Assembly (NCBI GenBank): GCA_964569795.1
Contig: CAZMVB010000001.1
Span: forward strand, 195,233-259,232
Direction: 5' to 3'
Length of the DNA: 64,000 nucleotides
DNA from: an uncultured Desulfarculales bacterium
Lineage (GTDB): Bacteria > Desulfobacterota > Desulfarculia > Desulfarculales > JAHJDS01
In this document: piece by piece, positions 1 through 64,000 of the stretch
How the letters are laid out: the number at the start of each line of letters is the position of its first letter
Numbering within the stretch: the first letter of the stretch is position 1
Notes under the pieces: generated by a model
Seen by the model: only the letters and a program-made list of their open reading frames with translations
Database searches by the model: none
What the model was told of the DNA's origin: nothing
Made by a program: the position numbers and the translations under genes

Positions 1-351
1 ACCGTCGTCGGGCGGGCCCTGATGACCTCGCCCAAGCTGATGCTCCTGGATGAGCCGTCCATGGGCCTGGCCCCGATGCTCATCCGGGAGATCTTCAACA
101 TCATCACCCGCCTGCACGAGCAGGAGGGCATCTCGATCCTGCTGGTCGAGCAGAACGCCAAGCTGGCCCTGAACGTGGCGCCTCACGCCTACGTCATGGA
201 GACCGGCCGGATCGTGATGGACGACTCGTCCGAGAAGCTGATCGAGAACCCGGACATCAAGGATTTCTACCTGGGGCTGACCGATCTGGGCGAGCGGAAG
301 AGTTTCCGCGACGTCAAGCACTACAAACGCCGCAAGCGCTGGCTGGCCTAG
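1..351 (+). CDS. Branched-chain amino acid ABC transporter ATP-binding protein, LivF-like (5' end outside window)
   Basis: The frame is open from nt 1. The translation has RALMTSPKLMLLDEPSMGLAP (Walker B region) and ISILLVEQN. It is clearly similar to the complete LivF-like ORF at 42165-42854. Confidence 0.85.
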   Translation, partial: TVVGRALMTSPKLMLLDEPSMGLAPMLIREIFNIITRLHEQEGISILLVEQNAKLALNVAPHAYVMETGRIVMDDSSEKLIENPDIKDFYLGLTDLGERKSFRDVKHYKRRKRWLA

Positions 352-384
352 CCGCGGCGTCCACGCTGGAAGGAGGTTTCGGAC

Positions 385-993
385 ATGGTGAAAAAAGCCC
401 TGATCCTGCTGACCATCACGGCCTTCATGGTGACCGGCCTGATGGTCCCGGTGGCCTCGGCCAAGGGTATGAGGAAACCGGTCGTTAAACTGATGAGCGT
501 CGAAGTCAGGGAAATTCAGCCCTATTACCTGAACATGAAGAAGGGCCGGGGGGCGATGATGAACCTGGCCTGCGTCTTTTCGATCTACAATCCCAACCGG
601 CGGGCGGTCAATCTCGAGTCCCTGAGCTTCGCCCTGTACTTTGACGACTTCTACGTCAACACCCTGAAGTACCGGGGCAAGATCTGGATCCCGGCCCGCA
701 AGAAGGTCCAGATCGACGTTTACGGCAGCCAGTCGGCCCGGACGATGCTGCTCAGCCTTCTGGTGACCGGCGGGGCCAAGCTCCAGGCCGAGGCCAACGC
801 CTGGAACAAGGCCCATCCCCAGGCCAAGAAGAAAAAGAGCTCCGGGGCCATGGCCATGGGCAATATCCAGCGCTGGTTCACGACCATCGCCGACTACAAG
901 TTCCCGATCTATCTCAAGCAGGGCTCGGCCATCTTCACCATGCGCCGCGCCCGGACGGCGGTGAGGATCAACGTCAAGTACCAGCCCAAGTAA
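385..993 (+). CDS. Exported hypothetical protein, LEA-2/WHy (LEA14-like) fold candidate
   Basis: N-terminal signal peptide MVKKALILLTITAFMVTGLMVPVASA. The body has the beta-rich pattern IYNPNRRAVNLESLSFALYFDD typical of LEA_2 domains. AGGAGG lies upstream of the ATG. Confidence 0.6.
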   Translation: MVKKALILLTITAFMVTGLMVPVASAKGMRKPVVKLMSVEVREIQPYYLNMKKGRGAMMNLACVFSIYNPNRRAVNLESLSFALYFDDFYVNTLKYRGKIWIPARKKVQIDVYGSQSARTMLLSLLVTGGAKLQAEANAWNKAHPQAKKKKSSGAMAMGNIQRWFTTIADYKFPIYLKQGSAIFTMRRARTAVRINVKYQPK

Positions 994-1062
994 CCACCAT
1001 CAGCCGGCCGGACGGTCCCACCTGGCGGCCGTCCGGCCGTCCCCTTTTCGGCGAGGAAAAAA

Positions 1063-2343
1063 ATGGCCGCCATTGACCGCACCAAGGGCTTCCTGGACGA
1101 GGCCATGGAGACCATGGACCCGGATCAGCACCGGGAGTATCTCGGCCGGGAACTGCAGAAGATCGTGGCCCACGCCTACGCCGGCGCGCCGGCGGTCAAG
1201 GACAAGCTCGATCGAGCCGGCGTGGCCCCGGACGACCTCCGGACGGTCGAGGACCTCCAAAAATTACCGGTGACCGAGAAGGCCGAATTGGTCGAGTTGC
1301 AGCGGCAGGACCCGCCCTTCGGCGGCCTGGTGGCCCTGCCCGTGGAGCGCCTCCGGCGCATCTTCGTCTCGCCGGGGCCGATCTACGAGCCGGGCGACCA
1401 GTCCTACCTGGACAACCGCTGGGCCCAGGCCTTTATCGCCGCCGGCTTTCGCGCCGGAGACCGGGGGCTGGTGACCTTCAACTTCAACATGGTCCCCTTC
1501 GCCAACATGCTCGACGACTCGCTGAACATGATCGGCGCCAAGACCATCCCCATGGGCGTGGGCAACACCGACATCCAGGTCCAGACCATGAAGGACCTCC
1601 ACGTCAACGCCTACCTGGGCACCCCCAGCTTCCTGGCCGCCCTGGGGGACAAGGCCGAGGCCCTGGGCTTCGATCTGGCCCGGGACATCGATCTGGCCGT
1701 GGGCTTCGTCGCCGCCGAGATGCTCCCCGAGAGTTTCCGGGCCGAGCTGGAGAACCGGTTCGGGATGACCATCCGGCAGAGCTACGGCACGGCCGACGCC
1801 GGGTGCCTGAGCTACGAGTGCTATCACCTGGGGGGGATGCACGTCCCCTACAACTGCATCGTCGAGATCGTCGATCCGGACACGGGCCGGCAGGTCGAGC
1901 CGGGCTCGCCGGGCGAGGTGGTCTGCACCGTGTTCGACCGGACCTACCCCCTGATCCGCTTCGGCACCGGGGACCTGTCGGCCCTGGACTACGGCCAGTG
2001 CGCCTGCGGCCGGACCACCCCCAAGCTGACCCGGATCATGGGCCGCGTCGATCAGGTGACCAAGGTCAAGGGCATGTTCATCCACCCCGGTCAGGCCCAG
2101 GCCGTGGCCGGGCGCTTCGACCAGGTCCGCTGCTTCCAGGTGGTCGTGACCCGCGCCAAAAACCAGGACGTGATGACCTTCCACTGCGAACTCGAACCCG
2201 GGACCGACATCGGCCAGCTCGAGCCGGCCCTCAAGGCGGCCATTCAGGACGTCCTGCGGCTGCGGGGAGAGGTCGAGTTCGTCGCCCCGGGGACCATCCC
2301 CGAAGGGGCCAAGGTCATCGACGACCGCCGCGTCTGGGACTAG
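1063..2343 (+). CDS. Phenylacetate--CoA ligase family (PaaK-like adenylate-forming enzyme)
   Basis: 426 aa with the PaaK/F390-synthetase pattern: GLVTFNFNMVPF, YGTADAG, IRFGTGDLS and a C-terminal KVKGMFIHP motif. Confidence 0.85.
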   Translation: MAAIDRTKGFLDEAMETMDPDQHREYLGRELQKIVAHAYAGAPAVKDKLDRAGVAPDDLRTVEDLQKLPVTEKAELVELQRQDPPFGGLVALPVERLRRIFVSPGPIYEPGDQSYLDNRWAQAFIAAGFRAGDRGLVTFNFNMVPFANMLDDSLNMIGAKTIPMGVGNTDIQVQTMKDLHVNAYLGTPSFLAALGDKAEALGFDLARDIDLAVGFVAAEMLPESFRAELENRFGMTIRQSYGTADAGCLSYECYHLGGMHVPYNCIVEIVDPDTGRQVEPGSPGEVVCTVFDRTYPLIRFGTGDLSALDYGQCACGRTTPKLTRIMGRVDQVTKVKGMFIHPGQAQAVAGRFDQVRCFQVVVTRAKNQDVMTFHCELEPGTDIGQLEPALKAAIQDVLRLRGEVEFVAPGTIPEGAKVIDDRRVWD

Positions 2344-2636
2344 TTTTTCGGGGGGAGCCGGAACCGCTCCCGTCGAGCGTCGAACTAGTTAAGAGCCGGC
2401 CCACCGGTTTTTCGTCCCCCGAGTCCGGTGACAATGCTGGTTCCACGTCCCAGGCGTTTGGGCGTGGACGATCGACTTTCCTGACCGAATCCGAGACAGG
2501 GCGAACCAAAGGCGCCGCTTTCGTCCAGCGACGATCCCTTCCGGTCCCGCGGTATTTTGTTCCCTGACCGGCGATCTGATATAATTGTTTTCTTGATGGA
2601 CCGACCTTGACTTGCGTCTCATCGGAGGGGGATTGA

Positions 2637-3620
2637 TTGGGCCGGCGGCAAGACATGGACAGCCTCGATCCGACCTCGACCGACCTGCCGGTCGAGCCCG
2701 AGGTGGTCGATCGCCTGCCCTTGGAGGTGGCCTCCGAGGAGGCGCCGCCGCCGGATCAGTTCGACCCTCTCAGGCGCTACCTCTGGGAAATCAGCCGCTA
2801 CAACCTGCTGACCCCGGAAGAGGAAAAGGAACTGGCCGTCCGGTACTACGAGACCGGGGACCGGGAGGCGGCGGCCCGGCTGGTGACCTCGAACCTGCGG
2901 CTGGTGGTCAAGATCGCCATGGACTTCCGGCGCTACTGGATGCGCAACCTCCTCGACCTGATCCAGGAGGGCAACGTCGGGTTGATGCACGCCGTCAAGA
3001 AGTTCAATCCCTACAAGGACGTCAAGCTCAGCTACTATTCCTCCTTCTGGATCAAGGCCTACATCCTCAAGTTCATCATGGACAACTGGAAGCTGGTCAA
3101 GGTGGGCACCACCCAGGCCCAGCGGAAGCTGTTCTACAACCTGCGCAAGGAAAAGGAAAAACTGATCGCCCAGGGGTTCGAGCCCGGACCGGCCCTCCTG
3201 GCCCATCGGCTGGGGGTCAAGGAGGCCGAGGTGACCGAGATGGAGCAGCGCCTGGGCAACTGGGAGGTCTCCCTGGACGCCCCCATGAAGGACGGCTCGG
3301 ACGACACCCGGCAGACGTTTCTCCCCTCCGACGCCCAGCCGGTGGACGAGGCCCTGGCCGAGGACCAGGTCCGGCGGATCTTCACCGACGAGATCCAGAG
3401 GTTCCGCCGGACCCTCAAGGGCAAAAAGAGGGACATCTTTGACCGGCGGATCATGGCCGACAAGCCGGTCACCCTGCGCGAGTTGTCCGAGAGACACAAC
3501 GTCTCCCGGGAGAGGGTCCGCCAGATCGAGTCCCAGTTGATCAAGAACGTGCGCCAGCACATGATCGAGGCCATTCCCGGATTCGAGGAAAACTATGCCG
3601 ATCTGTTGACCAACCTGTGA
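2637..3620 (+). CDS. rpoH: RNA polymerase sigma-32 (heat-shock sigma factor RpoH)
   Basis: Region 2 reads DLIQEGNVGLMHAVKKFNP. There is an RpoH-box-like QAQRKLFYNLRKEKEKL. The region 4 HTH reads LRELSERHNVSRERVRQIESQ. A TTG start follows GGAGGGGG; an alternative ATG is at 2655. Confidence 0.9.
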   Translation: MGRRQDMDSLDPTSTDLPVEPEVVDRLPLEVASEEAPPPDQFDPLRRYLWEISRYNLLTPEEEKELAVRYYETGDREAAARLVTSNLRLVVKIAMDFRRYWMRNLLDLIQEGNVGLMHAVKKFNPYKDVKLSYYSSFWIKAYILKFIMDNWKLVKVGTTQAQRKLFYNLRKEKEKLIAQGFEPGPALLAHRLGVKEAEVTEMEQRLGNWEVSLDAPMKDGSDDTRQTFLPSDAQPVDEALAEDQVRRIFTDEIQRFRRTLKGKKRDIFDRRIMADKPVTLRELSERHNVSRERVRQIESQLIKNVRQHMIEAIPGFEENYADLLTNL

Positions 3621-3689
3621 CTTTTTTCGCCGATGACCAGTCATTTCATCTGATTGACCCTTGTCGGGACATGTGCTATTAAGCTGATC

Positions 3690-5420
3690 ATGTCAAAAAT
3701 CAAGCAAACCTCGGTATTGTGGTTCGGTCTGATTCTGGTCCTGACCGGTTGCGGCTGGTCCCTGGGAAACATGGGTCAGGCCCCGCCCCGGGCGGCCATG
3801 GAGAACTACTTCATGGCCCGGTACTACCTGGACCGGGGCCAGGGAGACCTGGCCGTGAAGTACTATCGCCTGGCCCTGGACTCTGACCCGGAATCGGCCG
3901 TGCTCAACCGGGAGGTGGCCTCGCTCCTGGTGCGGCAGGGCAAGGTCAACGACGCCCTGCCCGTGGCCGCCAAGGCCGTGGACCTGGACCCCAAGAACGT
4001 CAAGGCCCGGCTGCTGCTGGGGGGGATCTACTCGGCCCGGGGCGACTATGACCAGGCCATCGACCAGTACCAGGAGGTGATCCGTCTCGATCCCAAGAAC
4101 GGCGAGGCCCATCTCTATCTGGGCACGCTGTACGCCCAGAAACGGGACTTCGTGGACGCCCTGAAGGTCTTGAAGCGGGTGGTTCAATTGAAGCCCAACT
4201 CGGCCATGGCCCGCTATTACCTGGGCCGGATCCATCTCGAGTTGAAGCAGTACCGGGCGGCCGAGTACCAGTTCAAGCGGTCTCTCCGGCTCAACCCCTT
4301 TTTCCAGGCCTCCCTGTTCGATCTGGGCTACCTCTACGAGGTCCAGGGCCGCAACCACGAGGCCGAGGCCATTTACAAGCGCATCCTGTTCCACCGGCCC
4401 AAGAACGCCCAGGCTCACGACCGCCTGGGCCGGCTGTACCTGCGCACCGGCCGGTACAGCCAGGCCCTGGGGCAGTTCAAGATCATCAAGGGCCTGGGAC
4501 CGCCAACCAAGGGCCTGCGGATCCGGATGGGGCTGATCTACTTCGAGCAGCGGAACTACGCCAAGGCGGCCCAGGAGTTCAACCTGGTCCTGTCCCAGGC
4601 CCCCAAGGACCATCGGGTCCGCTATTTCCTGGCCACGGCCCTGATGCAAAAGGGCGATCTGGCCGCGGCCCGCAAGCAGTTCCTGATGATCCCACCCCAG
4701 GCCAAGGTTTACATCTCCTCGCGGCTGCACCTGGTCTTTGTCCTGGAAAAGATGAAACGCCGGGCCGAGGCGATCAAGGAGATGTTGATCGCCCTGGAGC
4801 ACCATCCCCAATCGGCCCGGCTGCACCTGGGCCTGGCCGGCCTGTACGAACTGGCCAAGGATTATCCCCGGGCCCGGGGCGCCCTGCTCGAGGGGCTGAA
4901 GGCCCATCCCAAAAACGTCGAGCTGCTGTTTCAGTTGGGGGTGATCCTGGACAAGATGGGCCGCAAGGACCTGGCCCTGAAGCAGATGCGGCGGGTGCTG
5001 GCCGTCAAGCCCGATCACGCCGACTCGCTCAACTACATCGCCTACACCCTGGCCGAACAGGGCCGCAACCTGGGCGAGGCCGAACAACTGGTCCAGAAGG
5101 CCCTGGCGGTCAAACCCAACGCCGGGTATATCGTCGATACCCTGGGCTGGGTCTATTTCCGGCAGGGACACTACGACCGGGCCCTGGCCGAGCTGGAAAA
5201 GGCCGCCCGGCTGACCCCGGACGATCCGGTCATCGCCGAGCACCTGGGCGATGTTTACGTCAAAAAGGGTCGGTTGCGACTGGCGGTGATGATGTACCGC
5301 CGCGCCCTGGAACTGAAGCACAAATCGCCCCAGCTCATCAAGAAGCGGATCGTTGAAATTGAAAAGATGCTCCGAAACAGACACAAGCACCCCCGCCGGC
5401 GGGGCCGCAGGAGGCACTGA
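3690..5420 (+). CDS. TPR-repeat lipoprotein
   Basis: The ATG at 3690 gives MSKIKQTSVLWFGLILVLTGC (lipoprotein signal plus lipobox). The rest is serial TPR-like repeats (YYRLALDSDPESA, YQEVIRLDPKNGEAH, YRRALELK). The track ORF begins at a TTG at 3654. Confidence 0.8.
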   Translation: MSKIKQTSVLWFGLILVLTGCGWSLGNMGQAPPRAAMENYFMARYYLDRGQGDLAVKYYRLALDSDPESAVLNREVASLLVRQGKVNDALPVAAKAVDLDPKNVKARLLLGGIYSARGDYDQAIDQYQEVIRLDPKNGEAHLYLGTLYAQKRDFVDALKVLKRVVQLKPNSAMARYYLGRIHLELKQYRAAEYQFKRSLRLNPFFQASLFDLGYLYEVQGRNHEAEAIYKRILFHRPKNAQAHDRLGRLYLRTGRYSQALGQFKIIKGLGPPTKGLRIRMGLIYFEQRNYAKAAQEFNLVLSQAPKDHRVRYFLATALMQKGDLAAARKQFLMIPPQAKVYISSRLHLVFVLEKMKRRAEAIKEMLIALEHHPQSARLHLGLAGLYELAKDYPRARGALLEGLKAHPKNVELLFQLGVILDKMGRKDLALKQMRRVLAVKPDHADSLNYIAYTLAEQGRNLGEAEQLVQKALAVKPNAGYIVDTLGWVYFRQGHYDRALAELEKAARLTPDDPVIAEHLGDVYVKKGRLRLAVMMYRRALELKHKSPQLIKKRIVEIEKMLRNRHKHPRRRGRRRH

Positions 5421-6296
5421 GTGGTCCACCGGGCGGATCGCCGGGTGAGGACCGAGGTTGCAGTCCGAGCACGCCGGCCCTGGTCCCTGGTCTGGGTGTG
5501 GCTGGCCGCGTCGGTCTTTTTTCTGGCGGGCTGTCCGGTCAAGCCGCCGCCCCCGGCCCCGCCGCCGTCGATCCACCCCTCGGCCGAAAAGCTCCTGTCG
5601 CGCCTGGCCAGTCGGGAAAAGGCGGTCAAGAACTTCTGGGCCAAGGTCGAGACCCGCATCAAGAACCAGCGCCGGGAGGCCTCGGCCGACGGGGCCCTGA
5701 TGGGTCTGGCGCCCGACCTGTTGCGCCTGGAGCTGATCGATCCGGTGGGCCGTCCCCGGATGACCTTCACCTCTGACGGCCGGAAGATGGGCCTCTTGGT
5801 CCACTCGGAAGGAAAATTCTACGTTGGACCGGCCAGCCCCCGCAACCTGGGCCGCATCCTGCCCCTGGGGCTGGGGCTCCGCCAGGTGTTCATCCTGCTG
5901 GCGGGCGGGACGCCCCTGATCCGGCACAAATACGGCCGGGTGGACTGGCTGGCCGGACCCGGGCAGTACCGGCTCCGTCTGGGCGGCGATCCGGGCGGGA
6001 TGTATCAGGTCTTGTGGTTCGCCCGGCCCGACCTGCGTCTGGTCAAATCCGAGGTCCTGGACAAGAAATCGCGGGTCCTGTTCCGGGCCGCGTTCTCAGA
6101 TTTCCGAAAGATCGGGCCGGAGCGGTTTCCGATGCACCTGGTCCTGTCCGTGCCGGTGAGCAAGGTCCTGGTCGAGTTCAAGTACGTCTGGCTCAAGGTC
6201 AACCTGACCATGAATCAACTGCCCTTCGCGGTCAGGGCGCCGCAAGGCGTCCAGATAATTAAACTTTCTGGCAAAAAACACAAAAAATCACGATGA
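5421..6296 (+). CDS. Outer-membrane lipoprotein, LolB-like/DUF4292 candidate
   Basis: It has a signal with lipobox (WLAASVFFLAGC) and a beta-rich body. It is coupled to the upstream TPR gene (stop and start adjacent). The true start may be the GTG at 5445. Confidence 0.55.
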   Translation: MVHRADRRVRTEVAVRARRPWSLVWVWLAASVFFLAGCPVKPPPPAPPPSIHPSAEKLLSRLASREKAVKNFWAKVETRIKNQRREASADGALMGLAPDLLRLELIDPVGRPRMTFTSDGRKMGLLVHSEGKFYVGPASPRNLGRILPLGLGLRQVFILLAGGTPLIRHKYGRVDWLAGPGQYRLRLGGDPGGMYQVLWFARPDLRLVKSEVLDKKSRVLFRAAFSDFRKIGPERFPMHLVLSVPVSKVLVEFKYVWLKVNLTMNQLPFAVRAPQGVQIIKLSGKKHKKSR

Positions 6297-6745
6297 AACT
6301 GGTCGCCGACGCCATGCTGGGACGTCTGGCCACCTGGCTGAGGGTCCTCGGCCTGGACACCTTTTTTTCCGCCTCCATGACCGCCCCGGAATTCCTGGTC
6401 TGGGTGGGCCGGGGACGACGGGGGTTGACCCGGCGGACCCTGCTCCGTCATCACCCGGACGTGATCTTTATCGAATCCGACCACTTGCGGGAACAACTGG
6501 TCCAGGCCGTCCGGACCCTGGGTCTGGGCCCCCCCTGGACGGGCCTGTTCACCCGGTGCGTCCGCTGCAACCGGGAACTGTCGCCCCTGGACCGGTCCGA
6601 GGTCTTGGGGCGGGTCCCGGAGTACGTGTATCAGACCGAGGAATTCTATAAACAATGCCCCTCCTGCGGCCGCATTTTCTGGCCGGGGACCCACGTGGCC
6701 CGGATGGCCGATTTATTGGAGGGCCTGGGCCCGGGGACCCGGTAG
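6293..6745 (+). CDS. Mut7-C RNase domain (DUF82) protein with C-terminal zinc ribbon
   Basis: The N-terminus MKLVADAMLGRLATWLRVLGLDT is characteristic of Mut7-C/PIN-like proteins. Zinc-ribbon cysteines are CVRCN...CPSCGRIFWPGTH. There is a 4-nt overlap with the upstream gene. Confidence 0.75.
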   Translation: MKLVADAMLGRLATWLRVLGLDTFFSASMTAPEFLVWVGRGRRGLTRRTLLRHHPDVIFIESDHLREQLVQAVRTLGLGPPWTGLFTRCVRCNRELSPLDRSEVLGRVPEYVYQTEEFYKQCPSCGRIFWPGTHVARMADLLEGLGPGTR

Positions 6746-6865
6746 GGGACATCCCCGACTCGTCAGATCAACTATTTGCCCTGATCCCTTGTTTCCCCCC
6801 TGACGGTCTAGTATTTTTTAATAAAAAGACCTTTCCTGAAAAGGTTCCCCGACAGGAGGAAGAAC

Positions 6866-7354
6866 ATGACCCGACGGATCATCGTCCCCATGGTGGGCCT
6901 GGCCGTGGCAGTGGGCCTGGTGACCCTGGCCCTGGCCGCCGGCGCGCCCCAGATGCCCGGTCCCCAGGGCGCGGCCCTGTGGAATTACATCGCCAAAAAA
7001 TCGCCATACCAGAAATGGAACTACTTCCCGGACCACAAAGGGATGCACCCCGGCAAGGCGCCCCACGGGGCCTTTAACAAGGTCTTTGTCAACCCGGCCG
7101 GACTGTCGGCCAAAAAGCCGCCGTACCCCTACGGGACGATCATCGTCAAGGAAAACTACAACAAGGCCAAAAAGCTGGCGGTCCTGACCGTCATGTACCG
7201 GGTCAAGGGTTACAATCCCGCGGGCGGCGACTGGTTCTGGGCGCTCTACACGCCCGCCGGCCAGGTCAAGCGGGCGGGCAAGCTCAAGAGCTGCATCAAG
7301 TGCCACGCCCTCGTGGCCCAGAGGGGCTGGATTTACACACACAAATTCAAGTAG
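6866..7354 (+). CDS. Cytochrome P460-family c-type haem protein (exported)
   Basis: It has a signal peptide, a single CIKCH haem-binding motif near the C-terminus, and the GGDWFWA motif typical of the P460 family. Confidence 0.65.
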   Translation: MTRRIIVPMVGLAVAVGLVTLALAAGAPQMPGPQGAALWNYIAKKSPYQKWNYFPDHKGMHPGKAPHGAFNKVFVNPAGLSAKKPPYPYGTIIVKENYNKAKKLAVLTVMYRVKGYNPAGGDWFWALYTPAGQVKRAGKLKSCIKCHALVAQRGWIYTHKFK

Positions 7355-7382
7355 CCCCGGCCGGCTCGGATTTTTTGAGGGT

Positions 7383-7410
7383 GGCGGTGAAGATCGCCGC
7401 CCTTTGTTTG
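7383..7410 (+). terminator. Rho-independent terminator candidate after the P460 gene
   Basis: An 8-bp stem (GGCGGTGA / TCGCCGCC, 3-nt loop) is followed by CCTTTGTTTG. Confidence 0.4.
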
Positions 7411-7450
7411 CCCCAGATCAGTGGTGGCAAGAGTTCCTGACATTTTTCCA

Positions 7451-7479
7451 TTGACTGCGCCGCAGTGCATCAGTATGAT
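7451..7479 (+). promoter_or_regulatory. Sigma-70-type promoter of the TA module with overlapping inverted repeat
   Basis: TTGACT-17 nt-TATGAT. The inverted repeat TGCATCA (7466-7472) / TGATGCA (7490-7496) brackets the -10 element and is a plausible antitoxin operator. Confidence 0.4.
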
Positions 7480-7529
7480 ATGAAAAAAGTGATGCATTAA
7501 ATTATGATCATATTTTGGAGTCTGTGTCC

Positions 7530-7775
7530 ATGTCAGTGATTAGAAAGACAATTTCAGTGCCGGATGACTTGGTCGCCGAGGCAGACTCGATCAGAAAATC
7601 AGCCGGGCAGAGCTTCAGCCGCTTCGCCCTGGAGGCGATCAGGGAAAAAGTGGACCGGGAGACGAAACGGAAGCTTGAGGAGGATATCGCACTGGCGGCC
7701 CGGGAGTACAGAAATAATCCAGGTTTCCGGGAGGAAATGGCGTTGTGGGATACGACCGTCGGGGACGGAATGTGA
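7530..7775 (+). CDS. Type II antitoxin (ribbon-helix-helix / MazE-like)
   Basis: A small ORF immediately upstream of a PemK/MazF toxin. The N-terminal beta-strand motif KTISVPDDLVAEAD fits an RHH fold. GGAG lies 9 nt upstream of the ATG at 7530. Confidence 0.7.
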   Translation: MSVIRKTISVPDDLVAEADSIRKSAGQSFSRFALEAIREKVDRETKRKLEEDIALAAREYRNNPGFREEMALWDTTVGDGM

Positions 7776-7785
7776 GGAAGGAAAG

Positions 7786-8118
7786 ATGAATCGAGGTGAT
7801 GTGGTTTGGGTTGATTTGGATATTCAGTACGGCCGGGAGGTCAAAAAGACCAGACCGGCCATTATCGTCTCTGAAGACCTGTTCAATAACGATCCTGACT
7901 ACCCCTTTTTCATCCTGGTCCCCCTGACCAGCACCCTCAAGAGACAGACCGGATTCTGGGCCAGGGTTCGTGGCCCCCGGGGTACCTGGAACACGGCCCT
8001 GTGCGATCAGGTCAAGTCCGTTGACCGGGGGCGTGTAGTTCGGGAAACCAAAGGAAAATTGTCGGACGGGGATATGGAGGCCGTGGACGCCGGCCTGCGG
8101 GTGGTCCTGGGTCTCTAG
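7786..8118 (+). CDS. mazF: Type II toxin, PemK/MazF-family endoribonuclease
   Basis: MNRGDVVWVDLD...GREVKKTRPAIIVS...LVPLTS...CDQVKSVD is the canonical PemK/MazF pattern. The ATG at 7786 follows GGAAGGAAAG. The longer track ORF (from 7564) overlaps the antitoxin. Confidence 0.85.
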   Translation: MNRGDVVWVDLDIQYGREVKKTRPAIIVSEDLFNNDPDYPFFILVPLTSTLKRQTGFWARVRGPRGTWNTALCDQVKSVDRGRVVRETKGKLSDGDMEAVDAGLRVVLGL

Positions 8119-8124
8119 CTGTGT

Positions 8125-8658
8125 TCAGGTGCCGCAGTCGGTGGGATCGCCGGCCAGCTTGTCCAGGGCGTGGGGCAGGGCGGGCAGGATGGCTTCCAGG
8201 CTCTGGGTCGCCCCTTTCTTACTGCCGGGCAGATTGACGATCAGGGTTTTTCGTCGGGTGACGGCCAGGCCCCGGGACAGGGCGGCGTGGGGGGTGTGTT
8301 TCAGGCCGGCGGCCCGGATGGCCTCGGCCAGGCCGGGGACCTCCAGGTGGGCCGCATCAAAGGTGGCCTCAGGGGTGACGTCCGAGGGGGACAGCCCGGT
8401 GCCGCCGGCGGTCAGGATGAGTCTGACCCCCTGGCGGTCGGCCAGGTCCACCAGGGCGGCGGTGATGGCCGCCCGGTCGTCGGGCAAGACCCTGATCTCG
8501 CCGACGTCGAAGCCGGCCGCCCGGAGCATCTCGGCCACGGCCGGCCCGGCGGTGTCCTCCCGCTGGCCAACGGCCCCCTTGGTGGAGATGGTCAGCACCG
8601 CCGCGGTCGTTCCGGTCCGAGCCCCCATGTCGTTTTCGCCTCCCAATTCGGTGGTCAT
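8125..8658 (-). CDS. Molybdenum cofactor biosynthesis protein, MogA/MoaB family
   Basis: AAVLTISTKG...LILTAGGTGLSPSDVTPEAT...NLPGSKKG motifs. The ATG overlaps the stop of the upstream SnoaL gene (ATGA). Confidence 0.85.
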   Translation of the reverse strand: MTTELGGENDMGARTGTTAAVLTISTKGAVGQREDTAGPAVAEMLRAAGFDVGEIRVLPDDRAAITAALVDLADRQGVRLILTAGGTGLSPSDVTPEATFDAAHLEVPGLAEAIRAAGLKHTPHAALSRGLAVTRRKTLIVNLPGSKKGATQSLEAILPALPHALDKLAGDPTDCGT

Positions 8659-9131
8659 TCCCTCAATTTCTTACCCATAACAGCGACTTGGTACTTCGCC
8701 AATAACTCCGGGTCTTCAATTGAGCCGTGATGGTGTACCTGTTTCCAGTGACCATCGATTTTTTGGAAGATTCGGCTGGTGCGAATTGCGAGTGTTATCT
8801 CTTCTTCACCAAGGCGGAAGTAGCCTCGCTCCCTGCCCACTGCATAGAACATCTCTGCTGTCTCGTGGATAGTGTAATCGAAAAATTCGACATACACCTC
8901 GGCCGGCCCATTGAAAATACGCCCATAAACGGATTGAATTTCGGCCCAGCCGCGCTTGATGCCTCCCAGAGGATTGTCCATGGCAATGTCGTCGGACTGT
9001 GCCCAGTTCTCGGACATCATTTGCATGTCGCCTGAATTGAAGGCGCAATAGAACTGAACCAGGGCCTGATATGGTGAAGCTAATTGCCCTTGATCTTCCT
9101 TGCCGGTGATTGCCTGTTGAACCGGGATCAT
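8655..9131 (-). CDS. SnoaL-like / NTF2-fold (DUF4440-type) protein
   Basis: 158 aa with FYCAFNSGDMQMMSENW...GWAEIQSVYGRIF, typical of SnoaL/ketosteroid-isomerase-like proteins. G+C is visibly lower than in the flanks. Confidence 0.65.
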   Translation of the reverse strand: MIPVQQAITGKEDQGQLASPYQALVQFYCAFNSGDMQMMSENWAQSDDIAMDNPLGGIKRGWAEIQSVYGRIFNGPAEVYVEFFDYTIHETAEMFYAVGRERGYFRLGEEEITLAIRTSRIFQKIDGHWKQVHHHGSIEDPELLAKYQVAVMGKKLRE

Positions 9132-9222
9132 TATTTCACCATATATCCCCGACAGAATACGGGGTGGGCCGAAACGGCCGGAACCGCGCCGGCAAGCGTC
9201 CCGATGTGACGGGAACGTCAGG

Positions 9223-11304
9223 CTATGACTCGGCCTCCTCCTGGGCCGCGGCGATGACCTTGTCCTGGAGGTGGGCCGGGACCTCCTCGTAGTGGTCCAG
9301 GTTCATGGTGAACGACCCCCGGCCCCCGGTCATGGAGGTCAGGTCCGGGGCGTACTGGAGGACCTCGGCCATGGGCACCTGGGCCCGGATGACCTGGTTC
9401 TTGCCCTTGGCGTCCACGCCCTGGACGCGGCCCCGCCGGGAGTTGAGGTCGCCCATGATGTCGCCGACGTTCTCCTCGGGCACGGTGATGGCCATGTCCA
9501 TGATCGGCTCGAGCAGGGTGGGCTGGCAGTCGGCCGCGCCCTTCTTGAAGCCGACCGACCCGGCGATCTTGAAGGCCAGTTCGGACGAATCCACCGGGTG
9601 GAAACCGCCGTCGAACAGGGTGACCCGGACGTCCACCACCGGGTAGCCGGCCAGGACCCCGACGGCCAGGGCCTCGGTGATGCCCTTTTCCACGGCCGGG
9701 ATGAAATTGCGGGGGATGGCCCCGCCGACGATCTTGTCCACGAACTCGAAGCCTTCGCCCCGGGGCAGGGGCTCGATCTCGATGGACACGTCGGCGAACT
9801 GGCCCCGGCCGCCGCTCTGTTTCTTGTGGCGGTTGGCGATGGAGGTTTTTTTCTTGATTGTCTCGAGATAGGGGACCTTGGGGGTCAGGAGTTCCACGTC
9901 CACGCCGAACTTGCGCTTGGCCTTTTCGATGGTCGCCTCGAGGTGGACCTGGCCCATGCCCGACAGCAGGATTTCCTTGGTCTGCTCGTCGCGGGTCAGG
10001 CGCAGGGTCGGGTCTTCCTCGGCGATGCGGGTGACGGCCGCGAAGACCTTTTCCTCCTCGCCCTTTTTCTTGGCGGCGATGGCAAAGGACATGATCGGCG
10101 GCAGGGGCTCGGGGGCGGTGAACAGGACCTTGGCCTTGTCCGCGGCCAGGGTGTCCCCGGTGACGGTCTCCTTGAGCTTGGGAATGGCCACCACCTCGCC
10201 CGGCCCGGCCGTCTTGACCGCCGTCTGATTCTTGCCCTCGACCCGGAGGATCTGCCCGAATTTTTCTCGAGCGTCCCGGGTGACGTTGTAGGCCCCGGCG
10301 TCGGCGTCCAGGGTCCCGCTGAAGACCCGGAGCAGTGACAGGCGGCCGGCGTAGGGGTCGGCCACGGTCTTGAACACCAGGGCGGTCAGGGGGGCGCTCT
10401 CGTCGGGGGCGACCTCGGTCGGCTCGCCCGAGGCCGCGTCCGCGGCCTGCCGGGGGCCGCGGTCCAGGGGCGAGGGCAGGACGTCGTTGATCAGGTCCAT
10501 GAGCGGCCCGATGCCCATGTTGTTCACGGCCGAACCGCAGATGACCGGCACGAAGATGCCCTCGAGAATTCCCTTTTTCAGGGCCCCGGCCAGTTCCTGG
10601 TCGGAAAGTTCCTCGCCCTCGAGGTATTTCTCGACCAGGGCGTCGTCGGCCTCGGCCAGGGTCTCGATCATGGACTCGCGGCGCTCGTCCACGGCGTCGG
10701 CCATGTCGGCCGGGACCTCGCCCCGGGTGACCTTGCCCGAGCCGTCGGCCGGGTAGGTCAGGGCCCGGCGGCCGAGCAGATCGACCACCCCGGTAAAGGA
10801 CTCGGCCGCGCCGATGGGCAGTTGGAGGGGCACCGGCCTGGTTTCCAGGGATTGCTCGATGTCCTTGAGGGCGGCCTCGAAGTCGGCCCGCTCCCGGTCC
10901 ATCTTGTTGATGAAGATCAGGCGCGGCAGTCCGAATTCCTCGGCAAAGGCCCAGGCCTTTTCGGTCTGGACCTTGACCTGGTCCACGGCGTCGATGACGA
11001 CCACGGCCGCGTCGGCCACCTGGGCGGCGGCCTTGGTGTCGGACATGAAGTTGTCGTCGCCCGGGGTGTCCATGATGAACACCCGGGTCTTCTTGTACTC
11101 GTAGTTGTGGAGGGACGTGGAGATCGAGGTGTGTCGCTTTATTTCCTCGGGCTCGAAGTCCATGGCCGTGTTGCCGTCATCGACCTTGCCCAGGCGGTCG
11201 ATGGCCTTGGCGTTGAACAGGACGGCCTCGCAGAGGGAAGTCTGGCCCGCGCCGGAGCCGGCCAGGAAAACGACACAGCGCGTCGCACCCACGTTGTCAC
11301 TCAT
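9223..11304 (-). CDS. Elongation factor G paralog with degenerate GTPase motifs
   Basis: Full EF-G domain architecture (G domain, II, III, IV, V). NKMD (G4) and GSA (G5) are present. G1 reads AGSGAGQTS instead of AHxDAGKTT, and G3 reads DTPGDDNF instead of DTPGHVDF. The ATG at 11304 was chosen (MSDNVGATRC). Confidence 0.9.
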   Translation of the reverse strand: MSDNVGATRCVVFLAGSGAGQTSLCEAVLFNAKAIDRLGKVDDGNTAMDFEPEEIKRHTSISTSLHNYEYKKTRVFIMDTPGDDNFMSDTKAAAQVADAAVVVIDAVDQVKVQTEKAWAFAEEFGLPRLIFINKMDRERADFEAALKDIEQSLETRPVPLQLPIGAAESFTGVVDLLGRRALTYPADGSGKVTRGEVPADMADAVDERRESMIETLAEADDALVEKYLEGEELSDQELAGALKKGILEGIFVPVICGSAVNNMGIGPLMDLINDVLPSPLDRGPRQAADAASGEPTEVAPDESAPLTALVFKTVADPYAGRLSLLRVFSGTLDADAGAYNVTRDAREKFGQILRVEGKNQTAVKTAGPGEVVAIPKLKETVTGDTLAADKAKVLFTAPEPLPPIMSFAIAAKKKGEEEKVFAAVTRIAEEDPTLRLTRDEQTKEILLSGMGQVHLEATIEKAKRKFGVDVELLTPKVPYLETIKKKTSIANRHKKQSGGRGQFADVSIEIEPLPRGEGFEFVDKIVGGAIPRNFIPAVEKGITEALAVGVLAGYPVVDVRVTLFDGGFHPVDSSELAFKIAGSVGFKKGAADCQPTLLEPIMDMAITVPEENVGDIMGDLNSRRGRVQGVDAKGKNQVIRAQVPMAEVLQYAPDLTSMTGGRGSFTMNLDHYEEVPAHLQDKVIAAAQEEAES

Positions 11305-11575
11305 GTGTTCACCCTTTTGGTCTGGAGCAGTGGAACCGGGTCCATGCTTGAGAATAATCTTGAATTTGTAGCCGGAAGGCCGAGTCAAGTCAAGAGTTTT
11401 TCCCGGTCAGTGGCGCGGATCGGTCCGGAATCGCGGCCCCGCCGGGGGCTTTTTTTATTGATTTGTTATTGAGCTGTGTTATGTATATACCTTCATCAAA
11501 ACGGGTCGGTCCGGGGACCAGAACGGCGCCCGGGGCCGGGTCGGGCCGATCCCGGATTGATGACGGGGAGAGGGT

Positions 11576-12508
11576 TTGGACTCGCTCTCGGACTGGATCG
11601 AGCGTTTTTTGTCACACCTCCGGGCGGTGGCCTCGGCCGCGGACAATACCCTGGTGGCCTATCGCCGCGATCTGGAGGATTTCGTCCGGTTCGCGGCCCA
11701 GGGCCGCGAAGGCCGGGCAATCGATCCCCGGGAGGTGGGACCGGCCGACATACGGGCCTGGCTGGGATCGCGGCCGGCGGCCAAGGCCAGCCGGGCCCGC
11801 CGTCTGGCGGCCCTGAGGTCATTTTTCCGGTACCTGGTCCGGCAGGGGGCCCTTACGGCCAATCCGGCCGCCCTGGTGGACGCTCCCCGGACGGACAAGA
11901 AGGCCCCGGCCTTCCTGACGGTGGACGAGATGTTCCACCTGCTCGAGACCCTGGACTCGGGCACGGTGTTGGGCCTGAGGGATCGGGCCCTGTTGGAGTT
12001 GCTGTATTCATCGGGGTTGCGGCGGGCCGAACTGTGCGGGTTGAACCTGGTGGACCTGGATTTGACCGCCAAGACGGTCCGGGTCCTGGGCAAGGGGGGC
12101 AAGGAGCGCCTGGTCCCGGTCGGGTCGCGGGCCGTGACAGCCGCCCGGGCCTATCTCGCCCGCCGCGGGGAGTTGCTGGCCGTCAAGACCGGCCGGCCCC
12201 AGGACCCCCGGGCCGTGTTCCTGAACCGGTTCGGCGGGCGGCTGACCGGGAGGAGCGTGGCCCGGATCCTGGACAAGACCATCCAGGCCTGCGCCCTGGC
12301 CCGGCGGGTCAGCCCCCACGCCCTGCGGCACAGTTTCGCCACCCACCTGTTGGGCGGCGGGGCGGACGTGAGGTCGATCCAGGAGATGCTGGGTCACGCC
12401 TCCCTGTCCACCACCCAGAAGTACACCCATCTGGGGATCGAGAAACTGATGGAGGTTTACGATCGGGCCCATCCCCGGGCCGGGGCCGGATCCAAAGAGG
12501 ACACATGA
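11576..12508 (+). CDS. xerC: Tyrosine recombinase XerC/XerD family
   Basis: The N-terminal SAM-like domain reads [27 protein letters not shown]. Catalytic motifs are [25 protein letters not shown] and [14 protein letters not shown]. The position upstream of hslVU is classic for xerC. Confidence 0.9.
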
Positions 12509-13034
12509 ACTTCAGGAGCACGACCATACTGACCGTCCGCCACCGGGACCAGGTGGTTCTGGCCGGGGACGGCCAGGTGACCATGGGCGAGACCATCGTC
12601 AAGGCCGGGGCCCGCAAGGTGCGGCGGATGTACCAGGGCAAGGTCCTGGCCGGTTTCGCCGGGGCCTCGGCCGACGCCATGACCCTGTTCGACCGGCTCG
12701 AGGGCAAGCTGGACCAGTACAAGGGCAACCTGACCCGGGCCGCGGTCGAACTGGCCAAGGACTGGCGCACGGACAAGATCCTGCGGCGGCTGGAGGCCCT
12801 GCTGCTGGCCGTGGACCGGGACCACACCCTGATCATCTCGGGGACCGGCGACGTCATCGAGCCGGACCTGGGTGTGGCCGCCATCGGCTCGGGCGGACCC
12901 TACGCCCTGGCCGCGGCCCGGGCCCTGATGGAGCATTCCGACCTGGACGCGGAGCGGATCGCGCGGGAGGCCATGGCCATCACCGCCGACATCTGCATCT
13001 ACACCAACGACCAGGTCGCGATAGAGGTATTGTA

Positions 13035-13035
<1 letters not shown>
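12505..13035 (+). CDS. hslV: ATP-dependent protease subunit HslV
   Basis: [22 protein letters not shown]...[13 protein letters not shown]...[14 protein letters not shown]. The ATG overlaps the xerC stop (ATGA). The long N-terminal extension in the track ORF (from 11476) is an out-of-frame overlap with xerC and was rejected. Confidence 0.95.
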
Positions 13036-15342
<2,307 letters not shown>

Positions 15343-15348
15343 GCATAA

Positions 15349-16527
15349 GTGAGCGAGACCATGGCCCGGATCGACAAGGTGGTCATGCAGACCTACGGCC
15401 GGAGCCCGGTGGTGCTGGTTGCGGGCGAGGGTTGCCTGGTCTGGGACGAGGACGGCCGCGAGTATCTCGACTTCGTGGCCGGGATAGCCGTCTGCGCCCT
15501 GGGCCACGCCCATCCCAAGCTGGTGGCGGCGGTCTGCGAGCAGATGGGACGGCTGACCCACGTCAGCAACCTGTACTACACCGAGCCCCAGCTCCGGGTG
15601 GCCGAAAAGCTGGTCGCCAACTCGTTCGGGGACCGGGTGTTTTTCTGCAACTCGGGGGCCGAGGCCAACGAGGGGGCCATCAAGCTGGCCCGGGCCTATG
15701 CCAAGCACACGGGCCGCCCCGGGGCCTATCACGTCATCTGCGCCGAGAAGTCCTTTCACGGCCGGACCCTGGCCACCCTGACCGCCACCGGTCAGGACAA
15801 GGTCAAGAAGGGGTTCGAGCCGGTGGTGGACGGTTTTCGGCACGTGCCCTACGGCGATCTGGCGGCCATGGACCAGGCGATGGACGACGCCGTGGCCGCG
15901 GTCCTGGTCGAGCCGGTGCTGGGCGAGGGCGGGGTGATCGTCCCGCCGGACGACTACCTGCCCGGGCTGCGCCAGATGTGCGATGAGCGCGGGGCCCTGC
16001 TCATGTTCGACGAGATCCAGACCGGCCTGGGCCGGACGGGCAGGCTCTGGGGACACGAGCACTGGCCCGTGAAGCCGGACGTGATGACCCTGGCCAAGGG
16101 CCTGGCCGGCGGACTGCCCATGGGGGCCGTGGTGGCCACCGAGGCGGCGGCCGCGGCTCTTTCGCCCGGCATGCACGCCACCACCTTCGGCGCCGGACCG
16201 GTGGTCTGCGCCGCGGCGGCGGTGGTCCTGGAGGAGCTGATCGACCACGGCCTCACGGCCCACGCCGCGGACATGGGGCAACACCTGCGCCGGGGCCTCG
16301 AGGGGCTCAAGGAGCGTCATCCGGATCGGATCAAGGCCGTCCGGGGCCTGGGTCTGCTGGCCGCGGTCGAACTGGACGGACCCGGGGCCGAGGTGGTCCA
16401 GGCCCTGCTGGGCCGGGGTTTTCTGGTCAACTGCATCCAGGACAACGTCCTGCGGTTCATGCCGCCCCTGGTGGTCGAGCCGGACCAGCTCGAGGCCGTG
16501 ATCCAGGCGGTGGACGACGAGCTATGA
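15349..16527 (+). CDS. argD: Acetylornithine aminotransferase
   Basis: Class III aminotransferase: FCNSGAEANEGAIKLAR, LLMFDEIQTGLGRTG, and the PLP-Lys context DVMTLAKGLAGG. GTG start. Confidence 0.9.
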   Translation: MSETMARIDKVVMQTYGRSPVVLVAGEGCLVWDEDGREYLDFVAGIAVCALGHAHPKLVAAVCEQMGRLTHVSNLYYTEPQLRVAEKLVANSFGDRVFFCNSGAEANEGAIKLARAYAKHTGRPGAYHVICAEKSFHGRTLATLTATGQDKVKKGFEPVVDGFRHVPYGDLAAMDQAMDDAVAAVLVEPVLGEGGVIVPPDDYLPGLRQMCDERGALLMFDEIQTGLGRTGRLWGHEHWPVKPDVMTLAKGLAGGLPMGAVVATEAAAAALSPGMHATTFGAGPVVCAAAAVVLEELIDHGLTAHAADMGQHLRRGLEGLKERHPDRIKAVRGLGLLAAVELDGPGAEVVQALLGRGFLVNCIQDNVLRFMPPLVVEPDQLEAVIQAVDDEL

Positions 16528-17450
16528 CCAAGGACCTGCTCCAAATCATGGACCTCTCCCGGGAGGACGTCCAGGCGATCATGGGCCGGACCCGGGAACT
16601 CAAGGACCTGCGCCTGTCCGGCGTGCCCCACCGGAGTTTATTGGGCAAAACCGTCGGCCTGCTGTTCGACAAGCCGTCCACCCGGACCCGGGCCTCGTTC
16701 GAGGCCGGGATGTACCAGCTCGGCGGCCAGGTCATCTTTCTGCCGGGCCGGGACACCCAGCTCTCGCGGGACGAGCCCCTGGGCGACACCGCCCGGGTCC
16801 TGTCGCGCTACCTGGACGGCCTGGTGATCCGGACCTTCGGACACGAGGTCATCGTCGAGCTGGCCGCGGCGGCCACCGTGCCGGTGATCAACGCCCTGAC
16901 CGATTCGTTTCACCCCTGCCAGGTCCTGTCCGACCTGTTCACCGTGCTCGAGGTCAAGGGCCGGGTCGAGGGCCTCAAGTACGCCTGGGTGGGCGACGGC
17001 AACAACATGGCCAACTCCTGGATCAATGCCGCGACCCTGCTGGGCCTGAACCTGGTCCTGGCCTGTCCCGAGGCGTTTCAGCCGGACGGGGCGGTCCTGA
17101 CGCGGGCCCGAGAGCGGGGGGCCAGGGTCAAGGTGGTGATCGACCCGCGGGAGGCCGCGAGTGGGGCGGACGTGGTGTCCACCGACGTCTGGGCCTCCAT
17201 GGGCCAGGAGGCCGAGGCCGAGGAGCGCCGCCGGGCCTTTTCCGACTTCACCGTCAGCGCCGAGCTCCTGGCCGGGGCCCACCCCGAGGCGATCGTCATG
17301 CACTGCCTGCCCGCCCACCGGGGCGAGGAGATCACCGAGGAGGTCCTGATGGGTCCCCGGTCGGTGGTCTTCGACCAGGCTGAAAACAAGATGCACGTCC
17401 AGAAGGCCATCCTCGATCTGTGGCTGGGCAACGGGACCGGAGGTCGATGA
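16524..17450 (+). CDS. argF: Ornithine carbamoyltransferase
   Basis: [21 protein letters not shown] and [10 protein letters not shown] motifs. There is a 4-nt overlap with argD. Confidence 0.95.
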
Positions 17451-18658
17451 TGAACAAGATCGTGCTGGCCTACTCCGGGGGACTGGACACCTCGGTCATC
17501 CTGAAGTGGCTGATCGAGACCTATCAGACCGAGGTCATCGCCTTTGCCGCCGACCTAGGGCAGGGCGAGGAGCTGGGCGGCGTCGAGGCCAAGGCCCTGG
17601 CCACGGGCGCGTCCAAGGTCTTCATCGACGACCGGCGCGACGAGTTCGTCCGGGACTACGTCTTCCCGGCCTTCCGCGGTGCGGCCGTTTACGAGGGGAC
17701 GTACCTGCTGGGCACCTCCCTGGCCCGGCCGCTCATCGCCCAGCGGCAGGTCGAGATCGCCGAGGCCGAAGGGGCCGAGGCGGTCAGTCACGGGGCCACG
17801 GGCAAGGGCAACGACCAGGTCCGCTTCGAGCTGGCCTTTCAGGCCCTGGCCCCCCACCTCAAGATCATCGCCCCCTGGCGGGAATGGAAATTAAATTCCC
17901 GGGAGTCCCTGATCGCCTATGCCCAAAAAAACGGCATCCCGGTCCCGGTGACCAAGGCCAAGCCCTACAGCTCGGACCGCAACCTGCTCCACATCTCCTT
18001 CGAGGGCGGCATTCTGGAGGACCCCTGGGCCGAGCCGCCCGAGGACATGTACGTCCTGAGCGTCTCGCCCGAAAAGGCGCCCGACCGGCCGACCTATGTC
18101 GAGCTTGAATTTGACAGAGGGACGCTTACAGGCCTCGATGGACAGACAATGGGACCGGCGGCGCTGTTGGGCCGGCTGAACGATCTTGGCGGTCAGAACG
18201 GCATCGGCCGGGTGGACATGGTCGAGAACCGTTACGTGGGCATGAAGAGCCGGGGGGTCTATGAGACCCCGGGCGGGACCATCCTCCGGACGGCCCTTCG
18301 GGCGCTCGAGTCGATCACCATGGACCGGGAGGTGATGCACCTCCGCGACTCGCTGGTGCCCCGCTACGCCGAGATGCTCTATTACGGCTACTGGTTCTCG
18401 CCCGAGCGGGAACTGCTTCAACAGTTCATGGACCAGGCCCAGGCCCGGACCACGGGCCTGGCCCGGCTCAAGCTCTACAAGGGCAACTGCGACGTGGTCG
18501 GCCGCAAATCGGAACAATCGCTCTACGACGACAGCTTCGCCACCTTCGAGGCGGACACGGTCTATGACCAGGCCGACGCCACCGGGTTCATCCGGCTGAG
18601 CGGCCTGCGACTGAAGATCAGGCGGCTCCTTGAACTTCAGCAAAAGGCAAGGGACTGA
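17447..18658 (+). CDS. argG: Argininosuccinate synthase
   Basis: [30 protein letters not shown] and [14 protein letters not shown]. The start overlaps the argF stop; an alternative ATG is at 17450. Confidence 0.95.
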
Positions 18659-20047
18659 ATGAGCGACGACCCTCAAAAACCCTGGGGCGGGCGGTTTTCC
18701 GAGAAGACGGCCGAGGTGGTTGACGCCTTCAACCAGTCGGTCAGCTTTGACCAGCGCCTGGCCGTGTACGACATCGAGGGCTCCCTGGCCCACGCCCGGA
18801 TGCTCGAGTCCAAGGGGCTCTTGAGCGCGGACGAGCTGGCGGCCGTGGAGTCCGGCCTGGCCGGCATCCTGGACGAGATCCGGTCCAACGCCTTTGACTG
18901 GGACGAGGCCCTGGAAGACGTCCACATGAACATCGAGGCCCGGCTCACCGAGCGGATCGGCGATCCGGCCAAGAAACTCCACACCGGCCGGAGCCGAAAC
19001 GATCAGGTGGCCCTGGACTTCCGGATGTACGTCCGGGACCATCTGGACCGGATCCGGGGTTTCCTGTACGATCTGAGGCGGGTCCTGGCGACCCGGGCCC
19101 GGGAGCTTTTCGGGGTGATCATGCCCGGCTACACCCACCTCCAGCGGGCCCAGCCGGTGCTCCTGTCCCATCACCTGCTGGCCTACGAGGCCATGCTCGA
19201 GCGCGACGATTCGCGGCTGCGGGACTGCCGGGTCCGGGTCAACGTCTCGCCCCTGGGGGCCGGGGCCCTGGCCGGCTCCGGGTTCGAGCTGGACCCGGGC
19301 CGGGTGGCCGAGGACCTGGGCTTTGACGCCGCCTTCATGAACAGCCTGGACGCGGTCAGCGACCGGGACTTCGCCGTCGAGTTCACGGCCGCCCTGGCCC
19401 TGATCATGGTCCACCTGTCCCGGATGAGCGAGGAGCTGGTCCTGTGGGCCTCGGCCGAGTTCGGGTTCATCACCCTGCCCGACGCCTTTGCCACCGGCAG
19501 CTCGATCATGCCCCAGAAGAAGAACCCGGACGTCCCCGAACTGATCCGGGGCAAGGCCGGCCGGGTCTTCGGCGACCTGACGGCCCTGCTGACCATCCTC
19601 AAGGGCCTGCCCCTGGCCTACAACAAGGACCTCCAGGAGGACAAGGAGGCCGTGTTCGACGCCGTGGAGACCGTCGAGAAATGCCTGACCGTCCTGGGCC
19701 CGATGCTCGAGGTCGTGACCTTTGACGCCGACCGGATGCGGGCCGCCGCCGACGAGGGGCACCTCACGGCCACCGATCTGGCGGATTACCTGGTCGAGAA
19801 GGGCGTCCCTTTCCGGGAGGCCCACGAGGTGGTCGGTCGGGCCGTGGCCCTGGCCGAACAAAAGGGATGCGCCCTGGCCGACCTGGACCTGGCGGCCCTG
19901 TCGCCGCACATCACCGGCGAGGTGCGCGAGGTGTTGCGGGTCGAGGCCTCGGTGGCCCGGCGGCGATTGCCGGGCGGGACGGCCCCGGATCGGGTGCGCC
20001 AGCAACTGGAGGCGGTGGAGAAGAGGTTATGGCCCGAAAGGCGTTGA
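18659..20047 (+). CDS. argH: Argininosuccinate lyase
   Basis: WGGRFSE..., [10 protein letters not shown], and the signature [12 protein letters not shown]. Confidence 0.95.
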
Positions 20048-21168
20048 TCCTGGTCAGCGGCCTGGTGTTCGCCCTGGGGTGCGGCCTGAAGACGCGTCCC
20101 GTTCCGCCCACGCCCCATAATCCCCGGGTGCCGGCGCCGATCCGCTTCGAGCTGGTCCGGGGCGGGGTCCGGTTCCAGTGGACCCGGGCGCCGGGTTACG
20201 ACTCCGGACTCGTGGACAGGGAGGGTCGGGCCATTCGGCACTATTACCGGGGATTCTGGGTGCTGCGGGCCAAGGTCAAGCTGACCCCGGACGACTGCGA
20301 GCGCTGCCCGGTGCGCTACACCCGGACCATTTTTGTCCGCCAGCCGCTGACGCGTAAGGGCCGGCCCCAGGCGCCGGTGGTCACCTGGATCGACCGGGAC
20401 CTGGAGCCGGGGTATCGCTACGCCTACGTCATCCGGGCCACCCTGGACAACTCCCGGAGCTGGATCGACCGGTTCCGGCTGAGCGCGCCCGACGTCCAGA
20501 TCTACTACGGCCAGTACCCGGCCCCGCCCCGGGGGGTGAAGGTCACCTCGGTCGGACCGGGGTACCTGCTGGTCACCTGGGCCCCGCCGCCCGGGCTGCT
20601 GAGCGGCCGCCCCTGGCCGGGGATCATGGGTTACTACCTCTTTCGGCGGGGAGAACGGGGAGGTGCCGCCCGGCTCAACCAGCGGCCGATCACCGACCGC
20701 CGCTTCCTGGACCGCCGGGTCGTCCTGGGCCAAAGGTACCAATATTTTGTCAAGGCCGTCCGGCTGTGGCGGGGCAAGCTGCTGACCGGCGCGCCGTCGC
20801 TGCCGGGCGGCGTGGTCTCCCAGCGGCGGGTCGCCCTGACGGCGCCGCGGAACCTGGCGGCCCACTCCCTGCCCCAGGGCATCGAATTGCGCTGGAGCCC
20901 CAATCCCGAACCGGACGTGGCCGGCTACTTCATCTACCGCCGCCAGGGACGGTTCCAGGTGCCCACCGGCCAGGTCACGGCCGAGCCGCCCATCACCTGG
21001 GGGCCCTGGCGTCAGTTGAACCGGACCCCCGAGCCCCAGGCCTTCCTGGTGGACACCCGCGTCAAGAAGGGGGTCCCTTACGAATACCGCCTCCGGGCGG
21101 TGGACCGGTCCCGGCCGCCCAAGCTCAGCCCCTATACCCGGGCGGTCAAGATCGTTTTCGAACCATGA
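20029..21168 (+). CDS. Lipoprotein with three fibronectin-III-like modules
   Basis: The ATG at 20029 gives [19 protein letters not shown] (lipobox). Three repeats each end in the pattern YxYxV(R/K)A(V/T): YRYAYVIRAT, YQYFVKAV, YEYRLRAV. It overlaps the argH 3' end by 19 nt. Confidence 0.65.
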   Translation: MARKALILVSGLVFALGCGLKTRPVPPTPHNPRVPAPIRFELVRGGVRFQWTRAPGYDSGLVDREGRAIRHYYRGFWVLRAKVKLTPDDCERCPVRYTRTIFVRQPLTRKGRPQAPVVTWIDRDLEPGYRYAYVIRATLDNSRSWIDRFRLSAPDVQIYYGQYPAPPRGVKVTSVGPGYLLVTWAPPPGLLSGRPWPGIMGYYLFRRGERGGAARLNQRPITDRRFLDRRVVLGQRYQYFVKAVRLWRGKLLTGAPSLPGGVVSQRRVALTAPRNLAAHSLPQGIELRWSPNPEPDVAGYFIYRRQGRFQVPTGQVTAEPPITWGPWRQLNRTPEPQAFLVDTRVKKGVPYEYRLRAVDRSRPPKLSPYTRAVKIVFEP

Positions 21169-21184
21169 CGGACGCGCAGGGCCG

Positions 21185-22456
21185 ATGAACCACTTTCAGT
21201 ACCGAGACGGCGTTCTCCACGCCGAGGACGTGCCCCTGACCCGGCTGGCCGACGAGGTGGGCACGCCCCTGTACGTTTACAGCGCCGCCACGTTGAAGCG
21301 GCACTTCCTGGCCTTTGAGGAGGCCTTTGCCGGGCTGGACCATCTGGTCTGCTATTCGGTCAAGGCCAACTCGAACCTGGGGGTCCTGAACCTGCTGGCC
21401 TCGCTGGGGGCGGGCATGGACATCGTCTCGGGCGGCGAGCTGCACCGGGCCCTGTCCGCCGGGGCCGACCCGGGCCGGATCGTCTTCTCCGGGGTGGGCA
21501 AGCAGCGCTGGGAACTGTCCATGGCCCTCGAGGCGGGCATCCTGATGTTCAACGTCGAGTCCGTTCAGGAGCTCGACCTGCTCGACCAGACGGCCCGCGG
21601 CATGCAGAGACGGGCCCCGGCGGCCATCCGGGTCAACCCGGACGTGGACCCGGGGACCCACCCCTACATCGCGACCGGCCTCCGCAAGAGCAAGTTCGGC
21701 CTGCCCATGGAGGCCGCCTGGGACCAGTATCGCCGGGCGGCCGATATGCCCGGGATCGAGATCCGCGGGGTGTCCTGCCACATCGGCTCCCAGTTGACCG
21801 ACATCTCGCCCTTTGGGGACGCCTTGAAGCGCATGCTGGACCTGATCGAGCGGCTGCGCGGGGCCGGGCTGAACATCGACTACCTGGACCTGGGCGGCGG
21901 ACTGGGCATCACCTATGACCAGGAGGAGCCGCCCCATCCGGTCGAGTACGGTCAGGTCATCTCACCGGAAGTCAAGGACACCGGCCTGACCCTGATCCTC
22001 GAGCCGGGCCGGGTCATCGCCGGCAACGCCGGTATCCTGCTCAGCCGGGTGATCTACACCAAGCAGGGCGAGGCCAAGGACTTCGTGGTCGTGGACGGGG
22101 GCATGAACGACCTGATCCGGCCCAGCCTCTACTCGGCCTATCACCAGATCAACCCGGTCGTCGCCACCGAGGGCCCGACCAGCCCCAAGGACATCGTCGG
22201 GCCCATCTGCGAGAGCGGCGATTTCCTGGCCCAGGACCGGCCCCTGGCCGATTTGGCGCCGGGCGACCTGATCGCCGTCATGAGCGCCGGGGCCTACGGG
22301 TTCGTCATGGCCAGCAACTACAACTCCCGGGGCCGGCCGGCCGAGGTCCTGGTCAGCGGCGCCGACTACCATGTCGTGCGGACCCGGGAGAGAATCACCG
22401 ATCTGATCCGGGGCGAGACCGTGCCCGCCGAGTTCATCCAGAGGGCGATCACATGA
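21185..22456 (+). CDS. lysA: Diaminopimelate decarboxylase
   Basis: YSVKANSNLGVL (PLP Lys), HIGSQ, GGGLGI and GPICESGD motifs. Confidence 0.95.
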   Translation: MNHFQYRDGVLHAEDVPLTRLADEVGTPLYVYSAATLKRHFLAFEEAFAGLDHLVCYSVKANSNLGVLNLLASLGAGMDIVSGGELHRALSAGADPGRIVFSGVGKQRWELSMALEAGILMFNVESVQELDLLDQTARGMQRRAPAAIRVNPDVDPGTHPYIATGLRKSKFGLPMEAAWDQYRRAADMPGIEIRGVSCHIGSQLTDISPFGDALKRMLDLIERLRGAGLNIDYLDLGGGLGITYDQEEPPHPVEYGQVISPEVKDTGLTLILEPGRVIAGNAGILLSRVIYTKQGEAKDFVVVDGGMNDLIRPSLYSAYHQINPVVATEGPTSPKDIVGPICESGDFLAQDRPLADLAPGDLIAVMSAGAYGFVMASNYNSRGRPAEVLVSGADYHVVRTRERITDLIRGETVPAEFIQRAIT

Positions 22457-23286
22457 GCCTCGAGGGGACCGAGTTCTTCAAGCTCAGCGGCTCGGGCAAC
22501 GACTTCATCGTCCTGGACAACCGCCGCCGGGTGGTGGCCGAGGACGAGATGGTTCCCCTGGCCCAAGCCCTGTGCCCCCGGGGCCGATCAATCGGGGCCG
22601 ACGGCCTGATCCTCCTCGAGGACTCTGACCGGGTCGATTTCAGGTGGCGCTTCTTCAACGCCGACGGCTCCGAGGCCGAGATGTGCGGCAACGGCGGCCG
22701 GTGCGCCGCCCGGGTGGCCCACCTGATCGGGCTGGCCCCCGAGAAGATGGTCTTCGAGACCCTGGCCGGCGACATCCGGGCCGAAATCCTGCCCGGCGAG
22801 ATCAAGCTGGAGATGGTCCCGCCCGCCGATCTCAGGCTGGACTACGCCCTGGCCGTGGACGGCCGGGAATTGACCCTGTCCAGCCTCAACACCGGCGTGC
22901 CCCACGTCGTCATCTGGACGGACGACCTGGAGCGAGCGGAAGTGATCGACCTGGGACGGAAGATAAGGTATCATGAGACCTATCGTCCCGCTGGGACCAA
23001 CGTCAATTTCGTGCAGGTGTTAGGTCCTGACACCATGGCCATACGAACCTATGAACGTGGGGTCGAAAACGAGACCCTGGCCTGCGGCACCGGTGCGGTG
23101 GCCGCGGCCCTGATCGGAGGCGTCGCCGGCCGGGTAAAATCCCCGGCCGGGATGAAGACCCGGGGTGGGGAAGAGCTGAGGGTCCACTTCCGATTTGACC
23201 GGGATCGTTTTCAAGACGTTTACCTCCAGGGAGGCGCCCGGCTGATCTACCGGGGCGTCCTCTCCAGCGAGGCAGTGGAGGACTGA
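22453..23286 (+). CDS. dapF: Diaminopimelate epimerase
   Basis: FFKLSGSGNDFIV, the first catalytic Cys context EAEMCGNGGRC, and the second ETLACGTGAVA. Confidence 0.9.
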   Translation: MSLEGTEFFKLSGSGNDFIVLDNRRRVVAEDEMVPLAQALCPRGRSIGADGLILLEDSDRVDFRWRFFNADGSEAEMCGNGGRCAARVAHLIGLAPEKMVFETLAGDIRAEILPGEIKLEMVPPADLRLDYALAVDGRELTLSSLNTGVPHVVIWTDDLERAEVIDLGRKIRYHETYRPAGTNVNFVQVLGPDTMAIRTYERGVENETLACGTGAVAAALIGGVAGRVKSPAGMKTRGGEELRVHFRFDRDRFQDVYLQGGARLIYRGVLSSEAVED

Positions 23287-23287
23287 C

Positions 23288-24163
23288 ATGTTTCAAGGTT
23301 CAGGCGTGGCCATCGTCACCCCCTTCCGGGACGGGGCCCTTGATGAAGAGGCCTTTCGGGGCCTGATCGAGTTCCATGTTGAAGGCGGCACGGACTTCAT
23401 CGTGCCCTGCGGCACCACCGGCGAGTCGCCGACGCTCAGTCACGAGGAACATCGCCGGGTGATCAAGACCACGGTCAAGGCCGCGGCCGGCCGGGTCCAG
23501 GTCCTGGCCGGGACCGGGTCCAACAACACGGCCGAGGCCATCGACTTGACCCGGTACGCCAAGGAGGCCGGGGCCGACGGGGCCCTGGTCATCTGTCCCT
23601 ATTACAACAAGCCGACCCAGGCCGGGTTGATCGCCCACTTCCAGACCCTGATCCAGGCCTGCGCCTTCCCCATGGTCATCTACAACATCCAGGGGCGGAC
23701 CGCGATCAACATGACCCCCGAGACCATGGCCCGGCTGGCCGAGGCCCCGGAGATCGCCGGCGTCAAGGAGGCCTCGGGCAATCTGGGCCAGATGTCCGAG
23801 ATCATCCGGCTGACCAGGGGCCTGGACTTCGACGTCCTGTCCGGGGACGACGCCCTGACCCTGCCCCTGATGGCCGTCGGCGGGGTAGGGGTCATCTCCG
23901 TGGTCAGCAACCTGATTCCGGCCGACGTCAAGGCCATGGTCGCGGCCGCCCTGGCCGGCGACTTCGCCACGGCCCGGGACTGGCATTACCGGATGCTGCC
24001 CTTGACCAACGCCATGTTCGTCGAGACCAATCCCATCCCGGTCAAGGCCGCCCTGGGCATGACCGGCCGGATCAGCGGCGAGGTCCGGCTGCCCATGACC
24101 GCGCCGTCCGAGGCCAATCAGGCGGTCATCAAGCGGGCCCTGACCGATTACGGAGTGTTGTAA
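23288..24163 (+). CDS. dapA: 4-hydroxy-tetrahydrodipicolinate synthase
   Basis: GSGVAIVTPF, VPCGTTGESPTLS, YYNKP, and IAGVKEASGN (Schiff-base Lys). Confidence 0.95.
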   Translation: MFQGSGVAIVTPFRDGALDEEAFRGLIEFHVEGGTDFIVPCGTTGESPTLSHEEHRRVIKTTVKAAAGRVQVLAGTGSNNTAEAIDLTRYAKEAGADGALVICPYYNKPTQAGLIAHFQTLIQACAFPMVIYNIQGRTAINMTPETMARLAEAPEIAGVKEASGNLGQMSEIIRLTRGLDFDVLSGDDALTLPLMAVGGVGVISVVSNLIPADVKAMVAAALAGDFATARDWHYRMLPLTNAMFVETNPIPVKAALGMTGRISGEVRLPMTAPSEANQAVIKRALTDYGVL

Positions 24164-24976
24164 ATGGCCGACAAGACCAAGGTGGTGATCTCGGGCGCGG
24201 CCGGGCGGATGGGCGGCCGGTTGATCCACGTCGCCCAGGCCGACCCCAACGTCGTCCTCCAGGGCGTGTTCGAGGCCCCGGACAACCCGGCCGTCGGGCG
24301 GTCGGCCGCCGACGTGGTCGGCCTGCCCGGCCTGGACCTGACGGTGGCCGGCTCCCTGGACGAGGTGGCCGAGGGGGCCGATGTGCTCATCGAGTTCACC
24401 CTGCCCGAGCCCACCATGGTCAACCTGGCCCGGGCGGCCGAATTGAACCTGGCCGTGGTCATCGGGACCACCGGACTCTCCAGCGAGCAGATCGGGGAGC
24501 TGGACACCCTGGCCACGGGCATCCCGGTCGTCTTCTCCCCCAACATGAGCCTCGGGATCAACCTGATGTTCAGGCTGGTCGCCCAGGCCGCCCAGGCCCT
24601 GGGCGACGGCTACGACATCGAGATCTGGGAGGCCCATCACCGCCTCAAAAAGGACGCCCCCTCGGGCACCGCCCTCAAGCTCTACCAGCTCCTGTGCGAG
24701 GCCACCGGCCGCGATCCCGCAACGGCCGGGGTTTACGGCCGGAAGGGGATGATCGGCGAGCGGACCGATGACGAGATCGGCATCCAGGTCATCCGGGCCG
24801 GCGACATCGTCGGCCAGCACACCGTCTTCTTCGGGGGGCTGGGCGAGACGATCGAGATCACCCACCGGGCCCACAGCCGTGACACCTTTGCCCGCGGCGC
24901 CATCCGGGCCGCCCGGTGGGTCGCCGGACGCCAGGCCGGCCTGTACTCCATGGCCGACGTGCTGGGTCTCAAGTAA
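24164..24976 (+). CDS. dapB: 4-hydroxy-tetrahydrodipicolinate reductase
   Basis: KVVISGAAGRMG, VIGTTG, and EAHHRLKKDAPSGTA. Confidence 0.95.
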   Translation: MADKTKVVISGAAGRMGGRLIHVAQADPNVVLQGVFEAPDNPAVGRSAADVVGLPGLDLTVAGSLDEVAEGADVLIEFTLPEPTMVNLARAAELNLAVVIGTTGLSSEQIGELDTLATGIPVVFSPNMSLGINLMFRLVAQAAQALGDGYDIEIWEAHHRLKKDAPSGTALKLYQLLCEATGRDPATAGVYGRKGMIGERTDDEIGIQVIRAGDIVGQHTVFFGGLGETIEITHRAHSRDTFARGAIRAARWVAGRQAGLYSMADVLGLK

Positions 24977-25063
24977 CCGTTGTATCAGATTCGAGAGGCC
25001 GACCCGGTCTTTGCGCCGGGGCGGCCTGTCTCGATTTCGCCGGAACCGGCCGACGAGGACCCC

Positions 25064-26230
25064 ATGAGCTTCATCGAACCCGCCGACAGAATCAAGCGCC
25101 TGCCGCCCTACCTGTTCAAGGAGATCGACCGCCAGCGGGACGAGGTCGCGGCCCGGGGCGTGGACATCATCGACCTGGGGGTGGGCGACCCGGACCTGCC
25201 CACCCCGGACCATATCATCGCCGCCGGCCAGAAGGCCATGGCCAACCCGGCCCATCATCGCTATCCCAGCTATTCGGGCATGGAAAACTTCCGGGAGACC
25301 GCCGCCGCCTGGTTCGACGGCAGGTTCGGCGTGGCCCTGGACCTGGATCAGGTCGTGACCCTGATCGGCTCCAAGGAGGGGGTGGCCCATTTCCCCCTGG
25401 CCTACGTCAATCCGGGCGATCTGGTCCTGGCCGCCAGCCCGGCCTATCCGGTCTTCGCCACCAACGCCATGTTCTGCGGCGGCGAGGTCCACTTGGTCCC
25501 CCTGACCCGGGAAAACGGATTCCTGCCCGATCTGACGGCCATCCCCGAGGACCTGGCCGCCCGGGCCAAGATTTTTTATGTCAACTACCCCAACAATCCC
25601 ACCGGGGCCGTGGCCGACCTGGACTTCTTCGAGCGCCTGGTGGACTTTTGCCGCCGGCACCAGATCATCCTGATGCACGACGCGGCCTACAGCGAGATGT
25701 GGCTCGACGATTTCGTCCCGCCCAGCGTCCTCCAGGTCCAAGGGGCCCGGGAACTGGCCGTCGAGTTCCTTTCCCTGTCCAAGACCTATAACATGACCGG
25801 CTGGCGGCTCGGATTCGCCGTGGGCGGCGCCGACCTGATCGGCAACCTGGGCCAGGTCAAGTCCCAGATCGACTCGGGGGCCTTCGAGGCCGTCCAGATG
25901 GCCGGCATCGAGGCCCTGACCGGCGATCAGTCGTGCGTGGCCGAGTTGCGACATATCTACCGCCGCCGCCGGGACATCCTGACGGCCGGCCTGAGGGGCC
26001 TGGGCCTGGACGTGGAGCCGCCCCGGGCCACCTTCTACATCTGGGCGCCGGTGCCCGCCGGTTACACCTCGGCCCGGTTCGCCTCGCTTTTGCTGACCGA
26101 GGCCGGCGTGGTCTGCACCCCGGGCAACGGCTTCGGCGACCCGGGCGAGGGCTTTGTCCGGTTCGCCCTGTGCGTGCCCGAAGACCGGCTCCAGGAGGCC
26201 GTGGATCGGCTGGGGAAGATAAATCTCTAG
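25064..26230 (+). CDS. dapL: LL-diaminopimelate aminotransferase (class I aminotransferase, DapL-type)
   Basis: RIKRLPPYLFKEID...IIDLGVGDPDLPTP, NYPNNPTG, and SLSKTYNMTGWRLG (PLP Lys). The dapFAB neighbours lack dapC/D/E in the window, which supports the DapL route. Start chosen at MSFIEP; the track ORF starts at 24980. Confidence 0.75.
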   Translation: MSFIEPADRIKRLPPYLFKEIDRQRDEVAARGVDIIDLGVGDPDLPTPDHIIAAGQKAMANPAHHRYPSYSGMENFRETAAAWFDGRFGVALDLDQVVTLIGSKEGVAHFPLAYVNPGDLVLAASPAYPVFATNAMFCGGEVHLVPLTRENGFLPDLTAIPEDLAARAKIFYVNYPNNPTGAVADLDFFERLVDFCRRHQIILMHDAAYSEMWLDDFVPPSVLQVQGARELAVEFLSLSKTYNMTGWRLGFAVGGADLIGNLGQVKSQIDSGAFEAVQMAGIEALTGDQSCVAELRHIYRRRRDILTAGLRGLGLDVEPPRATFYIWAPVPAGYTSARFASLLLTEAGVVCTPGNGFGDPGEGFVRFALCVPEDRLQEAVDRLGKINL

Positions 26231-26356
26231 TCCGCTCGACGGGAGCAGTTCTTGCCGCTTCGGCCCACCCCAGGACCGCTGGTATGGATGATTGTCCGCG
26301 CCGAACCGCCGAGAACGGGGAATCGCCACCGTCACTATCATCAGGGGACGATAAAA

Positions 26357-26845
26357 GTGCGCGGCGTGTTCCTGGGACTGGGCTCGAACCTGGGGGATCG
26401 GGCCGCCAACATCGACCGGGGACTGGCCCGGCTGGCCGATCACCCGGACATAATCGTGCGCCGGGTGTCGCCCCTGTACGAGACCGCCCCGGTCGGACCG
26501 GTCGGCCCCGGCGATTTTCTCAACGGCGCGGCCGAAATCGAGACGCAACTTGAGCCGGAGCCGCTTTTGGGTATATTATTGGCCACGGAAAAGTTGCTGG
26601 GCCGGGTCCGGACCGGGCGCCCGGGGCCGCGGACGCTGGATCTCGACCTCCTGCTCTACGGTCGCGAGATCATCGACCAGCCGGGACTGATCGTGCCCCA
26701 TCCCCGACTCCACCAGCGGTGGTTCGTGCTGCTGCCCCTGGCGGACATCGCCCCCGGGGTGATCGTCCCGACCCAGGGTCGAACGATCCGGGAACTGTGC
26801 GCGGCCCTGCCCGACGACGGCGGTGTGACACGGGTGGAACGGTGA
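26357..26845 (+). CDS. folK: 2-amino-4-hydroxy-6-hydroxymethyldihydropteridine diphosphokinase
   Basis: FLGLGSNLGDR..., SPLYETAPVG, RTLDLDLLLYG and VPHPRLHQRWFVL. The GTG at 26357 was preferred; alternatives are upstream (26252/26288). Confidence 0.85.
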   Translation: MRGVFLGLGSNLGDRAANIDRGLARLADHPDIIVRRVSPLYETAPVGPVGPGDFLNGAAEIETQLEPEPLLGILLATEKLLGRVRTGRPGPRTLDLDLLLYGREIIDQPGLIVPHPRLHQRWFVLLPLADIAPGVIVPTQGRTIRELCAALPDDGGVTRVER

Positions 26846-27132
26846 TCCTCAAAATAATCCTGCTGGCCCTGGTGGCCTTTATCCTGTATCGGGTCCTCAG
26901 GTCCGTCTTTCTGCCCGACGCCGCCGTCCGGCCCAAGGTCGAGCGACGGCGCCGGTCGAGGACGGATCCCGGGACGCGGGTCATCGAGGACGAGATGGTC
27001 CAGGACCCCCACTGCGGCACCTATCTGCCCCGGCGGGAGGCCCTCAAGGACCGGCGCGGCGGCCAGACCGTTTTCTTTTGCAGCCGTGAATGTCGTGACG
27101 CCTATCTGGAAGATCTGAGGAGGGAAAAGTGA
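26842..27132 (+). CDS. Small membrane-anchored zinc-ribbon protein (PP0621-like)
   Basis: The GTG overlaps the folK stop. It has an N-terminal TM helix (ILKIILLALVAFILYRVL) and C-terminal HCGTYLP...FFCSRECRDAY Cys/His motifs. Its stop overlaps the next gene's GTG. Confidence 0.55.
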   Translation: MILKIILLALVAFILYRVLRSVFLPDAAVRPKVERRRRSRTDPGTRVIEDEMVQDPHCGTYLPRREALKDRRGGQTVFFCSRECRDAYLEDLRREK

Positions 27133-27785
27133 AGTTTTTCATCGACACGGCCAATATCGACGAGATCAAGGCCGCCCTGGATATCGGCATCCTGGACGGG
27201 GTGACCACCAACCCGTCCCTGGTCTCCAGGGAGGTCACCGGCCTGGACAAGGCCCGCGCCCACCTCAAGCAGATCTGCGACCTGGTCGAGGACCGGCCGG
27301 TCAGCGTCGAGGCCGTCAGCGAAAAGTATGACGACCTGGTGGCCGAGGCCCGGGACCTGGCCACCATCGCCGACAACGCCGTGATCAAGGTCCCCATGAC
27401 CATCGACGGCATAAAGACGGTCAACGCCCTGGCCCCCGAGGGCATCGAGTTCAACGTCACCCTGGTCTTCTCGCCCATCCAGGTCCTGGTGGCGGCCAAG
27501 GTCGGGGCGGCCTACGTCAGCCCCTTTGTCGGACGCCTCGACGACGTCGGCCATGACGGCATGGAGCTCATCGCCCAGGCCGTGGAGATCATCGGCAACT
27601 ACGGCTACGACACCGAGGTCCTGGTGGCCTCGATCCGGCACCCGATGCACGTCGTCCGCGCGGCGATGATGGGCGCCGACGTGGCCACCATTCCCTACAA
27701 GGTCATCGCCCAGATGATCAAGCATCCCTTGACCGACATCGGCATAGACAAGTTCCTGGCCGACTGGAAGAAGGTCGCCGGATAG
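27129..27785 (+). CDS. Fructose-6-phosphate aldolase / short transaldolase (TalC/Fsa type)
   Basis: KFFIDTANIDEIK..., GVTTNPSL, VIKVPMT (Schiff-base Lys), and SPFVGRLDD. Confidence 0.9.
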   Translation: MKFFIDTANIDEIKAALDIGILDGVTTNPSLVSREVTGLDKARAHLKQICDLVEDRPVSVEAVSEKYDDLVAEARDLATIADNAVIKVPMTIDGIKTVNALAPEGIEFNVTLVFSPIQVLVAAKVGAAYVSPFVGRLDDVGHDGMELIAQAVEIIGNYGYDTEVLVASIRHPMHVVRAAMMGADVATIPYKVIAQMIKHPLTDIGIDKFLADWKKVAG

Positions 27786-27789
27786 GTCC

Positions 27790-28383
27790 ATGTTGTTTCG
27801 GGGATTGCCCAGGGTGGTCAATCTACCCAACACCCTGACCCTGTCGCGCATCATCAGCGTGCCCCTGGTGGTCTGGCTGTTGTGGGTCCCCGAGCCCGCG
27901 CCCGAGAGGAACCTGGCCGCGGCGGTCATCTTCGGCCTGGCCGCGGCCACGGACCTGCTCGACGGTTTCCTGGCCCGCCGCCGCGACGCGGTCACGGCCG
28001 TGGGCAAGCTCCTGGACCCGGTGGCCGACAAGCTCCTGGTCGCCGCCGGGCTGATCATGCTCGCCCTGGCCGGACGGGTGCCGACCTGGATGGTCTGGGT
28101 CATCCTGGGACGCGAGGTCCTGGTCAGCACCATCCGGGTCCTCGCCCTCAGGGAGGGCCTGATCATCTCCGCCCATTTCCTGGGCAAGAACAAGGCCCTG
28201 TTTCAGATGACCGCCATCTTCTTCCTGATCCTGGACAGCCACATCATAGTCTGGGGAAATCTGTCCCTGGGGATGCTGCTCATCTGGGTGGCCCTGGTCC
28301 TGACCGTCATCTCCGGGGCCGAGTACCTCTGGCGCTTCGGCTATCTCTTTTTGGGGCCGGGAAACGGCAACGCAAAATCTTGA
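27790..28383 (+). CDS. pgsA: CDP-diacylglycerol--glycerol-3-phosphate 3-phosphatidyltransferase
   Basis: NLPNTLTLSRI... and the CDP-alcohol phosphotransferase motif DLLDGFLARR...GKLLDPVADK. Confidence 0.9.
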   Translation: MLFRGLPRVVNLPNTLTLSRIISVPLVVWLLWVPEPAPERNLAAAVIFGLAAATDLLDGFLARRRDAVTAVGKLLDPVADKLLVAAGLIMLALAGRVPTWMVWVILGREVLVSTIRVLALREGLIISAHFLGKNKALFQMTAIFFLILDSHIIVWGNLSLGMLLIWVALVLTVISGAEYLWRFGYLFLGPGNGNAKS

Positions 28384-28420
28384 CAACCCCAATTCCCTGG
28401 GCTAACCTCATAGCTCTTGA

Positions 28421-28495
<75 letters not shown>

Positions 28496-28499
28496 AAAA

Positions 28500-28575
28500 G
28501 GCGGCATAGCCAAGTGGCTAAGGCAGCGGTCTGCAAAACCGTTATTCACCGGTTCGAATCCGGTTGCCGCCTCCA
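28500..28575 (+). tRNA. tRNA-Cys (anticodon GCA)
   Basis: The acceptor is GGCGGCA/TGCCGCC, the anticodon loop is CTGCAAA, the T-arm is ACCGG-TTCGAAT-CCGGT, and CCA is encoded. Confidence 0.9.
28551..28575 (+). repeat. Direct repeat copy 1 (3' end of tRNA-Cys; attL-like)
   Basis: GGTTCGAATCCGGTTGCCGCCTCCA is identical over 25 nt to 56831-56855. Confidence 0.85.
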
Positions 28576-28721
28576 TTGTTTCGATTAAAATCAATTAAAT
28601 ACTTTTGTGAATTGCCGGGAAACGACCGGGAAAAACCGCGAAAAATCAATGCCCGCTCTCTAGCTTCACCACCTTGTCTTTCCGGTACAATTTAACCAGG
28701 CGCGTCGCATCTGCTCCAGAA

Positions 28722-28872
28722 GGCTTCCCCCGCCCGCGCGGGGATCGACCTTCGAGAGCCCGCTCGATCCTCCCCCTGGTCTGGTTTCCCCCGCCCGCGC
28801 GGGGATCGACCGGTCATCTCCTCGAGGCTGAATTCATTCTGATCGTTTCCCCCGCCCGCGCGGGGATCGACC
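28722..28872 (+). CRISPR. Orphan mini-CRISPR array, type I-E-like repeats (3 repeats, 2 spacers)
   Basis: There are three 29-nt repeats: GGCTTCCCCCGCCCGCGCGGGGATCGACC (28722-28750), GGTTTCC... (28783-28811) and CGTTTCC... (28844-28872). They are separated by unique 32-nt spacers (28751-28782, 28812-28843). The internal palindrome CCCCGC/GCGGGG and the 29/32 geometry match E. coli-type I-E arrays. No cas genes are in the window. Confidence 0.7.
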
Positions 28873-28997
28873 CGTACGACCCGGCTTCGAGGTCCATTTT
28901 TCTTGGCCAATCAAACTCTAGTTCTTATTAAAAGTAACCACAACTGAAAATAATGGCCGATATTTTTTGTATTAGTAAAATCGTGGATGAATTTTTA

Positions 28998-29026
28998 TTG
29001 ACAACAATCAGGGCGTCGAATAAGAT
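28998..29026 (+). promoter_or_regulatory. Sigma-70-type promoter candidate for the XRE-cupin regulator/ort cluster
   Basis: TTGACA-17 nt-TAAGAT in AT-rich DNA, about 80 nt upstream of the ATG at 29108. Confidence 0.35.
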
Positions 29027-29107
29027 GGTACGCATCCTGGTCGGATACGGCCCCTTCCCCCTGTAGCGAGACATCCACGGTACGACGACGTAAGGCAATC
29101 GTTTATT

Positions 29108-29734
29108 ATGCCAAAAAAACGACAGGTTATATCATCTGAGGCGGCCGCGGCCGAAGGCCTTGCACCTGTTTCCACCCTGGAGGTGGTCTCGGAGCGATTG
29201 GGCGCCAAGATCAGACGGATCCGGAACGCCGAGCGTCTGACCCTTTCCGACCTGGGTGAAAAAACTGGTCTGAGCGTCAGCTTCCTGTCCCAGGTGGAAC
29301 GGGACCTCAACGATCCGTCGATCAACTCCATGCGCAAGATCGCCAATGCCCTGGGTTGCCCCCTGACCACCTTTTTCGAGGACCAGTTCCAGTCAGCCGG
29401 GCCGGTGGTCCGCAAGCACGAGCGGCGGGTCCTGTTCAACACCCAGTCCCGCCTGACATATCAGCTTCTATCCCGGTTTCAGGGCGGCCGCATCGAGTTG
29501 CTGATGACCATGCTCGAGCCGGGGACCGCCAACGTGGAGCAGCCCATGTCCCACATCGGCGAGGAGGCGGCCCTGATCATTCAGGGCGAATGTTGGTTCG
29601 AATTGGGAGAGGAAGGGTTCAGCCTCAACGAGGGTGACGCCATCTATATCCACGAAAACAAGGCCCACCGGTTCACCAACACCGGCGCGGAGACCTTGAT
29701 AATCGTGTCGGCCATTTCACCGCCCGGGTTCTGA
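29108..29734 (+). CDS. XRE-family HTH transcriptional regulator with C-terminal cupin domain (PuuR-like architecture)
   Basis: The HTH_3 segment reads LGAKIRRIRNAERLTLSDLGEKTGLSVSFLSQVERD. The cupin segment reads GEEAALIIQGECWFELGEEGFSLNEGDAIYIHENKAHRFTN. Confidence 0.85.
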   Translation: MPKKRQVISSEAAAAEGLAPVSTLEVVSERLGAKIRRIRNAERLTLSDLGEKTGLSVSFLSQVERDLNDPSINSMRKIANALGCPLTTFFEDQFQSAGPVVRKHERRVLFNTQSRLTYQLLSRFQGGRIELLMTMLEPGTANVEQPMSHIGEEAALIIQGECWFELGEEGFSLNEGDAIYIHENKAHRFTNTGAETLIIVSAISPPGF

Positions 29735-29751
29735 ACGACCCACCCGGGGGG

Positions 29752-30093
29752 GTGGGGACGACGGGGGAGATCACGATCGTGAAGGAAGCCTGCCGGGGGG
29801 ACCTGGTCCAGATCCTGTGCGTCGTCCTGGCGCCGGCGGACCGTCCCGAAAACCTCCCGCCGTCCACCCGGGCCGTGCCCTACCAGGCCTGGATCAAGGG
29901 CCTGTTGGTGGACGACCGCGCCCGCGTCGGCGACCAGGTGACCATCGAGACCTCTATCGGCCGACGTCTTTCCGGAAGGCTCCAGGCCGTGAATCCGACC
30001 TATGACCACGGTTTCGGCCGACCCCGGCCGGAACTCCTGCCGGCGGCCGTCCTGGCTCGGCAGTGGCGCTCCGACCCCGGGAGGGAAGGTTAG
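29752..30093 (+). CDS. ortA: 2-amino-4-oxopentanoate thiolase alpha subunit (OrtA)
   Basis: About 110 aa matching my recollection of the OrtA pattern: GD.VQI..VVL.P..R....P..T..VP...W.KG.L...A.VGD.V.IET.IGRR..G.L..VNP.Y.H.FG.P.PELL. It lies immediately upstream of and overlapping an OrtB-like PLP enzyme. Confidence 0.7.
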   Translation: MGTTGEITIVKEACRGDLVQILCVVLAPADRPENLPPSTRAVPYQAWIKGLLVDDRARVGDQVTIETSIGRRLSGRLQAVNPTYDHGFGRPRPELLPAAVLARQWRSDPGREG

Positions 30094-31511
30094 TGGACAC
30101 CGGCTTTCAGGCGGTCATGGCCCGCAAGGGCGACATCCTGCGCCGCACCACGGGGATCGACTACAACGCCTTCGAGTGGTCGCCGCTGGCCTTTGACTAC
30201 GAGGGCCTGATGGCCTCGGGCGGCTACGACGATGACCGCATCAGGGAGTTGCTGGCCGAGACCGGGGTGGGCGACACCCCCCTGGTCGAGCTGAAGAACC
30301 TGACCGGCCTGGTCCGCTCCATCGCCCCGCCCGGCAAGGGAGCCCGCATCTTTGTCAAGGACGAGGCGGCCAATCCCAGCGGCAGTTTCAAGGACCGGCG
30401 GGCGGCCCTGTCGGTCTATCACGCCGCCCGGCTGGGCTTCGAGGGGGTGGTCGCGGCCAGCTCGGGCAACTACGGCGCCGCCGTGGCCTCCCAGGCGGCC
30501 AAGCGCAACCTCAAGTGCATTGTGTTGCAGGAGACCTTTGACAGCCGCAAGAAGGGCCAGCCCGAGATCCTGGAAAAGACCCGGGCCTGCGAGGCCTACG
30601 GGGCCGAGGTCTGGCAACTGACCGTCGGACCGGAGCTGTTCTACATCATGCTCCGGGTCCTGGAGGAGACCGGTTTCTTCGCCGCCTCGCTCTACGTCCC
30701 GACCGCGGTCCAGGGCATCGAGACCCTGGGCCGGGAGCTGGCCGAACAGGTCAAGGAACGGACCGGCCGCTTCCCCGACGTGGTGGCCGTCACCCACGCC
30801 GGCGGGGGCAACGTCACCGGCACGGCCCGGGGCCTGAGCCGGGCCGGCAGCGGGTCAACGGCGGTCATCGGCGTGTCGGTGGACCTCCAGGGCCTGCACA
30901 TGGCCAGCGACGAGGACTTCAATCGCAAGTCGTTCACCACCGGCCATTCCGGTTATGGCATCCCCTTCGCCACCTGGCCGGACCGGACCGACGTGCCGCG
31001 CAACTGCGCCCGGGCCCTGAGGTACCTGGACCGTTATGTGCTGGTCAAACAGGGCGACGTCTTTTTCGTGACCGAGCTCCTGGCCAAGCTGGAGGGCATG
31101 GAGCGCGGGCCGGCGGGCAACACCTCGCTCACCGGGGCGATGGCCATCGCCCAGGAGATGGACCAAGACCAGATCCTGGTGGTTCAGGAGACCGAGTACA
31201 CCGCCGCCGGCAAGCTGCCGTCCTCGCAGCTGACCTTTGCCCAGGAAAACGGAGTCACCGTCCGGACCGGCGATCCGGCCGAGGGCGTGCCCGGCCGGTC
31301 GATCGTCATCCCCGAAAGTCTGGACCAGATCCGGGTCCAGGACTGGGACATGACCGGGCTCCGCCGGTCCTACATCAAAAACGCGTTCCGGGCCGCGGGC
31401 GACCACCAGCCCACCGCCCGGGACTTGGAGTTCCTGGCGGCCGATTCCAAGTCATCGGTCGAGTTCGTCACCTCGACCTGGGAGGAGATCGGCCGGGAAG
31501 GGGCGACCTGA
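30093..31511 (+). CDS. ortB: 2-amino-4-oxopentanoate thiolase beta subunit (OrtB), fold-type II PLP enzyme
   Basis: The PLP-Lys motif is NPSGSFKDRRAA, with a glycine-rich segment VVAASSGNYGAAVA. The size (about 470 aa) and the pairing with ortA fit. The GTG at 30093 overlaps the ortA stop after GGGAGGGAAGG; alternative starts are 30063 and 30117. Confidence 0.75.
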   Translation: MDTGFQAVMARKGDILRRTTGIDYNAFEWSPLAFDYEGLMASGGYDDDRIRELLAETGVGDTPLVELKNLTGLVRSIAPPGKGARIFVKDEAANPSGSFKDRRAALSVYHAARLGFEGVVAASSGNYGAAVASQAAKRNLKCIVLQETFDSRKKGQPEILEKTRACEAYGAEVWQLTVGPELFYIMLRVLEETGFFAASLYVPTAVQGIETLGRELAEQVKERTGRFPDVVAVTHAGGGNVTGTARGLSRAGSGSTAVIGVSVDLQGLHMASDEDFNRKSFTTGHSGYGIPFATWPDRTDVPRNCARALRYLDRYVLVKQGDVFFVTELLAKLEGMERGPAGNTSLTGAMAIAQEMDQDQILVVQETEYTAAGKLPSSQLTFAQENGVTVRTGDPAEGVPGRSIVIPESLDQIRVQDWDMTGLRRSYIKNAFRAAGDHQPTARDLEFLAADSKSSVEFVTSTWEEIGREGAT

Positions 31512-31584
31512 CCCGGCGCGGTCCGGACAGATGCCTGATGGCCGCCCGAGGACAACCACCGACACCCGACCGGGGGAAGGGGCC

Positions 31585-32019
31585 ATGAGCGACCAGATCA
31601 AAACGGTTGACCAGTTCTTCACCGCCATGAACCGGTACGACGTCCCGGGCATGGCCGCCCTGCTGGCCGATGACGTCGTCGCCTGGGAGGTGGCCGAGGC
31701 CGAGGCCTGCCGCGGCCGGGACGCGTTTGCCAAATCCTACACCGAGCTGTTCATTGGCTACCCCGACTGCCGGTGCGAAATCCTGGAAAGGCACGACGCC
31801 GGCCGGGACGTGATCTACGAGGTCCGCTGGGCGGCGACCAACACCGGCGTTTACAAGGGCGTGCCCCCGACCGGCAAACCGGTCGAGCTCCGGATCGCCT
31901 ATTTCTTCAAGTTCGAGGGCGACCGGATCGCCCGGATCACCGAGTACTACGATCTGGCCACCCTGCTCGTCCAGCAGGGCCAGCTTCTAACACCCAACGG
32001 CCAGGGGAGTCAGGCATGA
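31585..32019 (+). CDS. SnoaL-like / ester-cyclase-like NTF2-fold protein
   Basis: VDQFFTAMNRYDVPGMAALLADDVV...GVPPTGKPVELRIAYFFKFEGDRIARITEYYD is typical of the SnoaL polyketide-cyclase-like family. The ATG follows GGGGGAAGGGG. Confidence 0.7.
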   Translation: MSDQIKTVDQFFTAMNRYDVPGMAALLADDVVAWEVAEAEACRGRDAFAKSYTELFIGYPDCRCEILERHDAGRDVIYEVRWAATNTGVYKGVPPTGKPVELRIAYFFKFEGDRIARITEYYDLATLLVQQGQLLTPNGQGSQA

Positions 32020-33284
32020 TCTCGGCCACGGAATGGGAAATCCTGCGGGAAATAAAAAGTCGGCGGGCCCTGGAGCATATCGAGAGACTGTGCGCCTTGG
32101 GCGACCGGTTCGTGGGGACCGAGGGCGACCGGAAGGCGATCGACTATGTCCGGCGCCATTTCGAGCGATGCGGCCTGGAGATCAAGGAGACGCCGATCAC
32201 CGCGCCGTGCTTCATCGAGGAAAGTCCGCCGACCCTCCGGATCGAGGCCACGGGCCAGACCCTGACCGGCCTGTCCCCCTATCTCGGCCCGCCGACGCCC
32301 AAGGGCGGCGTCACCGGCGACGTGGTCGAAGTGGGCGAGGGGACGGAGGCCGACTTCGAGGGGATCGACGTGGACGGCAAGATCTGCCTCCTGATCGAAA
32401 AGGGGCTGGGGTATCTCAAGTTCTGGCTGGGAACCCTGGCCCAGCGGGCCGCCCGGCGCGGGGCCGTGGGCCTGATCGTGATCCATCCCATGCCCTGGCC
32501 CTACCGCAATTCCATGGAGGCCGGCAACAGCCACGTCGCCGATCGCTTCTGCTATCCCCAGCTCCCGGCCATGACCCTCTCGGCCGTGGAGGGGGCCAGG
32601 TTGATGTATGAACTGGGTCAGGGCCACACCCGGGTCCACCTGGAGGTCCACACCCTGATCGAGGAGCGCGACAGCCTGATCGTCTCCGGCGTCAAGAAGG
32701 GCGGCGAGTTCCCCGACGAGCGGGCGGCCATCCTGGGACACCGGGACACCGCCGTCCCGCCCGGGGCCAACGACAACACCAGCGGCACGGCCTGCGTGCT
32801 CACCCTGGCCGAGGTCCTGAGCGGGCGGGACTCCCGCCGGGGCTTCGAGTTCATCTCGTCCACGGCCGAGGACGGGGCCACCCTGGGGGCCTACCTCTAC
32901 TGCCAGGCGCATAAAGAAGAACTGCAGCGGAACATGAAGTGCCTGATCGACACGGACATGATCAGCGTCGGCGGCCAGATCAAGCAGGTCGCCAAGGGGC
33001 TGTGGCCCGACGCCGACCCGGTTCACGCCACGGGATGGCTGATGGACCTGGTCGATGAGGTGGCCGAGGACCTGGGCTACTACTTCGGCCGAATGGAGGC
33101 CGCCTGGGGCGTGGCCGAGAGCGCCCGGTTCCTGGACATCGGCGTGCCGTCCACCTGGTTCTGGGCCCCGGACGACCCCTATTACCACTCCACCGAGGAC
33201 AGCCCGGACAAGATCAACCCCAACAGCCTCAAGGCGGTGATGGACGTCTCGGCGGTGGTCATGTGGCGGCTGGCCCAGGAGTAG
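32016..33284 (+). CDS. M28-family metallopeptidase with PA domain
   Basis: ATGA overlap with the upstream gene. The PA-domain-like segment is GDVVEVGEGTEADFEGIDVDGKICLL. The M28 zinc motif is ILGHRDTAVPPGANDNTSG. The usual EE pair reads AED here. Confidence 0.8.
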   Translation: MISATEWEILREIKSRRALEHIERLCALGDRFVGTEGDRKAIDYVRRHFERCGLEIKETPITAPCFIEESPPTLRIEATGQTLTGLSPYLGPPTPKGGVTGDVVEVGEGTEADFEGIDVDGKICLLIEKGLGYLKFWLGTLAQRAARRGAVGLIVIHPMPWPYRNSMEAGNSHVADRFCYPQLPAMTLSAVEGARLMYELGQGHTRVHLEVHTLIEERDSLIVSGVKKGGEFPDERAAILGHRDTAVPPGANDNTSGTACVLTLAEVLSGRDSRRGFEFISSTAEDGATLGAYLYCQAHKEELQRNMKCLIDTDMISVGGQIKQVAKGLWPDADPVHATGWLMDLVDEVAEDLGYYFGRMEAAWGVAESARFLDIGVPSTWFWAPDDPYYHSTEDSPDKINPNSLKAVMDVSAVVMWRLAQE

Positions 33285-33349
33285 GCCGGGTCCGACGGAG
33301 GACGGGGGCGACCTCCGGGACCTGAAGAAAAACTTGCACGGGGGCGGGG

Positions 33350-34990
33350 ATGTTTTCCCTCCTCATTAAAAACGTCAAGCTGGTGGACGGCCGGGGCAAT
33401 CCCTGGCAATGGGCCGACGTCGGGCTCGACGGCCCGATCGTCGCCGCCGTGGGCCGCCTGGAAGAGGCCGAGGCCGAGCGGGTGATCGACGGCCAGGGAC
33501 GGGTGCTGGCCCCTGGATTCATCGACATGCACTCCCACGCCGACCTGGTCTTTCTGAGCGAGCGCCAGACCGAGCTGTTGGAGGGCCGGATCCGGCAGGG
33601 AATCACCACCGAGATCGTGGGCAACTGCGGCATCGGCCTGGCCCCGATCAAGGATCAGGACAAGTCGGCCTACGCCGCCAGCGTGGGCTGGATGACGCCG
33701 GAGACGGTCCCCTGGACCTGGAACAGCACGGCCGACTACCTCGACGCCCTGGAGGCCAAGGGGGTCCCGATCAACGTCGGCACCCTGACCGGCCACGGCG
33801 CGATCCGCTGCCTGGCCAAGGGCTTCGCCGGCGGCCTGGCCCTGTCCGCGGAACTCGAGGTCATGACCCAGGCCCTGGCCCGCAGTCTGGAGCAGGGCTC
33901 CTTTGGTCTGTCCAACGGCCTGATCTACCCGCCGGGCATGTTCGCCGACACCGCCGAGTTCATCGAGCTGGGCCGGGTGGTGGCCCATTACGACCGGCTG
34001 CTGACCAGCCACGTCCGGGGATCGAGCGAGACCGACGTCGAGGCCGAGGGGGAACTGATCACCATCGGCCGGGAGGCCGGCTGCCGGGTCCACCGCTCCC
34101 ACAACGAGGTCGTGGGCCGCGACCACTGGCCCAAGATCGAGACGACCCTGAAAATGGACGAGGAGGCCCGGCGGCAAGGGGTGGACATCGCCTTTGACAT
34201 GTTCCCCTACACCGCGGCGATGACGATGATGGTCGCCATCTACCCGCCCTGGACCCTGGACGGCGGCTGGGATCGGTTTTTGGAAAGGGTCCAGGACCCG
34301 GCCACCCGGTCCCGCATGGAGCGGGACATCGAGACAATGGTGCCCCGGTGGCCGACCTGGCTCCCGGGCTCCTGGCCCCACAACCTGGTCAAGGCCTGCG
34401 GCTGGGACCTGATCCACATCGGCTACATCCCCAGCCAAAGGAACAAGGAGTTCGAGGGGCTGAACCTGGCCGAACTGGGCCGGCGTCTGGGCAAGTCCCC
34501 CTTTGACGCCATCACCGACCTGATGATCGAGGAACAGGGGGCCATCAGCCAGCTCATCTTCGGGGTGTCCGGCGACCGCCAGACCGAGGAGGCCCTCAAA
34601 AAGATCATGACCCACCGTCTGGGCGGCTTTGCCACCGACGCCGTGGACATCGGTCAGGGCCGGCCCCACCCGGCGTCCTACGGCACTTTTCCGCGGATCC
34701 TGGGCCGCTACGTCCGGGAACTGGGGCTGCTCGGCCTGGAGGACGCCGTCCGCCGGATGACCTCCTTCCCGGCGGCCCGGCTGGGGATCAAGGACCGGGG
34801 CGCGGTCGCCGTGGGGTACCAGGCCGACCTGGTGCTCTTCGATCCGGAGACCATCGCCGACCGGGCGACCTACGAGGAGCCCCGGCAATTCCCGGTGGGT
34901 CTGGACTACGTCATCGTCAACGGCCAGGTCCTGGTGGAAGGAGACCGCCTCCATCCCATCCGGCCGGGCCGGGTGTTGCGCAAAACCTAG
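33350..34990 (+). CDS. N-acyl-D-amino-acid deacylase (D-aminoacylase) family amidohydrolase
   Basis: IKNVKLVDGRG...VLAPGFIDMHSHADL (HxH metal motif), 546 aa, and the D-aminoacylase-type C-terminus ADLVLFDPETIADRATYEEP...G...V.VNG. Confidence 0.8.
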   Translation: MFSLLIKNVKLVDGRGNPWQWADVGLDGPIVAAVGRLEEAEAERVIDGQGRVLAPGFIDMHSHADLVFLSERQTELLEGRIRQGITTEIVGNCGIGLAPIKDQDKSAYAASVGWMTPETVPWTWNSTADYLDALEAKGVPINVGTLTGHGAIRCLAKGFAGGLALSAELEVMTQALARSLEQGSFGLSNGLIYPPGMFADTAEFIELGRVVAHYDRLLTSHVRGSSETDVEAEGELITIGREAGCRVHRSHNEVVGRDHWPKIETTLKMDEEARRQGVDIAFDMFPYTAAMTMMVAIYPPWTLDGGWDRFLERVQDPATRSRMERDIETMVPRWPTWLPGSWPHNLVKACGWDLIHIGYIPSQRNKEFEGLNLAELGRRLGKSPFDAITDLMIEEQGAISQLIFGVSGDRQTEEALKKIMTHRLGGFATDAVDIGQGRPHPASYGTFPRILGRYVRELGLLGLEDAVRRMTSFPAARLGIKDRGAVAVGYQADLVLFDPETIADRATYEEPRQFPVGLDYVIVNGQVLVEGDRLHPIRPGRVLRKT

Positions 34991-35037
34991 CGCCCTCGCC
35001 CGAAACCGGCGGGGGACAAACTGAACGGGGGAAAGCC

Positions 35038-35874
35038 ATGACAGCCAGTGATGCGGTCCTGACGAACCCGATCTTCGAGGCCATCAACCGGGTGGGCCAG
35101 TCGCCCCAGGAGGCGATCCACGTCTGGGGGCAGGGCCTGGCCGTCCACCACGGCAACCTGCTGGCCGGCCTGGACGCCAACGTGGACCGGGCCGAGGTCC
35201 GCCAGGCGATCCTGAGAGACATCTGGAAGTTCGTCCAGTCCCAGGGTCTGACCGCGGTCAATGACGGTCTGGGGCTCACGGCCGAGCCGGATCTGGACGC
35301 CCTGAACGCGCTCATGGCCGCAATCCTGGCCGACGCCGGGCACCCCAAATTGACCGGCCTGGGGGCGGACGTCAACGAGTCCCTGGTCAACTGGGTCAAG
35401 GCCTTCACCCTGTACGACTGGGCGGCCTACACCTATCTCGAAAAACACCTGGGCTCGAAAGAGGGCCTCAAGATCTACATGGGGCTGTGGGAGTCCTTCG
35501 CCCTGGGCGTCCTGCCGGACATGAAGGCGGCCCTGGGCATCACCAGCGCCGAGGACCTGGACATGGCCATGATCAAGACCCTGTCCGAGCACTACTGGGC
35601 GGCCATCGGCTGCGCCAGCAACACCACCCGGTTCGACGACAACGTGTACGAGGCCGAACTGAGCGACTGCGCCTACTGGCTGAATATGAAGGACATGCTG
35701 GGCGAGGACCTGTCCCGGTCCATGACCCTCAAGACCGAGGCGGCGGTGTCGGTCAACTACTACGACGCCATCCTCAAGGCCCTGGGCGTCTTTGACCGGT
35801 ACTCGTTCACCATGGACCGGTTCCAGTGCTGCGGCGACGACCACTGCCGGGTCCGGTTCGAGCGCCGCGGCTAG
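35038..35874 (+). CDS. Uncharacterised protein, paralog A of a Cys-motif family (ATC-hydrolase-like?)
   Basis: Coding-like composition. The C-terminal half aligns by eye with ORF 37591-38193 (FTLYDW../FTLHDF.., DMAMIK/DDLIK, SDCAYW/TDCPYT, QCCGDDHCRVRFERR/QLCRTNDACEFTYRRK). Confidence 0.6.
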   Translation: MTASDAVLTNPIFEAINRVGQSPQEAIHVWGQGLAVHHGNLLAGLDANVDRAEVRQAILRDIWKFVQSQGLTAVNDGLGLTAEPDLDALNALMAAILADAGHPKLTGLGADVNESLVNWVKAFTLYDWAAYTYLEKHLGSKEGLKIYMGLWESFALGVLPDMKAALGITSAEDLDMAMIKTLSEHYWAAIGCASNTTRFDDNVYEAELSDCAYWLNMKDMLGEDLSRSMTLKTEAAVSVNYYDAILKALGVFDRYSFTMDRFQCCGDDHCRVRFERRG

Positions 35875-35925
35875 AAACGTCCGACCCCCGGGGCGGTCGG
35901 AGCGCTGACAAGGAGGGCGGGATTC

Positions 35926-36414
35926 ATGGCTTCCATCCTGATCATCTATCAGTCCCAGACGGGAAACACCCGGGCCATGGCCGAGGCGATCGAGGCCGGC
36001 GTCCGGGACGAGGGCGTGGACGTCGTCCGCAAGGACATCGCCGCGGCCAGCATCGACGACCTGCCTGACTTCGACGGCGTGATCATCGGATCGCCGACCT
36101 ATTTCGCCGCGACCACGGCCGAGGTCAAGCGGTTCATCGACGACAGCATCAAGTATTACAAAAAACTTGACGGCAAGGTGGGCGCCGCCTTCACCTCCTG
36201 CGGCGATCTGGGGGGCGGCGGGGAGACGGCCATCCTGGACATCCTGCGGTCCTTCCTCGTTCACGGCATGCTCGTCCCCGGGTACGTCGAGGGCGGCCAC
36301 TATGGTCCGGTGTCGGTCGGACATCCGGACGAGGAACGAAAACAAGTCTGCCGGTCATTCGGGTCCCGAGTGGCCCGGGTGGTCAAGGCCGTGGCCGGCG
36401 TGGTGACCGTTTGA
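35926..36414 (+). CDS. Flavodoxin-fold FMN protein (flavodoxin/WrbA-like)
   Basis: ILIIYQSQTGNTRAMAEAI...VIIGSPTYFAATTAEVKRFID is a classic flavodoxin FMN-binding pattern. Confidence 0.85.
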   Translation: MASILIIYQSQTGNTRAMAEAIEAGVRDEGVDVVRKDIAAASIDDLPDFDGVIIGSPTYFAATTAEVKRFIDDSIKYYKKLDGKVGAAFTSCGDLGGGGETAILDILRSFLVHGMLVPGYVEGGHYGPVSVGHPDEERKQVCRSFGSRVARVVKAVAGVVTV

Positions 36415-36434
36415 GGGCGGCCCGGGGGTGAACC

Positions 36435-37538
36435 ATGATTGTCGGCGTTCCCAAGGAAATAAAGGCGGCCGAAAGACGGGTCTCCCTCACGCCGGCCGGG
36501 GTCAAGGCCCTGACCGACGCTGACCACACGGTGCTGATCGAACGGGCGGCCGGCGAGGGCAGCGGCTTCACCGACGAGTCTTACCAGCGAGCCGGGGCCC
36601 AAATCCGGTCCGGGGCGGAGGAGGTCTGGATCGAGGCGGAGATGATCCTCAAGGTCAAGGAGCCGGTCGAGCCGGAATTCGACCGGATGCGGCCCGGGTT
36701 GATCGTGTTCACCTACCTCCATCTGGCCGCAAACGCCGAACTGACCCGGAAGCTGTTGGAGGCCGGGGTCGTGGGGCTGGCCTATGAGACCATCCAGACC
36801 GATGACCGCCGCTTGCCCCTCCTGGCGCCCATGAGCGCCGTGGCCGGGCGGCTGTCCATCCAGGCCGGGGCCTTCAGCCTGGAGACCAACAACGGCGGCC
36901 GGGGGGTCCTGCTCAGCGGCGTGCCCGGCGTTCGACCGGCCAAGGTGGTCATCCTGGGCGCCGGAGTGGCCGGTCTCAACGCCTGCCTCATCGCCGTGGG
37001 CATCGGCGCCCGGGTCTCGGTCCTGGACATCAACCACGACCGCCTCGAGGCCTTGAGCCATCTGACCGGCGGGCGGGCGGTGACCCTGATGTCCAACCAG
37101 GTCAGCGTCGAGGAGGAAGTCAGCCGGGCCGACTTGGTCATCGGCTCGGTGCTCATCCCCGGCGCCAAGGCGCCCAAGCTGATCCCCCGGGAACTGGTCA
37201 AGAACATGAAGCCCGGGGCGGCCATCGTTGACATCTCCATCGACCAGGGAGGCTGCTGCGAGACCAGCCTGCCCACGACCCACTTCGAACCGACCTATGT
37301 CGAGGACGGAGTGGTCCATTACTGCGTCACCAACATGCCGGGCGTGGTGCCCCGGACCTCCACCCTGGCCCTGACCAACGCCACCCTCCCTTACATTCTT
37401 GAGGTGGCCGACAAGGGCTATCAGAGGGCCGTGGCCGAAAACCCCGAAATAGCCGCGGGGCTGAACCTGCTGGAGGGAAAACTGGTGAACGAGGCCGTGG
37501 CCCGCAGCCTGGGCCTACCCCTGTCCACCATGAACTAG
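36435..37538 (+). CDS. ald: Alanine dehydrogenase
   Basis: [23 protein letters not shown]..., the NAD fold [13 protein letters not shown], and DISIDQGGC; 367 aa. Confidence 0.9.
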
Positions 37539-37590
37539 GCCCGTCCGGGCCGGGAGAATTTGGAAACAACTCTTTTCAGGGAGGCAAGTC

Positions 37591-38193
37591 ATGTCAGAAC
37601 AAGCACCGGCTTTCGCCCCGATTCGTTATGACAACGTCATCAAGAATTACCAGGAGATGGCCAAGACCAAGCCCTATCTGACCTTCGAGTACGGGCTGGA
37701 GGCGATGCTGACCATCTTCACCCTGCACGACTTCTCCATGTTCCATGAACTGGAGGAGGAGTTCGGGACCGAGAAGGCGGTCGAGCTCTACGGCCGGATC
37801 TGGAAGCGGCGGACCTACCTGGAGTGGCCGGGGCTGCTGCAGTTCATCGGCAAGAAGGAGGGCGACCGGATCGACATGGACGATCTGATCAAGATCATGG
37901 AGGTCTATTTCGAGACCTTCGGCAACCCGATCTTCCTGGCCCGGCGGACCGATGACGAGGTGACCTTCCGGGTCACCGACTGCCCCTACACCACCCAGAT
38001 CCTGTGGCCCATGTTCCCGGCCGAGGAGAACCTGGCCTACAACGACAAGATCCAGGTAGAATGCAACTACGCCATCTTCGAGACCTTCCTCGAACTGGCC
38101 GGCCTGGAGGGCAAGTGGATCTTCGGTTTCCCGTCGCAGTTGTGTCGGACCAACGACGCCTGCGAGTTCACCTATCGCCGGAAGAAGTTCTAA
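37591..38193 (+). CDS. Uncharacterised protein, paralog B of the Cys-motif family
   Basis: See 35038-35874. It shares the FTLxD, DCxY and C...D.C.F.(Y/F).RR motifs. AGGGAGG lies upstream of the ATG. Confidence 0.6.
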   Translation: MSEQAPAFAPIRYDNVIKNYQEMAKTKPYLTFEYGLEAMLTIFTLHDFSMFHELEEEFGTEKAVELYGRIWKRRTYLEWPGLLQFIGKKEGDRIDMDDLIKIMEVYFETFGNPIFLARRTDDEVTFRVTDCPYTTQILWPMFPAEENLAYNDKIQVECNYAIFETFLELAGLEGKWIFGFPSQLCRTNDACEFTYRRKKF

Positions 38194-38289
38194 CCCGCCG
38201 GCCGGTCCCGGGCCCGACGCGGCAACGGGCCGGGTCGGGGGCGATCCGGGGGGGGGTTGGTGGCCTTAACACAGTTTGGAGGGGAAGAC

Positions 38290-39468
38290 ATGAAAAAGTT
38301 TGTGATCATCACCCTGGTGATCGCCGTCGCCGTCGCCGTGGGCCTGACGGCCCTGTCCGGCTCCCTGGTGGCGGCCAAGAAAAAAGGCCCGATCAAGATC
38401 GGCGCGGTGCTCAACTTCACCGGACCGATCGCCTTCATCGGTCCCATCTTCAAACGGGGCATCGTCCAGGCCCTGGAGGAGGTCAAATACACGGTCGGGG
38501 GCCGCAAGATCGTGCTGATCGTCGAGGACGCCGCCTCCAGTCCGGCCAAGTGCGTCGAGAAGGTCAAGAAGCTGGTCGAACGGGACAAGGTCCAGATCAT
38601 CATCGGCCCGCTCATGGGTGACGCCCAGTTGGCCATCGCCCCCTATCTGAAGCGGAAGAAGGTCCTGATCTCGACCCTGTACTGCGGCGACATCAAGCTG
38701 ACCAACTATCCCAACTGGCTGATCTATCCGACGACCCTGGTCGGCCTGACCGCGCCCGTGGGCTGGTACGCCGCCGACCGGGGCTGGAAGCGGATGGTGA
38801 CCATCGGCTCGGACTACGCGGGCGGCCGCGGCTTCATCAAGGGCATCAAGCTCGGGTTCGAGCAGAGGGGCGGCAAGGTGGTCCAGCAGATCTGGGCCCC
38901 GGTCGGCACCCGGGATTACGGCCCGGCCCTGTCCAACGTCACCCGGAAGGCCGACTGCTCGGCTTACTTCGTGGCCAGCCCGACCGAGGTCCTGCGGTTT
39001 CTGCCCCAGTACCGTCAGTTCGTCGGCCCCCGGCTGCCCCTCCTGGCGACCACCGCCGCGGCAGACATGCCCGAGGCGATCATGAAGCAGCTCAAGAAGA
39101 ACGTCCTGGGCCTCGAGGGCCAGGCCCTGTACATCAACACCCGGAAGGACCCGGTCAACATGGCCTTTGTCAAGGCCATGAAGAAACGCTGGGGCAAGGT
39201 ACCCGGAGGCCTGGAGAGCAATTCCTACTGCATCACCAGGGCCATCCTGTCCGGTCTCAAGGCCACCGGCGGAGACGAGTCATTCGACAAGCTCAAGCCG
39301 GCCATCTTGAAGATCAAGCTCCAGACGCCCCAGGGGCCCCTGTCCTGGACCCGGCACGGCGTGGCGGTGACCGACTGCTACATCGCCCGGGCGACGTTCA
39401 AGAACGGTCACTGGTTCTGGCAGCCGATCAAGATCTATAAGGCGGTCATGGATCCGCGGCTGAAGTAG
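38290..39468 (+). CDS. ABC transporter substrate-binding protein (branched-chain amino acid/LivK-type, family 4)
   Basis: Signal peptide MKKFVIITLVIAVAVAVGLTALSGSLVAA, then the PIKIGAVLNFTGPIA pattern of Leu/Ile/Val-binding proteins. Confidence 0.9.
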   Translation: MKKFVIITLVIAVAVAVGLTALSGSLVAAKKKGPIKIGAVLNFTGPIAFIGPIFKRGIVQALEEVKYTVGGRKIVLIVEDAASSPAKCVEKVKKLVERDKVQIIIGPLMGDAQLAIAPYLKRKKVLISTLYCGDIKLTNYPNWLIYPTTLVGLTAPVGWYAADRGWKRMVTIGSDYAGGRGFIKGIKLGFEQRGGKVVQQIWAPVGTRDYGPALSNVTRKADCSAYFVASPTEVLRFLPQYRQFVGPRLPLLATTAAADMPEAIMKQLKKNVLGLEGQALYINTRKDPVNMAFVKAMKKRWGKVPGGLESNSYCITRAILSGLKATGGDESFDKLKPAILKIKLQTPQGPLSWTRHGVAVTDCYIARATFKNGHWFWQPIKIYKAVMDPRLK

Positions 39469-39482
39469 TCCGGAAAAAAAGC

Positions 39483-39512
39483 TTCGGGGCGGGGCGAGGG
39501 TCCCGCCCCGAA
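39483..39512 (+). other. GC-rich intercistronic hairpin between binding-protein and permease genes
   Basis: An 11-bp perfect stem (TTCGGGGCGGG / CCCGCCCCGAA) with an 8-nt loop. No U-tract follows on the + strand, so it is a possible mRNA stabiliser or attenuator. Confidence 0.35.
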
Positions 39513-39549
39513 ACATCGCCCCGCCGGCAAACCTACCGGGTGAGACGCC

Positions 39550-40410
39550 ATGTCCTGGTTCCTGGTCAATCTCTTCAACGGCCTGTCCTACGGCATGGTC
39601 TTGTTTCTGATCGCCTCGGGCATGTCCATCGTCATGGGGGCCATGGGCATCACCAACCTGGCTCACGGGGCCCTGTACATGGTCGGGGCCTACATCGGAT
39701 GGACGGTGGCCGTCAAGCTCGGGGCCGGATTCTGGCTGGGCGTGGCCGCCGGCGGGGTGGCCGCCGGACTGGTGGGCCTGGTGATCGAGCGTGGTTTTCT
39801 GCGTTTTCTGTACAAACAGGCCAACGAACAGGTCCTGCTGACCTTTGGATTCGTGTACATCATTTCCAACCTGTGCCTCTGGATCTGGGGGGGCTGGCCG
39901 CGGATGGCCTTCACCGCCGACTTTTTGACCGGGACCTTCCCCCTCCTGGACCGGACCTACCCCAAGGCCCGCCTGGCGACGATCGTCCTGGGTCTTATCG
40001 TGGCGGTGGGGCTGTGGTGGGTCCAGGAAAGAACCCGGGTCGGGGCCATGGTCCGGGCCGGCATGGACGACAAGGAAACGGCCCAGGCCCTGGGCATCAA
40101 TCTGGAACGGGTTTTCGCGATCATGTTTTTCGGGGCCTCGTTCGTGGCCGGCCTGGCCGGGGTGTTGGGGGCCCAGATGCTGGGCGTCAACCCGAACATG
40201 GGCATGGAGATCCTGCTGCTGGCCTTGATCGTGATCATCGTCGGCGGCGTGGGATCGGTCGGCGGCGCCCTGGTGGGCGGGGTGCTGATCGGCCTGATCG
40301 ACGCCTTCGGCCGGGCGGTCCTCCCGCAACTGTCCATGTTCATCATGTACCTGGCCATGGTCATTGTCCTGACTATCCGGCCCAGCGGACTCTTGGGTCG
40401 AAAGAACTGA
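39550..40410 (+). CDS. livH: Branched-chain amino acid ABC transporter permease (LivH-type)
   Basis: MSWFLVNLFNGLSYGMVLFLIASGMSIVMG...TNLAHGALYMVGAY is a canonical LivH N-terminus; the protein is polytopic. Confidence 0.9.
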   Translation: MSWFLVNLFNGLSYGMVLFLIASGMSIVMGAMGITNLAHGALYMVGAYIGWTVAVKLGAGFWLGVAAGGVAAGLVGLVIERGFLRFLYKQANEQVLLTFGFVYIISNLCLWIWGGWPRMAFTADFLTGTFPLLDRTYPKARLATIVLGLIVAVGLWWVQERTRVGAMVRAGMDDKETAQALGINLERVFAIMFFGASFVAGLAGVLGAQMLGVNPNMGMEILLLALIVIIVGGVGSVGGALVGGVLIGLIDAFGRAVLPQLSMFIMYLAMVIVLTIRPSGLLGRKN

Positions 40411-40413
40411 GCC

Positions 40414-41433
40414 ATGCAGGTGACCGAATCGCTTTCCCTGAAGACGCCCCCGATGACGCTTCCCCGGGTTGGACACCCCTGGGTGGGATTCGTCGGCCTG
40501 ACGGTCCTTCTGGCCGGACTCCCCCTGCTGGTGACCGGATATTACCAGGGCCTGATGACCCGGTTTCTGATCTACGGCCTGTTCGCCGTGAGCTACAATT
40601 TGGCCTTTGGCTACACCGGGTTGCTGTCCCTGGGGCACGGCGCCTTTTTCGGGGCCGGGGCCTACTGCGTCGCTTTGTTGACGATGCACGCCGGGATCGA
40701 TTCCCTGTGGGTCGGGGCGCCGCTGGGGGTGGCCACGGCCGTTTTGGTGGCGGCCCTGTTCGGCCTGATCGCCCTCAGGGCCTCGGGTATCTACTTTCTG
40801 CTGGTGACCTTTGCCCTGGGTCAGATGTGTTTCAGCGTGGCCTGGAACTTCAAGTGGTTCAACTCGCCGGGGATGAGGGGCATCACCGGCCTGGACCTGC
40901 CGACCCTGGGCATTAAGGGCCTGGCCCTGACGACCGCCAGCTATTACTATCTGGTCCTGGGGATCTTCCTGGCCAGCCTGGTGGTGCTTCACCTGATCGT
41001 CCGCTCTCCCTTCGGCCTGTCCCTGGTGGGCATCAGGGAGGACGAGGCCCGGATGGAGGCCGTGGGCTACAACACCTGGCTGCACAAGTATCTGGCCTTT
41101 GTCATCTCGGGGCTGTTCTGCGGCCTGGCCGGGGTGCTGTTCGCCTATTACAACAACATGGTGGAACCGAATCACCTGGCGGTGGACACCTCGTTTTTAC
41201 CGATGGTCATGGCCATCATCGGCGGTCAGGGAACCTTGTTCGGACCCATTGTCGGGGCGGCGTTGATCGTCTTCTTCCAGGAAGTGGTCAGCGAGGTCAT
41301 GCCCATCCGGTGGCCTCTGGTCCTGGGCGGCCTGTTCGTGGTGTCGATCATGCTCGCCCGGCAGGGGGTCTGGGTGTATCTGAAAACGCTCATCGTCAGG
41401 ATCGGCCCAGGTCATGGAAGCGCTGAGAGTTGA
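40414..41433 (+). CDS. livM: Branched-chain amino acid ABC transporter permease (LivM-type)
   Basis: YNLAFGYTGLLSLGHGAFFGAGAY is the LivM signature; the protein is polytopic. Confidence 0.9.
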   Translation: MQVTESLSLKTPPMTLPRVGHPWVGFVGLTVLLAGLPLLVTGYYQGLMTRFLIYGLFAVSYNLAFGYTGLLSLGHGAFFGAGAYCVALLTMHAGIDSLWVGAPLGVATAVLVAALFGLIALRASGIYFLLVTFALGQMCFSVAWNFKWFNSPGMRGITGLDLPTLGIKGLALTTASYYYLVLGIFLASLVVLHLIVRSPFGLSLVGIREDEARMEAVGYNTWLHKYLAFVISGLFCGLAGVLFAYYNNMVEPNHLAVDTSFLPMVMAIIGGQGTLFGPIVGAALIVFFQEVVSEVMPIRWPLVLGGLFVVSIMLARQGVWVYLKTLIVRIGPGHGSAES

Positions 41434-42157
41434 GGACTTGAAAAAAAGCTTCGGCGGAGTTCAGGCCGTGGCCGGGGTGACCTTTGACGTCGCGGTCGGG
41501 GAGCATCTGGTGATCATCGGCCCCAACGGGGCCGGCAAGACCACGCTCCTGAATCTGATCAACGGCCAGTGGACCCCTTCCGGGGGACGGATCGAATTCT
41601 TCGGCCGGGACGTCACCCGGATGTCCACCCATCGCCGCTCTCACCTGGGCATGGCCCGGGCCTTTCAGACGATCAGCCTCCTGGCCAACCTTTCGCTTCT
41701 GGAAAACGTCCTGCTGACCCTGTATGGAACCACGCCTTACCGGTTCCGGATGTTCATGCGGATGGAGGGGTTCGCCGACATCGTCGAATCGGCCCGGCGG
41801 ATCCTGTCCTCGCTGGACCTGTGGGCCCGACGGGACGAGCCCCTCAACAGCATTTCCTACGGCGAACAACGTCGCCTGGAGATCAGCCTGGGGCTGGCCC
41901 TGGAACCGAAAATGCTGCTCTTGGACGAGCCCAGCGCCGGCCTGACCAAGGAGGAGAGTCAGGTCGTGGTGGACATCATCCGGAACCTGGCCGAGGACCA
42001 GACGTTGCTGATCGTGGACCATGACATGGAACTGGTCTTCGAGGTCGCCTCGCGGATCATCGTCCTGCACCAGGGGCTGGTCATCGCCGACGGACCGCCG
42101 GGCGAAATCCAGAACGACCAGCGGGTCAGGGAAGTCTATATGGGCGTGGACGAGTGA
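41414..42157 (+). CDS. livG: ABC transporter ATP-binding protein (LivG-type)
   Basis: Walker A GPNGAGKTT, signature YGEQRRLEI, Walker B LLLLDEPSAG. It overlaps the livM end. Confidence 0.9.
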   Translation: MEALRVEDLKKSFGGVQAVAGVTFDVAVGEHLVIIGPNGAGKTTLLNLINGQWTPSGGRIEFFGRDVTRMSTHRRSHLGMARAFQTISLLANLSLLENVLLTLYGTTPYRFRMFMRMEGFADIVESARRILSSLDLWARRDEPLNSISYGEQRRLEISLGLALEPKMLLLDEPSAGLTKEESQVVVDIIRNLAEDQTLLIVDHDMELVFEVASRIIVLHQGLVIADGPPGEIQNDQRVREVYMGVDE

Positions 42158-42164
42158 GGCGGCC

Positions 42165-42854
42165 ATGCTGCACCTGAAGGACCTACACACCTATTACGGC
42201 GATACCCACGTCCTCCAGGGCCTGTCCCTGGACGTCGGGCCGGGGGCGGTGGTCGCCCTGTTGGGCCGTAACGGCATGGGCAAGACGACCACCATCCGGT
42301 CCATCCTTGGCCTGACCCCGCCCCGCAGCGGTTCGATCCGCTTCCAGGACCAGGAACTGACCCGCCTTAAGAGCCACCAGGTCGCCAGGCTGGGCATCGG
42401 CCTGGTGCCCCAGGGCCGCAACATCTTTCCGTCGCTTAGCGTCCGGGAAAACCTGACCGTGGCCGCCCGGAGTTCGGGCTGGAACCTGGACCAGGTTTAC
42501 CAGCACTTTCCCATCCTGCGGGATCGGGCCGGTCTCAAAGGGAACCTGCTCAGCGGCGGCGAGCAGCAGATGCTGGCCATCGCCCGGGCCTTGATGACCA
42601 ACCCGGATCTGATGCTCATGGACGAGCCGTCCGAGGGCCTGGCGCCGATGATCGTTCGCCTGATCGGCGACATCATCATTCAATTGAAGGAAACCGGAAT
42701 CTCGCTGCTACTGGTCGAACAGAACTATCCCCTGGCCCGGCGCGTGGCAGACTACGTCTATGTCATCGCCAAGGGAGAGATCGTCTATCATGCCCCGATG
42801 GGCGACCTGGATGAAAACGAAGAGATCAAGGTCAAATACTTGTGTGCCACTTGA
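42165..42854 (+). CDS. livF: ABC transporter ATP-binding protein (LivF-type)
   Basis: Walker A GRNGMGKTT, signature LSGGEQQMLAI, Walker B LMLMDEPSEG. The ATG at 42165 was chosen (MLHLKDLHTYYG). Confidence 0.9.
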   Translation: MLHLKDLHTYYGDTHVLQGLSLDVGPGAVVALLGRNGMGKTTTIRSILGLTPPRSGSIRFQDQELTRLKSHQVARLGIGLVPQGRNIFPSLSVRENLTVAARSSGWNLDQVYQHFPILRDRAGLKGNLLSGGEQQMLAIARALMTNPDLMLMDEPSEGLAPMIVRLIGDIIIQLKETGISLLLVEQNYPLARRVADYVYVIAKGEIVYHAPMGDLDENEEIKVKYLCAT

Positions 42855-43559
42855 GGTCATATTGGAGAAAGTAGGGGCGGTCGCCGTCACCGTGTCCATT
42901 CCAGGCCAAGGGCGAATCAAAGTATGATCCCCGTTACCCGCATTGCTGGCCAAAATTGCATGAGCAGAGATATCGCTCAGGACCAGACCCTCCTGCCGGC
43001 TTCCCCTTGTCCAGATATGGTCGGCTTGTATGGCTCGGCCTTGATTGGTGCCACAAAAAGGCCGTTCGTCAATCCAGTGGACCAATATCTTGACATTCGG
43101 CCAGCCGGCTGAAGTCAACATAGATTGGTCACACCTCGCCACACACCCTGGATTCAGTAAGTCCTTCCACGGCCGGCCCGATGCTTCCCAAAAGCGCAAT
43201 GCCAGGGCCCGCCCTTGACCTGAGCCAGGGTGGCGGAGACAAGGCCCGGGAGGGTGATCGGCCGGGCTCAGTCGAACGTCAACGGTTCGGCCTCGTCCGG
43301 TACTTCGTCTGGCAGGGAAACCGGGATGGCCAGGTTCTCGACGATCTTGTCGGTCGTTTCCGGGGGCAATCGTTTTTCGGCCCTGGATAATCGAATCCGG
43401 AGGGGGGCGACGCCTGGCAAATTCCGGGTGGAGCGGTCCGTGGTGGCCTCCTCTAATTCCGGGGAGGGGACTTGAAAACGGTTCCCCGCGAACCCAATTT
43501 TCAGAAAACACATCCAACCCCGGCGTCGGATCGCGGCCGGTTTGGACCTGGGAGCGTAC

Positions 43560-44807
43560 ATGTCTTCCGTCCCTCACGAGCCTGACGCGCCCGAATCCCA
43601 GGCACCGGAGGTCGCTTTCCGGACCCTGTTCATCGTCCTGGCCATTGCCGTGGCCGTGTCCAACCTGGGGGCCGGATTCATCTCGCCCCTGCTGCCGGTG
43701 TACGCCCAGATGATGGGCGCCGGGGGCTTTCTGATCGGGCTGATATTTTCGTCCTTTTCCGTGGCCCGGGTGATCTTCATGCCCCTGGCCGGGGCCGCCT
43801 CAGACCGCTGGGGGCGCAAGACCTTCATCATGGCCGGCCTGTTCTTTTATGCCCTGTGTTCGGTCGGTTACATCTTCGCCCAGGAGGCCTGGCTCCTGGT
43901 GGGCATTCGGTTTTTCCAGGGGATGGCCTCGGCCCTGGTCTTCCCCATCGCCATGGCCGCCGTGGCCGACCTGACCCCCGTGGAAAAGGCGGGCACCGTG
44001 GTCGGGTCCTTCAACGCCCCGGTCTATATCGGCCTGGGATTTGGTCCGTTGCTGGGCGGGATCATGGCCGACTGGATCAGCATCGAGGTCAATTTCTGGG
44101 CCATGGGCGTGTTGAGCCTGTCCGCCCTGCTGGTCGTGGCGATCCTGATGCCCCGGATCGGCCGGCGCAAGAAAAAGAGCCCGGTCCGGATCAAATCGTG
44201 GGCCATGCTGGCCGACGGCACCTTTCGGGCGGTCTTTGCCCTGCGCTTTGCCCAGTCCGTGGGCCTGGGGGTGATGACCGCCTTCCTGCCGCTGTTGGGG
44301 CATATGATCGGACTGTCCATGGCCGTTCTGGGCATCGGCCTGGCGGTCAAGATCCTGACGGCGGCCCTGCTGATGCGCCCCCTGGGCAAGCTGGCCGACC
44401 GCTACAACCGGGTGATTCTGTGCGCTGTCGGGTCGTCCCTGTGCATGATGTCCTTGTTGGCGGCGACGATCATCGACGAGGTGATCGGTTTCTTCGCGGT
44501 CTGCCTGATGTGGGGCACGGCCAGCGCCCTGAGCGTGCCGGCCATGACCACCCTGGTCATCGCCCGGGGCAAGATGCTCGAGGCCGGCATGGGCCGGGCC
44601 ATGGGCCTGTTCAACCTGGCCCTGTCAGCCGGTTTCGCCACCGGGCCCATCACCCTGGGCGGCTTCTACGATCTGATGAAGCCCGACGGCGCCTTCCTGG
44701 CCGCGGCCGGGGTGCTGCTAACCGGGATCGTCGTCTTCCTGAGCCAGGTCAAGCGGCTCCAGGTGGTGGCCCGGCCGGCCCCTTCGGCGGTTTCGGGTCC
44801 GGCCTGA
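43560..44807 (+). CDS. MFS transporter
   Basis: About 12 TM segments. The MFS motif A-like segment is PLAGAASDRWGRK, between TM2 and TM3. Confidence 0.85.
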   Translation: MSSVPHEPDAPESQAPEVAFRTLFIVLAIAVAVSNLGAGFISPLLPVYAQMMGAGGFLIGLIFSSFSVARVIFMPLAGAASDRWGRKTFIMAGLFFYALCSVGYIFAQEAWLLVGIRFFQGMASALVFPIAMAAVADLTPVEKAGTVVGSFNAPVYIGLGFGPLLGGIMADWISIEVNFWAMGVLSLSALLVVAILMPRIGRRKKKSPVRIKSWAMLADGTFRAVFALRFAQSVGLGVMTAFLPLLGHMIGLSMAVLGIGLAVKILTAALLMRPLGKLADRYNRVILCAVGSSLCMMSLLAATIIDEVIGFFAVCLMWGTASALSVPAMTTLVIARGKMLEAGMGRAMGLFNLALSAGFATGPITLGGFYDLMKPDGAFLAAAGVLLTGIVVFLSQVKRLQVVARPAPSAVSGPA

Positions 44808-46290
44808 GGCCGCGGCCGGTCGGCTCCCGGTCCGGGCCCCGGGCCGAGCCGTCGCGCCGGGGATCGGCCACGCCGATGAACTCGTCCCTCTCCAGAAGGA
44901 CCAGTTGCACGCAACCCAGGTAAAAGGAATAAGGCCCGCGCCTCACCACCCTGAAGCCGCGCCGAGCAAGTTCCAGGGGCACCTCTGGTCTCATCCGCGA
45001 GGCCTCCAGGCTGACCCGCCCCTCGACCGAGCAGTGGAGCCGGGGCGCGCTGACCGCCTCCAGGGGCGGCTGGCTTGCCAGACGCAGCATCACCTGGACC
45101 ATGGCCGGGGCGATCCGGGAACTGCCCGGCGAGCCGATGACCAGCCAGGGTTTTTTGTCACGCAAGACGATGGTCGGGGCCACCTGGGACCAGGGCAGGG
45201 CCCCGGGCCGCAGGTAGTGGGGGTGGTTCTCGTCGTCGTACTCGAAGGAGCCCATGTAGTTGTTGTAAAGAAAACCCAGGTCGGGACACATCGTCCGGGC
45301 GCCGAAGGCCCGTTCCACGGACTGGGTCAGGGACACGGCGTTTCCGAAGACGTCCATGATTGACAGGTGGGTGGTGTGGCCGCCGCCCAGGGCCCGCCGG
45401 CGATCGCTGGGCAGATCGTCGCGTTCGAGCAGGGTTTGGCGGATGGTCTGGGCCAGGCGGACCGCGCCGGCCGGGTCGTCCGGGTCGCACGGGTCGTCCG
45501 TGGCATAGCCCAGCCGGTCCAGCATTCTTAAGAGGGCCTCGCCCGCCCCGGGCGGGCCGTCACTGAAGACCTCCCGGTCGCCGAACCTTCCCGTCACCGG
45601 CGCCCTTGATTCGGGCCAGGGAATCCGGGCCAGGTCAGAGGCCTGGATCAGACCACCGTGGTCGGCCATGTCCCGGCAGATCAGCCGGGCGATTTCGCCC
45701 TGGTAGAAGTCCTCGATCCCCTGCCCGGCCAGGCGTCTGAGCGTTTCGGCCAGGGCCGGCTGCCGAATGATCATCCCGGGCGCGGGGGGTAAGGCCCCGT
45801 CTTTCAGGAAGACCTCCCCGGCCGGGCCGCCCCGCAGCCGGTGACACCACTTTTTGAGTCGGGAGGCCTGGAGGGGACTTACCGGAAAACCCTCCCCGGC
45901 CAGGGCCACGGCCGGCGCGATAAGTTCGGCCAGGGGCCGGGTGCCCAGCCGCCGCCGGGCGTATTCCAGGACGGCCGGGGTGGTGGGCACGGTCGAGGCC
46001 CGGTGGCCGTTGAACCGCTTCTCGGGGTTCGGCCGATGGCCCAGGGCCCGGGCCGGAGGCCGGGAGGTGCCGTCCAGGACAAAGACCCGGTCCTGGTTGG
46101 CCTGGTAAACGGTCATCACTGTTTGCCCGCCCAGGCCCGAGGCCGACGGCTCGCAGACGCTCAGGGCAAAGGCCGCCGCCACGGCGGCGTCAATGGCGTT
46201 GCCCCCGGTGGCGAGGATGCGGGCGGCCGGGTCGGTGGCCAGGTCGCGGGCCGTGGAGACCATGCCCCAGGGCGAGGCGGCCTGCCGCAT
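44749..46290 (-). CDS. ggt: Gamma-glutamyltranspeptidase-family Ntn hydrolase, no signal peptide
   Basis: GGNAIDAAVAAAFALSVCEP, the autoprocessing/nucleophile context GGGHTTHLSIMD, and GSPGSSRI. The ATG at 46290 was preferred; the track ORF starts at a GTG at 46341, which would overlap the upstream gene. The 3' end overlaps the convergent MFS gene by 59 nt. Confidence 0.85.
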   Translation of the reverse strand: MRQAASPWGMVSTARDLATDPAARILATGGNAIDAAVAAAFALSVCEPSASGLGGQTVMTVYQANQDRVFVLDGTSRPPARALGHRPNPEKRFNGHRASTVPTTPAVLEYARRRLGTRPLAELIAPAVALAGEGFPVSPLQASRLKKWCHRLRGGPAGEVFLKDGALPPAPGMIIRQPALAETLRRLAGQGIEDFYQGEIARLICRDMADHGGLIQASDLARIPWPESRAPVTGRFGDREVFSDGPPGAGEALLRMLDRLGYATDDPCDPDDPAGAVRLAQTIRQTLLERDDLPSDRRRALGGGHTTHLSIMDVFGNAVSLTQSVERAFGARTMCPDLGFLYNNYMGSFEYDDENHPHYLRPGALPWSQVAPTIVLRDKKPWLVIGSPGSSRIAPAMVQVMLRLASQPPLEAVSAPRLHCSVEGRVSLEASRMRPEVPLELARRGFRVVRRGPYSFYLGCVQLVLLERDEFIGVADPRRDGSARGPDREPTGRGLRPDPKPPKGPAGPPPGAA

Positions 46291-46306
46291 GGGCCCGCGG
46301 CCGCAG

Positions 46307-48493
46307 TCAGGCCCCGAGGGCCGGCGGGTCGAGGCGGGCACGTTCGTCCCTCGGCTGTCCGATTAGAAAACGGGCCAACAAAAGCGTTCGCTGGACGAGG
46401 CTGATGCGCTGGACCGCCTCCCGGGGGGTGCACAGGTCCCGGGTCATCGGTCCCAGGCCGCTCAGGGCGGGCACCCCCGATGGGGCCAGCCCGGCCACCG
46501 TGGGCCAGCGCGAGGACATGGCCTTGAGGGTCACGTCCCATTCGCCGGCCGCGGCGGCCAGGGTCCGGACCAGGTTCTGGCCGCCGGGATCGGGCATCAG
46601 GGGCGGACGGTCCGAGATCAGGTTCAGGCTGGCCCCGAGTCCGTCGGGGACGAACAGGTCCCTGATCTTGGCCTCGAGGGCCAGGGCCTTGTCCAGGTCC
46701 AGGTACGAGATCGAGATGGTGGCCACGGCCCGATGGGGCGGCGACAGGGGCAGGCTGACCGTGTGCAGGTTCGAGACGAAGACCGTCACCTCCTCGGCCG
46801 GATCGGTCAGCCCCAGGGCCTCGTCGAGCCGGGCCAGCAGGCGGCGGATCAGGCGCGGTCTCTCCCGGGGAGGTCCGGTGGGCACCTCCCGGGCCGTGAC
46901 CTGGAGGCGGTACTGGCGCAGGCCCCGGGCCTGGTTGACCAGCCGATCCTCGCGGGTGGCGGGCCGCAGGACCAGGACCTGGCCGGCCTTGTCCATGGCC
47001 CGCCGGATCAGGTCCCGGCTGTACCGGCAGTCGGCCCCCTCATCGGCGTAGGCCAGCACCCCCAGGGGCCGGTGCCGCAGGAGCTGATGGTGCCGCAGGG
47101 CGGCCAGGGCGAACCGGACCATGGCCCAGGGCGCCCGGGCCTGGCCCACTCCGTCGCCGGACAGCCACTCTGGATCGCGCCGAAAGGCCTGCCACGGCAT
47201 GGCGGCGTCCATCGGGACGTCCAGGTGACCGACCAGCAGGGTCCCGCCTTCGAGGCCGGCCTCGGTTTGCCAGGTCCAGACCGTCTTCTGGTCCGACAAT
47301 TCGTTCACCGGCGTCAGTCCCAGGCCGACCAGCTTGTCGTCCAGTCGCTGCTGGGCCATCTGGATCCCGACCGGATCGTCGGTCCGGCTGGACAGGGCGC
47401 ACCACTTTTCGACCTCGCGCTCGAGCTGGTCCCGGTGGGCGGTGACGTGGTCGAACATTGCCCGGCTGACGTCCTGTTTTCGGCCGCCGATCCGGGGCGC
47501 GGCCGGCGTCCCGAAGTAGCGGGCCGCGGCCACCTCGATCAGGCGGTTCATCAGGGCGTTGTAGTCGAACCCCATGGCTGCGGCGGCAATGACGTAGGAC
47601 CCCCGGGGGCCGATGCTGGGCAGGCTGTTGATCTCCAGCAGGTACAACTCGCCCGAGGCGTCAAGACGCAGATCCACCCGCGCGCAATCATAGCAGCCCA
47701 GGGCCTTGAAGGCCCGCAGGGCGATGTCCCTGGCCTGGGCGGCCGTCTCCTCGGAAAGGGACGCCGGACAGACGACCCGGTTGGTCCGGCCGGACAGCCC
47801 CCTCTTGTCCTCGTAGGTATAGATGGGCGGACCGCTTTTACCGAAGATGATCTCGGCCGGCCGGAAGGTCTCGGGCGGATTGTTGCCCAGGACCCCGACG
47901 TTGATCTCCCGGCCGGCGATGAACCGCTCGACCAGGGCCGGCTGCTGAAAGGTCTCGAAGATGACGTCGGTCGCGGCCCGCAACTCGGCCTCGGTCTCGA
48001 CGATCTTGACCCCGAAGGAGACGGCCTCGTTCTTGGGCTTGGCGATCAGGGGATACTCCAGCTCCGGCGGGGGAAAGTCGGGTCCGTCCAGGACCACGAA
48101 GTCCGGGGTGGGCAGCCCGGCCTGCTTGAACAGGACCTTGGCCACGACCTTGTCCAGGGCCAGGGAGTGGGCCAGCGGCCCGGAGCCGACGTAGGGGATG
48201 CCGACCATTTCCAGGATGGACGGGACGTGGGTGTACCGGGCCTGGCCCTGGATGCCGTAGGACAGGTTGAACACCAGACCCGGCCGCTCGCCCTTGACCA
48301 CCCGGGGCATGAACTCCTCGAGCCGGTCGATCAGGTCCTTGTCCCCCTCGAAGGCGGCCACCTGGTGGCCGCCGGCCTTGAGGGCCTTGACAATGCCCCG
48401 GATCGTGTCCTCGGCGTACTTCTCCCGGTTGGGGATGCCGAAGAGGTTGATGACGTTCTGGCTTTCCCAGTTGTAAACGACCGCGATCTTCAC
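46307..48493 (-). CDS. Fusion protein: Ddl-like ATP-grasp ligase (N) + M20-family peptidase-like domain (C)
   Basis: The N-terminal ~330 aa read MKIAVVYN...LDKVVAKVLFKQAGLPTP...YPLIAKPKNEAVSFGV...ARVDLRLDASGELYLLEINSLP (ATP-grasp). The C-terminal ~390 aa read LLVGHLDVPMD...LAYADEGADC (M20-like HxD and DE motifs). GTG start. Confidence 0.8.
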   Translation of the reverse strand: MKIAVVYNWESQNVINLFGIPNREKYAEDTIRGIVKALKAGGHQVAAFEGDKDLIDRLEEFMPRVVKGERPGLVFNLSYGIQGQARYTHVPSILEMVGIPYVGSGPLAHSLALDKVVAKVLFKQAGLPTPDFVVLDGPDFPPPELEYPLIAKPKNEAVSFGVKIVETEAELRAATDVIFETFQQPALVERFIAGREINVGVLGNNPPETFRPAEIIFGKSGPPIYTYEDKRGLSGRTNRVVCPASLSEETAAQARDIALRAFKALGCYDCARVDLRLDASGELYLLEINSLPSIGPRGSYVIAAAAMGFDYNALMNRLIEVAAARYFGTPAAPRIGGRKQDVSRAMFDHVTAHRDQLEREVEKWCALSSRTDDPVGIQMAQQRLDDKLVGLGLTPVNELSDQKTVWTWQTEAGLEGGTLLVGHLDVPMDAAMPWQAFRRDPEWLSGDGVGQARAPWAMVRFALAALRHHQLLRHRPLGVLAYADEGADCRYSRDLIRRAMDKAGQVLVLRPATREDRLVNQARGLRQYRLQVTAREVPTGPPRERPRLIRRLLARLDEALGLTDPAEEVTVFVSNLHTVSLPLSPPHRAVATISISYLDLDKALALEAKIRDLFVPDGLGASLNLISDRPPLMPDPGGQNLVRTLAAAAGEWDVTLKAMSSRWPTVAGLAPSGVPALSGLGPMTRDLCTPREAVQRISLVQRTLLLARFLIGQPRDERARLDPPALGA

Positions 48494-48517
48494 CGTAATA
48501 CCTTTCGGCCAACGCCT

Positions 48518-49642
48518 TCAGCCGACAAAGGTGGAGGTCAGTCTAGCCAGGCCGATTTGATACACCGGCCGGGTGTAGTCATCCAGCCAGTAGGCCCCGG
48601 GGTTGCTCGGAAAGATCAGGAACCGCCCCCGGTCCTGGCGGCCGGGGGCCCGGTGGAACCGCATGAACACCTGGCCCTCGGCCAGGCCGACGATCTCGAT
48701 CTTTCCCCGGGCATGGGACATGACGAACCGGGCCCGCTTGGCCAGGCCCGAACACCGGGCCCGGGCCCCCTCGACGATCAAATAGGCCTCCTCCACGGGC
48801 ACGGCGTAGGTCCGGTTGCCCACCGTGGGACGGCACTGGAACACGTAGTAGGGGGCCACCCCGAGGAAGGACAGCTCGCTCCACAACCGGGCCAGGTCCT
48901 CCGGATCGTCGTTGACCCCCCGGATCAGCGGGGTCTGCTGACAGATGGCCGCCCCGGTCCGCTGGAGCAGCCCGACGGCCTCCCGTGCCGGCCGGCTCAG
49001 CTCCCGCCAGTGGTTGAACTGGATCATGAAGTACAGCCGCCTGTCTCCCCGGGAAAAACGCGCGGCCAACCCGAGCAGGGCCGGGTCGTCCAGGATCCGC
49101 CACGGATTGAAGGCCGGCATCTTGGTCCCCAGCCGGACGATTTTCACGTGATCGATGGCCATCAACTCGCCGAGGATCGACTCCAGGGCCGGCGTCGAGC
49201 GCATCAAGGCGTCTCCGCCGGTCAGCAGGACGTTGTTGACCTCGTCATGGGCGCGGATGTAGGTGATGCCCTGGCTGACGTCCTTCGAGACCTCCTCGGA
49301 TCGCTCGAAGAACAGGCGCTTGCGGAAGCAGAAGCGGCATCGGCCGCCGCACAGATCGCTGACCAGCAGGACGGCCGTGGACGGGTATTTGTGCTGGAGG
49401 CCCGGCAGGATGGTGTAACTGGCCTCCGCGGAGGGGTCGGTCTGCCCCCAGGGTTCCAGTTCGGCCGCGTCCGGGATGATGATCCGGCGAATGGGGTCGG
49501 CCGGGTCGTCCCAGTCGATCAGGGACAGATAGTAGTCGTTGGCCCCGAATTCGAATTCCCGGGCCACCGGCTCGAGAGTTTTTCGTACAGTGGCCCGCAG
49601 ACCGAGGACCTGGTCCAGCGCGGACACGTATTTCGGTGTCAT
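48518..49642 (-). CDS. Divergent KamA-family radical SAM/PLP aminomutase-like protein (substrate unknown)
   Basis: CGGRCRFC (CxxxCxxC), GGDALM and VNDD are present. It reads YYVFQCRPTVG and FVMSHARGK where lysine 2,3-aminomutases have QCD and DAPGGGGK. The ATG at 49642 lies 7-8 nt after AGGAG. Confidence 0.8.
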   Translation of the reverse strand: MTPKYVSALDQVLGLRATVRKTLEPVAREFEFGANDYYLSLIDWDDPADPIRRIIIPDAAELEPWGQTDPSAEASYTILPGLQHKYPSTAVLLVSDLCGGRCRFCFRKRLFFERSEEVSKDVSQGITYIRAHDEVNNVLLTGGDALMRSTPALESILGELMAIDHVKIVRLGTKMPAFNPWRILDDPALLGLAARFSRGDRRLYFMIQFNHWRELSRPAREAVGLLQRTGAAICQQTPLIRGVNDDPEDLARLWSELSFLGVAPYYVFQCRPTVGNRTYAVPVEEAYLIVEGARARCSGLAKRARFVMSHARGKIEIVGLAEGQVFMRFHRAPGRQDRGRFLIFPSNPGAYWLDDYTRPVYQIGLARLTSTFVG

Positions 49643-49728
49643 CGGTTTGCTCCTGAACAAAAAGAGCCTGAGATCGCTCTTGGTTGTCTTCCTGGGTCAG
49701 GTCTTGATTCACGCCGGGTGACCTCCTG

Positions 49729-50316
49729 TTAGTGTAAAAAGGGGATCCGGAAGAAGAGGAACCAGCCGTTGACCAGCAGCAGGCATCCCCCGCCGGCCAT
49801 GGCCATGGCCATGATGAAGAACCGACCCGAGGCGGCGATCATGGCGATGGAGGCCAGGATGATGGCGATCTGGAGGAAGACCTGGCTGTAGTCGAGATAG
49901 GGGTCCCGGTCCTGTCCCAGGGCCAGCAGTCTTTCCTGGGCCCGGGCGTCCTTCATGATCTTGGCCTTCTCGGCCTTGAAGCGCCCCACCTCGGCCTTCA
50001 TCCGGGCCACGCGGTCCACCAGGCGCCTTTTGGCCTCGGGGGTCATGGTCCCCCCGCGCTCGACCAGGCTCAGTTCCATCAGGCCGGTCAGCGAGGCGTA
50101 AAGGTGCTGGCGGATGGTCTTGGCCTGGTAGTAGGCCCACTGGTTCGAGGCCCTCTGCTGGGCCAGCATGATTTCCTTGGTGTTGTTGCCGCCGACCAGG
50201 GCGGCGATGGACAGCAGCACGGCAAAGACAGCCGTGGTCAGACCGACCCGCTTGGTGAACGGGCTGACGCCCTTGTCCGCGTGCCTGTCCGGTTCGGGCA
50301 GTTCCATATCGACCAT
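49729..50316 (-). CDS. DUF4337-like membrane protein
   Basis: It has a TM segment (GLTTAVFAVLLSIAALVGG), a coiled region (NQWAYYQAKTIRQ...) and a C-terminal TM pair. This matches my recollection of the DUF4337 architecture. Confidence 0.65.
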   Translation of the reverse strand: MVDMELPEPDRHADKGVSPFTKRVGLTTAVFAVLLSIAALVGGNNTKEIMLAQQRASNQWAYYQAKTIRQHLYASLTGLMELSLVERGGTMTPEAKRRLVDRVARMKAEVGRFKAEKAKIMKDARAQERLLALGQDRDPYLDYSQVFLQIAIILASIAMIAASGRFFIMAMAMAGGGCLLLVNGWFLFFRIPFLH

Positions 50317-50372
50317 GTCTCGTGTCGCTCCGAATCATCTCCGCCCGGAAACTCGTCCCGGCCGGCTGCGGT

Positions 50373-50918
50373 TCAGTTCAGGCGGCCGACCCGTTCTGAC
50401 CGCTCGGCCGCGGCTTTTCTCCGGGAAACGCCCACCACCTTGACGAAGATGACCTTGTCGTCCTCGGGGGCGTAAAAGTCCTCGAGGCGGGCCGTCTCGA
50501 CGTATCCCCGCCCCTCGTAGAAACCCCGGGTCGGCGCGTACTTGGGGCCGGACGAGGTATCGACGTAGATCCGGCGCCCTCCGGCCTTGATCACCCGCCG
50601 CTCGACCTCGGCCAGCAGCAGGCGACCGATGCCCTGGCCCCTCAGGTTCCGCCAGACCACGATCCAGTACAGGTCCCAACTGCTGGCCGTGGCGGGAATG
50701 GGACCGTAACAGGCGTAACCCAAGGGGGAGTCGTCCAGTTCGGCGAACAGGAAATGGTAACCGCTGTCCAGCCCCTTGGCCAGGCGCTCCTCGACCAGTT
50801 GGCCGGCGATCTCGACCTCTTCCCGGTGGAAAAAGCCGGAGCCGGCACACATCCGCCGCACCAGGTCCGGGTCGGTCGCCTTGACCCGGTCGCGCCAGGT
50901 TAGTTTGGAACGCCGCAC
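50373..50918 (-). CDS. GNAT-family N-acetyltransferase
   Basis: The acetyl-CoA motif A is WRNLRGQGIGRLLLAEVERR. The GTG at 50918 lies 14 nt after the upstream stop. The longer track ORF (to 51284) overlaps the upstream gene out of frame. Confidence 0.75.
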   Translation of the reverse strand: MRRSKLTWRDRVKATDPDLVRRMCAGSGFFHREEVEIAGQLVEERLAKGLDSGYHFLFAELDDSPLGYACYGPIPATASSWDLYWIVVWRNLRGQGIGRLLLAEVERRVIKAGGRRIYVDTSSGPKYAPTRGFYEGRGYVETARLEDFYAPEDDKVIFVKVVGVSRRKAAAERSERVGRLN

Positions 50919-50932
50919 CCCAGCCCCCTGAC

Positions 50933-52021
50933 TCAGGCCGTGACCGACCGCTCGTCCGGCCGCGGCCCGGTCCCGAGGGCCGCCGGTAACGGCCAGGCTT
51001 CGGTCCGGCCCCGGCGGCCGGGACCGGGCCGGTTGGCGTCGGCCATGATCCGGGACAGCACCTGGGCCGGGGACAGGCCGGCCCGCTGGGCGGCGGCCAT
51101 GAAGCCGGCCTCGGCCTCGAGACAGGGATTGGCGTTGGCCTCGAGGATAAAGGGGCGGCCGTCCGTATCCACCCGGAAGTCGATCCGGGCCCAGCCCCGA
51201 AAACCGAAGCAGCGCCAGGCCGCCAGGCTCAAGTCGGTCAGGGTCTGAAGCAGGGCCCGGTCGCCCTCGGGAAAATCGAAGCAACGTCGGGTGTGCCGGT
51301 ACTCAAAGGAATTTTCAACCCACTTGGCCCGGTAACCGACCACCCGGGGCCGGTCGGGACCATAGCCCTCGAACTCGATCTCGGCCGGGGGCAGCGCCTC
51401 GGGGCCGGTCTCGGTGGCCAGAAGGGACAGGTTGAATTCCCGGCCGGGGACAAACGCCTCGGCAAAGTAACGGACGCCCGTGACGTGAAAGAGGTCCTGG
51501 AGCCGCTCCCGGATTTGATCCGGGTCGTCGCCCGGGACCACCGAGTCGTCGTCCAGGCCCCTGGAGCCGTGCTCCCAGACCGACTTGATGATGTATTGGG
51601 AGGCCGGGGGTTCCGGCGAGATGAAACAGCGGTCGTCGAGCCACCCCGGGGTGGGCAGGCCGGCCCGGCAAAGGGCCGCCTTGGCCGCCAGCTTGTCCGA
51701 GGACAGGGCCATGGCCCGTCCGTCGGCCCCGGTGAAGGCCAGACCCAGGGTGGCCAGCAACTCGGGCGGCCGGTGGATCAGGCGTTCCTCTCCCCAGGGG
51801 GCCTCGACCAGATTGAAGACCAGGTCCGGGGCGGAGTTGATCAGCCGGCTCAGCGCGGCGGTCGATCCGGACCAGGCCGCCCGTTCCACCCGATGCCCCA
51901 GGTCCGCCAGGAGGCGGGACACCTGGTCGGCCTGGACCAGGTTGTCCTGCCGGTCCGGATCCAGGGTCACCCCGGGCGGGTCGTGGAGGACCACGATCTT
52001 CATGGTCGCCGTCTCCGTCAT
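50933..52021 (-). CDS. Ddl-like ATP-grasp ligase 2
   Basis: MKIVVLHD..., SSDKLAAKAALCRAGLPTP, YIIKSVWEHGSRGL, and WARIDFRVDTDGRPFILEANANP. The ATG at 52021 overlaps the upstream stop (ATGA). Confidence 0.8.
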   Translation of the reverse strand: MTETATMKIVVLHDPPGVTLDPDRQDNLVQADQVSRLLADLGHRVERAAWSGSTAALSRLINSAPDLVFNLVEAPWGEERLIHRPPELLATLGLAFTGADGRAMALSSDKLAAKAALCRAGLPTPGWLDDRCFISPEPPASQYIIKSVWEHGSRGLDDDSVVPGDDPDQIRERLQDLFHVTGVRYFAEAFVPGREFNLSLLATETGPEALPPAEIEFEGYGPDRPRVVGYRAKWVENSFEYRHTRRCFDFPEGDRALLQTLTDLSLAAWRCFGFRGWARIDFRVDTDGRPFILEANANPCLEAEAGFMAAAQRAGLSPAQVLSRIMADANRPGPGRRGRTEAWPLPAALGTGPRPDERSVTA

Positions 52022-53052
52022 GAGGACCCCAGGGCCGCCCGAAAGGGGCCTGTCCCCGTCCGCGGCCAGGTCCGGTCGAGCCCGGCGCGCTTGCGGGCGG
52101 AGCGGACGATCCGGTCGATCAGCTCGGAAAAAGATATCCCGGCCAGACCGCACAGGATCGGCAGGTCCGAGTGATGGGGGTGCAGGCCGGCCAGGGGGTT
52201 GATCTCCAGGAAGTGGGGCCGGCCCGATTTGTCCAGGCGGATATCAACCCGGCCGGCGTCCCGGCAGCCGAGGCCGCGGTAAACCGCCAGGGCCAGGGCG
52301 GCGATGTCCCGGCCCTCGGCCCGGCCGGCCAGCCGGTAGCTGACCCGGTGCTCGCTCTCTTCCTTGTTGACGAACGAGTACACCCCCGGTTCGGCCCCCG
52401 GCCCCAGGAGGACCTCCATCACCCCCACCACCTCGGCCCGGGCCCCGGTGCCGACGATCCCGACGGTGAACTCCCGGCCCGGCAGAAAGGTCTCGACCAG
52501 GACCGGCTGGCGATAGGCGGCCAGCAGGTCGCGGCAGGCCCGCACCAGGGCGGCCCGGTCCATCAGGCGCGAGCCCGGGCCGATGCCCTTGCCCGTGCCC
52601 TCGGCCACGGGCTTGGCGAACAGGGGGAAGGGCAGATCGATCTCGGGGGCCTCCTCGATGGAGCTGACCACCGCGAAATCGGGCGTGGGCAGACCCAGGT
52701 CCCGGACCACCCGCTTGGCCATGCCCTTGTGCAGGGTCAGGGTCAGCACCAGCGGATCGGAAAAGGTGTAAGGCAGACCAAAAGCCTCGAGCAGGCAGGG
52801 CACCTGGGCCTCCCGCCCGTAGCCGGACACGCCCTCGGCGATGTTGAACACCAGGTCCCAGCGCCGGCCCTCGGCCAGACGCTCCACCAGGCGCGGCAGG
52901 CGGCCGATCCGCTCGGGCTGATGGCCCAGGCCGGCCAGGGTCTCCTCCAGGGCGGCGACGGTCTCCTCAGAGTCGAATTCAGCCACCTCTTCGGGGCCGA
53001 AGCCGGCCGCCCGGTAGTCATCCCGCAGGTCATAGGTCAGGCCGATGTGCAT
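52018..53052 (-). CDS. Ddl-like ATP-grasp ligase 1
   Basis: TLHKGMAKRVVRDLGLPTP, FPLFAKPVAEGTGKGI, and AGRVDIRLDKSGRPHFLEINPLAGL. Confidence 0.8.
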   Translation of the reverse strand: MHIGLTYDLRDDYRAAGFGPEEVAEFDSEETVAALEETLAGLGHQPERIGRLPRLVERLAEGRRWDLVFNIAEGVSGYGREAQVPCLLEAFGLPYTFSDPLVLTLTLHKGMAKRVVRDLGLPTPDFAVVSSIEEAPEIDLPFPLFAKPVAEGTGKGIGPGSRLMDRAALVRACRDLLAAYRQPVLVETFLPGREFTVGIVGTGARAEVVGVMEVLLGPGAEPGVYSFVNKEESEHRVSYRLAGRAEGRDIAALALAVYRGLGCRDAGRVDIRLDKSGRPHFLEINPLAGLHPHHSDLPILCGLAGISFSELIDRIVRSARKRAGLDRTWPRTGTGPFRAALGSS

Positions 53053-53065
53053 CTGACACCTCGGA

Positions 53066-54406
53066 TCATGAGCACCCGGCGCCGGTGTCCGGGTAGAGGT
53101 AGAGATCGTCCCGGAAGTTGCGGAGGATCAGGTTGCCTCCGTCCCGGCCGGCCACCGCCTCGGGACAGAGGGCCACCTTGCCGCCCCCGCCCGGGGCGTC
53201 GATGACATAGGTCGGCACGGCGTAGCCGCTGATGTGGCCCCGCAGGCCCTGGATGATCTCGAGCCCCTTGGCCACCGCGGTCCGGAAGTGGGCCGAGCCG
53301 GAGATGGGGTCGCACTGGTACAGGTAGTAGGGTCGGACCCGCATCCGGAGCAACCCCCGCATCAACTCGGCCATGGTAGCCACGTCGTCGTTCACCCCGG
53401 CCAGGAGCACCGTCTGGCTGCCCAGGGGGATGCCGGCGTTGGCCAGACGGGCGCAGGCCGCCGCCGCCTCGGGGGTCAGTTCCAGGGGATGGGTGAAGTG
53501 GAGGCTCATGAACAGGGGGTGGTAGCGCTTGAGCATCCGGACCAGACCGGTGGTGATCCGCTGGGGCAGCACGGCCGGGACCTTGGTCCCCAGGCGGATG
53601 ATCTCGACGTGCTTGATTTGGCGGAGACGGGCCAGGATCCACTCCAGGTTGCGGTTGCTCAGGGTGAGCGGATCGCCGCCCGAGACGACCACGTCACGGA
53701 TCTGCGGCGTGGCCTCGATGTAGGCCAGGGCCGCCTCGAGGCGGCGCCGGCCGCTGTGCCCCCCGCCGTGCCCGCCCACCAGGCGCGAGCGGGTGCAGTA
53801 GCGGCAGTAGGTCGAACAGAACCGGGTGACCAGCAGCAGGACCCGGTCCGGATAGCGATGGACCAGCCCCGGGGCGACCTCGTCCGCCGACTCGCCCAGG
53901 GGGTCGTCGGCCTCGCCCGGGCCGACCACGGACTCGGCAGTAACCGGCACGACGCACCGCCGGATGGGGTGCCCCGGGTCGTCGGGGTCGATCAGACTGA
54001 GGTAGTAAGGCGTGACCGCCATGGGCAGCCTCCGCTCCCCCCCGGAAAAGGCCTGGGCCTCCTCCGGGGTCAGCCGAATCATCGGATCGAGTCGTCCCGG
54101 ACCGGTCACCCGATGGCGGAGCTGCCACCGCCAGTCGTTCCAGTCGGCCCGGGTGCTGTCCGGGAAAAACCGCTGGTAAAAGGCCTTGGCCCGCTGGTTG
54201 ACGATGATGCCGTTGGTCTGCTTGACGGCTTCGAGTCTGGCCCTCGATCGGACGGGATCATCGTCCGTCTCCAGGGGAACGGCCAGGGTCAGCGCCCCTC
54301 GGGAGGGAGGTTTGTCTTCCTCGGTCGAGGATTCCCCTCTGTCCCCCAGGGGCGCGGCGCCGGCCGCCGCCTCGCTTCGGGCCGCCAAGCGGTCTTTCCG
54401 GGTCAT
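53066..54406 (-). CDS. kamA: Lysine 2,3-aminomutase (radical SAM/PLP)
   Basis: CSTYCRYCTR radical-SAM cluster, SGGDPL, GVNDD, YYLYQCDPISGSAHFR and YVIDAPGGGGK (both lysine-epsilon-binding Asp positions and the PLP Lys context). The ATG at 54406 lies 5-6 nt after GGAGG. Confidence 0.9.
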   Translation of the reverse strand: MTRKDRLAARSEAAAGAAPLGDRGESSTEEDKPPSRGALTLAVPLETDDDPVRSRARLEAVKQTNGIIVNQRAKAFYQRFFPDSTRADWNDWRWQLRHRVTGPGRLDPMIRLTPEEAQAFSGGERRLPMAVTPYYLSLIDPDDPGHPIRRCVVPVTAESVVGPGEADDPLGESADEVAPGLVHRYPDRVLLLVTRFCSTYCRYCTRSRLVGGHGGGHSGRRRLEAALAYIEATPQIRDVVVSGGDPLTLSNRNLEWILARLRQIKHVEIIRLGTKVPAVLPQRITTGLVRMLKRYHPLFMSLHFTHPLELTPEAAAACARLANAGIPLGSQTVLLAGVNDDVATMAELMRGLLRMRVRPYYLYQCDPISGSAHFRTAVAKGLEIIQGLRGHISGYAVPTYVIDAPGGGGKVALCPEAVAGRDGGNLILRNFRDDLYLYPDTGAGCS

Positions 54407-54459
54407 TTTCACCTCCAAACTCAAGTTGGGTTCATTCCTGCCCTCCGGGCGGCCGGTCC

Positions 54460-54726
54460 TCAATCCAGGAGCCGGTAGCCTTCCACCCGGATCAATCCCT
54501 CACCCCGGGCCGAACGCCTCCGCCGGCCCGTGACCATCACCTCGCGCCCGACCAGGTGGTCGATCCCTTTGGCCGAACCGGACGTCTCGACCCGGTACTC
54601 CTGTTCGTCAAAGGTGGACAGGACCACGCCAATCACCCGCCCGTCCCGATCCCACTCCACGGGGATGATCAGGCCGCGGATCTCGATCCGCTCGCCACCG
54701 TCGGACTCGGTTCGGGTCACGTCCAC
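54460..54726 (-). CDS. Small (88 aa) hypothetical protein, first gene of the sigma-54 operon
   Basis: An open frame with a GTG start about 70 nt downstream of the predicted sigma-54 start site. It is beta-rich and charged and ends ...RVEGYRLLD. I recognise no family. Confidence 0.45.
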   Translation of the reverse strand: MDVTRTESDGGERIEIRGLIIPVEWDRDGRVIGVVLSTFDEQEYRVETSGSAKGIDHLVGREVMVTGRRRRSARGEGLIRVEGYRLLD

Positions 54727-54804
54727 CTCTCGGCCAGGGCGGTCAATGATTACCTGGCCCTCAGCGGCCCCAAGGGGCCCCGCTGATGGCCCGCGCCCTG
54801 TAAT

Positions 54805-54820
54805 GGCAACGGCCGTGCCA
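54805..54820 (-). promoter_or_regulatory. Sigma-54 (-24/-12) promoter
   Basis: The minus strand reads TGGCACGGCCGTTGCC, which matches TGGCACG-N4-TTGCW at every position except the last. It lies about 80 nt upstream of the first ORF and downstream of an EBP gene and palindromic sites. Confidence 0.75.
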
Positions 54821-54873
54821 TATTTTTAATTTATTGTTTTAATTGAATAAATTTAAAGCAAGCGGCCAGTTCA

Positions 54874-54888
54874 GGAACTACGAGTTCC
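54874..54888. promoter_or_regulatory. Palindromic upstream activator site A (GGAAC-N5-GTTCC)
   Basis: GGAACTACGAGTTCC followed by GAT, about 55-70 nt upstream of the -24 element. Confidence 0.55.
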
Positions 54889-54977
54889 GATATCAGATCG
54901 AAAAGGCAGACAGGGCCGGGCCATGGCGGGAGTCTTTTTGGACAACTTATTGAATTTACATTAACTTATTAAATTTG

Positions 54978-54992
54978 CGAACCGGAAGTTCC
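54978..54992. promoter_or_regulatory. Palindromic upstream activator site B
   Basis: CGAACCGGAAGTTCC followed by GAT, preceded by the AT-rich module TTACATTAACTTATTAAATTTG. Confidence 0.55.
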
Positions 54993-55007
54993 GATTAAAC
55001 GCGACTC

Positions 55008-55022
55008 AGAACTCAGAGTTCC
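55008..55022. promoter_or_regulatory. Palindromic upstream activator site C
   Basis: AGAACTCAGAGTTCC followed by GGT. Confidence 0.5.
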
Positions 55023-55062
55023 GGTTTGACAGCCATGGATTGACATTAATTTATTAAATATA

Positions 55063-55077
55063 CGAATGAGAAGTTCC
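55063..55077. promoter_or_regulatory. Palindromic upstream activator site D
   Basis: CGAATGAGAAGTTCC followed by GAT, preceded by the AT-rich module TTGACATTAATTTATTAAATATA, which is nearly identical to the module before site B. Confidence 0.5.
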
Positions 55078-55123
55078 GATCAATGACGATTCAGAAGGCG
55101 GGTTTCGATTTAATAACCATTGG

Positions 55124-56572
55124 CTACTTATAATCCTCCTTGCGCAGCCCATGCCTGGTCATCAGTTTGTGGAGTTGCCGGGTGGTCACGCCGGCGGCCC
55201 GGGCACTCTTGTCGATGCGGCCCTGGTTGGCGGTCAAGATCGACTGGAGGTATTGGCGCTCGATCAGTTCCAGGCCGCGGCGGCGGACCTCGGCCAGGGG
55301 CGGGGCGGCCGGGGTCTCGCCCGGGGGCGGGAGGGACCGGGTGGCCAGGAGCTCGACCGGGACCACGTCCACGGTCAGGACCGGTGAGTTGGCCAGGATG
55401 TAGGCCCGCTCGATGATGTTTTCCAGTTCGCGGATGTTGCCCGGCCAGTAGTATCCGGTCAGGGCGGCCATGAGTTCGCTTTGCACGCCCTTGATGTTCT
55501 TGCCGTAGGTCCGGTTGAGCCGCCCCAGGAGGCCCTCGACCAAAAGGGGGACGTCCTCGGTCCGGTCCCGCAGGGCGGGCAGGTCGATGGGGAAGACGTT
55601 GAGCCGGTAAAAAAGGTCCCGCCGGAACAGACCCTTGTCGCAGAGGTCGGCCAGGTCCTGGTTGGTGGCGGCCACGATCCGGACGTCCACCTCGATGGGG
55701 ATCTCGCCGCCGACCCGGCTGAATTGCTTTTCCTGAAGGACCTCGAGGAGGCGGATCTGGGTGGCCGGACTGACGGTGCCGATCTCGTCCAGGAAGATGG
55801 TCCCCCCCTGGGCGATCTCGAACTTGCCCAGCTTGCGCTTGACGGCGCCGGTGAAGGCGCCCTTTTCATGGCCGAAGAGTTCGCTTTCGATCAGGGTCTC
55901 GGCCATGGCCCCGCAGTGCACGGCGATGAAGGGTCCCTCGGCCCGGTGGCTCAGGCCGTGGATGACCTTGGCCATCAGGCTCTTGCCGGTCCCGGTTTCA
56001 CCGGTGAGCAGGACCGTGGTCTTGGTCCTGGCCACCGACTTGATCTTGTCCAGGGCCGACTTCATGGCCGGGGAGTCGGTCCGCATCCCCCGGAACAGGT
56101 CGCCCCGCCACGAATTCTCCCGGAGGTGGGCCAGTTCGGACTCGATCTGCCGCCACTCGGACAGGCTGTCGATGACAAAGCCGATCTCGGCCGGATCCAC
56201 GGGATAGGTCAGATATTCGCTGGCCCCGGCCCTGACGGCGGTCACCGCCCGCCGGATCTGGGCCTGGTCGGACATGACGATGATCGGGGCGGTGGCGTAG
56301 GCCTCCCAGTAGGGCTGCAGGGCCTGGGTGTAGTCGGCCCGGCCGTCGCGGTTCGGGCCGCTCTCCAGAAACGATAGGTCGATGAAGGTGTACTCGTACC
56401 TCTTGCGCCTGAACGTCTCCAGGCAGGCCTCCCTGGTGGCGGCCAGATCGACCTTGAATTCGCGGTCGAAGTGGGCCCGGATGATCTCGGCCGCCTCGTG
56501 GTTGGTCGTGCCCAGCAGAATTGACTTCAAGACCGCACCCGGTGTTCGTTTTGGGGCAAGTCTAGACCACAC
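55124..56572 (-). CDS. Sigma-54-dependent transcriptional activator (NtrC-type EBP) with atypical receiver domain
   Basis: The AAA+ core has [15 protein letters not shown] (Walker A), the GAFTGA loop (EKGAFTGAV) and [10 protein letters not shown]. The C-terminal Fis-type HTH is [21 protein letters not shown]. The N-terminal ~120 aa are receiver-like. GTG start after GGAAGAGG. Confidence 0.9.
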
Positions 56573-56830
56573 CCTCTTCCTGGCGCAATTTTTTTAGTCG
56601 CCGGCCGAGGACCTGTCGGGTGAAGTTAAGTCGGGCGAAGGGGGAAGACAACCGGAGGCCGCCACCTATTTTTCGCGGAGGCGCTGCTGGGCGCCTGCGA
56701 CCGGGCCTGGCTGGTCCTGGGCTTCGCCACCTCCGCCGCCCAGGTGGGGCCCTGATCCGGTTTGACCGGGAAACGCACAGAATATCTTTTAAAATACCAA
56801 AAACAACAAAATGTTATATGGATGTTAAGT

Positions 56831-56855
56831 GGTTCGAATCCGGTTGCCGCCTCCA
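56831..56855 (+). repeat. Direct repeat copy 2: orphan 3' fragment of tRNA-Cys (attR-like)
   Basis: GGTTCGAATCCGGTTGCCGCCTCCA is identical to 28551-28575. No upstream tRNA body is present, and it is preceded by AT-rich DNA. Confidence 0.85.
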
Positions 56856-57042
56856 CCCGGGGGGCTGAATTTCCTGGGGCCTTTTTCGTTGGGTCGGCTA
56901 AATTCAGGCGCTGGATTTTTCGGGGTTTAATTCAAGGCGTCATGAATCGACAGCGATTCAATATTTCTTCAGCGGTCCGGCAGGGCCGGTTTTTTTTTCA
57001 AAGCAAAGTTATTCACGGACCGAGGGGCCCGTTTTTCTGGCC

Positions 57043-57089
57043 AAAAAAGCAGAAGACTTCCCCTCGCCGAGACGAGAAGGAAGTCTCCT
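57043..57089 (-). terminator. Rho-independent terminator of the RRM gene
   Basis: On the minus strand, the stem AGACTTCC/GGAAGTCT (8 bp, plus an inner CTCG/CGAG stem) is followed by GCTTTTTTGG. Confidence 0.5.
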
Positions 57090-57132
57090 GGTTTAAATGC
57101 GGCCTATGCCGCTGGGGTGATCGAATCCGGTC

Positions 57133-57405
57133 TTACCAGCGGCGCTGCGGGCGCGGCTCGCGGGGCTTGGCCTCGTTCACCTTCAGGGTCCGGCCGTCCA
57201 GTTCCACGCCGTTGAGGGCCTCGATGGCGGCCTGGGCGGCCTCGCCGTCCTCCATTTCCACGAACCCGAAGCCCCGCGGCCGGCCGGTGTCCCGGTCGGT
57301 GATCAGATTGGCCGACTGCACGGTGCCGTATTGCTCGAACAGGGCCCGCACGGCATCTTCGGTGGAATCATAGGACAAATTGCCCACGTAAATGTTCTTT
57401 CCCAT
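57133..57405 (-). CDS. RRM-type RNA-binding protein
   Basis: RNP-2 is IYVGNL and RNP-1 is RGFGFVEM; 90 aa with a basic tail. Confidence 0.9.
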
Positions 57406-57554
57406 TTCTTCAAAACTCCTTCGAGAAAAATACAGGTCCCCCTCACGGGGGGCAACTCCGGCGCAACGAGCTTAACTTATTGGCTGAGATATTCGCGGCC
57501 ACTGCCGGCGGATCTGAGCGGTCGGTGTCAGCTTATTGCCCAACTTAAATCTAA

Positions 57555-57582
57555 ATTATATTTTCGTATTTGGTATTGTCAA
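57555..57582 (-). promoter_or_regulatory. Consensus sigma-70 promoter for the RRM gene
   Basis: The minus strand reads TTGACA-16 nt-TATAAT. This implies a 5' UTR of about 140 nt. Confidence 0.5.
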
Positions 57583-57663
57583 TAAGTTTCGGTGGAATTT
57601 ATAAAAAATACCTGCCTCGATCCGCACCCCCCTGTACCCGCCCGGGGGTTCGTCCCGGCCGGA

Positions 57664-58275
57664 TCACCCCCTGCGCCGAAGGCGAAACAGGGTGCCGACG
57701 ATCAGGTATGAGGCCACGGCCAGGGCGATGCCCCCGGCCACGTCGGCCCAGTAGTGCTGGCCGACCAGGACCGTGCTCAGGCAGACCAGCAGCGCCACCA
57801 CCAGGCTGCCCAAAATCGTCCAGCGGCCGGCCCCGCCGGCCCAACAAAAGATGAAGCCCAGCGCGGCGAACAGGCAGTGCGACGACGGAAAGCAATTGGC
57901 CGGGGCGTCTCCGGCCGCCACCAGTCGCATCAGCCGCCGGGGCAGGCCCGGGCCGTCGTAGCTCATCCGGGCCATGGCCACCGGGTACAGCCAGTAGATC
58001 GCCAGCGAGGCGGCCATGGCCAGGCCGTAAGTGGCCACCAGCTTCTCGAACTTCTCGGCCGGCCAATTGTAAAACAGGGGCCAGACCAAGAGGGCCAGCG
58101 ATCCGAAGATATAGGGGTACACGGCCAGGGGAACGAACAGACCGGGCGACGGCCAGGTGACGCCGCGGGCCACGCCCAGGGCGTTCAGCCGGGTATAGAT
58201 CAGGTACCACCCCGCCCACATGGCCGCCAGGACGACCACCCGGCCCAGGTGACCCAACCAGGATAGGGAGCGCAT
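57664..58275 (-). CDS. PAP2-superfamily membrane phosphatase/phosphotransferase
   Basis: FPSSHC (PSGH-like) and STVLVGQHYWADVAGG (SRx5Hx3D-like) motifs with multiple TM segments. The ATG at 58275 was preferred; the track ORF extends to 58380. Confidence 0.7.
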   Translation of the reverse strand: MRSLSWLGHLGRVVVLAAMWAGWYLIYTRLNALGVARGVTWPSPGLFVPLAVYPYIFGSLALLVWPLFYNWPAEKFEKLVATYGLAMAASLAIYWLYPVAMARMSYDGPGLPRRLMRLVAAGDAPANCFPSSHCLFAALGFIFCWAGGAGRWTILGSLVVALLVCLSTVLVGQHYWADVAGGIALAVASYLIVGTLFRLRRRG

Positions 58276-58551
58276 GATTGTCCGCCTCAAGTTGCCGGTT
58301 CGTCCGGCCATCCTCGGATCATCAATAGCATAACCCGTCTTCCTGAAGGGACGCAAAAATCCGGTAATGCCCCTGGTCATGAAATGGGTCCCCGTCCTTA
58401 TCGGATTGAGGGCTGGCCCTTATTTTCAGGTGGCCCCCCATATCTCATATGTGTCTGAGGTGGACCTTTTGAATTTGCGCCGAGGGGCGGGGTGGGGTAT
58501 GTTTGTAAACGATTCCGGAGCGATCCGGGGTCAATCTCGAGACCGGGGGGA

Positions 58552-59475
58552 GTGGTGTCGTTCCCGAACAAAGTCGCGGTGGTGGTCTGTCTTTGCCTGG
58601 CGGTCGGCCTGACGCCGGTTGCGGCCTCGGCGGGCTGGATTTTCGGGGACGATCCCTTCAGCCTGATCTCCCAGCGCGACCTGTGGCACGACCAGGCCGT
58701 CTGCTGCTGGCGGCATTACGGCCGTCTGCTGGGTTGGGTGGTCGCCCCCGGGCAGGGGGGGCCGGATCGGGCCGCCTTCGAGGCCTACGTCAAACAGCGG
58801 GTCTTGGCCCTGAACCAGCGCGAGGCCGCCCTGACCCTGTGGCAGAAAAAACTGCATGAGATCGCCCGGCGGTTGGAACGGGTCGCCGCCGGGGGCCGGC
58901 CGAATCCGGCCCCGGGTGGACGGAAGGCCGCGACCCCGGTCCGCTCGGCGGCGCCCCTCTGGACGGCCCTGAAGGGCGCCGCCTGCGACGTGGTCTTCAT
59001 CCTGGACGCCTCGGGCAGCATGCGCCGGGTCATGGACTTTCCCCACCTGAGGCGCTTTGACATGGCCCGCTACAAGGTCCTCGAGCTGGTTCGCGACCTG
59101 CCGTCGGGCTCCCGGTTCGCCCTGAGGGTCTTCGGCTCCCGGACCGGCAACCGTCAGGCCGACCGGGTCCGGGGCTGCCGGGATTCCATCCTGCTGAAAA
59201 AGCTCGGTACCCCCGGGCCCCGGACCCTGATCAAACTTTTGTGGCGGGTCAGGCCCAGCGGCTGGACCTGCATCGGCTGGTCCATGCTGCAGGCCCTGAA
59301 CCACGATCTGCACGCTTCCCGGCGAAAATGTCGGGCGATTGTGGTAATATCTGATGGAGACGATCAATGCGAATTCATGCACGGTCGGCTGAGGGACATC
59401 GAGGCCCGGGTCAGGGCCCGCGGCGTGAAGGTCTTTCAGATCCACATCGGTCCCGTGACCTCGACCGCGCGCTGA
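58552..59475 (+). CDS. Exported von Willebrand factor A domain protein
   Basis: A GTG start gives a signal peptide (VVSFPNKVAVVVCLCLAVGLTPVAASA). The MIDAS motif is VVFILDASGSM, with a later VVISDGDD. Confidence 0.7.
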   Translation: MVSFPNKVAVVVCLCLAVGLTPVAASAGWIFGDDPFSLISQRDLWHDQAVCCWRHYGRLLGWVVAPGQGGPDRAAFEAYVKQRVLALNQREAALTLWQKKLHEIARRLERVAAGGRPNPAPGGRKAATPVRSAAPLWTALKGAACDVVFILDASGSMRRVMDFPHLRRFDMARYKVLELVRDLPSGSRFALRVFGSRTGNRQADRVRGCRDSILLKKLGTPGPRTLIKLLWRVRPSGWTCIGWSMLQALNHDLHASRRKCRAIVVISDGDDQCEFMHGRLRDIEARVRARGVKVFQIHIGPVTSTAR

Positions 59476-59505
59476 AGACGGTCTTTACAACCTGGGGAGG
59501 ACGGC

Positions 59506-60144
59506 ATGAAACTGAAGCATTGGATGAGCACCAATCCGATCACGGTCAATCCGGACACCTCGCTCATGGACGCCCGGAAGCTGATGGAGGATCATCGCAT
59601 CCGGCGCCTGCCGGTGGTGGACAAGAAAGACCGCCTCAAGGGTATCGTCACCTGGCGGAACATCATCGAGGCCTCGCCCTCGGCCGCGACCACCCTGTCG
59701 GTCCATGAGATCAACTACCTGGTGGCCAAGATGAAGGTCAGCGAGGTCATGAGTCGGGACGTGAAGACCTTCAACCCCGACGACACCCTTTTCGGCCCGC
59801 TGCGCCTCGGGGTCAAGGAGGGCATCGGCGCCTTCCCCGTGGTCGAGGACGACAAGCTGGTCGGCATCGTCACCGAGACCGAGATCATCCGGGCCATGAT
59901 GGAGATCTTCGGCGTCATGGACCCGGACTCCTGGCTGATCGCCCTGGTCAACGTCGATCTCGAGATGGGCGGCTTCCGCCAACTGTCCGACATCCTGGAC
60001 AAGTCGCCCGTCACCGTCCTGGGGATGTTTTCCCTGCCCATGAGATCGGTCGATCGCTCCCGCGTGTTCATCCGGATGCGGGGCAAGGGTATCGATGAGG
60101 TCAAGCAATCCTTGACCGCCGCCGGTTATCAGATCGAAGACTGA
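59506..60144 (+). CDS. CBS-domain pair protein (AcuB-like)
   Basis: There are two CBS repeats: MSTNPITVNPDTSLMDARKLMEDHRIRRLPVVD, and MSRDVKTFNPDDTL...GAFPVVEDDKLVGIVTETEIIRA. Confidence 0.8.
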   Translation: MKLKHWMSTNPITVNPDTSLMDARKLMEDHRIRRLPVVDKKDRLKGIVTWRNIIEASPSAATTLSVHEINYLVAKMKVSEVMSRDVKTFNPDDTLFGPLRLGVKEGIGAFPVVEDDKLVGIVTETEIIRAMMEIFGVMDPDSWLIALVNVDLEMGGFRQLSDILDKSPVTVLGMFSLPMRSVDRSRVFIRMRGKGIDEVKQSLTAAGYQIED

Positions 60145-60227
60145 CCTCGGTCGCCAGTTCGGATTAAGCCCAGCCCCCGGGCGGTCCTGCCCCCGGGGGT
60201 TTTACTCATTTTTTCGGAGCGGGGTTC

Positions 60228-61931
60228 ATGGTCTTCGTTCTGGGCGCCCTCCTGGCGGTGGTCACCCTTTTTATGGGGTGGCTGGGCTGGCGGGGGACCC
60301 ATACCTCCCGGGACTACCTGATCGCCGGGCGTTCGGTCCGGCCGTCGGTCATGGGCCTGAGTTACGGCGTCACCCTGGCGTCGCCGGCCATGATCCTGGG
60401 ACTGGTCAGTCTGGGGGGCGGCCCTGGACCGGATTTCCTGGGGCCGGTCCTGCTCGGTCTGTTGCTCGGCCTGGTCCTGGCCTTTGTTTTCGTCGGCCGG
60501 CGGACCGCGGCCCTGGGGGCGGCCCTGGACAGTCAGACCTGGCCCGAACTGCTCGCCCAGCGCTACCAGTCCGTCGGCCTCCGGACATTTACCGGCCTGA
60601 TCATCTTCCTGGCCGCGGCCGCGGTGGCCGCGGCCGTGCTGACCGACGTTGCCCGCTGGTTGAGCGGGGCCACCGGGATTCCCCAGGTCTTCCTCGTGCT
60701 CGGGATCGCCCTGGTGGTGGCCCTGGTGGTCGTCCTGGGTGGTCTCAAGGGGGTGATGTACAACCATGTCTTTCAGGCGGCCCTGGTGGTGGCGGTCCTG
60801 GCGGCCGCGGCCCTGGTCACCTGGCTGGTCCTGGGTCAACTGGGGGCGGCGAGGCGACCCCTGGCCTCCCTGAACCATCTGAGTCCGCATCACCCCCAGG
60901 TCAACGGCTGGCTGGTCTGGACGTTTTTTCCGTGGACCCTGACCGCCGGTCTGGTCGGCGGTCTGATGCTGGGTCTGGCGGCCCAGCCCCAGTTGGCCTT
61001 GCGTTTCCTGACCGTGAGACGGTCGCGGCGGGTGACCGGGGCGTTTTTCTGGGCGGCCGCGTTCATCCTGGTCATGGTCGGGGCGGCCTGGGCCCTGGGC
61101 AACTGGTCCGGTCAGATCTACTGGGCCAAGATCGGCCAGGCGGCCGAAGGGATCGCCCCGGCCCCGGGTCTGAATCTGCTCCCAGTCCAGGGTCCCGACG
61201 TCCTGGCCGTGGTCATGGACCGCTTCCTCCCGGGTTGGATCAAGGTCCTGCTGGGACTGGGCCTGTCGGTCGCGGCCCTGGCCGTCCTGTCCTCCCTGGT
61301 CCATTTGGCCGGCGTCTCCCTGGGGCGGGACGTCCTGGCCCACGTCTGGAGACGCCACGTCCGGGGGGGACACGCCATGGTCCTTTTGGCCCGGTTCGGA
61401 GCGGCCCTGAGCGTGATCGCCGCCGTGTTGTGGGCCCGCTGGCTGCCCGGCCCGGTGCTGAACATGGCCGCCTGGTCGTTCGTCTCCCTGGCCGCCATCG
61501 CCTGGCTGCCGGCCTACGGCCTGGGGCTCTACTGGCGGGGCATGACCCGGGCCGGGGCCTGGTCGTCGCTGTTGGTCGGCCTGTCGGTCTGGCTGCTCCA
61601 TTTACTGTTCGTGGGGGCCCGGACCGCGCCGGCCATCGGTCTGTGCCAGTGGCTCTTGGACCGTCCCACGGTCCTGGCCGACCTGGGCCCCCGGGCCCTG
61701 GGATGGAGCTGGTGGTCCGGCGATCTCGGGGTCCTGCTCCGGCCGCTGGTGGAACCGGTCAGCGGCTGGTGGCGGCTCCAGTTCGTGAACCCGATTCCGC
61801 TCCTGCTGCCCCTGTCCCTGGTGACGGCGGTGGCCGTGTCCCAGCTCACCCGTCGGCCCGACTCGGACCACCTCGATCGCTGCTGGCGGGCCTTCCGGCG
61901 GGGTCCCAGGAGGGGTTCTCTGTCGGCTTGA
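60228..61931 (+). CDS. Sodium:solute symporter family transporter
   Basis: The N-terminus has the RDYLIAGRSVRP motif typical of SSS proteins. The 567-aa protein is highly hydrophobic and polytopic. Confidence 0.7.
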   Translation: MVFVLGALLAVVTLFMGWLGWRGTHTSRDYLIAGRSVRPSVMGLSYGVTLASPAMILGLVSLGGGPGPDFLGPVLLGLLLGLVLAFVFVGRRTAALGAALDSQTWPELLAQRYQSVGLRTFTGLIIFLAAAAVAAAVLTDVARWLSGATGIPQVFLVLGIALVVALVVVLGGLKGVMYNHVFQAALVVAVLAAAALVTWLVLGQLGAARRPLASLNHLSPHHPQVNGWLVWTFFPWTLTAGLVGGLMLGLAAQPQLALRFLTVRRSRRVTGAFFWAAAFILVMVGAAWALGNWSGQIYWAKIGQAAEGIAPAPGLNLLPVQGPDVLAVVMDRFLPGWIKVLLGLGLSVAALAVLSSLVHLAGVSLGRDVLAHVWRRHVRGGHAMVLLARFGAALSVIAAVLWARWLPGPVLNMAAWSFVSLAAIAWLPAYGLGLYWRGMTRAGAWSSLLVGLSVWLLHLLFVGARTAPAIGLCQWLLDRPTVLADLGPRALGWSWWSGDLGVLLRPLVEPVSGWWRLQFVNPIPLLLPLSLVTAVAVSQLTRRPDSDHLDRCWRAFRRGPRRGSLSA

Positions 61932-61963
61932 TCAACGGTCGACTTTTGAACTATACTAGCCCT

Positions 61964-62920
61964 ATGGCGCGACCGAAAAAACGACGGTGGACGATCGGCT
62001 TGACGCTGACCGCCGTGGTCGCGGCCTTGGCCGTCGGCGCCCTGACCGTCTATACCCACCTCAGGTACCAGGTCTCGCCGGTGGAGTATCTGGCCCGCCT
62101 GCTGTCGCCTCGGGCCCCCTCGCCCAAGACCACTCCTGCTCCGGTTCGGGTCATCGACCTGGACAAGCCCCTGGACAAGATCCACCGCGATCGGCGTCAG
62201 GCCGCGGACATGAAGCGCTACGGCCTGGTCAAGAGCCTCAAGATCGTCGCCCGGTCCACCGACATCATCAAGGCCCCCCCCTATGAACTCAAGATGGCCC
62301 GGGTGATGGACCTGATCAACCGCCGCCGCCTCATCGAGGGTCTGCCCCGTCTGGACCGGCAGGCCGTGTTCGGGGTCCGCCGGGTGCGGCCGGGGGACAA
62401 CCTGTGGGACATCCACAAAAGGGTGTTGTCCGAGATGCTGGGCCGGTTCGGCCTGCGACTGACCCGGGCCGCCGACCGTCCCGGAACCGGCGTGGGACGG
62501 ATCCTGCTCTACGCCCAGAAACGGGTCTATCTCTACAACCTCCAGACCGAGGACCTATTCTCGGTTAAAAAGGGGCAGGGCGGGGTGCCCTGGCTGACGC
62601 CGGTGGTCGAGCGGATCGTCAGGCGCGACCTGAACAAGATCTACCCCGACCAGGACCTGATCATCTTCAACCTGGGCGATCTCGAGCCCCTGCGGCAATG
62701 GCTCGTCAGTCTTCAGGCCATCAAGGGCAAGGTGACCCTCAAGGACCTGGACCGGATCAAACTGGACGTGGCCAGCAACCGGCTGGAACTGCCGCCGTTG
62801 CCCCGGGGACGCCAGGTCATCCGGAACAAGATCGCCCCGTCGGCCGGCGCGGCATCGGAAGGCCCCTCGCGCCCGGAGGCTCCGCCCTGGAGTTTTGCCT
62901 GGCCGGATCGGGTCCGGTGA
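61964..62920 (+). CDS. Membrane-anchored hypothetical protein (possible LysM-like segment)
   Basis: The ATG at 61964 gives MARPKKRRWTIGLTLTAVVAALAVGALTV (N-terminal anchor). VRPGDNLWDIHKRVL resembles a LysM core. The upstream part of the track ORF (60278-) is an out-of-frame shadow of the symporter gene. Confidence 0.55.
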   Translation: MARPKKRRWTIGLTLTAVVAALAVGALTVYTHLRYQVSPVEYLARLLSPRAPSPKTTPAPVRVIDLDKPLDKIHRDRRQAADMKRYGLVKSLKIVARSTDIIKAPPYELKMARVMDLINRRRLIEGLPRLDRQAVFGVRRVRPGDNLWDIHKRVLSEMLGRFGLRLTRAADRPGTGVGRILLYAQKRVYLYNLQTEDLFSVKKGQGGVPWLTPVVERIVRRDLNKIYPDQDLIIFNLGDLEPLRQWLVSLQAIKGKVTLKDLDRIKLDVASNRLELPPLPRGRQVIRNKIAPSAGAASEGPSRPEAPPWSFAWPDRVR

Positions 62921-62974
62921 CCGCCGCCCCGCCCCCCGCCTTTTCCTCGATCCTGTGGTCATCCGGACCGGACC

Positions 62975-63748
62975 TTGGGTTTCGCGCTTAAAAAACTGGT
63001 CGGGTTTTTCGTAACCAATCCCCTGCTGTACGTCCTGGGCCTGATCTTGATCGGCTGGCTGGCGCTCCGCTTCGGCCGGTGGCGGCGGACGGGGAAGGGA
63101 CTGATCCTGCTCGGCCTGGTGGCGGCCTACGTCACCTTTTTCGGGCCCTTCGGTCAACTGGCGGTGTCGGGCCTCGAATCGCGGTACCGGCCGCTGACCG
63201 TCGGCCCCGAGCTGGCCTCGGTCCGCTGGATCGTGGTCCTGAGCGGCGGGTTGTACTCGACGTCCCGGGGTCCGGGGCCCTGGGGTTCCCTGCGGGGGAC
63301 CTCGCTCCGCCGGACCCTGGAGGGGGTGCGCCTGGCCCGGGCCCTGCCCGGGGCGAAACTGCTGCTGACCGGCGGCGTGGGCCGGGGACGGACGACCGAG
63401 GCCCGGCTCATGGCCGAGGCGACCCGGTTGTTGGGGATCGCCCCGGCGAGGGTCGTCATCGACGAAAAACCGTGGGACACCGAGGCCCAGGCGACGAGCG
63501 TGGCCGCCCGGGTGGGCCCCGGCCCGGTGATCCTGGTCACCTCGGCCAATCACCTTCCCCGGGCGACGGCCCTGTTCCGCCGGGCCAGGGTGACGGTCAT
63601 CCCGGCCCCGACCGACTTTCGGGTCGGCCGGGTTACCCTCCACTGGACCGACTTCTTCATCCCCCGAATCGAATCGGCCCGGTTGTGGCGGGTGGCCCTG
63701 CACGCGTACCTGGGCCGGTGGTGGGCCTGGCTGCGGGGCCGGATCTGA
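62975..63748 (+). CDS. DUF218 (YdcF/ElyC/SanA-like) protein
   Basis: N-terminal TM segments, then WIVVLSGG...LLLTGG...DEKPWDTEAQA...ILVTSANHLPRA, typical of DUF218. TTG start. Confidence 0.7.
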   Translation: MGFALKKLVGFFVTNPLLYVLGLILIGWLALRFGRWRRTGKGLILLGLVAAYVTFFGPFGQLAVSGLESRYRPLTVGPELASVRWIVVLSGGLYSTSRGPGPWGSLRGTSLRRTLEGVRLARALPGAKLLLTGGVGRGRTTEARLMAEATRLLGIAPARVVIDEKPWDTEAQATSVAARVGPGPVILVTSANHLPRATALFRRARVTVIPAPTDFRVGRVTLHWTDFFIPRIESARLWRVALHAYLGRWWAWLRGRI

Positions 63749-63750
63749 AC

Positions 63751-64000
63751 CTAGCGCAGGCCGCCCTTGATCGGCCCGAAACAGAGGATGTACAAGGGGT
63801 CCAGTTCCTCCCGGCCCAGCACCCGGCGCACCTCGCCGTCGTAAAAGGCCCCCACCCCGCAGCAGCCCCAGCCCAGGGCCGTGGCCGCCAGAGAGATGCG
63901 CTGGCCGATCAGGCCGGCCTCGAGCATCACCTCCCGGTAGCTCCGCTCGCCCCGGGTGCGGGCCAGGCCGGCCAGGGGGGCGGCCAGGATCAGGTTGACC
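63751..64000 (-). CDS. Nitroreductase-superfamily (SagB/ThcOx-like) protein, 5' end outside window
   Basis: My own translation of the minus strand gives ...SYREVMLEAGLIGQRISLAATALGWGCCGVGAFYDGEVRRVLGREELDPLYILCFGPIKGGLR*, the conserved C-terminal pattern of nitroreductase/SagB-type proteins. It is absent from the ORF track because it is truncated. Confidence 0.55.
   Translation of the reverse strand, partial: VNLILAAPLAGLARTRGERSYREVMLEAGLIGQRISLAATALGWGCCGVGAFYDGEVRRVLGREELDPLYILCFGPIKGGLR

Follow-up and report, generated by a model that had tools for sequence, protein, structure and literature searches.

The 64-kb stretch of DNA analysed here (the window) carries an intact tRNA-Cys(GCA) gene whose last 25 nucleotides, GGTTCGAATCCGGTTGCCGCCTCCA, recur far downstream with no tRNA body attached. 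Exactly two exact copies of this 25-mer are present in the window, both on the + strand (Table 1). No further copy with three or fewer mismatches was found in the window, and none of 100 dinucleotide-preserving shuffles of it contained a match (chance expectation, 0). In tRNA numbering, the repeat corresponds to positions 52–76. It takes in the final 2 nt of the T-stem 5′ strand and runs on through the T-loop and the 3′ strands of T-stem and acceptor to the discriminator and CCA. It is exactly 25 nt long because the flanking bases diverge at once on either side. The orphan 3′ fragment lies 28,280 bp downstream of the copy in the tRNA gene, where it shares the strand of the gene and has the correct orientation. 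At this second copy ARAGORN predicted no tRNA, and Rfam found none in 56500–57200 even at E ≤ 1. A preliminary description of this DNA had reported both the exact duplication and the lack of a second tRNA body, and our searches bear it out on both points. Counting one copy of the repeat, the segment so delimited, hereafter the island, spans window positions 28576–56855, or 28,280 bp.

Table 1. Features of the tRNA-Cys locus in window coordinates.
Feature	Position	Strand	Evidence
tRNA-Gly(GCC), host gene immediately 5′ of the target tRNA	28421..28495	+	ARAGORN; Rfam tRNA, 71.9 bits; kept in L002 and L133
tRNA-Cys(GCA), intact, integration target	28500..28575	+	ARAGORN; Rfam, 68.5 bits
attL core, first 25-nt repeat copy	28551..28575	+	Homology to empty-site L133 stops at 28575
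Left arm, AT-rich, non-coding, GC 0.45, presumed former attP arm	28576..28722	+	Not in L133 or L002
Mini-CRISPR array of three 28-nt repeats (GTTTCCCCCGCCCGCGCGGGGATCGACC) and two 33-nt spacers, period 61 nt	28723..28872	+	Sole copies in window
Cargo module 1	29108..42854	+	Pfam; OrtB equivalog NF040741, 765 bits
Inter-module junction, G+C 0.595, no family match	42855..43541	.	Only a 97-aa ORF (43268-43561, -)
MFS transporter	43542..44807	+	Pfam MFS_1, 1.1e-47
Cargo module 2	44749..56572	-	Pfam and NCBIfam
Right arm, non-coding, AT-rich beside the core	56573..56830	+	GC 0.41 at 56740-56830
attR core, orphan second 25-nt copy	56831..56855	+	L133 homology picks up exactly at 56831; junction also in Logan contig L013
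Native DNA once 3′ of tRNA-Cys (attB right flank), displaced 28.3 kb	56856..57132	+	Alignment with L133
RRM RNA-binding protein, host flank	57133-57405	-	Pfam; syntenic in L002, L133, and L013
PAP2 phosphatase, host flank	57664-58275	-	Pfam; syntenic in L002, L133, and L013

Most of the island is taken up by two gene clusters. Module 1 encodes an HTH-cupin regulator, OrtA, OrtB, a SnoaL-like protein, and an M28 peptidase; its other genes encode a D-aminoacylase-like amidohydrolase, a 278-aa unknown protein, a flavodoxin, alanine dehydrogenase, a DUF6125 protein, and a LivKHMGF ABC transporter. This gene set recurs elsewhere: at least 13 further metagenome contigs each have 10 or more of the 15 genes, and some 30 contigs hold five or more. 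None of these contigs has a tRNA-Cys nearby, and an integrase-like match occurs in only two (L175 and L202). Module 2, which follows an MFS transporter gene, encodes a sigma-54 activator (55124-56572), a DUF5818 protein, a KamA-family aminomutase, two ATP-grasp ligases, and a GNAT protein, along with a DUF4337 protein, a second, short KamA-like protein, a 728-aa ATP-grasp fusion, and a gamma-glutamyltranspeptidase. The sole −24/−12 match in the window, TGGCACGGCCGTTGCC, lies at 54805-54820 on the − strand, and the core cassette of the module is conserved in another contig (L004). In other genomes the two modules turn up apart from each other, in keeping with a composite cargo. Gene content was as the preliminary description had it, except that it overlooked the GNAT acetyltransferase (~50373-50930, − strand). 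Three island ORFs are unannotated (35038-35874, 37591-38193, and 43268-43561).

Base composition does not set the island apart. G+C is 0.660 inside and 0.660 outside, and tetranucleotide frequencies correlate at r = 0.996, so there is no compositional sign of foreign origin. As had been described, the G+C is host-like except for a dip in the junction between the modules, and AT-rich DNA lies just inside both repeats, relative to 0.66 overall. The left arm gave no Pfam match in six frames. attP arms are usually AT-rich and non-coding. We detected no significant arm-type repeats; a 10-mer common to both island ends has P ~ 0.1.

The left arm also lies where a leader of the mini-CRISPR that follows it would be. 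The repeat of this array forms a type I-E-like stem-loop, the region upstream is AT-rich, and there are only three repeats. None of the annotated ORFs, 29 in or beside the island and 14 elsewhere in the window (up to 60144 and outside 15349-27012), is a cas gene. Searches of the repeat and spacers against IMG/VR, and of the array against Rfam, returned no match.

Genes for mobility are missing from the island. No recombinase, relaxase, secretion, or phage domains were found in its ORFs or in six-frame translations of its four long gaps, and the latter contained no Phage_integrase trace at E ≤ 10, the pseudogene remnants that the preliminary description had proposed to look for. A tblastn search with two tRNA-Cys integrases found only xerC/D at 11576-12508, outside the island. 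Between the repeats we detected no excisionase or transfer genes or traces thereof, no oriT, and no phage structural, replication, or lysis genes; every island ORF with a family match is metabolic, transport-related, regulatory, or a DUF protein. The earlier reading of the interval as free of integrase, excisionase, transfer, and phage genes thus holds for all island ORFs and gap translations. Accordingly, the island does not qualify as a prophage, nor as an ICE or IME, which would carry an integrase plus a relaxase and/or a type IV secretion system. Lacking a recombinase of its own, it cannot move by itself, and no helper element is visible within the 64-kb window.

The locus is seen without the island in L133, a metagenome contig (JGI 3300057049) that is ~92% identical in the flanks. 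Here pgsA, tRNA-Gly, and tRNA-Cys are followed directly by the RRM, PAP2, VWA, and CBS genes, in line with the empty site (RRM/PAP2 right after the tRNAs) that the preliminary description proposed to look for, and the 25-mer is single copy. By blastn, L133 1-8291 corresponds to window 20288-28575 and L133 8267-8318 to window 56831-56882, so that the alignment breaks exactly at the repeats. This supports the earlier interpretation of the repeats as attL and attR of a site-specific integration. The displaced right flank, CCCGGGGGGCTGAATTTCCTGGGGCC, aligns with CCCCGGGGGCTGAATTGTCGGGGGCC, which lies directly 3′ of tRNA-Cys in L133. In L002, a second relative at greater distance, the 28 kb are missing too; the same 28 kb at this tRNA is therefore not a fixture of all relatives. 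Close relatives of the flanking genes number only ~3–5 genomes or metagenomes in the searches run.

These alignments also bear on whether a local duplication of tRNA-Cys left the second copy behind as a remnant, with ordinary chromosome in between. Of the 51 nt 5′ of the orphan copy, 20 agree with the tRNA body, slightly more than random (P = 0.026), but the matches are scattered, and neither ARAGORN nor Rfam (even at E ≤ 1) recognizes a degraded tRNA there. Moreover, what follows the orphan copy is orthologous to what follows the single tRNA-Cys of L133, as integration predicts and duplication does not, and the 28 kb are missing from two relatives. A duplication is thus highly improbable, being effectively refuted by the flank orthology in L133 together with the blank Rfam search.

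Another alternative is an assembly artefact, with this metagenome-derived contig falsely joined at a short repeat, and short-read contigs do break here: L220 starts 6 nt before the repeat and L001 ends in tRNA-Gly. However, an independent Logan assembly of SRR14802574, which derives from the same sample, contains both junctions together with bases diagnostic for either side. Contig L220 (attL) reads TTCACC, the 25-mer, and the island left arm, and contig L013 (attR) reads the island right arm, the 25-mer, and the RRM flank. We regard an assembly artefact as next to impossible.

The polarity of the change is harder to read. The island may have been ancestral to both this genome and the L133 organism, with a later precise excision restoring attB in the L133 lineage. 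Cargo proteins have relatives at ~90–94% identity in related environmental genomes, a divergence close to that of the core, for which two proteins gave 94 and 98%. A 2-kb contig from the metagenome of L133 (L221) carries flavodoxin, alanine dehydrogenase, and DUF6125 genes with 91.6% nucleotide identity to the island, which in this one comparison equals the core divergence (92.5%). The composition of the island, equal to that of the host, also speaks for this scenario. Nevertheless, L221 is not linkable to the tRNA-Cys locus, and the cargo-bearing relatives are contigs of 19.5 kb and 131 kb without pgsA or VWA homologs among the matches listed; the 131-kb contig, which carries module 1, points to another location. 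The cargo modules may therefore sit at other loci in some relatives. Since L002 also lacks the island, ancestry would require two losses rather than one gain, and precise excision requires an integrase, which the island does not encode. We therefore consider an ancestral island possible, if on the unlikely side. With a single empty-site genome found, an acquisition by this lineage is not separable from a precise loss in that of L133. Likewise, the absence of the island from a relative only ~8% diverged, in whose metagenome ~92% identical cargo genes occur, leaves gain, loss, and age without an order. Of the preliminary summary of the island as old, immobilised, or composite, the composite nature and the lack of a recombinase stand, whereas its age is not established.

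Integrase-bearing elements of other genomes and of viral contigs have the same 25-mer at their ends, which marks it as an att core in actual use, of the T-stem/junction class. The sublocation classes of tRNA genes reportedly stem from Williams 2002. The tRNA-Cys sequence itself is identical in L002, L133, and an IMG/VR prophage host. In IMGVR_UViG_3300009685_000791 (16.6 kb), a full tRNA-Cys occupies one end and a 49-nt orphan the other, with a Phage_integrase gene 24 bp away. A 28-nt orphan adjoins an integrase in IMGVR_UViG_3300005573_000321 (L011), an integrase lies directly upstream of the orphan fragment in a Syntrophaceae UBA4054 genome (L037), and in two further cases (L025 and L020) integrases adjoin an intact tRNA-Cys. 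The first three elements resemble the island in using the same tRNA-Cys 3′ sequence as the att core, in having the orphan downstream of the tRNA, and in the AT-rich DNA beside the core. Unlike the island, they have a Phage_integrase gene that ends 24–50 bp from the orphan fragment. The equivalent place in the island is the right arm, and no integrase gene is present there. In two of the three the identity block is longer (45–51 nt, anticodon-loop type); the T-stem type of the island recurs only in L011 (28 nt). None of their arm sequences resembles the arms in the window.

Together, these data make it very probable that a 28.3-kb genomic island entered by site-specific recombination of the tyrosine-integrase type in the last 25 nt of tRNA-Cys(GCA), and that it carries only cargo, without a recombinase. 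The crossover would have fallen within the 25 nt from T-loop to CCA, placing it in the T-stem/junction class of attachment sites. An incoming element with an identical 25-nt core would have restored tRNA-Cys as an intact gene at the left end (attL), so that the last 25 nt of the gene would now come from the island side of the crossover, while the original 25 nt and the native downstream DNA would have been pushed to the right end (attR). The integration module may have been deleted after insertion, or the integrase may always have been supplied in trans, as for a CIME. We infer both the agency of a tyrosine integrase and the reason for its absence, the enzyme being known from its scar alone.

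Other islands combine catabolic or biosynthetic cargo with a tRNA target. ICEclc (in tRNA-Gly) and the Mesorhizobium symbiosis island (in tRNA-Phe), both self-transmissible ICEs, encode an integrase, an excisionase, and conjugation functions. Like these, the present island carries such cargo at a tRNA 3′ end, with a short stretch of that end directly repeated at its borders; unlike them, it has no integrase, excisionase, or conjugation genes. The Mesorhizobium island is cited in the work on Islander (Hudson, Lau and Williams 2015; PMC4383910), which maps islands by an intact tDNA with a 3′ fragment downstream on the same strand. The present island shares with those mapped by Islander the intact tDNA, the displaced fragment in direct orientation, end points at the nucleotide level, and a typical size, and it shows an empty-attB polymorphism. 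Its identity block, from T-stem to CCA, corresponds to the 'J' (T-loop/junction) class, which accounts for 1836 of 3919 islands (PMC4383910). Islander demands an integrase gene within the candidate (PMC4383910), however, and its pipeline would filter out this integrase-less island.

CIMEs, as defined in ICEberg 2.0 (PMC6323972) and exemplified by CIMEL3catR3 of Streptococcus thermophilus, offer another comparison. In the island, attL and attR are intact as to their cores, two perfect 25-nt copies bordered on the inside by AT-rich DNA, and there are no integration, excision, or conjugation genes; a cognate integrase class with the same core occurs elsewhere. It differs in that no related ICE or helper was identified here, that its mobilisation is putative, and that it combines a tRNA target and a cargo of two large metabolic operons in an uncultured deltaproteobacterium-like lineage. 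The island may still be mobilisable by an integrase encoded elsewhere, on a tRNA-Cys-specific prophage or ICE, possibly after tandem accretion. The perfect cores, the retained AT-rich arms, the natural occurrence of integrases that use this very core, the fit to the sequence definition of a CIME (PMC6323972), and the empty site in a close relative whose metagenome retains cargo genes are consistent with this. Even so, we find it doubtful: the window holds no helper element and the island no oriT or relaxase, no arm-type sites were detected, and at such divergence chance alone would be expected to leave a 25-mer perfect (estimated P ~ 0.3). More improbable still would be an active, integrase-less hitchhiker that relies on an outside tRNA-Cys integrase and whose mini-CRISPR, with the attL arm as putative leader, is expressed and loaded onto a host type I-E system, excluding competitors for the tRNA-Cys site. 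If true, an uncultured anaerobe lineage would harbour a metabolic CIME that has inter-element defence built in.

The locus is a real, non-autonomous tRNA island, either decayed or CIME-like, of a type already known, and current ideas on the origin of such islands are unchallenged by it. Because it has no integrase and a composition equal to that of the host, finders that require an integrase or rely on composition would miss it; only the tDNA-fragment signature and the comparison with a relative revealed it. It provides a nucleotide-precise example of a tRNA-Cys island from a poorly sampled, uncultured lineage, whose flexible gene pool includes an uncharacterised OrtAB-type amino-acid catabolic cluster and a sigma-54-controlled beta-amino-acid/ATP-grasp cluster.

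Two exact copies of the 25-nt sequence GGTTCGAATCCGGTTGCCGCCTCCA, and no more, are present in the window (28551-28575 and 56831-56855, + strand in each case). A chance repeat is rejected, as none of 100 dinucleotide-preserving shuffles of the window contained a match. The first copy corresponds to tRNA positions 52-76 of tRNA-Cys(GCA), extending from the final two bases of the 5′ strand of the T-stem through the T-loop, T-stem 3′ strand, acceptor 3′ strand and discriminator to CCA. The edges of the repeat are sharp, the flanks of the two copies differing from the first base outside the 25-mer on both sides. ARAGORN and Rfam detected only two tRNA genes, tRNA-Gly and tRNA-Cys. At the second, orphan copy, ARAGORN found no tRNA body and Rfam returned nothing in 56500-57200 even at E ≤ 1, so that the exact 25-bp repeat with a bodiless second copy, claimed in the preliminary description, is borne out. 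In the 51 nt 5′ of the orphan copy (56780-56830), 20 of 51 positions agree with the tRNA-Cys body, scattered along the segment (mean over all 51-mers of the window 13.3, SD 3.1; P = 0.026). This marginal excess is not taken as homology; it could reflect chance or a faint extended attP-tRNA similarity. The window contains no third copy with three or fewer mismatches. Thus, there is no visible tandem accretion, and internal degenerate att sites are rejected.

Features of the island and its alignment to the empty-site relative
Feature	Window position	Strand	Content, method or identity
tRNA-Gly(GCC)	28421-28495		ARAGORN, Rfam
tRNA-Cys(GCA)	28500-28575		ARAGORN, Rfam
Mini-CRISPR	28723-28872		3 repeats, 2 spacers
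Module 1	29108-42854	+	HTH-cupin regulator, OrtA, OrtB, SnoaL-like, M28 peptidase, D-aminoacylase-like amidohydrolase, 278-aa protein, flavodoxin, alanine dehydrogenase, DUF6125, LivKHMGF
Gap between modules	42855-43541		0.7 kb
MFS transporter	43542-44807		
Module 2	44749-56572	-	Sigma-54 activator, DUF5818, KamA-family aminomutase, two ATP-grasp ligases, GNAT acetyltransferase, DUF4337, second short (truncated) KamA-like protein, 728-aa ATP-grasp fusion, gamma-glutamyltranspeptidase (GGT)
L133 1-8291	20288-28575		blastn, 92.5%
L133 8267-8318	56831-56882		blastn, 92%
L133 8526-15410	57034-64000		blastn, 86-87%

The host lineage is poorly sampled; among 5.8 billion proteins there are only three PgsA relatives above 60% identity. 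A PgsA scan of a genome contig collection gave no relative, and the lineage is absent from that collection or too distant within it. A search with the VWA protein of the right flank reached contig L133 (JGI 3300057049, 35.6 kb), a closer relative than the contig L002 described below. Its gene order is transaldolase, pgsA, tRNA-Gly, tRNA-Cys, 328 bp, RRM, PAP2, VWA, CBS and SSF, with a single copy of the 25-mer. The three blocks aligned by blastn (Table) show homology up to the last base of tRNA-Cys and again from the first orphan-copy base onward. Beyond the orphan copy, on its 3′ side, CCCGGGGGGCTGAATTTCCTGGGGCC is orthologous to CCCCGGGGGCTGAATTGTCGGGGGCC, which lies 3′ of the intact tRNA-Cys of L133, and TTGTTTCGATTAAAATC..., 3′ of the window's tRNA-Cys, has no counterpart in L133. 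L133 therefore displays the empty arrangement proposed earlier, pgsA-tRNA-Gly-tRNA-Cys followed by RRM and PAP2, with the break in homology exactly at the repeats. This is the pattern that integration of the 28,280-bp island into a tRNA 3′ end would be predicted to leave. A degraded duplicate tRNA gene is rejected by the ARAGORN and Rfam negatives together with the downstream flank orthologous to L133. A transposon target duplication is likewise rejected, because the repeat coincides with the tRNA end and neither terminal inverted repeats nor a transposase were found.

The window and the more distant relative L002 (JGI 3300039093) are colinear in both flanks (nucleotide identity 87% and 78-86%), and L002 also has one 25-mer copy. 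Between its tRNA-Cys and RRM gene lie 2.57 kb of unrelated DNA (10763-13336), encoding a HAMP-domain adenylate/guanylate cyclase and a 129-aa secreted protein. This insert occupies exactly the same position relative to tRNA-Cys as the island and has no tRNA-end repeat; with two different inserts at one point, the site is a variable-DNA hotspot of the clade. Short contigs from other relatives (L003, L218 and L219) stop before the informative region.

The attL junction reads TTCACC, the 25-mer and TTGTTTCG; the attR junction reads TTAAGT, the 25-mer and CCCGGGGGG. The corresponding attB would read TTCACC, the 25-mer and CCCGGGGGG, and attP would read TTAAGT, the 25-mer and TTGTTTCG. An assembly chimera is ruled out, as Logan contigs of run SRR14802574, an independent assembly, hold both junctions. 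One (L220) starts with TTCACC, the 25-mer and TTGTTTCGATT... and extends past the CRISPR to reach the HTH-cupin and OrtA genes; the other (L013) connects the RRM flank, by way of the orphan copy, with the sigma-54 activator at 100% identity. In the proposed mechanism, an element attP carrying the T-loop-to-CCA segment of tRNA-Cys would have undergone conservative site-specific recombination with the chromosomal tRNA-Cys. The resulting attL would consist of the host 5′ tRNA, the core and an element arm, and attR of the other element arm, the core and the original downstream DNA. No family other than the tyrosine integrases is known to target tDNAs (PMC4383910), and the observed sequence features fit one mechanism, a reaction of the tyrosine-integrase type.

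The same 25-mer is a widespread tRNA-Cys 3′ end: species-representative genomes carry it at no fewer than 119 loci, most of them in Bacillaceae and Thermodesulfobacteriota-type MAGs. It is found at the ends of integrase-bearing elements in these genomes and in IMG/VR. IMGVR_UViG_3300009685_000791 (L009/L012) has a tRNA-Gly/tRNA-Cys pair at one end, the tRNA-Cys identical to that of the window, and an orphan 49-nt 3′ fragment about 16.4 kb away; 24 bp separate the fragment from the end of a 364-aa Phage_integrase gene. In this prophage-like element the direct repeat spans 49 nt of the tRNA and, with imperfect identity, about 45 nt more reaching into the downstream terminator hairpin, an attachment identity much longer than the 25 nt of the window. 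At locus L011 the orphan measures 28 nt, from T-stem to CCA, and an integrase gene ends about 50 bp away from it. In L037 (Syntrophaceae UBA4054) an integrase 48% identical to that of the IMG/VR element lies directly upstream of the orphan fragment. At L025 and L020, integrases adjoin the intact tRNA-Cys. Islander assigned 2083 of 3919 islands to the anticodon-centred class and 1836 to the T-loop/junction class (PMC4383910); the blocks of the window and of L011 belong to the latter. Where these precedents have an orphan fragment, the integrase lies just inside the element beside it, whereas at the equivalent position the window has nothing but a 258-bp non-coding stretch (56573-56830), beyond which lies the divergent activator gene.

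When all sizeable ORFs of the island were annotated with Pfam and NCBIfam, none proved to encode a phage protein, a recombinase, an excisionase, a relaxase or a component of a secretion system. Translated in six frames, the four long gaps 28576-29107, 42855-43541, 54727-55123 and 56573-57132 gave no Pfam match at E ≤ 10, so the suggested search of the arms and junction for integrase pseudogenes yielded zero traces. With two tRNA-Cys integrases as tblastn queries, the only match in the window was an ORF outside the island (11576-12508), of xerC/xerD type by NCBIfam and adjoining hslU (region 11576-14411). It scores 324.7 bits with the XerC model, slightly under the 335-bit cut-off, and is a housekeeping gene unrelated to the island and the sole tyrosine recombinase of the window. 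The absence of integrase, excisionase, transfer and phage genes noted in the preliminary description is thus confirmed. The sequence GACCGGGAAA is shared about 50-60 bp inside both island ends; it was discounted as evidence of arm-type sites, because in so G+C-rich a window two 150-bp segments would share a 10-mer with P ~0.10. Lacking an integrase, the element is non-autonomous. Cis-mobilizable elements (CIMEs) are defined by intact attL and attR without integration or transfer genes (PMC6323972), and by its sequence the island fits this definition. A decayed or fixed island, its integration module deleted, is more likely than one still mobilisable.

The mini-CRISPR (region 28576-28905) lies within the island at a distance of 147 bp from attL. 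It has three identical-core 28-nt repeats, GTTTCCCCCGCCCGCGCGGGGATCGACC, with a 6-bp stem and 4-nt loop, and two 33-nt spacers; the AT-rich island arm is in leader position. No cas genes were found among the annotated ORFs (29 in or beside the island and 14 elsewhere in the window), and neither the repeat nor the spacers had an exact match in IMG/VR. Within module 1, OrtB matches equivalog NF040741 at 765 bits, and the 278-aa protein has no Pfam or NCBIfam family. The set from OrtAB to Liv, about 14 genes, forms a conserved cluster that recurs in shuffled orders on dozens of JGI sediment and groundwater metagenome contigs (L138-L217; OrtB identity 60-75%). No tRNA-Cys lies near these clusters, and tblastn with the two tRNA-Cys integrases matched L175 and L202 only. 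Three enzymes of the classical ort pathway, ornithine racemase, D-ornithine aminomutase and 2,4-diaminopentanoate dehydrogenase, are missing from the module 1 cluster, leaving the source of 2-amino-4-oxopentanoate unaccounted for.

For the island as a whole, Pfam and NCBIfam confirmed the gene list drawn up earlier, save that it had overlooked the GNAT acetyltransferase of module 2. Module 2 is a sigma-54-dependent operon with a single -24/-12 site, TGGCACGGCCGTTGCC (54805-54820, - strand), about 80 bp upstream of DUF5818; nothing else in the window matches this motif. Three TCGGAACT-containing repeats occupy approximately 54890-55096, two of them 61-nt copies (54951-55011 and 55036-55096). 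A cassette of activator, 88-aa protein, KamA and two ATP-grasp genes recurs at locus L004. Conservation of the activator/KamA/ATP-grasp core beyond this genome and the existence of KamA-ATP-grasp fusion proteins (L004, P0152, P0208 and P0222 for the two observations together) suggest that the operon makes either a beta-amino-acid peptide or a compatible solute in acetylated form.

The island and its flanks do not differ in composition (GC 0.660 for both; tetranucleotide r = 0.996; all 4-kb windows inside the core range), and composition is therefore rejected as a sign of foreign origin. The G+C is host-like, as described earlier, except at the module junction (42855-43561), where it falls to 0.595. 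The sole ORF there (97 aa; 43268-43561, - strand) has no match in Pfam or NCBIfam, and neither the gap at 42855-43541 nor either arm has meaningful homology to any comparison locus. Whatever joined the modules may have left this junction as its remnant. Modules 1 and 2 never occur together in the contigs examined, so the cargo is composite, one of the readings offered in the preliminary description.

Closer cargo relatives were found by exact-sequence cluster look-ups. A 19,530-bp JGI contig encodes KamA, activator and ATP-grasp ligase 92.2%, 91.9% and 90.1% identical to those of the island. Amidohydrolase (89-92%) and LivH (92-94%) relatives occur on JGI contigs of 130,825, 21,971 and 5,209 bp and in two "Proteobacteria bacterium" MAGs. 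An alanine dehydrogenase 91.3% identical lies on the 2-kb contig L221 (JGI 3300057049 Ga0568864_0210127), from the metagenome that yielded the empty-site contig. L221 matches window positions 36045-38057 at 91.6% nucleotide identity, the same divergence as the core; the core proteins of L133 are 94-98% identical to those of the window. Cargo genes about 90-94% identical are present in related environmental genomes (proteins P0252, P0258, P0272, P0275 and P0291). Among the PgsA and VWA search matches, none was on the 19,530-bp or 130,825-bp contig, and at least module 1 thus seems to occupy another context in one relative. The modules may be located elsewhere in relatives and, in the window, have been taken up by an integrative element. 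A parsimony comparison of three genomes, ((window, L133), L002), leans mildly towards gain. Under that reading the island would have entered this lineage from a related donor of similar composition. Alternatively, the island may be ancestral and precisely excised from the L133 population, a course that would require an integrase in trans.

The observation in the preliminary description is confirmed and its interpretation supported, a support that does not extend to the adjective "old". The island is a tRNA-integrated genomic island without an integrase, of a kind already well known, and will not surprise specialists. Its mapping is unusually clean, and such an island would evade both integrase-based and composition-based finders.

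Follow-up and report, generated by a model that had tools for sequence, protein, structure and literature searches.

The window, by which we mean the whole stretch of 64,000 nucleotides that was analyzed, carries two adjacent tRNA genes on its plus strand, tRNA-Gly(GCC) at 28421-28495 (ARAGORN; Rfam tRNA, 71.9 bits) and tRNA-Cys(GCA) at 28500-28575 (ARAGORN and Rfam), and a small CRISPR array begins 147 bp downstream of this pair. An AT-rich, leader-like stretch (28576-28722) fills the interval, and the array itself is made up of repeat 1 (28723-28751), spacer 1 (28752-28783), repeat 2 (28784-28812), spacer 2 (28813-28844) and repeat 3 (28845-28873), all on the plus strand, which gives the repeat in its transcribed orientation, the same as that of the tRNAs. 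The rest of a genome-specific segment follows (28874-28940), and then a promoter-like site, TTGACA-17-TAAGAT (28998-29026, plus strand), of a downstream gene for an HTH-cupin regulator (29108-29734). The last 25 nt of tRNA-Cys recur exactly, with no tRNA body, at 56831-56855 on the plus strand, and this 25-bp att-like duplication (28551-28575 and 56831-56855) brackets 28.3 kb, with the array just inside its left copy. The placement of the array at the edge of an att-bearing tRNA, as first proposed from the sequence, is thus borne out.

The bracketed 28.3 kb encodes, besides the HTH-cupin regulator, a PLP-dependent enzyme, an M28 peptidase, an amidohydrolase, an alanine dehydrogenase, a branched-chain amino-acid ABC transporter, an MFS transporter, a gamma-glutamyltranspeptidase, two ATP-grasp ligases, radical-SAM and lysine-aminomutase-like enzymes, and a sigma-54 activator. 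Pfam scans of most of its predicted genes brought up neither an integrase nor any gene of conjugation or of a phage; at 0.660, the GC content of the segment equals that of both flanks. An att-like scar is present, and the segment is no longer recognizably mobile. One part of it merits mention in its own right: a minus-strand cluster at 44749-54463 groups the gamma-glutamyltranspeptidase with ATP-grasp (D-Ala-D-Ala-ligase-like) proteins of 728 and 406 amino acids, a radical-SAM protein, a DUF4337 protein, and a lysine-2,3-aminomutase-like radical-SAM enzyme with a DUF5818 partner, and is adjoined by the sigma-54 activator. From its predicted domains, this cluster looks like a small pathway of peptide or amino-acid modification.

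The array comprises three near-identical 29-nt repeats and two 32-nt spacers. The direct repeats start at 28723, 28784 and 28845, a spacing of 61 and 61, and share a 26-nt core, TTCCCCCGCCCGCGCGGGGATCGACC, that is the same in all three; allowing up to three mismatches, this core has three matches in the window and none in 100 dinucleotide-preserving shuffles. The sequence-only reading had described a mini-array of three repeats and two spacers, and the regular period and the shuffles show that it is real, with the spacer sequences given correctly. That reading had begun the repeats at 28722, 28783 and 28844 (spacers 28751-28782 and 28812-28843); its coordinates are accurate, but its register lies one base to the left of the one followed by the wider repeat family. 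The differences it had reported among the repeats are likewise real and, in the family register, fall at positions 2 and 29. The sole true difference within the array is at position 2, which is C in repeat 1 but T in the other two; taken together (84 nt), the three 28-nt bodies differ by a single substitution. Position 29 reads T, G and C in repeats 1, 2 and 3, respectively. In type I-E adaptation as known from E. coli, the last base of the repeat derives from the protospacer side. Across 64 related arrays this base is variable as well (C 0.50, G 0.27, T 0.20), so the T, G and C seen here are normal and no sign of decay; the final C of repeat 3 is the commonest form in the family, and that repeat is not degenerate.

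A degenerate scan for the repeat, with one genome per species, recovered at least 120 loci, mostly long arrays, in Dehalococcoidia, Myxococcota, Acidobacteriota, Magnetococcales and other MAGs, and the nearest of these repeats, such as GGTTCCCCCGCCCGCGCGGGGATAGACCC, are 2-3 mismatches from that of the mini-array. Across the 64 family arrays (at least 10 repeats each), the 61-nt period is kept in 3210 of about 3300 intervals. The hairpin of the family is followed by a handle, AT.GACC, of which the mini-array has the version ATCGACC. All five of the genomes with nearest repeats that were tested encode Cas6e (PF08798), which makes the type I-E assignment sound. The membership of the mini-array in a type I-E repeat family is thus well supported, and the type I-E-like identity read earlier from the 29/32-nt layout and the hairpin stands, now with the family repeats and their Cas6e-encoding genomes behind it. 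Many leaders in the family lie directly 3' of a conserved coding end and stop codon that, judged by eye from the sequence, resembles the end of cas2. Plasmid BLAST matches to the array are other arrays with the same repeat type (Streptomyces, Rhizobium, Bosea and Hydrogenophilus), and the Rfam scan returned the two tRNAs and no CRISPR-DR match. The exact repeat had no match in 185,579 species genomes or in IMG/VR, and the metagenome scan for it gave one noisy, unrelated soil array (L139); none of these exact-repeat scans produced a source locus.

Each repeat contains a hairpin, CCCCGC-N4-GCGGGG, predicted to fold as a 6-bp GC stem with a tetraloop (-14.7 kcal/mol). Stable GC hairpins that are co-oriented with a tRNA operon and lie directly downstream of it, where no intrinsic terminator is predicted, could have a function outside CRISPR, either as REP-like elements or in termination or processing for the operon, or could be used by the type I-C system that resides in the host. 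Several observations argue against such roles. A search of the whole host assembly (4,395,398 bp, 81 contigs) found no further copy of the repeat; this single genomic site speaks against a dispersed REP-like element without spacers, the possibility that the sequence-only reading had held out against itself, and REP-like dispersal was rejected on this ground. The repeats also keep a strict 61-nt period around unrelated 32-nt spacers, belong to an I-E repeat family, and have no U-tract after their hairpins. The I-C repeat differs both in sequence and in its 3' handle (ATTGAAAC vs ATCGACC), a difference for which use by the resident I-C system was rejected as well, as far as sequence comparison can tell. 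We regard a function of this sort as very improbable. Elsewhere in the assembly, contig 40 (C40:33875-34243) carries about five tandem copies of a ~90-nt unit with GCGGCCACTGCCGCCCGCGGCA, running into the contig end; these lack a spacer structure of the CRISPR kind.

The array is GC-rich (0.702) and lies between AT-rich flanks (0.449 over the 147 bp upstream and 0.432 over the 234 bp downstream, in a genome of 0.652). The flanks thus have the AT-richness that was ascribed to them, and the upstream stretch is at most a putative leader. An nhmmer profile built from 43 I-E leaders has no match in the window; BLAST of the stretch against plasmids and phages gave nothing meaningful, and only its terminal CCAGAAG resembles the leader-end consensus C.AAGG. 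Neither a strong promoter of its own nor a terminator is predicted within 28576-28722. Because the array has the same orientation as the tRNA genes, with no terminator and no strong promoter of its own predicted, it is plausible that it is transcribed by read-through from the tRNA-Gly/tRNA-Cys operon. The promoter-like site at 28998-29026 lies outside the array and is common to the sister species. A 31-nt imperfect direct repeat (71%), GCCGGGAAACG..., occurs upstream of tRNA-Gly (28356-28386) and again in the AT-rich stretch (28614-28644); it may reflect chance or a partial duplication of the region upstream of the tRNA operon.

The only other genome of the genus, that of a sister species (G001; 600 contigs), provides the closest comparison. 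Its ortholog of the first cargo genes is 87% identical in nucleotide sequence, and in the alignment homology between the two species starts at about 28941 and takes in the promoter at 28998-29026. What is specific to the host is therefore a segment of about 365 bp (28576-28940), made up of the AT-rich stretch, the array and a further 67 bp. At the position occupied in the host by the array, the sister species has a tyrosine integrase gene and an HTH_17 excisionase-like gene preceding the ortholog. The initial remark that the array sits where an integrase would be expected has thus found support, with the integrase and HTH_17 pair on the same side of the same cargo gene. The DNA downstream of tRNA-Cys in the sister species is unrelated, and the right-hand part of the 28.3 kb (53000-56800) has no ortholog there. 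When tRNA-Cys synteny was compared across the order, relatives outside the genus, all of them from other families, were too diverged, with only tRNA-Gly matched, and no empty site was found.

The mini-array repeat was not found in the sister species, which fits a recent arrival. Orthologous DNA of the two species is 78-91% identical, and against this background a single substitution over 84 nt implies that the repeats either arose well after the species split or have been under selection since. We infer from these comparisons that the array is young. The mini-array repeat differs at 7 of 28 positions from GAGTTCCCCGCGGGCGCGGGGATGAACCG, the I-E repeat of the genus, and so comes from a different I-E lineage.

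Cognate I-E cas genes are absent from the host assembly. The searches for cognate machinery took in Cas6e, Cas7e and Cse1. Family searches of the assembly, which is 94.25% complete with 2.67% contamination, found no Cas6e (PF08798, TIGR01907), Cas7e (PF09344) or Cse1 (PF09481), and no generic Cas6 (PF01881) or type IV Csf2 (TIGR03115); tblastn with Cas5e and Cas6e of the sister species likewise gave no match in the host. The Cas6e search works in this clade, since it was positive in 16 of the 61 relatives searched, the sister species included. For the contig of the window, the six family searches (Cas1, Cas6e, Cas7e, Cse1, Cas6 and Csf2) were all negative, and most of the genes predicted from about 25.0 to 61.9 kb of the window were scanned with Pfam, with no cas gene among them, the first 25 kb being covered by the family searches only. 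The earlier statements that the window holds no cas gene and that the array is an orphan are both upheld by these searches.

The sole Cas1 of the host is part of a complete type I-C operon, found on contig 32 (locus L005:7009-19417), comprising Cas3, Cas5, Csd1/Cas8c, Cas7, Cas4, Cas1 and Cas2, which is the only cas operon of the genome. The array of this operon, which reaches the contig end, consists of at least 68 copies of a 32-nt repeat, GTCGCCCCCCGCGCGGGGGCGTGGATTGAAAC, unrelated to that of the mini-array. The sequence-only reading had stated beforehand that it would fail if no compatible Cas6e or Cascade existed anywhere in the genome and no transcript was detected; no such gene was found in the 94%-complete assembly. 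Within the limits of an incomplete assembly, the mini-array is unable at present to hijack Cas machinery of the host.

These limits bear on another explanation, namely that the mini-array works as a "distant" array, served by a cognate I-E operon in the unassembled ~6% of the genome or on an unbinned plasmid. The completeness and the 81 contigs would allow for this, the repeats are intact, and the use of arrays in trans is common (PMC7145637). However, three independent I-E families and the tblastn search with Cas5e and Cas6e of the sister species were negative, the sole Cas1 is that of the I-C system, and none of the host contig ends bears any part of the mini-array repeat. A type I-E cas operon is roughly 8 kb long, and unique sequence of this length normally assembles. 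We consider a hidden cognate operon quite improbable.

The sister species has an I-E locus, and its state is informative about the fate of the system in the genus. On contig 341 (L148:1-2352, minus strand), cas6e is intact, cas5e is frameshifted and split, and of cas1 only about 19 codons remain before it runs straight into the repeat GAGTTCCCCGCGGGCGCGGGGATGAACCG at the contig end. Genes for a TetR regulator and a 3-hydroxyacyl-CoA dehydrogenase occupy the place where cas7, cse2, cse1 and cas3 would be expected, and no Cas7e was found anywhere in the genome. Type I-E is being lost in the genus, and the locus of the sister species is in mid-decay. The host retains a solitary GAGTTCCCCGCGGGCGCGGGGATGAACCG repeat on contig 10 (C10:108547-108575, minus strand; L159:10547-10575), identical to the repeat of the sister species at 29 of 29 positions. 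A DnaB_C helicase gene begins 29 nt downstream of it, and genes for an HTH_17 protein and a tyrosine integrase come next, in DNA of lower GC content (0.53-0.61). Such a repeat could be the relic of a collapsed array; alternatively, an integrative element may carry it as a single-repeat, RNA anti-CRISPR-like unit. A search of 60 relatives for the helicase gave no close homologue, and its matches, of at most 46% identity, are probably chromosomal DnaB.

Neither spacer has a protospacer in the databases and genomes searched. Spacer 1 has a GC content of 0.69 and spacer 2 of 0.47. Against the host genome, the best non-self matches were 14-17 nt long, none beyond chance; blastn of the array region against GenBank phages and PLSDB plasmids gave no spacer match; and both spacers were without a match in IMG/VR with every sixth base left free, in 150 relatives with up to three further mismatches, and, in the search for anti-cas spacers, in 170 retrieved loci that included I-E cas neighborhoods. 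Judged by sequence matching in the host, 150 relatives, phages, plasmids, IMG/VR and the 170 loci, there is thus no evidence of spacers that target mobile elements, the host itself or cas genes. The suggestion that the spacers are aimed at competing elements finds no backing in the host, plasmids, phages, IMG/VR or the 150 relatives.

Could the array nevertheless be a weapon that is idle in its present host? On this account, it would be the guide-RNA cargo of a 28.3-kb element at tRNA-Cys, and Cas6e and Cascade of hosts with type I-E systems would use it to destroy competitors of that element. The array lies 147 bp inside the left copy of the 25-bp duplication; the sister species has an integrase and an excisionase at the same position beside the same cargo gene; with two spacers, it falls within what is defined as a mini-array (PMC11656645); the repeats are pristine; Cas6e genes occur in 16 of the 61 relatives searched; and the host has a solitary I-E repeat beside a module of integrase, excisionase and DnaB-like helicase. 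Against this account, the host has no I-E cas genes, and described mini-arrays carry repeats identical to those of their hosts (PMC11656645), whereas the host repeat here is I-C and the one I-E repeat observed in the genus differs at 7 of 28 positions. Moreover, searches with the spacers gave no match in the host and 150 relatives or among phages, plasmids and IMG/VR, the 28.3 kb holds no integrase, conjugation or phage gene and has a GC content (0.660) like that of its flanks, and neither IMG/VR nor the 185,579 species genomes contain the exact repeat. We consider a role as cargo for other hosts unlikely, and the original proposal of an array that hijacks the Cas machinery of its host is not supported: no Cas6e or Cascade gene was found in the 94%-complete assembly, no spacer target in the collections searched and no mobility gene in the 28.3 kb, whose GC content is no different from the flanks, and the upstream stretch has no profile similarity to I-E leaders. 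A more specific version, in which the array is maintained cargo of an integrase-less, cis-mobilizable tRNA-Cys island and has stayed intact because it moves among relatives, some of them I-E-bearing, and uses their Cas6e and Cascade against rivals, seems to us distinctly unlikely. If true, this version and the solitary repeat on contig 10 would together make I-E RNA parts a routine component of the mobile elements of this lineage.

The explanation that we favor, with moderate confidence, is that this is a genuine mini-array of the I-E family with three repeats and two spacers, young and orphan, stranded at a tRNA-Cys hotspot and inert in its host. The 61-nt period, the canonical hairpin with its AT.GACC handle, and the variable, spacer-derived last base point to I-E adaptation machinery, wherever this was located, as its maker. 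The array would have reached, or been left at, the tRNA-Cys integration hotspot recently, after the split from the sister species, the likeliest route being as part or remnant of DNA from an integrative element. It would now sit between the att-like end of tRNA-Cys and the promoter of the first cargo gene, possibly transcribed by read-through from the tRNA-Gly/tRNA-Cys operon. Lacking Cas6e, the host would not process a transcript to crRNAs, and nothing would be guided in the absence of Cascade or Cas3; the resident I-C system, with a different repeat and handle, should ignore it. We infer both the origin and the inertness of the array from this combination of features. Three points count against the favored reading. 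The assembly is 94% complete and in 81 contigs, and a replicon that was left unassembled or unbinned might carry an I-E operon; the repeats have hardly changed and the last shows no degeneration, which also fits a maintained functional element; and the site inside the att-like repeat also fits mobile cargo meant for I-E-bearing hosts.

The array offers a clean, well-delimited example of an orphan I-E array at a tRNA integration junction, in a genome whose sole cas operon is I-C. Such cases help to tell the decay of a chromosomal system from import on mobile DNA. In practice the consequence is modest: for annotation pipelines, the array should not count as evidence of active I-E immunity in the host.

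Three kinds of known systems invite comparison. Mini-arrays on viruses and other mobile elements carry one or two spacers and have been validated for Saccharolobus SPV1/SPV2; their repeat is typically that of the host, and their targets are related elements (PMC11656645). Like these, the present array has one or two spacers, here two, with no cas genes on the element, and lies at the edge of a segment with att-like boundaries. In contrast to them, its repeats do not come from the CRISPR system of the host, whose own repeat (GTCGCCCCCCGCGCGGGGGCGTGGATTGAAAC) is a different one and gives no compatibility with the resident CRISPR-Cas, and its spacers have no detectable target, with no match to related or competing elements in the databases, relatives and loci searched; the segment that carries it has neither mobility nor viral genes.

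With canonical type I-E arrays, such as CRISPR-1/2 of E. coli K-12 and, as the comparison set here, the GGTTCCCCCGC-N4-GCGGGGATAGACCC family in Dehalococcoidia, Myxococcota and Acidobacteriota MAGs, the mini-array shares the 29-nt repeat, the 32-nt spacers, the 61-nt period, the 6-bp GC stem with its tetraloop, the variable, spacer-derived last base and the orientation relative to an AT-rich upstream stretch. It differs from them in having no cas operon in cis or in trans and only two spacers. Its upstream stretch is unmatched to the family leaders by profile search, and position 24, in the handle, is C and not A.

Arrays that have no neighboring cas genes, or that differ in subtype from the cas cluster of their genome, form a described class (Bernheim et al. 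2020, PMC7145637), in which about 25% of "distant" arrays mismatch the subtype of the resident cluster and mismatched or orphan arrays are read as remnants or as derived from mobile elements. The array described here has in common with this class the lack of adjacent cas genes, a typable I-E repeat in a genome with only an I-C cluster, and a small size. Its three repeats are fewer than the average of eight for orphan arrays. An inert leftover, a known and fairly ordinary kind of feature, is most likely what it represents, and it also stands apart from other orphan and distant arrays in that its repeats are undecayed and it is placed exactly at a tRNA att-like junction.

Follow-up and report, generated by a model that had tools for sequence, protein, structure and literature searches.

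An OrtAB-containing import and breakdown module in an uncultured Desulfarculales bacterium points to a further route to acetyl-CoA and alanine

From which compound could the thiolase OrtAB be supplied with (2R)-2-amino-4-oxopentanoate (AKP) when it is encoded apart from the other genes of the oxidative L-ornithine cluster (orr, oraS, oraE, or-4, ord, ortA, ortB) known from C. sticklandii and C. difficile? The question is raised by a locus of an uncultured Desulfarculales bacterium from sediment (contig CAZMVB010000001.1), whose genome of 4.40 Mb in 81 contigs is 94% complete. All coordinates are positions in the window, i.e. the whole stretch of 64,000 nt that was analysed. OrtAB is part of a 15-gene import-and-breakdown module, composed of ten plus-strand genes at 29108-38193, all of those named in the first-pass annotation being present, and of livKHMGF, which continue up to 42854. 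The features of the locus are as follows:

28421..28575, plus strand: tRNA-Gly(GCC) and tRNA-Cys(GCA), found by ARAGORN, directly 5' of the cluster
28998..29026, plus strand: putative sigma-70-like promoter (best match, TTGACA-17 nt-TAAGAT, 10/12 consensus matches)
29108..29734, plus strand: XRE-family HTH and cupin regulator (HTH_3 7.6e-12, Cupin_2 1.1e-10)
29752..30093, plus strand: ortA, small subunit of 2-amino-4-oxopentanoate thiolase (NF040739, PF22010)
30093..31511, plus strand: ortB, PLP-dependent subunit, 472 aa (NF040741); GTG start codon within the overlap with ortA
31531..32019, plus strand: NTF2-fold SnoaL-like protein, SnoaL_A (SnoaL_2 1.6e-20, SnoaL 3.5e-20)
32016..33284, plus strand: cytoplasmic M28 metallopeptidase with PA domain, 422 aa (Peptidase_M28 6e-19, PA 3.6e-5)
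33350..34990, plus strand: Amidohydro_3 enzyme of the D-acylase family (structures 3gip 1.1e-76, 1m7j 1.7e-74)
35038..35874, plus strand: Unk1, 278 aa, predicted V4R/H-NOX/Bet3 fold; invariant C211, C264, C270
35926..36414, plus strand: WrbA-like flavodoxin-fold FMN protein (Flavodoxin_5, FMN_red, Flavodoxin_1)
36435..37538, plus strand: L-alanine dehydrogenase (TIGR00518, 507.7 bits against a cut-off of 391.85)
37591..38193, plus strand: Unk2, 200 aa, paralogue of Unk1; invariant C131, C158, C185, C191
38257..39468, plus strand: livK, Liv-type periplasmic solute-binding protein (Peripla_BP_6 4e-50; signal sequence)
39481..39514, no strand: hairpin, 13 bp, G+C-rich, between livK and the permease genes
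39550-40410, plus strand: livH, permease (BPD_transp_2)
40414-41433, plus strand: livM, permease (BPD_transp_2)
41414-42157, plus strand: livG, ATPase (ABC_tran)
42165-42854, plus strand: livF, ATPase (ABC_tran), start corrected to 42165

The two tRNA genes mark the left edge of an accessory region which carries the cluster. The G+C content falls to 0.59 across 28001-30000, and OrtB was found in one of 40 relatives searched, the sole carrier being a genome of the same genus. The putative promoter is separated by 82 nt from the regulator gene downstream. The chaining of the genes by overlaps or short gaps, described at first pass, is borne out: as read in the sequence, the regulator gene and ortA are 17 nt apart, ortA and ortB overlap by 1 nt (TAGTG) and the SnoaL and M28 genes by 4 nt (ATGA), while the remaining gaps in the cluster measure 3-96 nt. 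Alignment and a GGAGG-like site just 5' indicate that SnoaL_A probably starts at the ATG at 31585, and livK, with a GGAGG-like site just 5', probably starts at 38290. For the M28 gene, the ORF calls at 31773 and 32033 were replaced by 32016. The hairpin is possibly an intra-operon attenuator or an RNA stabiliser.

OrtA (NF040739, 95.9 bits against a cut-off of 70; PF22010, 95 bits) and OrtB (NF040741, 764.6 bits against 550; the protein-database form is likewise the 472-aa version) both exceed the NCBIfam equivalog cut-offs, and the initial assignment of the pair is thereby confirmed. The regulator, previously called PuuR-like, retains that description in its HTH and cupin architecture but not in its score, since the PuuR model gives 70 bits where 211 are required; an orthologue stands at the head of the cluster in 19 related loci. 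The non-canonical context proposed for ortAB holds for the cluster and for the genome. Profiles of the Ord, OraS and OraE/KamD type found nothing at cut-off in the whole genome, and tblastn (E<=1e-5) with Ord, OraS, OraE, Or-4 and Orr queries, taken from loci in as many as three phyla, gave no true match; the one match obtained came from a run-on ORF containing OrtA. Five further module-bearing genomes, three of them with the module on chromosome-scale contigs, likewise yielded neither Ord nor OraE. The resemblance to the ornithine cluster consists of the terminal pair OrtA/OrtB, shared at equivalog level, of the expected products acetyl-CoA and D-alanine, and of the alanine racemase which adjoins some canonical clusters too. 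In contrast, where the canonical cluster has Orr, OraS, OraE, Or-4 and Ord, a B12 aminomutase and a dehydrogenase being among them, the module has hydrolases, NTF2 and V4R-fold proteins, and its OrtB falls in a separate clade.

The cluster is not peculiar to its source organism, as a census of ortAB neighbourhoods shows. Among 80 OrtB loci belonging to other species, 27 have the same gene set, and its carriers are uncultured anaerobes of at least six phyla (Thermodesulfobacteriota, Myxococcota-labelled MAGs, Spirochaetota, Chloroflexota, Thermotogota and Bipolaricaulota). The shared set comprises OrtAB, one to three NTF2/SnoaL proteins, the M28-PA protein, the D-acylase-like amidohydrolase, the two paralogous Unk proteins and the Liv-type importer, with livHMGF orthologues present in related loci; many loci add a flavodoxin, an alanine racemase or dehydrogenase, or an acetyl-CoA synthetase, and gene order is shuffled between them. 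The OrtB proteins of the module loci, including the one described here, form one 30-member clade (SH-aLRT 99) without any canonical locus. At a more distant locus, M28, Unk2-like, Unk1-like, OrtA and OrtB genes still stand together. The combination of an importer, including its binding protein, with a dedicated regulator points to catabolism. Taken together, the module points to a route not described before, ending in acetyl-CoA and alanine, and we assign a probability of roughly 55% to the reading of it as a self-contained catabolic operon, spread horizontally, which provides a further entry to the AKP thiolase, besides the ornithine and hydroxyproline routes.

The amidohydrolase had been named an N-acyl-D-amino-acid deacylase, and it shares with the characterised D-acylases the fold (E ~1e-76), the HxH/Cys/His/His ligands and the catalytic Asp, the metal site being intact (HxH, Cys93, His221, His251 and Asp430 are invariant). 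It differs from them in a ~60-residue insertion in the mobile domain and in the c-site, where F285 and A442 stand at the positions of Tyr and Arg, and E253 at that of a neighbouring Lys; Phe/Ile and Ala occupy the first two positions in this protein and all 11 aligned orthologues. In all characterised D-acylases, the Tyr and Arg side chains bind the alpha-carboxylate of the substrate (PMC12149444). Family membership therefore stands, but the loss of these residues makes a classical N-acyl-D-amino acid an unlikely substrate. In the M28 protein, whose closest solved structure is the aminopeptidase 2ek8 (1e-19), H242, D253, E285, D314 and H391 are invariant across 13 orthologues, and a search for a signal peptide found none. 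SnoaL_A has orthologues in 22 variant loci but at none of the canonical ones.

Unk1 and Unk2, initially listed as two separate unknown proteins, are paralogues (hhalign of the family alignments, A1 vs A2: probability 98.2%, E 5.5e-14) and, with M28, the most constant companions of OrtAB across loci, and so central rather than peripheral to the module. Searches of Pfam and NCBIfam with Unk1 gave no match. The predicted models (AF2 pLDDT 92.6 for Unk1 and 88.1 for Unk2) assign both to a V4R/Bet3/H-NOX ligand-binding fold, similar to DUF6125/ATC hydrolase and with conserved cysteines: Unk1 matches H-NOX (Z 9.2, 3.3 Å, 166 aligned), while Unk2 matches Bet3/TRAPP by Foldseek (2e-4) and DUF6125/ATC_hydrolase models in the Atlas with a TM of 0.63-0.66 by query. 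Other proteins with this fold are sensors and scaffolds, and to our knowledge the sole enzymatic label in the superfamily is that of ATC hydrolase, derived from an old genetic study. In the ATC-to-cysteine pathway of Pseudomonas, the ring-opening hydrolase AtcB works together with AtcC, an N-carbamoyl-amino-acid amidohydrolase (M20). The module likewise pairs proteins of the ATC_hydrolase/DUF6125 superfamily with an MH-clan metallo-amidohydrolase (M28), which suggests ring opening followed by release of an amino acid. The two systems differ in that Unk1 and Unk2 score under the Pfam thresholds for DUF6125/ATC_hydrolase and are two paralogues with Cys3-4 sites, and in their end product, necessarily a keto-amino acid here and cysteine there. 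Unk1 has ~290 homologous clusters, hypothetical wherever the source supplies a name, and metagenomic in all of the 120 clusters listed; Unk2 has just 37 representative clusters among 1.8 billion proteins.

The proposed products are in line with the alanine enzymes. The alanine dehydrogenase is the sole copy in the genome (one tblastn match), and the single alr lies on a different contig; an in-cluster racemase and a second NTF2 paralogue, both found in relatives, are missing here. The in-cluster partners of related loci, Alr in 15, Ald in five and an acetyl-CoA synthetase (Acs/PrpE-type ligase) in five, agree with the formation of D-alanine and a short acid. The flavodoxin, which matches 2ark (4e-27) and WrbA (6e-14), is an optional member: several clusters that are complete in other respects lack it (L091, L024, L028, L040), so the conversion is probably redox-neutral.

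From gene content we infer which way flux runs, in what order hydrolysis proceeds, by which steps the thiolase is supplied and what the NTF2 and Unk proteins do. The Liv-type ABC system, in which a BCA_ABC_TP_C domain was found, would bring in a small nitrogen compound that is probably a carboxylate. This would be unmasked by the two cytoplasmic metallohydrolases, namely the D-acylase-like amidohydrolase, no longer recognising a free alpha-carboxylate, and the M28 aminopeptidase-type enzyme. The NTF2/SnoaL proteins and the Unk1/Unk2 pair may then bind, open or tautomerise the intermediate to yield AKP, which OrtAB would split with CoA into acetyl-CoA and D-alanine. The latter would be racemised, by an in-cluster enzyme in many relatives and by the alr product of another contig here, and L-alanine would be converted by alanine dehydrogenase into pyruvate and ammonium. 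The earlier proposal of catabolism to acetyl-CoA and alanine/pyruvate thus agrees with the conserved partners in its final part, its upstream part being conjectural.

An unlikely alternative is that the thiolase of the module uses another 2-amino-4-oxo acid, with a substituted or longer acyl group, and releases another acyl-CoA with alanine. The OrtB clade of the module loci is separate from canonical OrtB, and at position 375, the one non-conservative change, the clade has Leu and canonical OrtB His. Furthermore, propionate-CoA ligase models outscore acetate models on the ligase of the five loci, and the closest solved structures to the binding protein after 4zpj are the Rhodopseudomonas entries 4ey3, 4evs and 4f06, which we take to be aromatic-carboxylate binders. 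However, OrtB is 61-68% identical to canonical OrtB, and its equivalog score is 764 bits. The clade is set apart at only 4 of 472 positions, three of them with conservative changes, and 108 are invariant over 81 sequences, which speaks for an unchanged reaction with an identical or closely similar substrate.

It is similarly improbable that 4-hydroxyproline is the source of AKP, by way of a glycyl-radical C-N lyase encoded outside the cluster, the remaining genes merely releasing or trimming hydroxyproline-containing compounds. Such a route, via HplG, is reportedly used by anaerobic Clostridia, and it too would make AKP from a non-ornithine precursor for cleavage by OrtAB. Hydroxyproline is an isomer of AKP and abundant in nature; the genome has two glycyl-radical enzymes, a predicted activase gene adjoining the copy on contig 3, and a PFL-like enzyme is found in four of five other module-bearing genomes. 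Against this, the cluster itself contains neither a glycyl-radical enzyme nor an activase, both copies in the genome are unlinked to it and below every equivalog cut-off, and no gene of the proline-racemase/hydroxyproline-epimerase family was found in the genome. Moreover, one carrier of the complete module (G428, 2.5 Mb, a single chromosome record) has zero PFL-like genes, and the strict conservation of the M28, Unk1, Unk2 and NTF2 proteins is left unexplained.

Operation in the biosynthetic direction, with alanine made, racemised and condensed by OrtAB with acetyl-CoA to give AKP as a metabolite building block, is very doubtful. In principle, D-alanine and acetyl-CoA could be supplied and condensed by Ald, Alr, Acs and OrtAB, and NTF2/SnoaL proteins are cyclases in polyketide pathways. 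However, the importer and its periplasmic binding protein are constant parts of the module, two hydrolases are present, conservation across loci extends to no ligase, NRPS, PKS or exporter, and thiolase equilibrium lies towards cleavage.

An ordinary ornithine pathway with its other genes elsewhere, or a chance adjacency, is close to refuted: some genes could be missing from a 94% complete assembly in 81 contigs, and one genome (G157) holds Unk1-M28-Unk2 on a 4-kb contig and its only detected OrtB in a canonical ornithine cluster, but the five canonical genes were found in this genome neither by profile nor by tblastn, five other carriers gave no Ord or OraE, and the gene set spans six phyla in differing orders with an OrtB clade free of canonical loci. 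The module may at times be without its own thiolase, or the G157 assembly may be incomplete. At a more distant locus, M28, Unk2-like, Unk1-like, OrtA and OrtB genes still stand together.

The ortAB genes of the window belong to a run of fifteen plus-strand genes within 29108-42854, as established from gene calls and profile searches of the window. The genes and their chaining stand as the first-pass annotation had described them, with small corrections to gene starts only: junctions are either overlaps (TAGTG at ortA/ortB, ATGA) or gaps of 3-96 nt, and the best promoter-like site is located upstream of the regulator gene.

Genes of the ortAB cluster in the window
29108-29734, plus strand, XRE-HTH/cupin regulator
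29752-30093, plus strand, ortA
30093-31511, plus strand, ortB
31531 (probable start 31585)-32019, plus strand, NTF2/SnoaL protein
32016-33284, plus strand, M28 peptidase with PA domain
33350-34990, plus strand, Amidohydro_3 enzyme
35038-35874, plus strand, Unk1
35926-36414, plus strand, WrbA-like flavodoxin
36435-37538, plus strand, alanine dehydrogenase
37591-38193, plus strand, Unk2
ending at 42854, plus strand, livKHMGF

The terminal enzyme of this cluster, OrtAB, is of a known kind, and the module around it would be a further, undescribed entry into the thiolase of (2R)-2-amino-4-oxopentanoate (AKP). The assignment of OrtA and OrtB, originally made by eye, is upheld by profile searches, in which both equivalog cut-offs were passed. 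OrtA, encoded by the small subunit gene directly 5' of ortB, scores 95.9 bits against 70 with NF040739, and OrtB scores 764.6 bits against 550 with NF040741, covering model positions 3-462 of 464. OrtB also has the PLP-dependent fold-type II core (PALP match, 2.4e-46) and contains the sequence PSGSFKDRRA, the lysine of which we take, by analogy with the family, to be the Schiff-base lysine. The only compounds known so far to be broken down through the AKP thiolase are ornithine and hydroxyproline, and each of these routes needs radical chemistry upstream (B12 aminomutase or glycyl-radical enzyme). No description of the present upstream module was found in the literature searched, which yielded papers on C. 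difficile and on ornithine only.

The neighbourhood was compared across 80 OrtB loci from one-genome-per-species collections (OrtB loci in total: more than 565), using tblastn and all-against-all ORF clustering. Ord, OraS, OraE, the GlmL-like Or-4 and Orr (NCBIfam names) accompany OrtB in 44 loci; 27 are devoid of any canonical gene and carry genes of the window's type instead. The census of ortAB lacking ord/oraSE thus revealed a shared non-canonical gene set in 27 of the 80. Orthologues of the SnoaL protein are present in 22 of these variant loci, of Unk1 in 20, of the regulator in 19, of the amidohydrolase and of M28 in 17 each and of Unk2 in 15, in addition to Liv genes. Families missing from the window's cluster recur as well, namely an alanine racemase (15 loci), a second NTF2 paralogue (13) and an Acs/PrpE-type ligase (5). 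Content is kept and order changed in loci of Desulfobacterota-like, Thermotogota, Dehalococcoidia, Chloroflexia, Spirochaetota and Bipolaricaulota genomes. A quick maximum-likelihood tree places the OrtB proteins of variant loci in one clade of 30 (SH-aLRT 99), composed of 26 variant loci and four whose context is uninformative, with no canonical locus among them. Among uncultured sediment anaerobes the module spans six phyla or more, and in these the radical chemistry would be replaced by hydrolases, NTF2 proteins and a pair of proteins whose family has not been studied; no cultured carrier was present among the OrtB loci and Unk1 homologues surveyed. This implies that in anoxic sediments acetyl-CoA and pyruvate are formed from a substrate so far overlooked.

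A metagenomic contig whose Unk1 is 82% identical preserves the window's gene order minus the flavodoxin. Since a much more distant contig still holds together M28, an Unk2-like and an Unk1-like protein, OrtA and OrtB, the core of the module is taken to be M28, the Unk pair and OrtAB. In a distant version of the module (L096:602-8060), two ortA copies flank a 734-aa molybdopterin oxidoreductase, located between the M28/Unk2-like/Unk1-like genes and ortB.

Within the window's phylum, OrtB was detected in 11 of 401 sampled genomes (the window's own included) and Unk1 in two, both of which have OrtB; among 40 relatives, OrtB is found in a single genome, of the same genus. Upstream of the cluster, positions 28421-29100 hold tRNA-Gly and tRNA-Cys, followed by an AT-rich, gene-free stretch up to the regulator with a dip in G+C. 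This patchy occurrence and the adjacent tRNA genes fit a horizontal acquisition of the cluster. A genome of the same phylum, G157 (loci L102 and L103), carries a complete canonical cluster (Ord-OrtA-OrtB-OraS-OraE-Orr-Alr), with Unk1-M28-Unk2 on a separate 4.1-kb contig; it has either a second, unassembled ortAB or a thiolase shared with the module.

In alignments of the amidohydrolase with 3gip, an N-acyl-D-glutamate deacylase, and 1m7j, a D-aminoacylase (E ~1e-75), its H61, H63, C93, H221, H251 and D430, invariant in 12 sequences, match the metal ligands and catalytic Asp of these structures. In D-acylases, the Tyr of YPY and the Arg of HPR make up the carboxylate site (PMC12149444). At these sites the window's enzyme reads DMFPY and PHPAS, with Glu for the neighbouring Lys, and F/I and A occupy them in 11 of 11 module orthologues; both Tyr and Arg are retained in an enzyme from Sumerlaeota that is encoded next to ortAB in a different context. 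With the metal site kept and Tyr/Arg lost, the protein reads as a hydrolase of the D-acylase family with a changed leaving-group site, not as a classical N-acyl-D-amino-acid deacylase. The earlier designation as such a deacylase consequently holds for fold, metal site and catalytic Asp, but not for the carboxylate-binding residues. Loss of the carboxylate site suggests that the amine part of the substrate has no free alpha-carboxylate, and it may be bound in a peptide or ring. Labels such as 'ortAB' and 'D-aminoacylase' in metagenomes are not proof of ornithine fermentation or of N-acyl-D-amino-acid use.

In the M28 protein, which has no signal peptide, H242, D253, E285, D314 and H391 are invariant in orthologues, so that the five metal ligands and the catalytic Glu are kept; we assign the ligand positions from alignment to 2ek8 and from family knowledge. 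Residues 285-286 (window 32868-32873) read AED against an orthologue consensus of AEE, which puts an Asp here at the metal-ligand position adjoining the catalytic Glu.

Unk1 and Unk2 are paralogues (hhalign probability 98.2%), retain about 50% identity across phyla and contain invariant cysteines in alignments (C211, C264 and C270 in Unk1; C131, C158, C185 and C191 in Unk2). Their predicted models (pLDDT 92.6 and 88.1, respectively) match H-NOX and Bet3/TRAPP, as well as the V4R sensor domains found in PoxR, MopR and DmpR; against the PDB, Foldseek gave E ~5e-3 for Unk1 (VIA-align Z 9.2, 3.3 A over 166 residues) and 2e-4 for Unk2. Pfam gathering thresholds were missed by Unk2 for DUF6125 (PF19620, 21 against 27 bits) and ATC_hydrolase (PF14196, 19 against 28.1), and Unk1 had no match to either family in the Pfam search. 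Atlas feature scores to these families were 0.90-0.92 for Unk2 and 0.86-0.87 for Unk1, with structural TM values to their models of 0.63-0.66 by query and 0.76-0.79 by target. By these measures, both proteins share fold and language-model neighbourhood with ATC_hydrolase/DUF6125. V4R sensor domains have a Cys-rich zinc site at the place corresponding to the Unk cysteines, and our guess for the metal there is zinc rather than Fe-S.

Both families are small. For Unk1, about 290 clusters at 90% identity were found, of which those with source names are all hypothetical; the 120 clusters listed are all metagenomic or MAG-derived. In a set of 1.8 billion proteins, an Unk2 profile matched no more than 37 representative clusters. 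Distant Unk2 homologues lay on short contigs or in unrelated neighbourhoods, one of them featuring an LLM oxidoreductase with an aminotransferase, and no function was gained from them. At two loci (L094:3243-9257 and L095:787-6801), a distant Unk2 homologue has on one side a divergent alanine dehydrogenase that shares 55% identity with the one in the window, and on the other a gene of the arginase family with a GlcD/GlcF-like oxidoreductase pair.

The constant parts of the module (importer, two hydrolases, NTF2 proteins, Unk pair and OrtAB), together with its frequent additions (racemase, alanine dehydrogenase, acetate/propionate-CoA ligase), fit a catabolic route. A small compound would probably be imported, hydrolytically unmasked in the cytoplasm and rearranged to (2R)-AKP, which OrtAB would cleave to acetyl-CoA and D-alanine, the latter being carried on to pyruvate. 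D-alanine as product is supported by the in-cluster racemase of variant loci; racemases adjoin some canonical clusters too. The flavodoxin is optional, which suggests that the route can do without a net redox step. In the ATC pathway, AtcB opens the ring and AtcC removes the carbamoyl group. The pairing of an ATC-hydrolase-like protein (Unk1/Unk2) with a metallo-amidohydrolase of the MH clan (M28) recalls AtcB/AtcC, and by this analogy the precursor may be AKP closed into a ring or N-acylated.

The most far-reaching reading, to which we give roughly one chance in four, is that M28, Unk1/Unk2 and NTF2 form a new enzyme system, free of B12 or radical enzymes, which opens or unmasks a common heterocyclic or N-acylated, D-configured compound of sediment necromass directly to (2R)-AKP. 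If true, AKP would have a third biochemical route and the widespread, uncharacterised V4R-fold family of DUF6125/ATC-hydrolase-like proteins its first catalytic function, and the system could prove categorically new should Unk, M28 and NTF2 be a new enzyme. The module in any case offers an experimental handle on what such proteins do. Several candidate substrates were considered, as leads only: hydroxyproline, 4-oxoproline, N-acetyl- and N-carbamoyl-AKP, ectoine- or dihydropyrimidine-type cyclic amidines/ureides, pyrrole-2-carboxylate, picolinate, dipicolinate, homarine, histidine-ring products and AKP-containing peptides. Several of them would call for redox steps that no enzyme of the cluster could provide.

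AKP could instead be made from hydroxyproline by an unlinked glycyl-radical enzyme of the HplG type. The genome does encode two unassigned members of that superfamily, both of the PFL2/dehydratase subfamily and reaching no equivalog cut-off, on contig 2 (L088) and contig 3 (L089); a predicted activase gene adjoins the latter, and the ORF beside the former has no NCBIfam match. However, neither is linked to the cluster, the window has none, no hydroxyproline-epimerase family gene was found in the genome, and G428, a module carrier available as a single chromosome record, has no PFL-like gene. A 793-aa ORF beside ortAB in Terrisporobacter loci matches a glycyl-radical enzyme in size, yet has no similarity to the two of this genome, and was rejected as an HplG reference.

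That the thiolase acts on a different 2-amino-4-oxo acid is less likely given OrtB conservation across clades: only four of 472 positions discriminate the variant clade from canonical enzymes (L/M39, V/I120, S/T123, L/H375), and 108 of 472 columns are invariant over all 81 sequences. With so few discriminating and so many invariant positions, the clade's OrtB is read as performing the canonical chemistry on AKP or a very close analogue. A biosynthetic direction conflicts with the constant presence of importer and hydrolases.

That the genes serve a plain ornithine pathway, or lie together by chance, is close to refuted by the recurrence of the gene set in related loci, by the OrtB clade free of canonical loci and by the genome itself (4.40 Mb, 81 contigs, 94% complete), in which no profile match over cut-off was obtained for Ord, OraS or the OraE/KamD alpha domain and tblastn with canonical-locus proteins of up to three phyla (Bacillota, Chloroflexota, Actinomycetota) returned nothing real for Ord, OraS, OraE, Or-4 or Orr. 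The searches work, since the Ord profile detected Ord in five other genomes and the tblastn queries recovered all canonical genes except Or-4 in the G157 locus. The canonical partners reported missing beside ortAB were thus not found genome-wide either, and of the two outcomes that the first-pass annotation had named as fatal to its proposal, ord/oraSE/orr elsewhere or failing OrtAB profiles, neither occurred.

All cluster genes are single-copy in the genome. The alanine dehydrogenase, the sole genomic copy, passes its equivalog model (TIGR00518, 507.7 bits against a cut-off of 391.85), and the one alanine racemase is on contig 2. The window's MFS gene (43542-44807) was discarded as a module member, having no homologue in the 80 OrtB loci at E<=1e-10; MFS transporter genes occur near some related clusters. 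The roughly 700 bp past livF (42855-43559) contain no convincing gene, and a 289-aa minus-strand ORF (42708-43577) has no Pfam match. The importer has the complement of a Liv-type (HAAT) system, with one binding protein (probably 38290-39468) and a pair each of BPD_transp_2 permeases and ATPases. The closest solved structures to its binding protein are 4zpj and Rhodopseudomonas proteins, LivJ/LivK not being among them; the ligands of the Rhodopseudomonas proteins are aromatic carboxylates, a weak hint at such a ligand here. Between the binding-protein gene and livH, a strong G+C-rich 13-bp hairpin, flanked on one side by an A-run, is located in 39469-39549 and may govern how much binding protein is made relative to permease.
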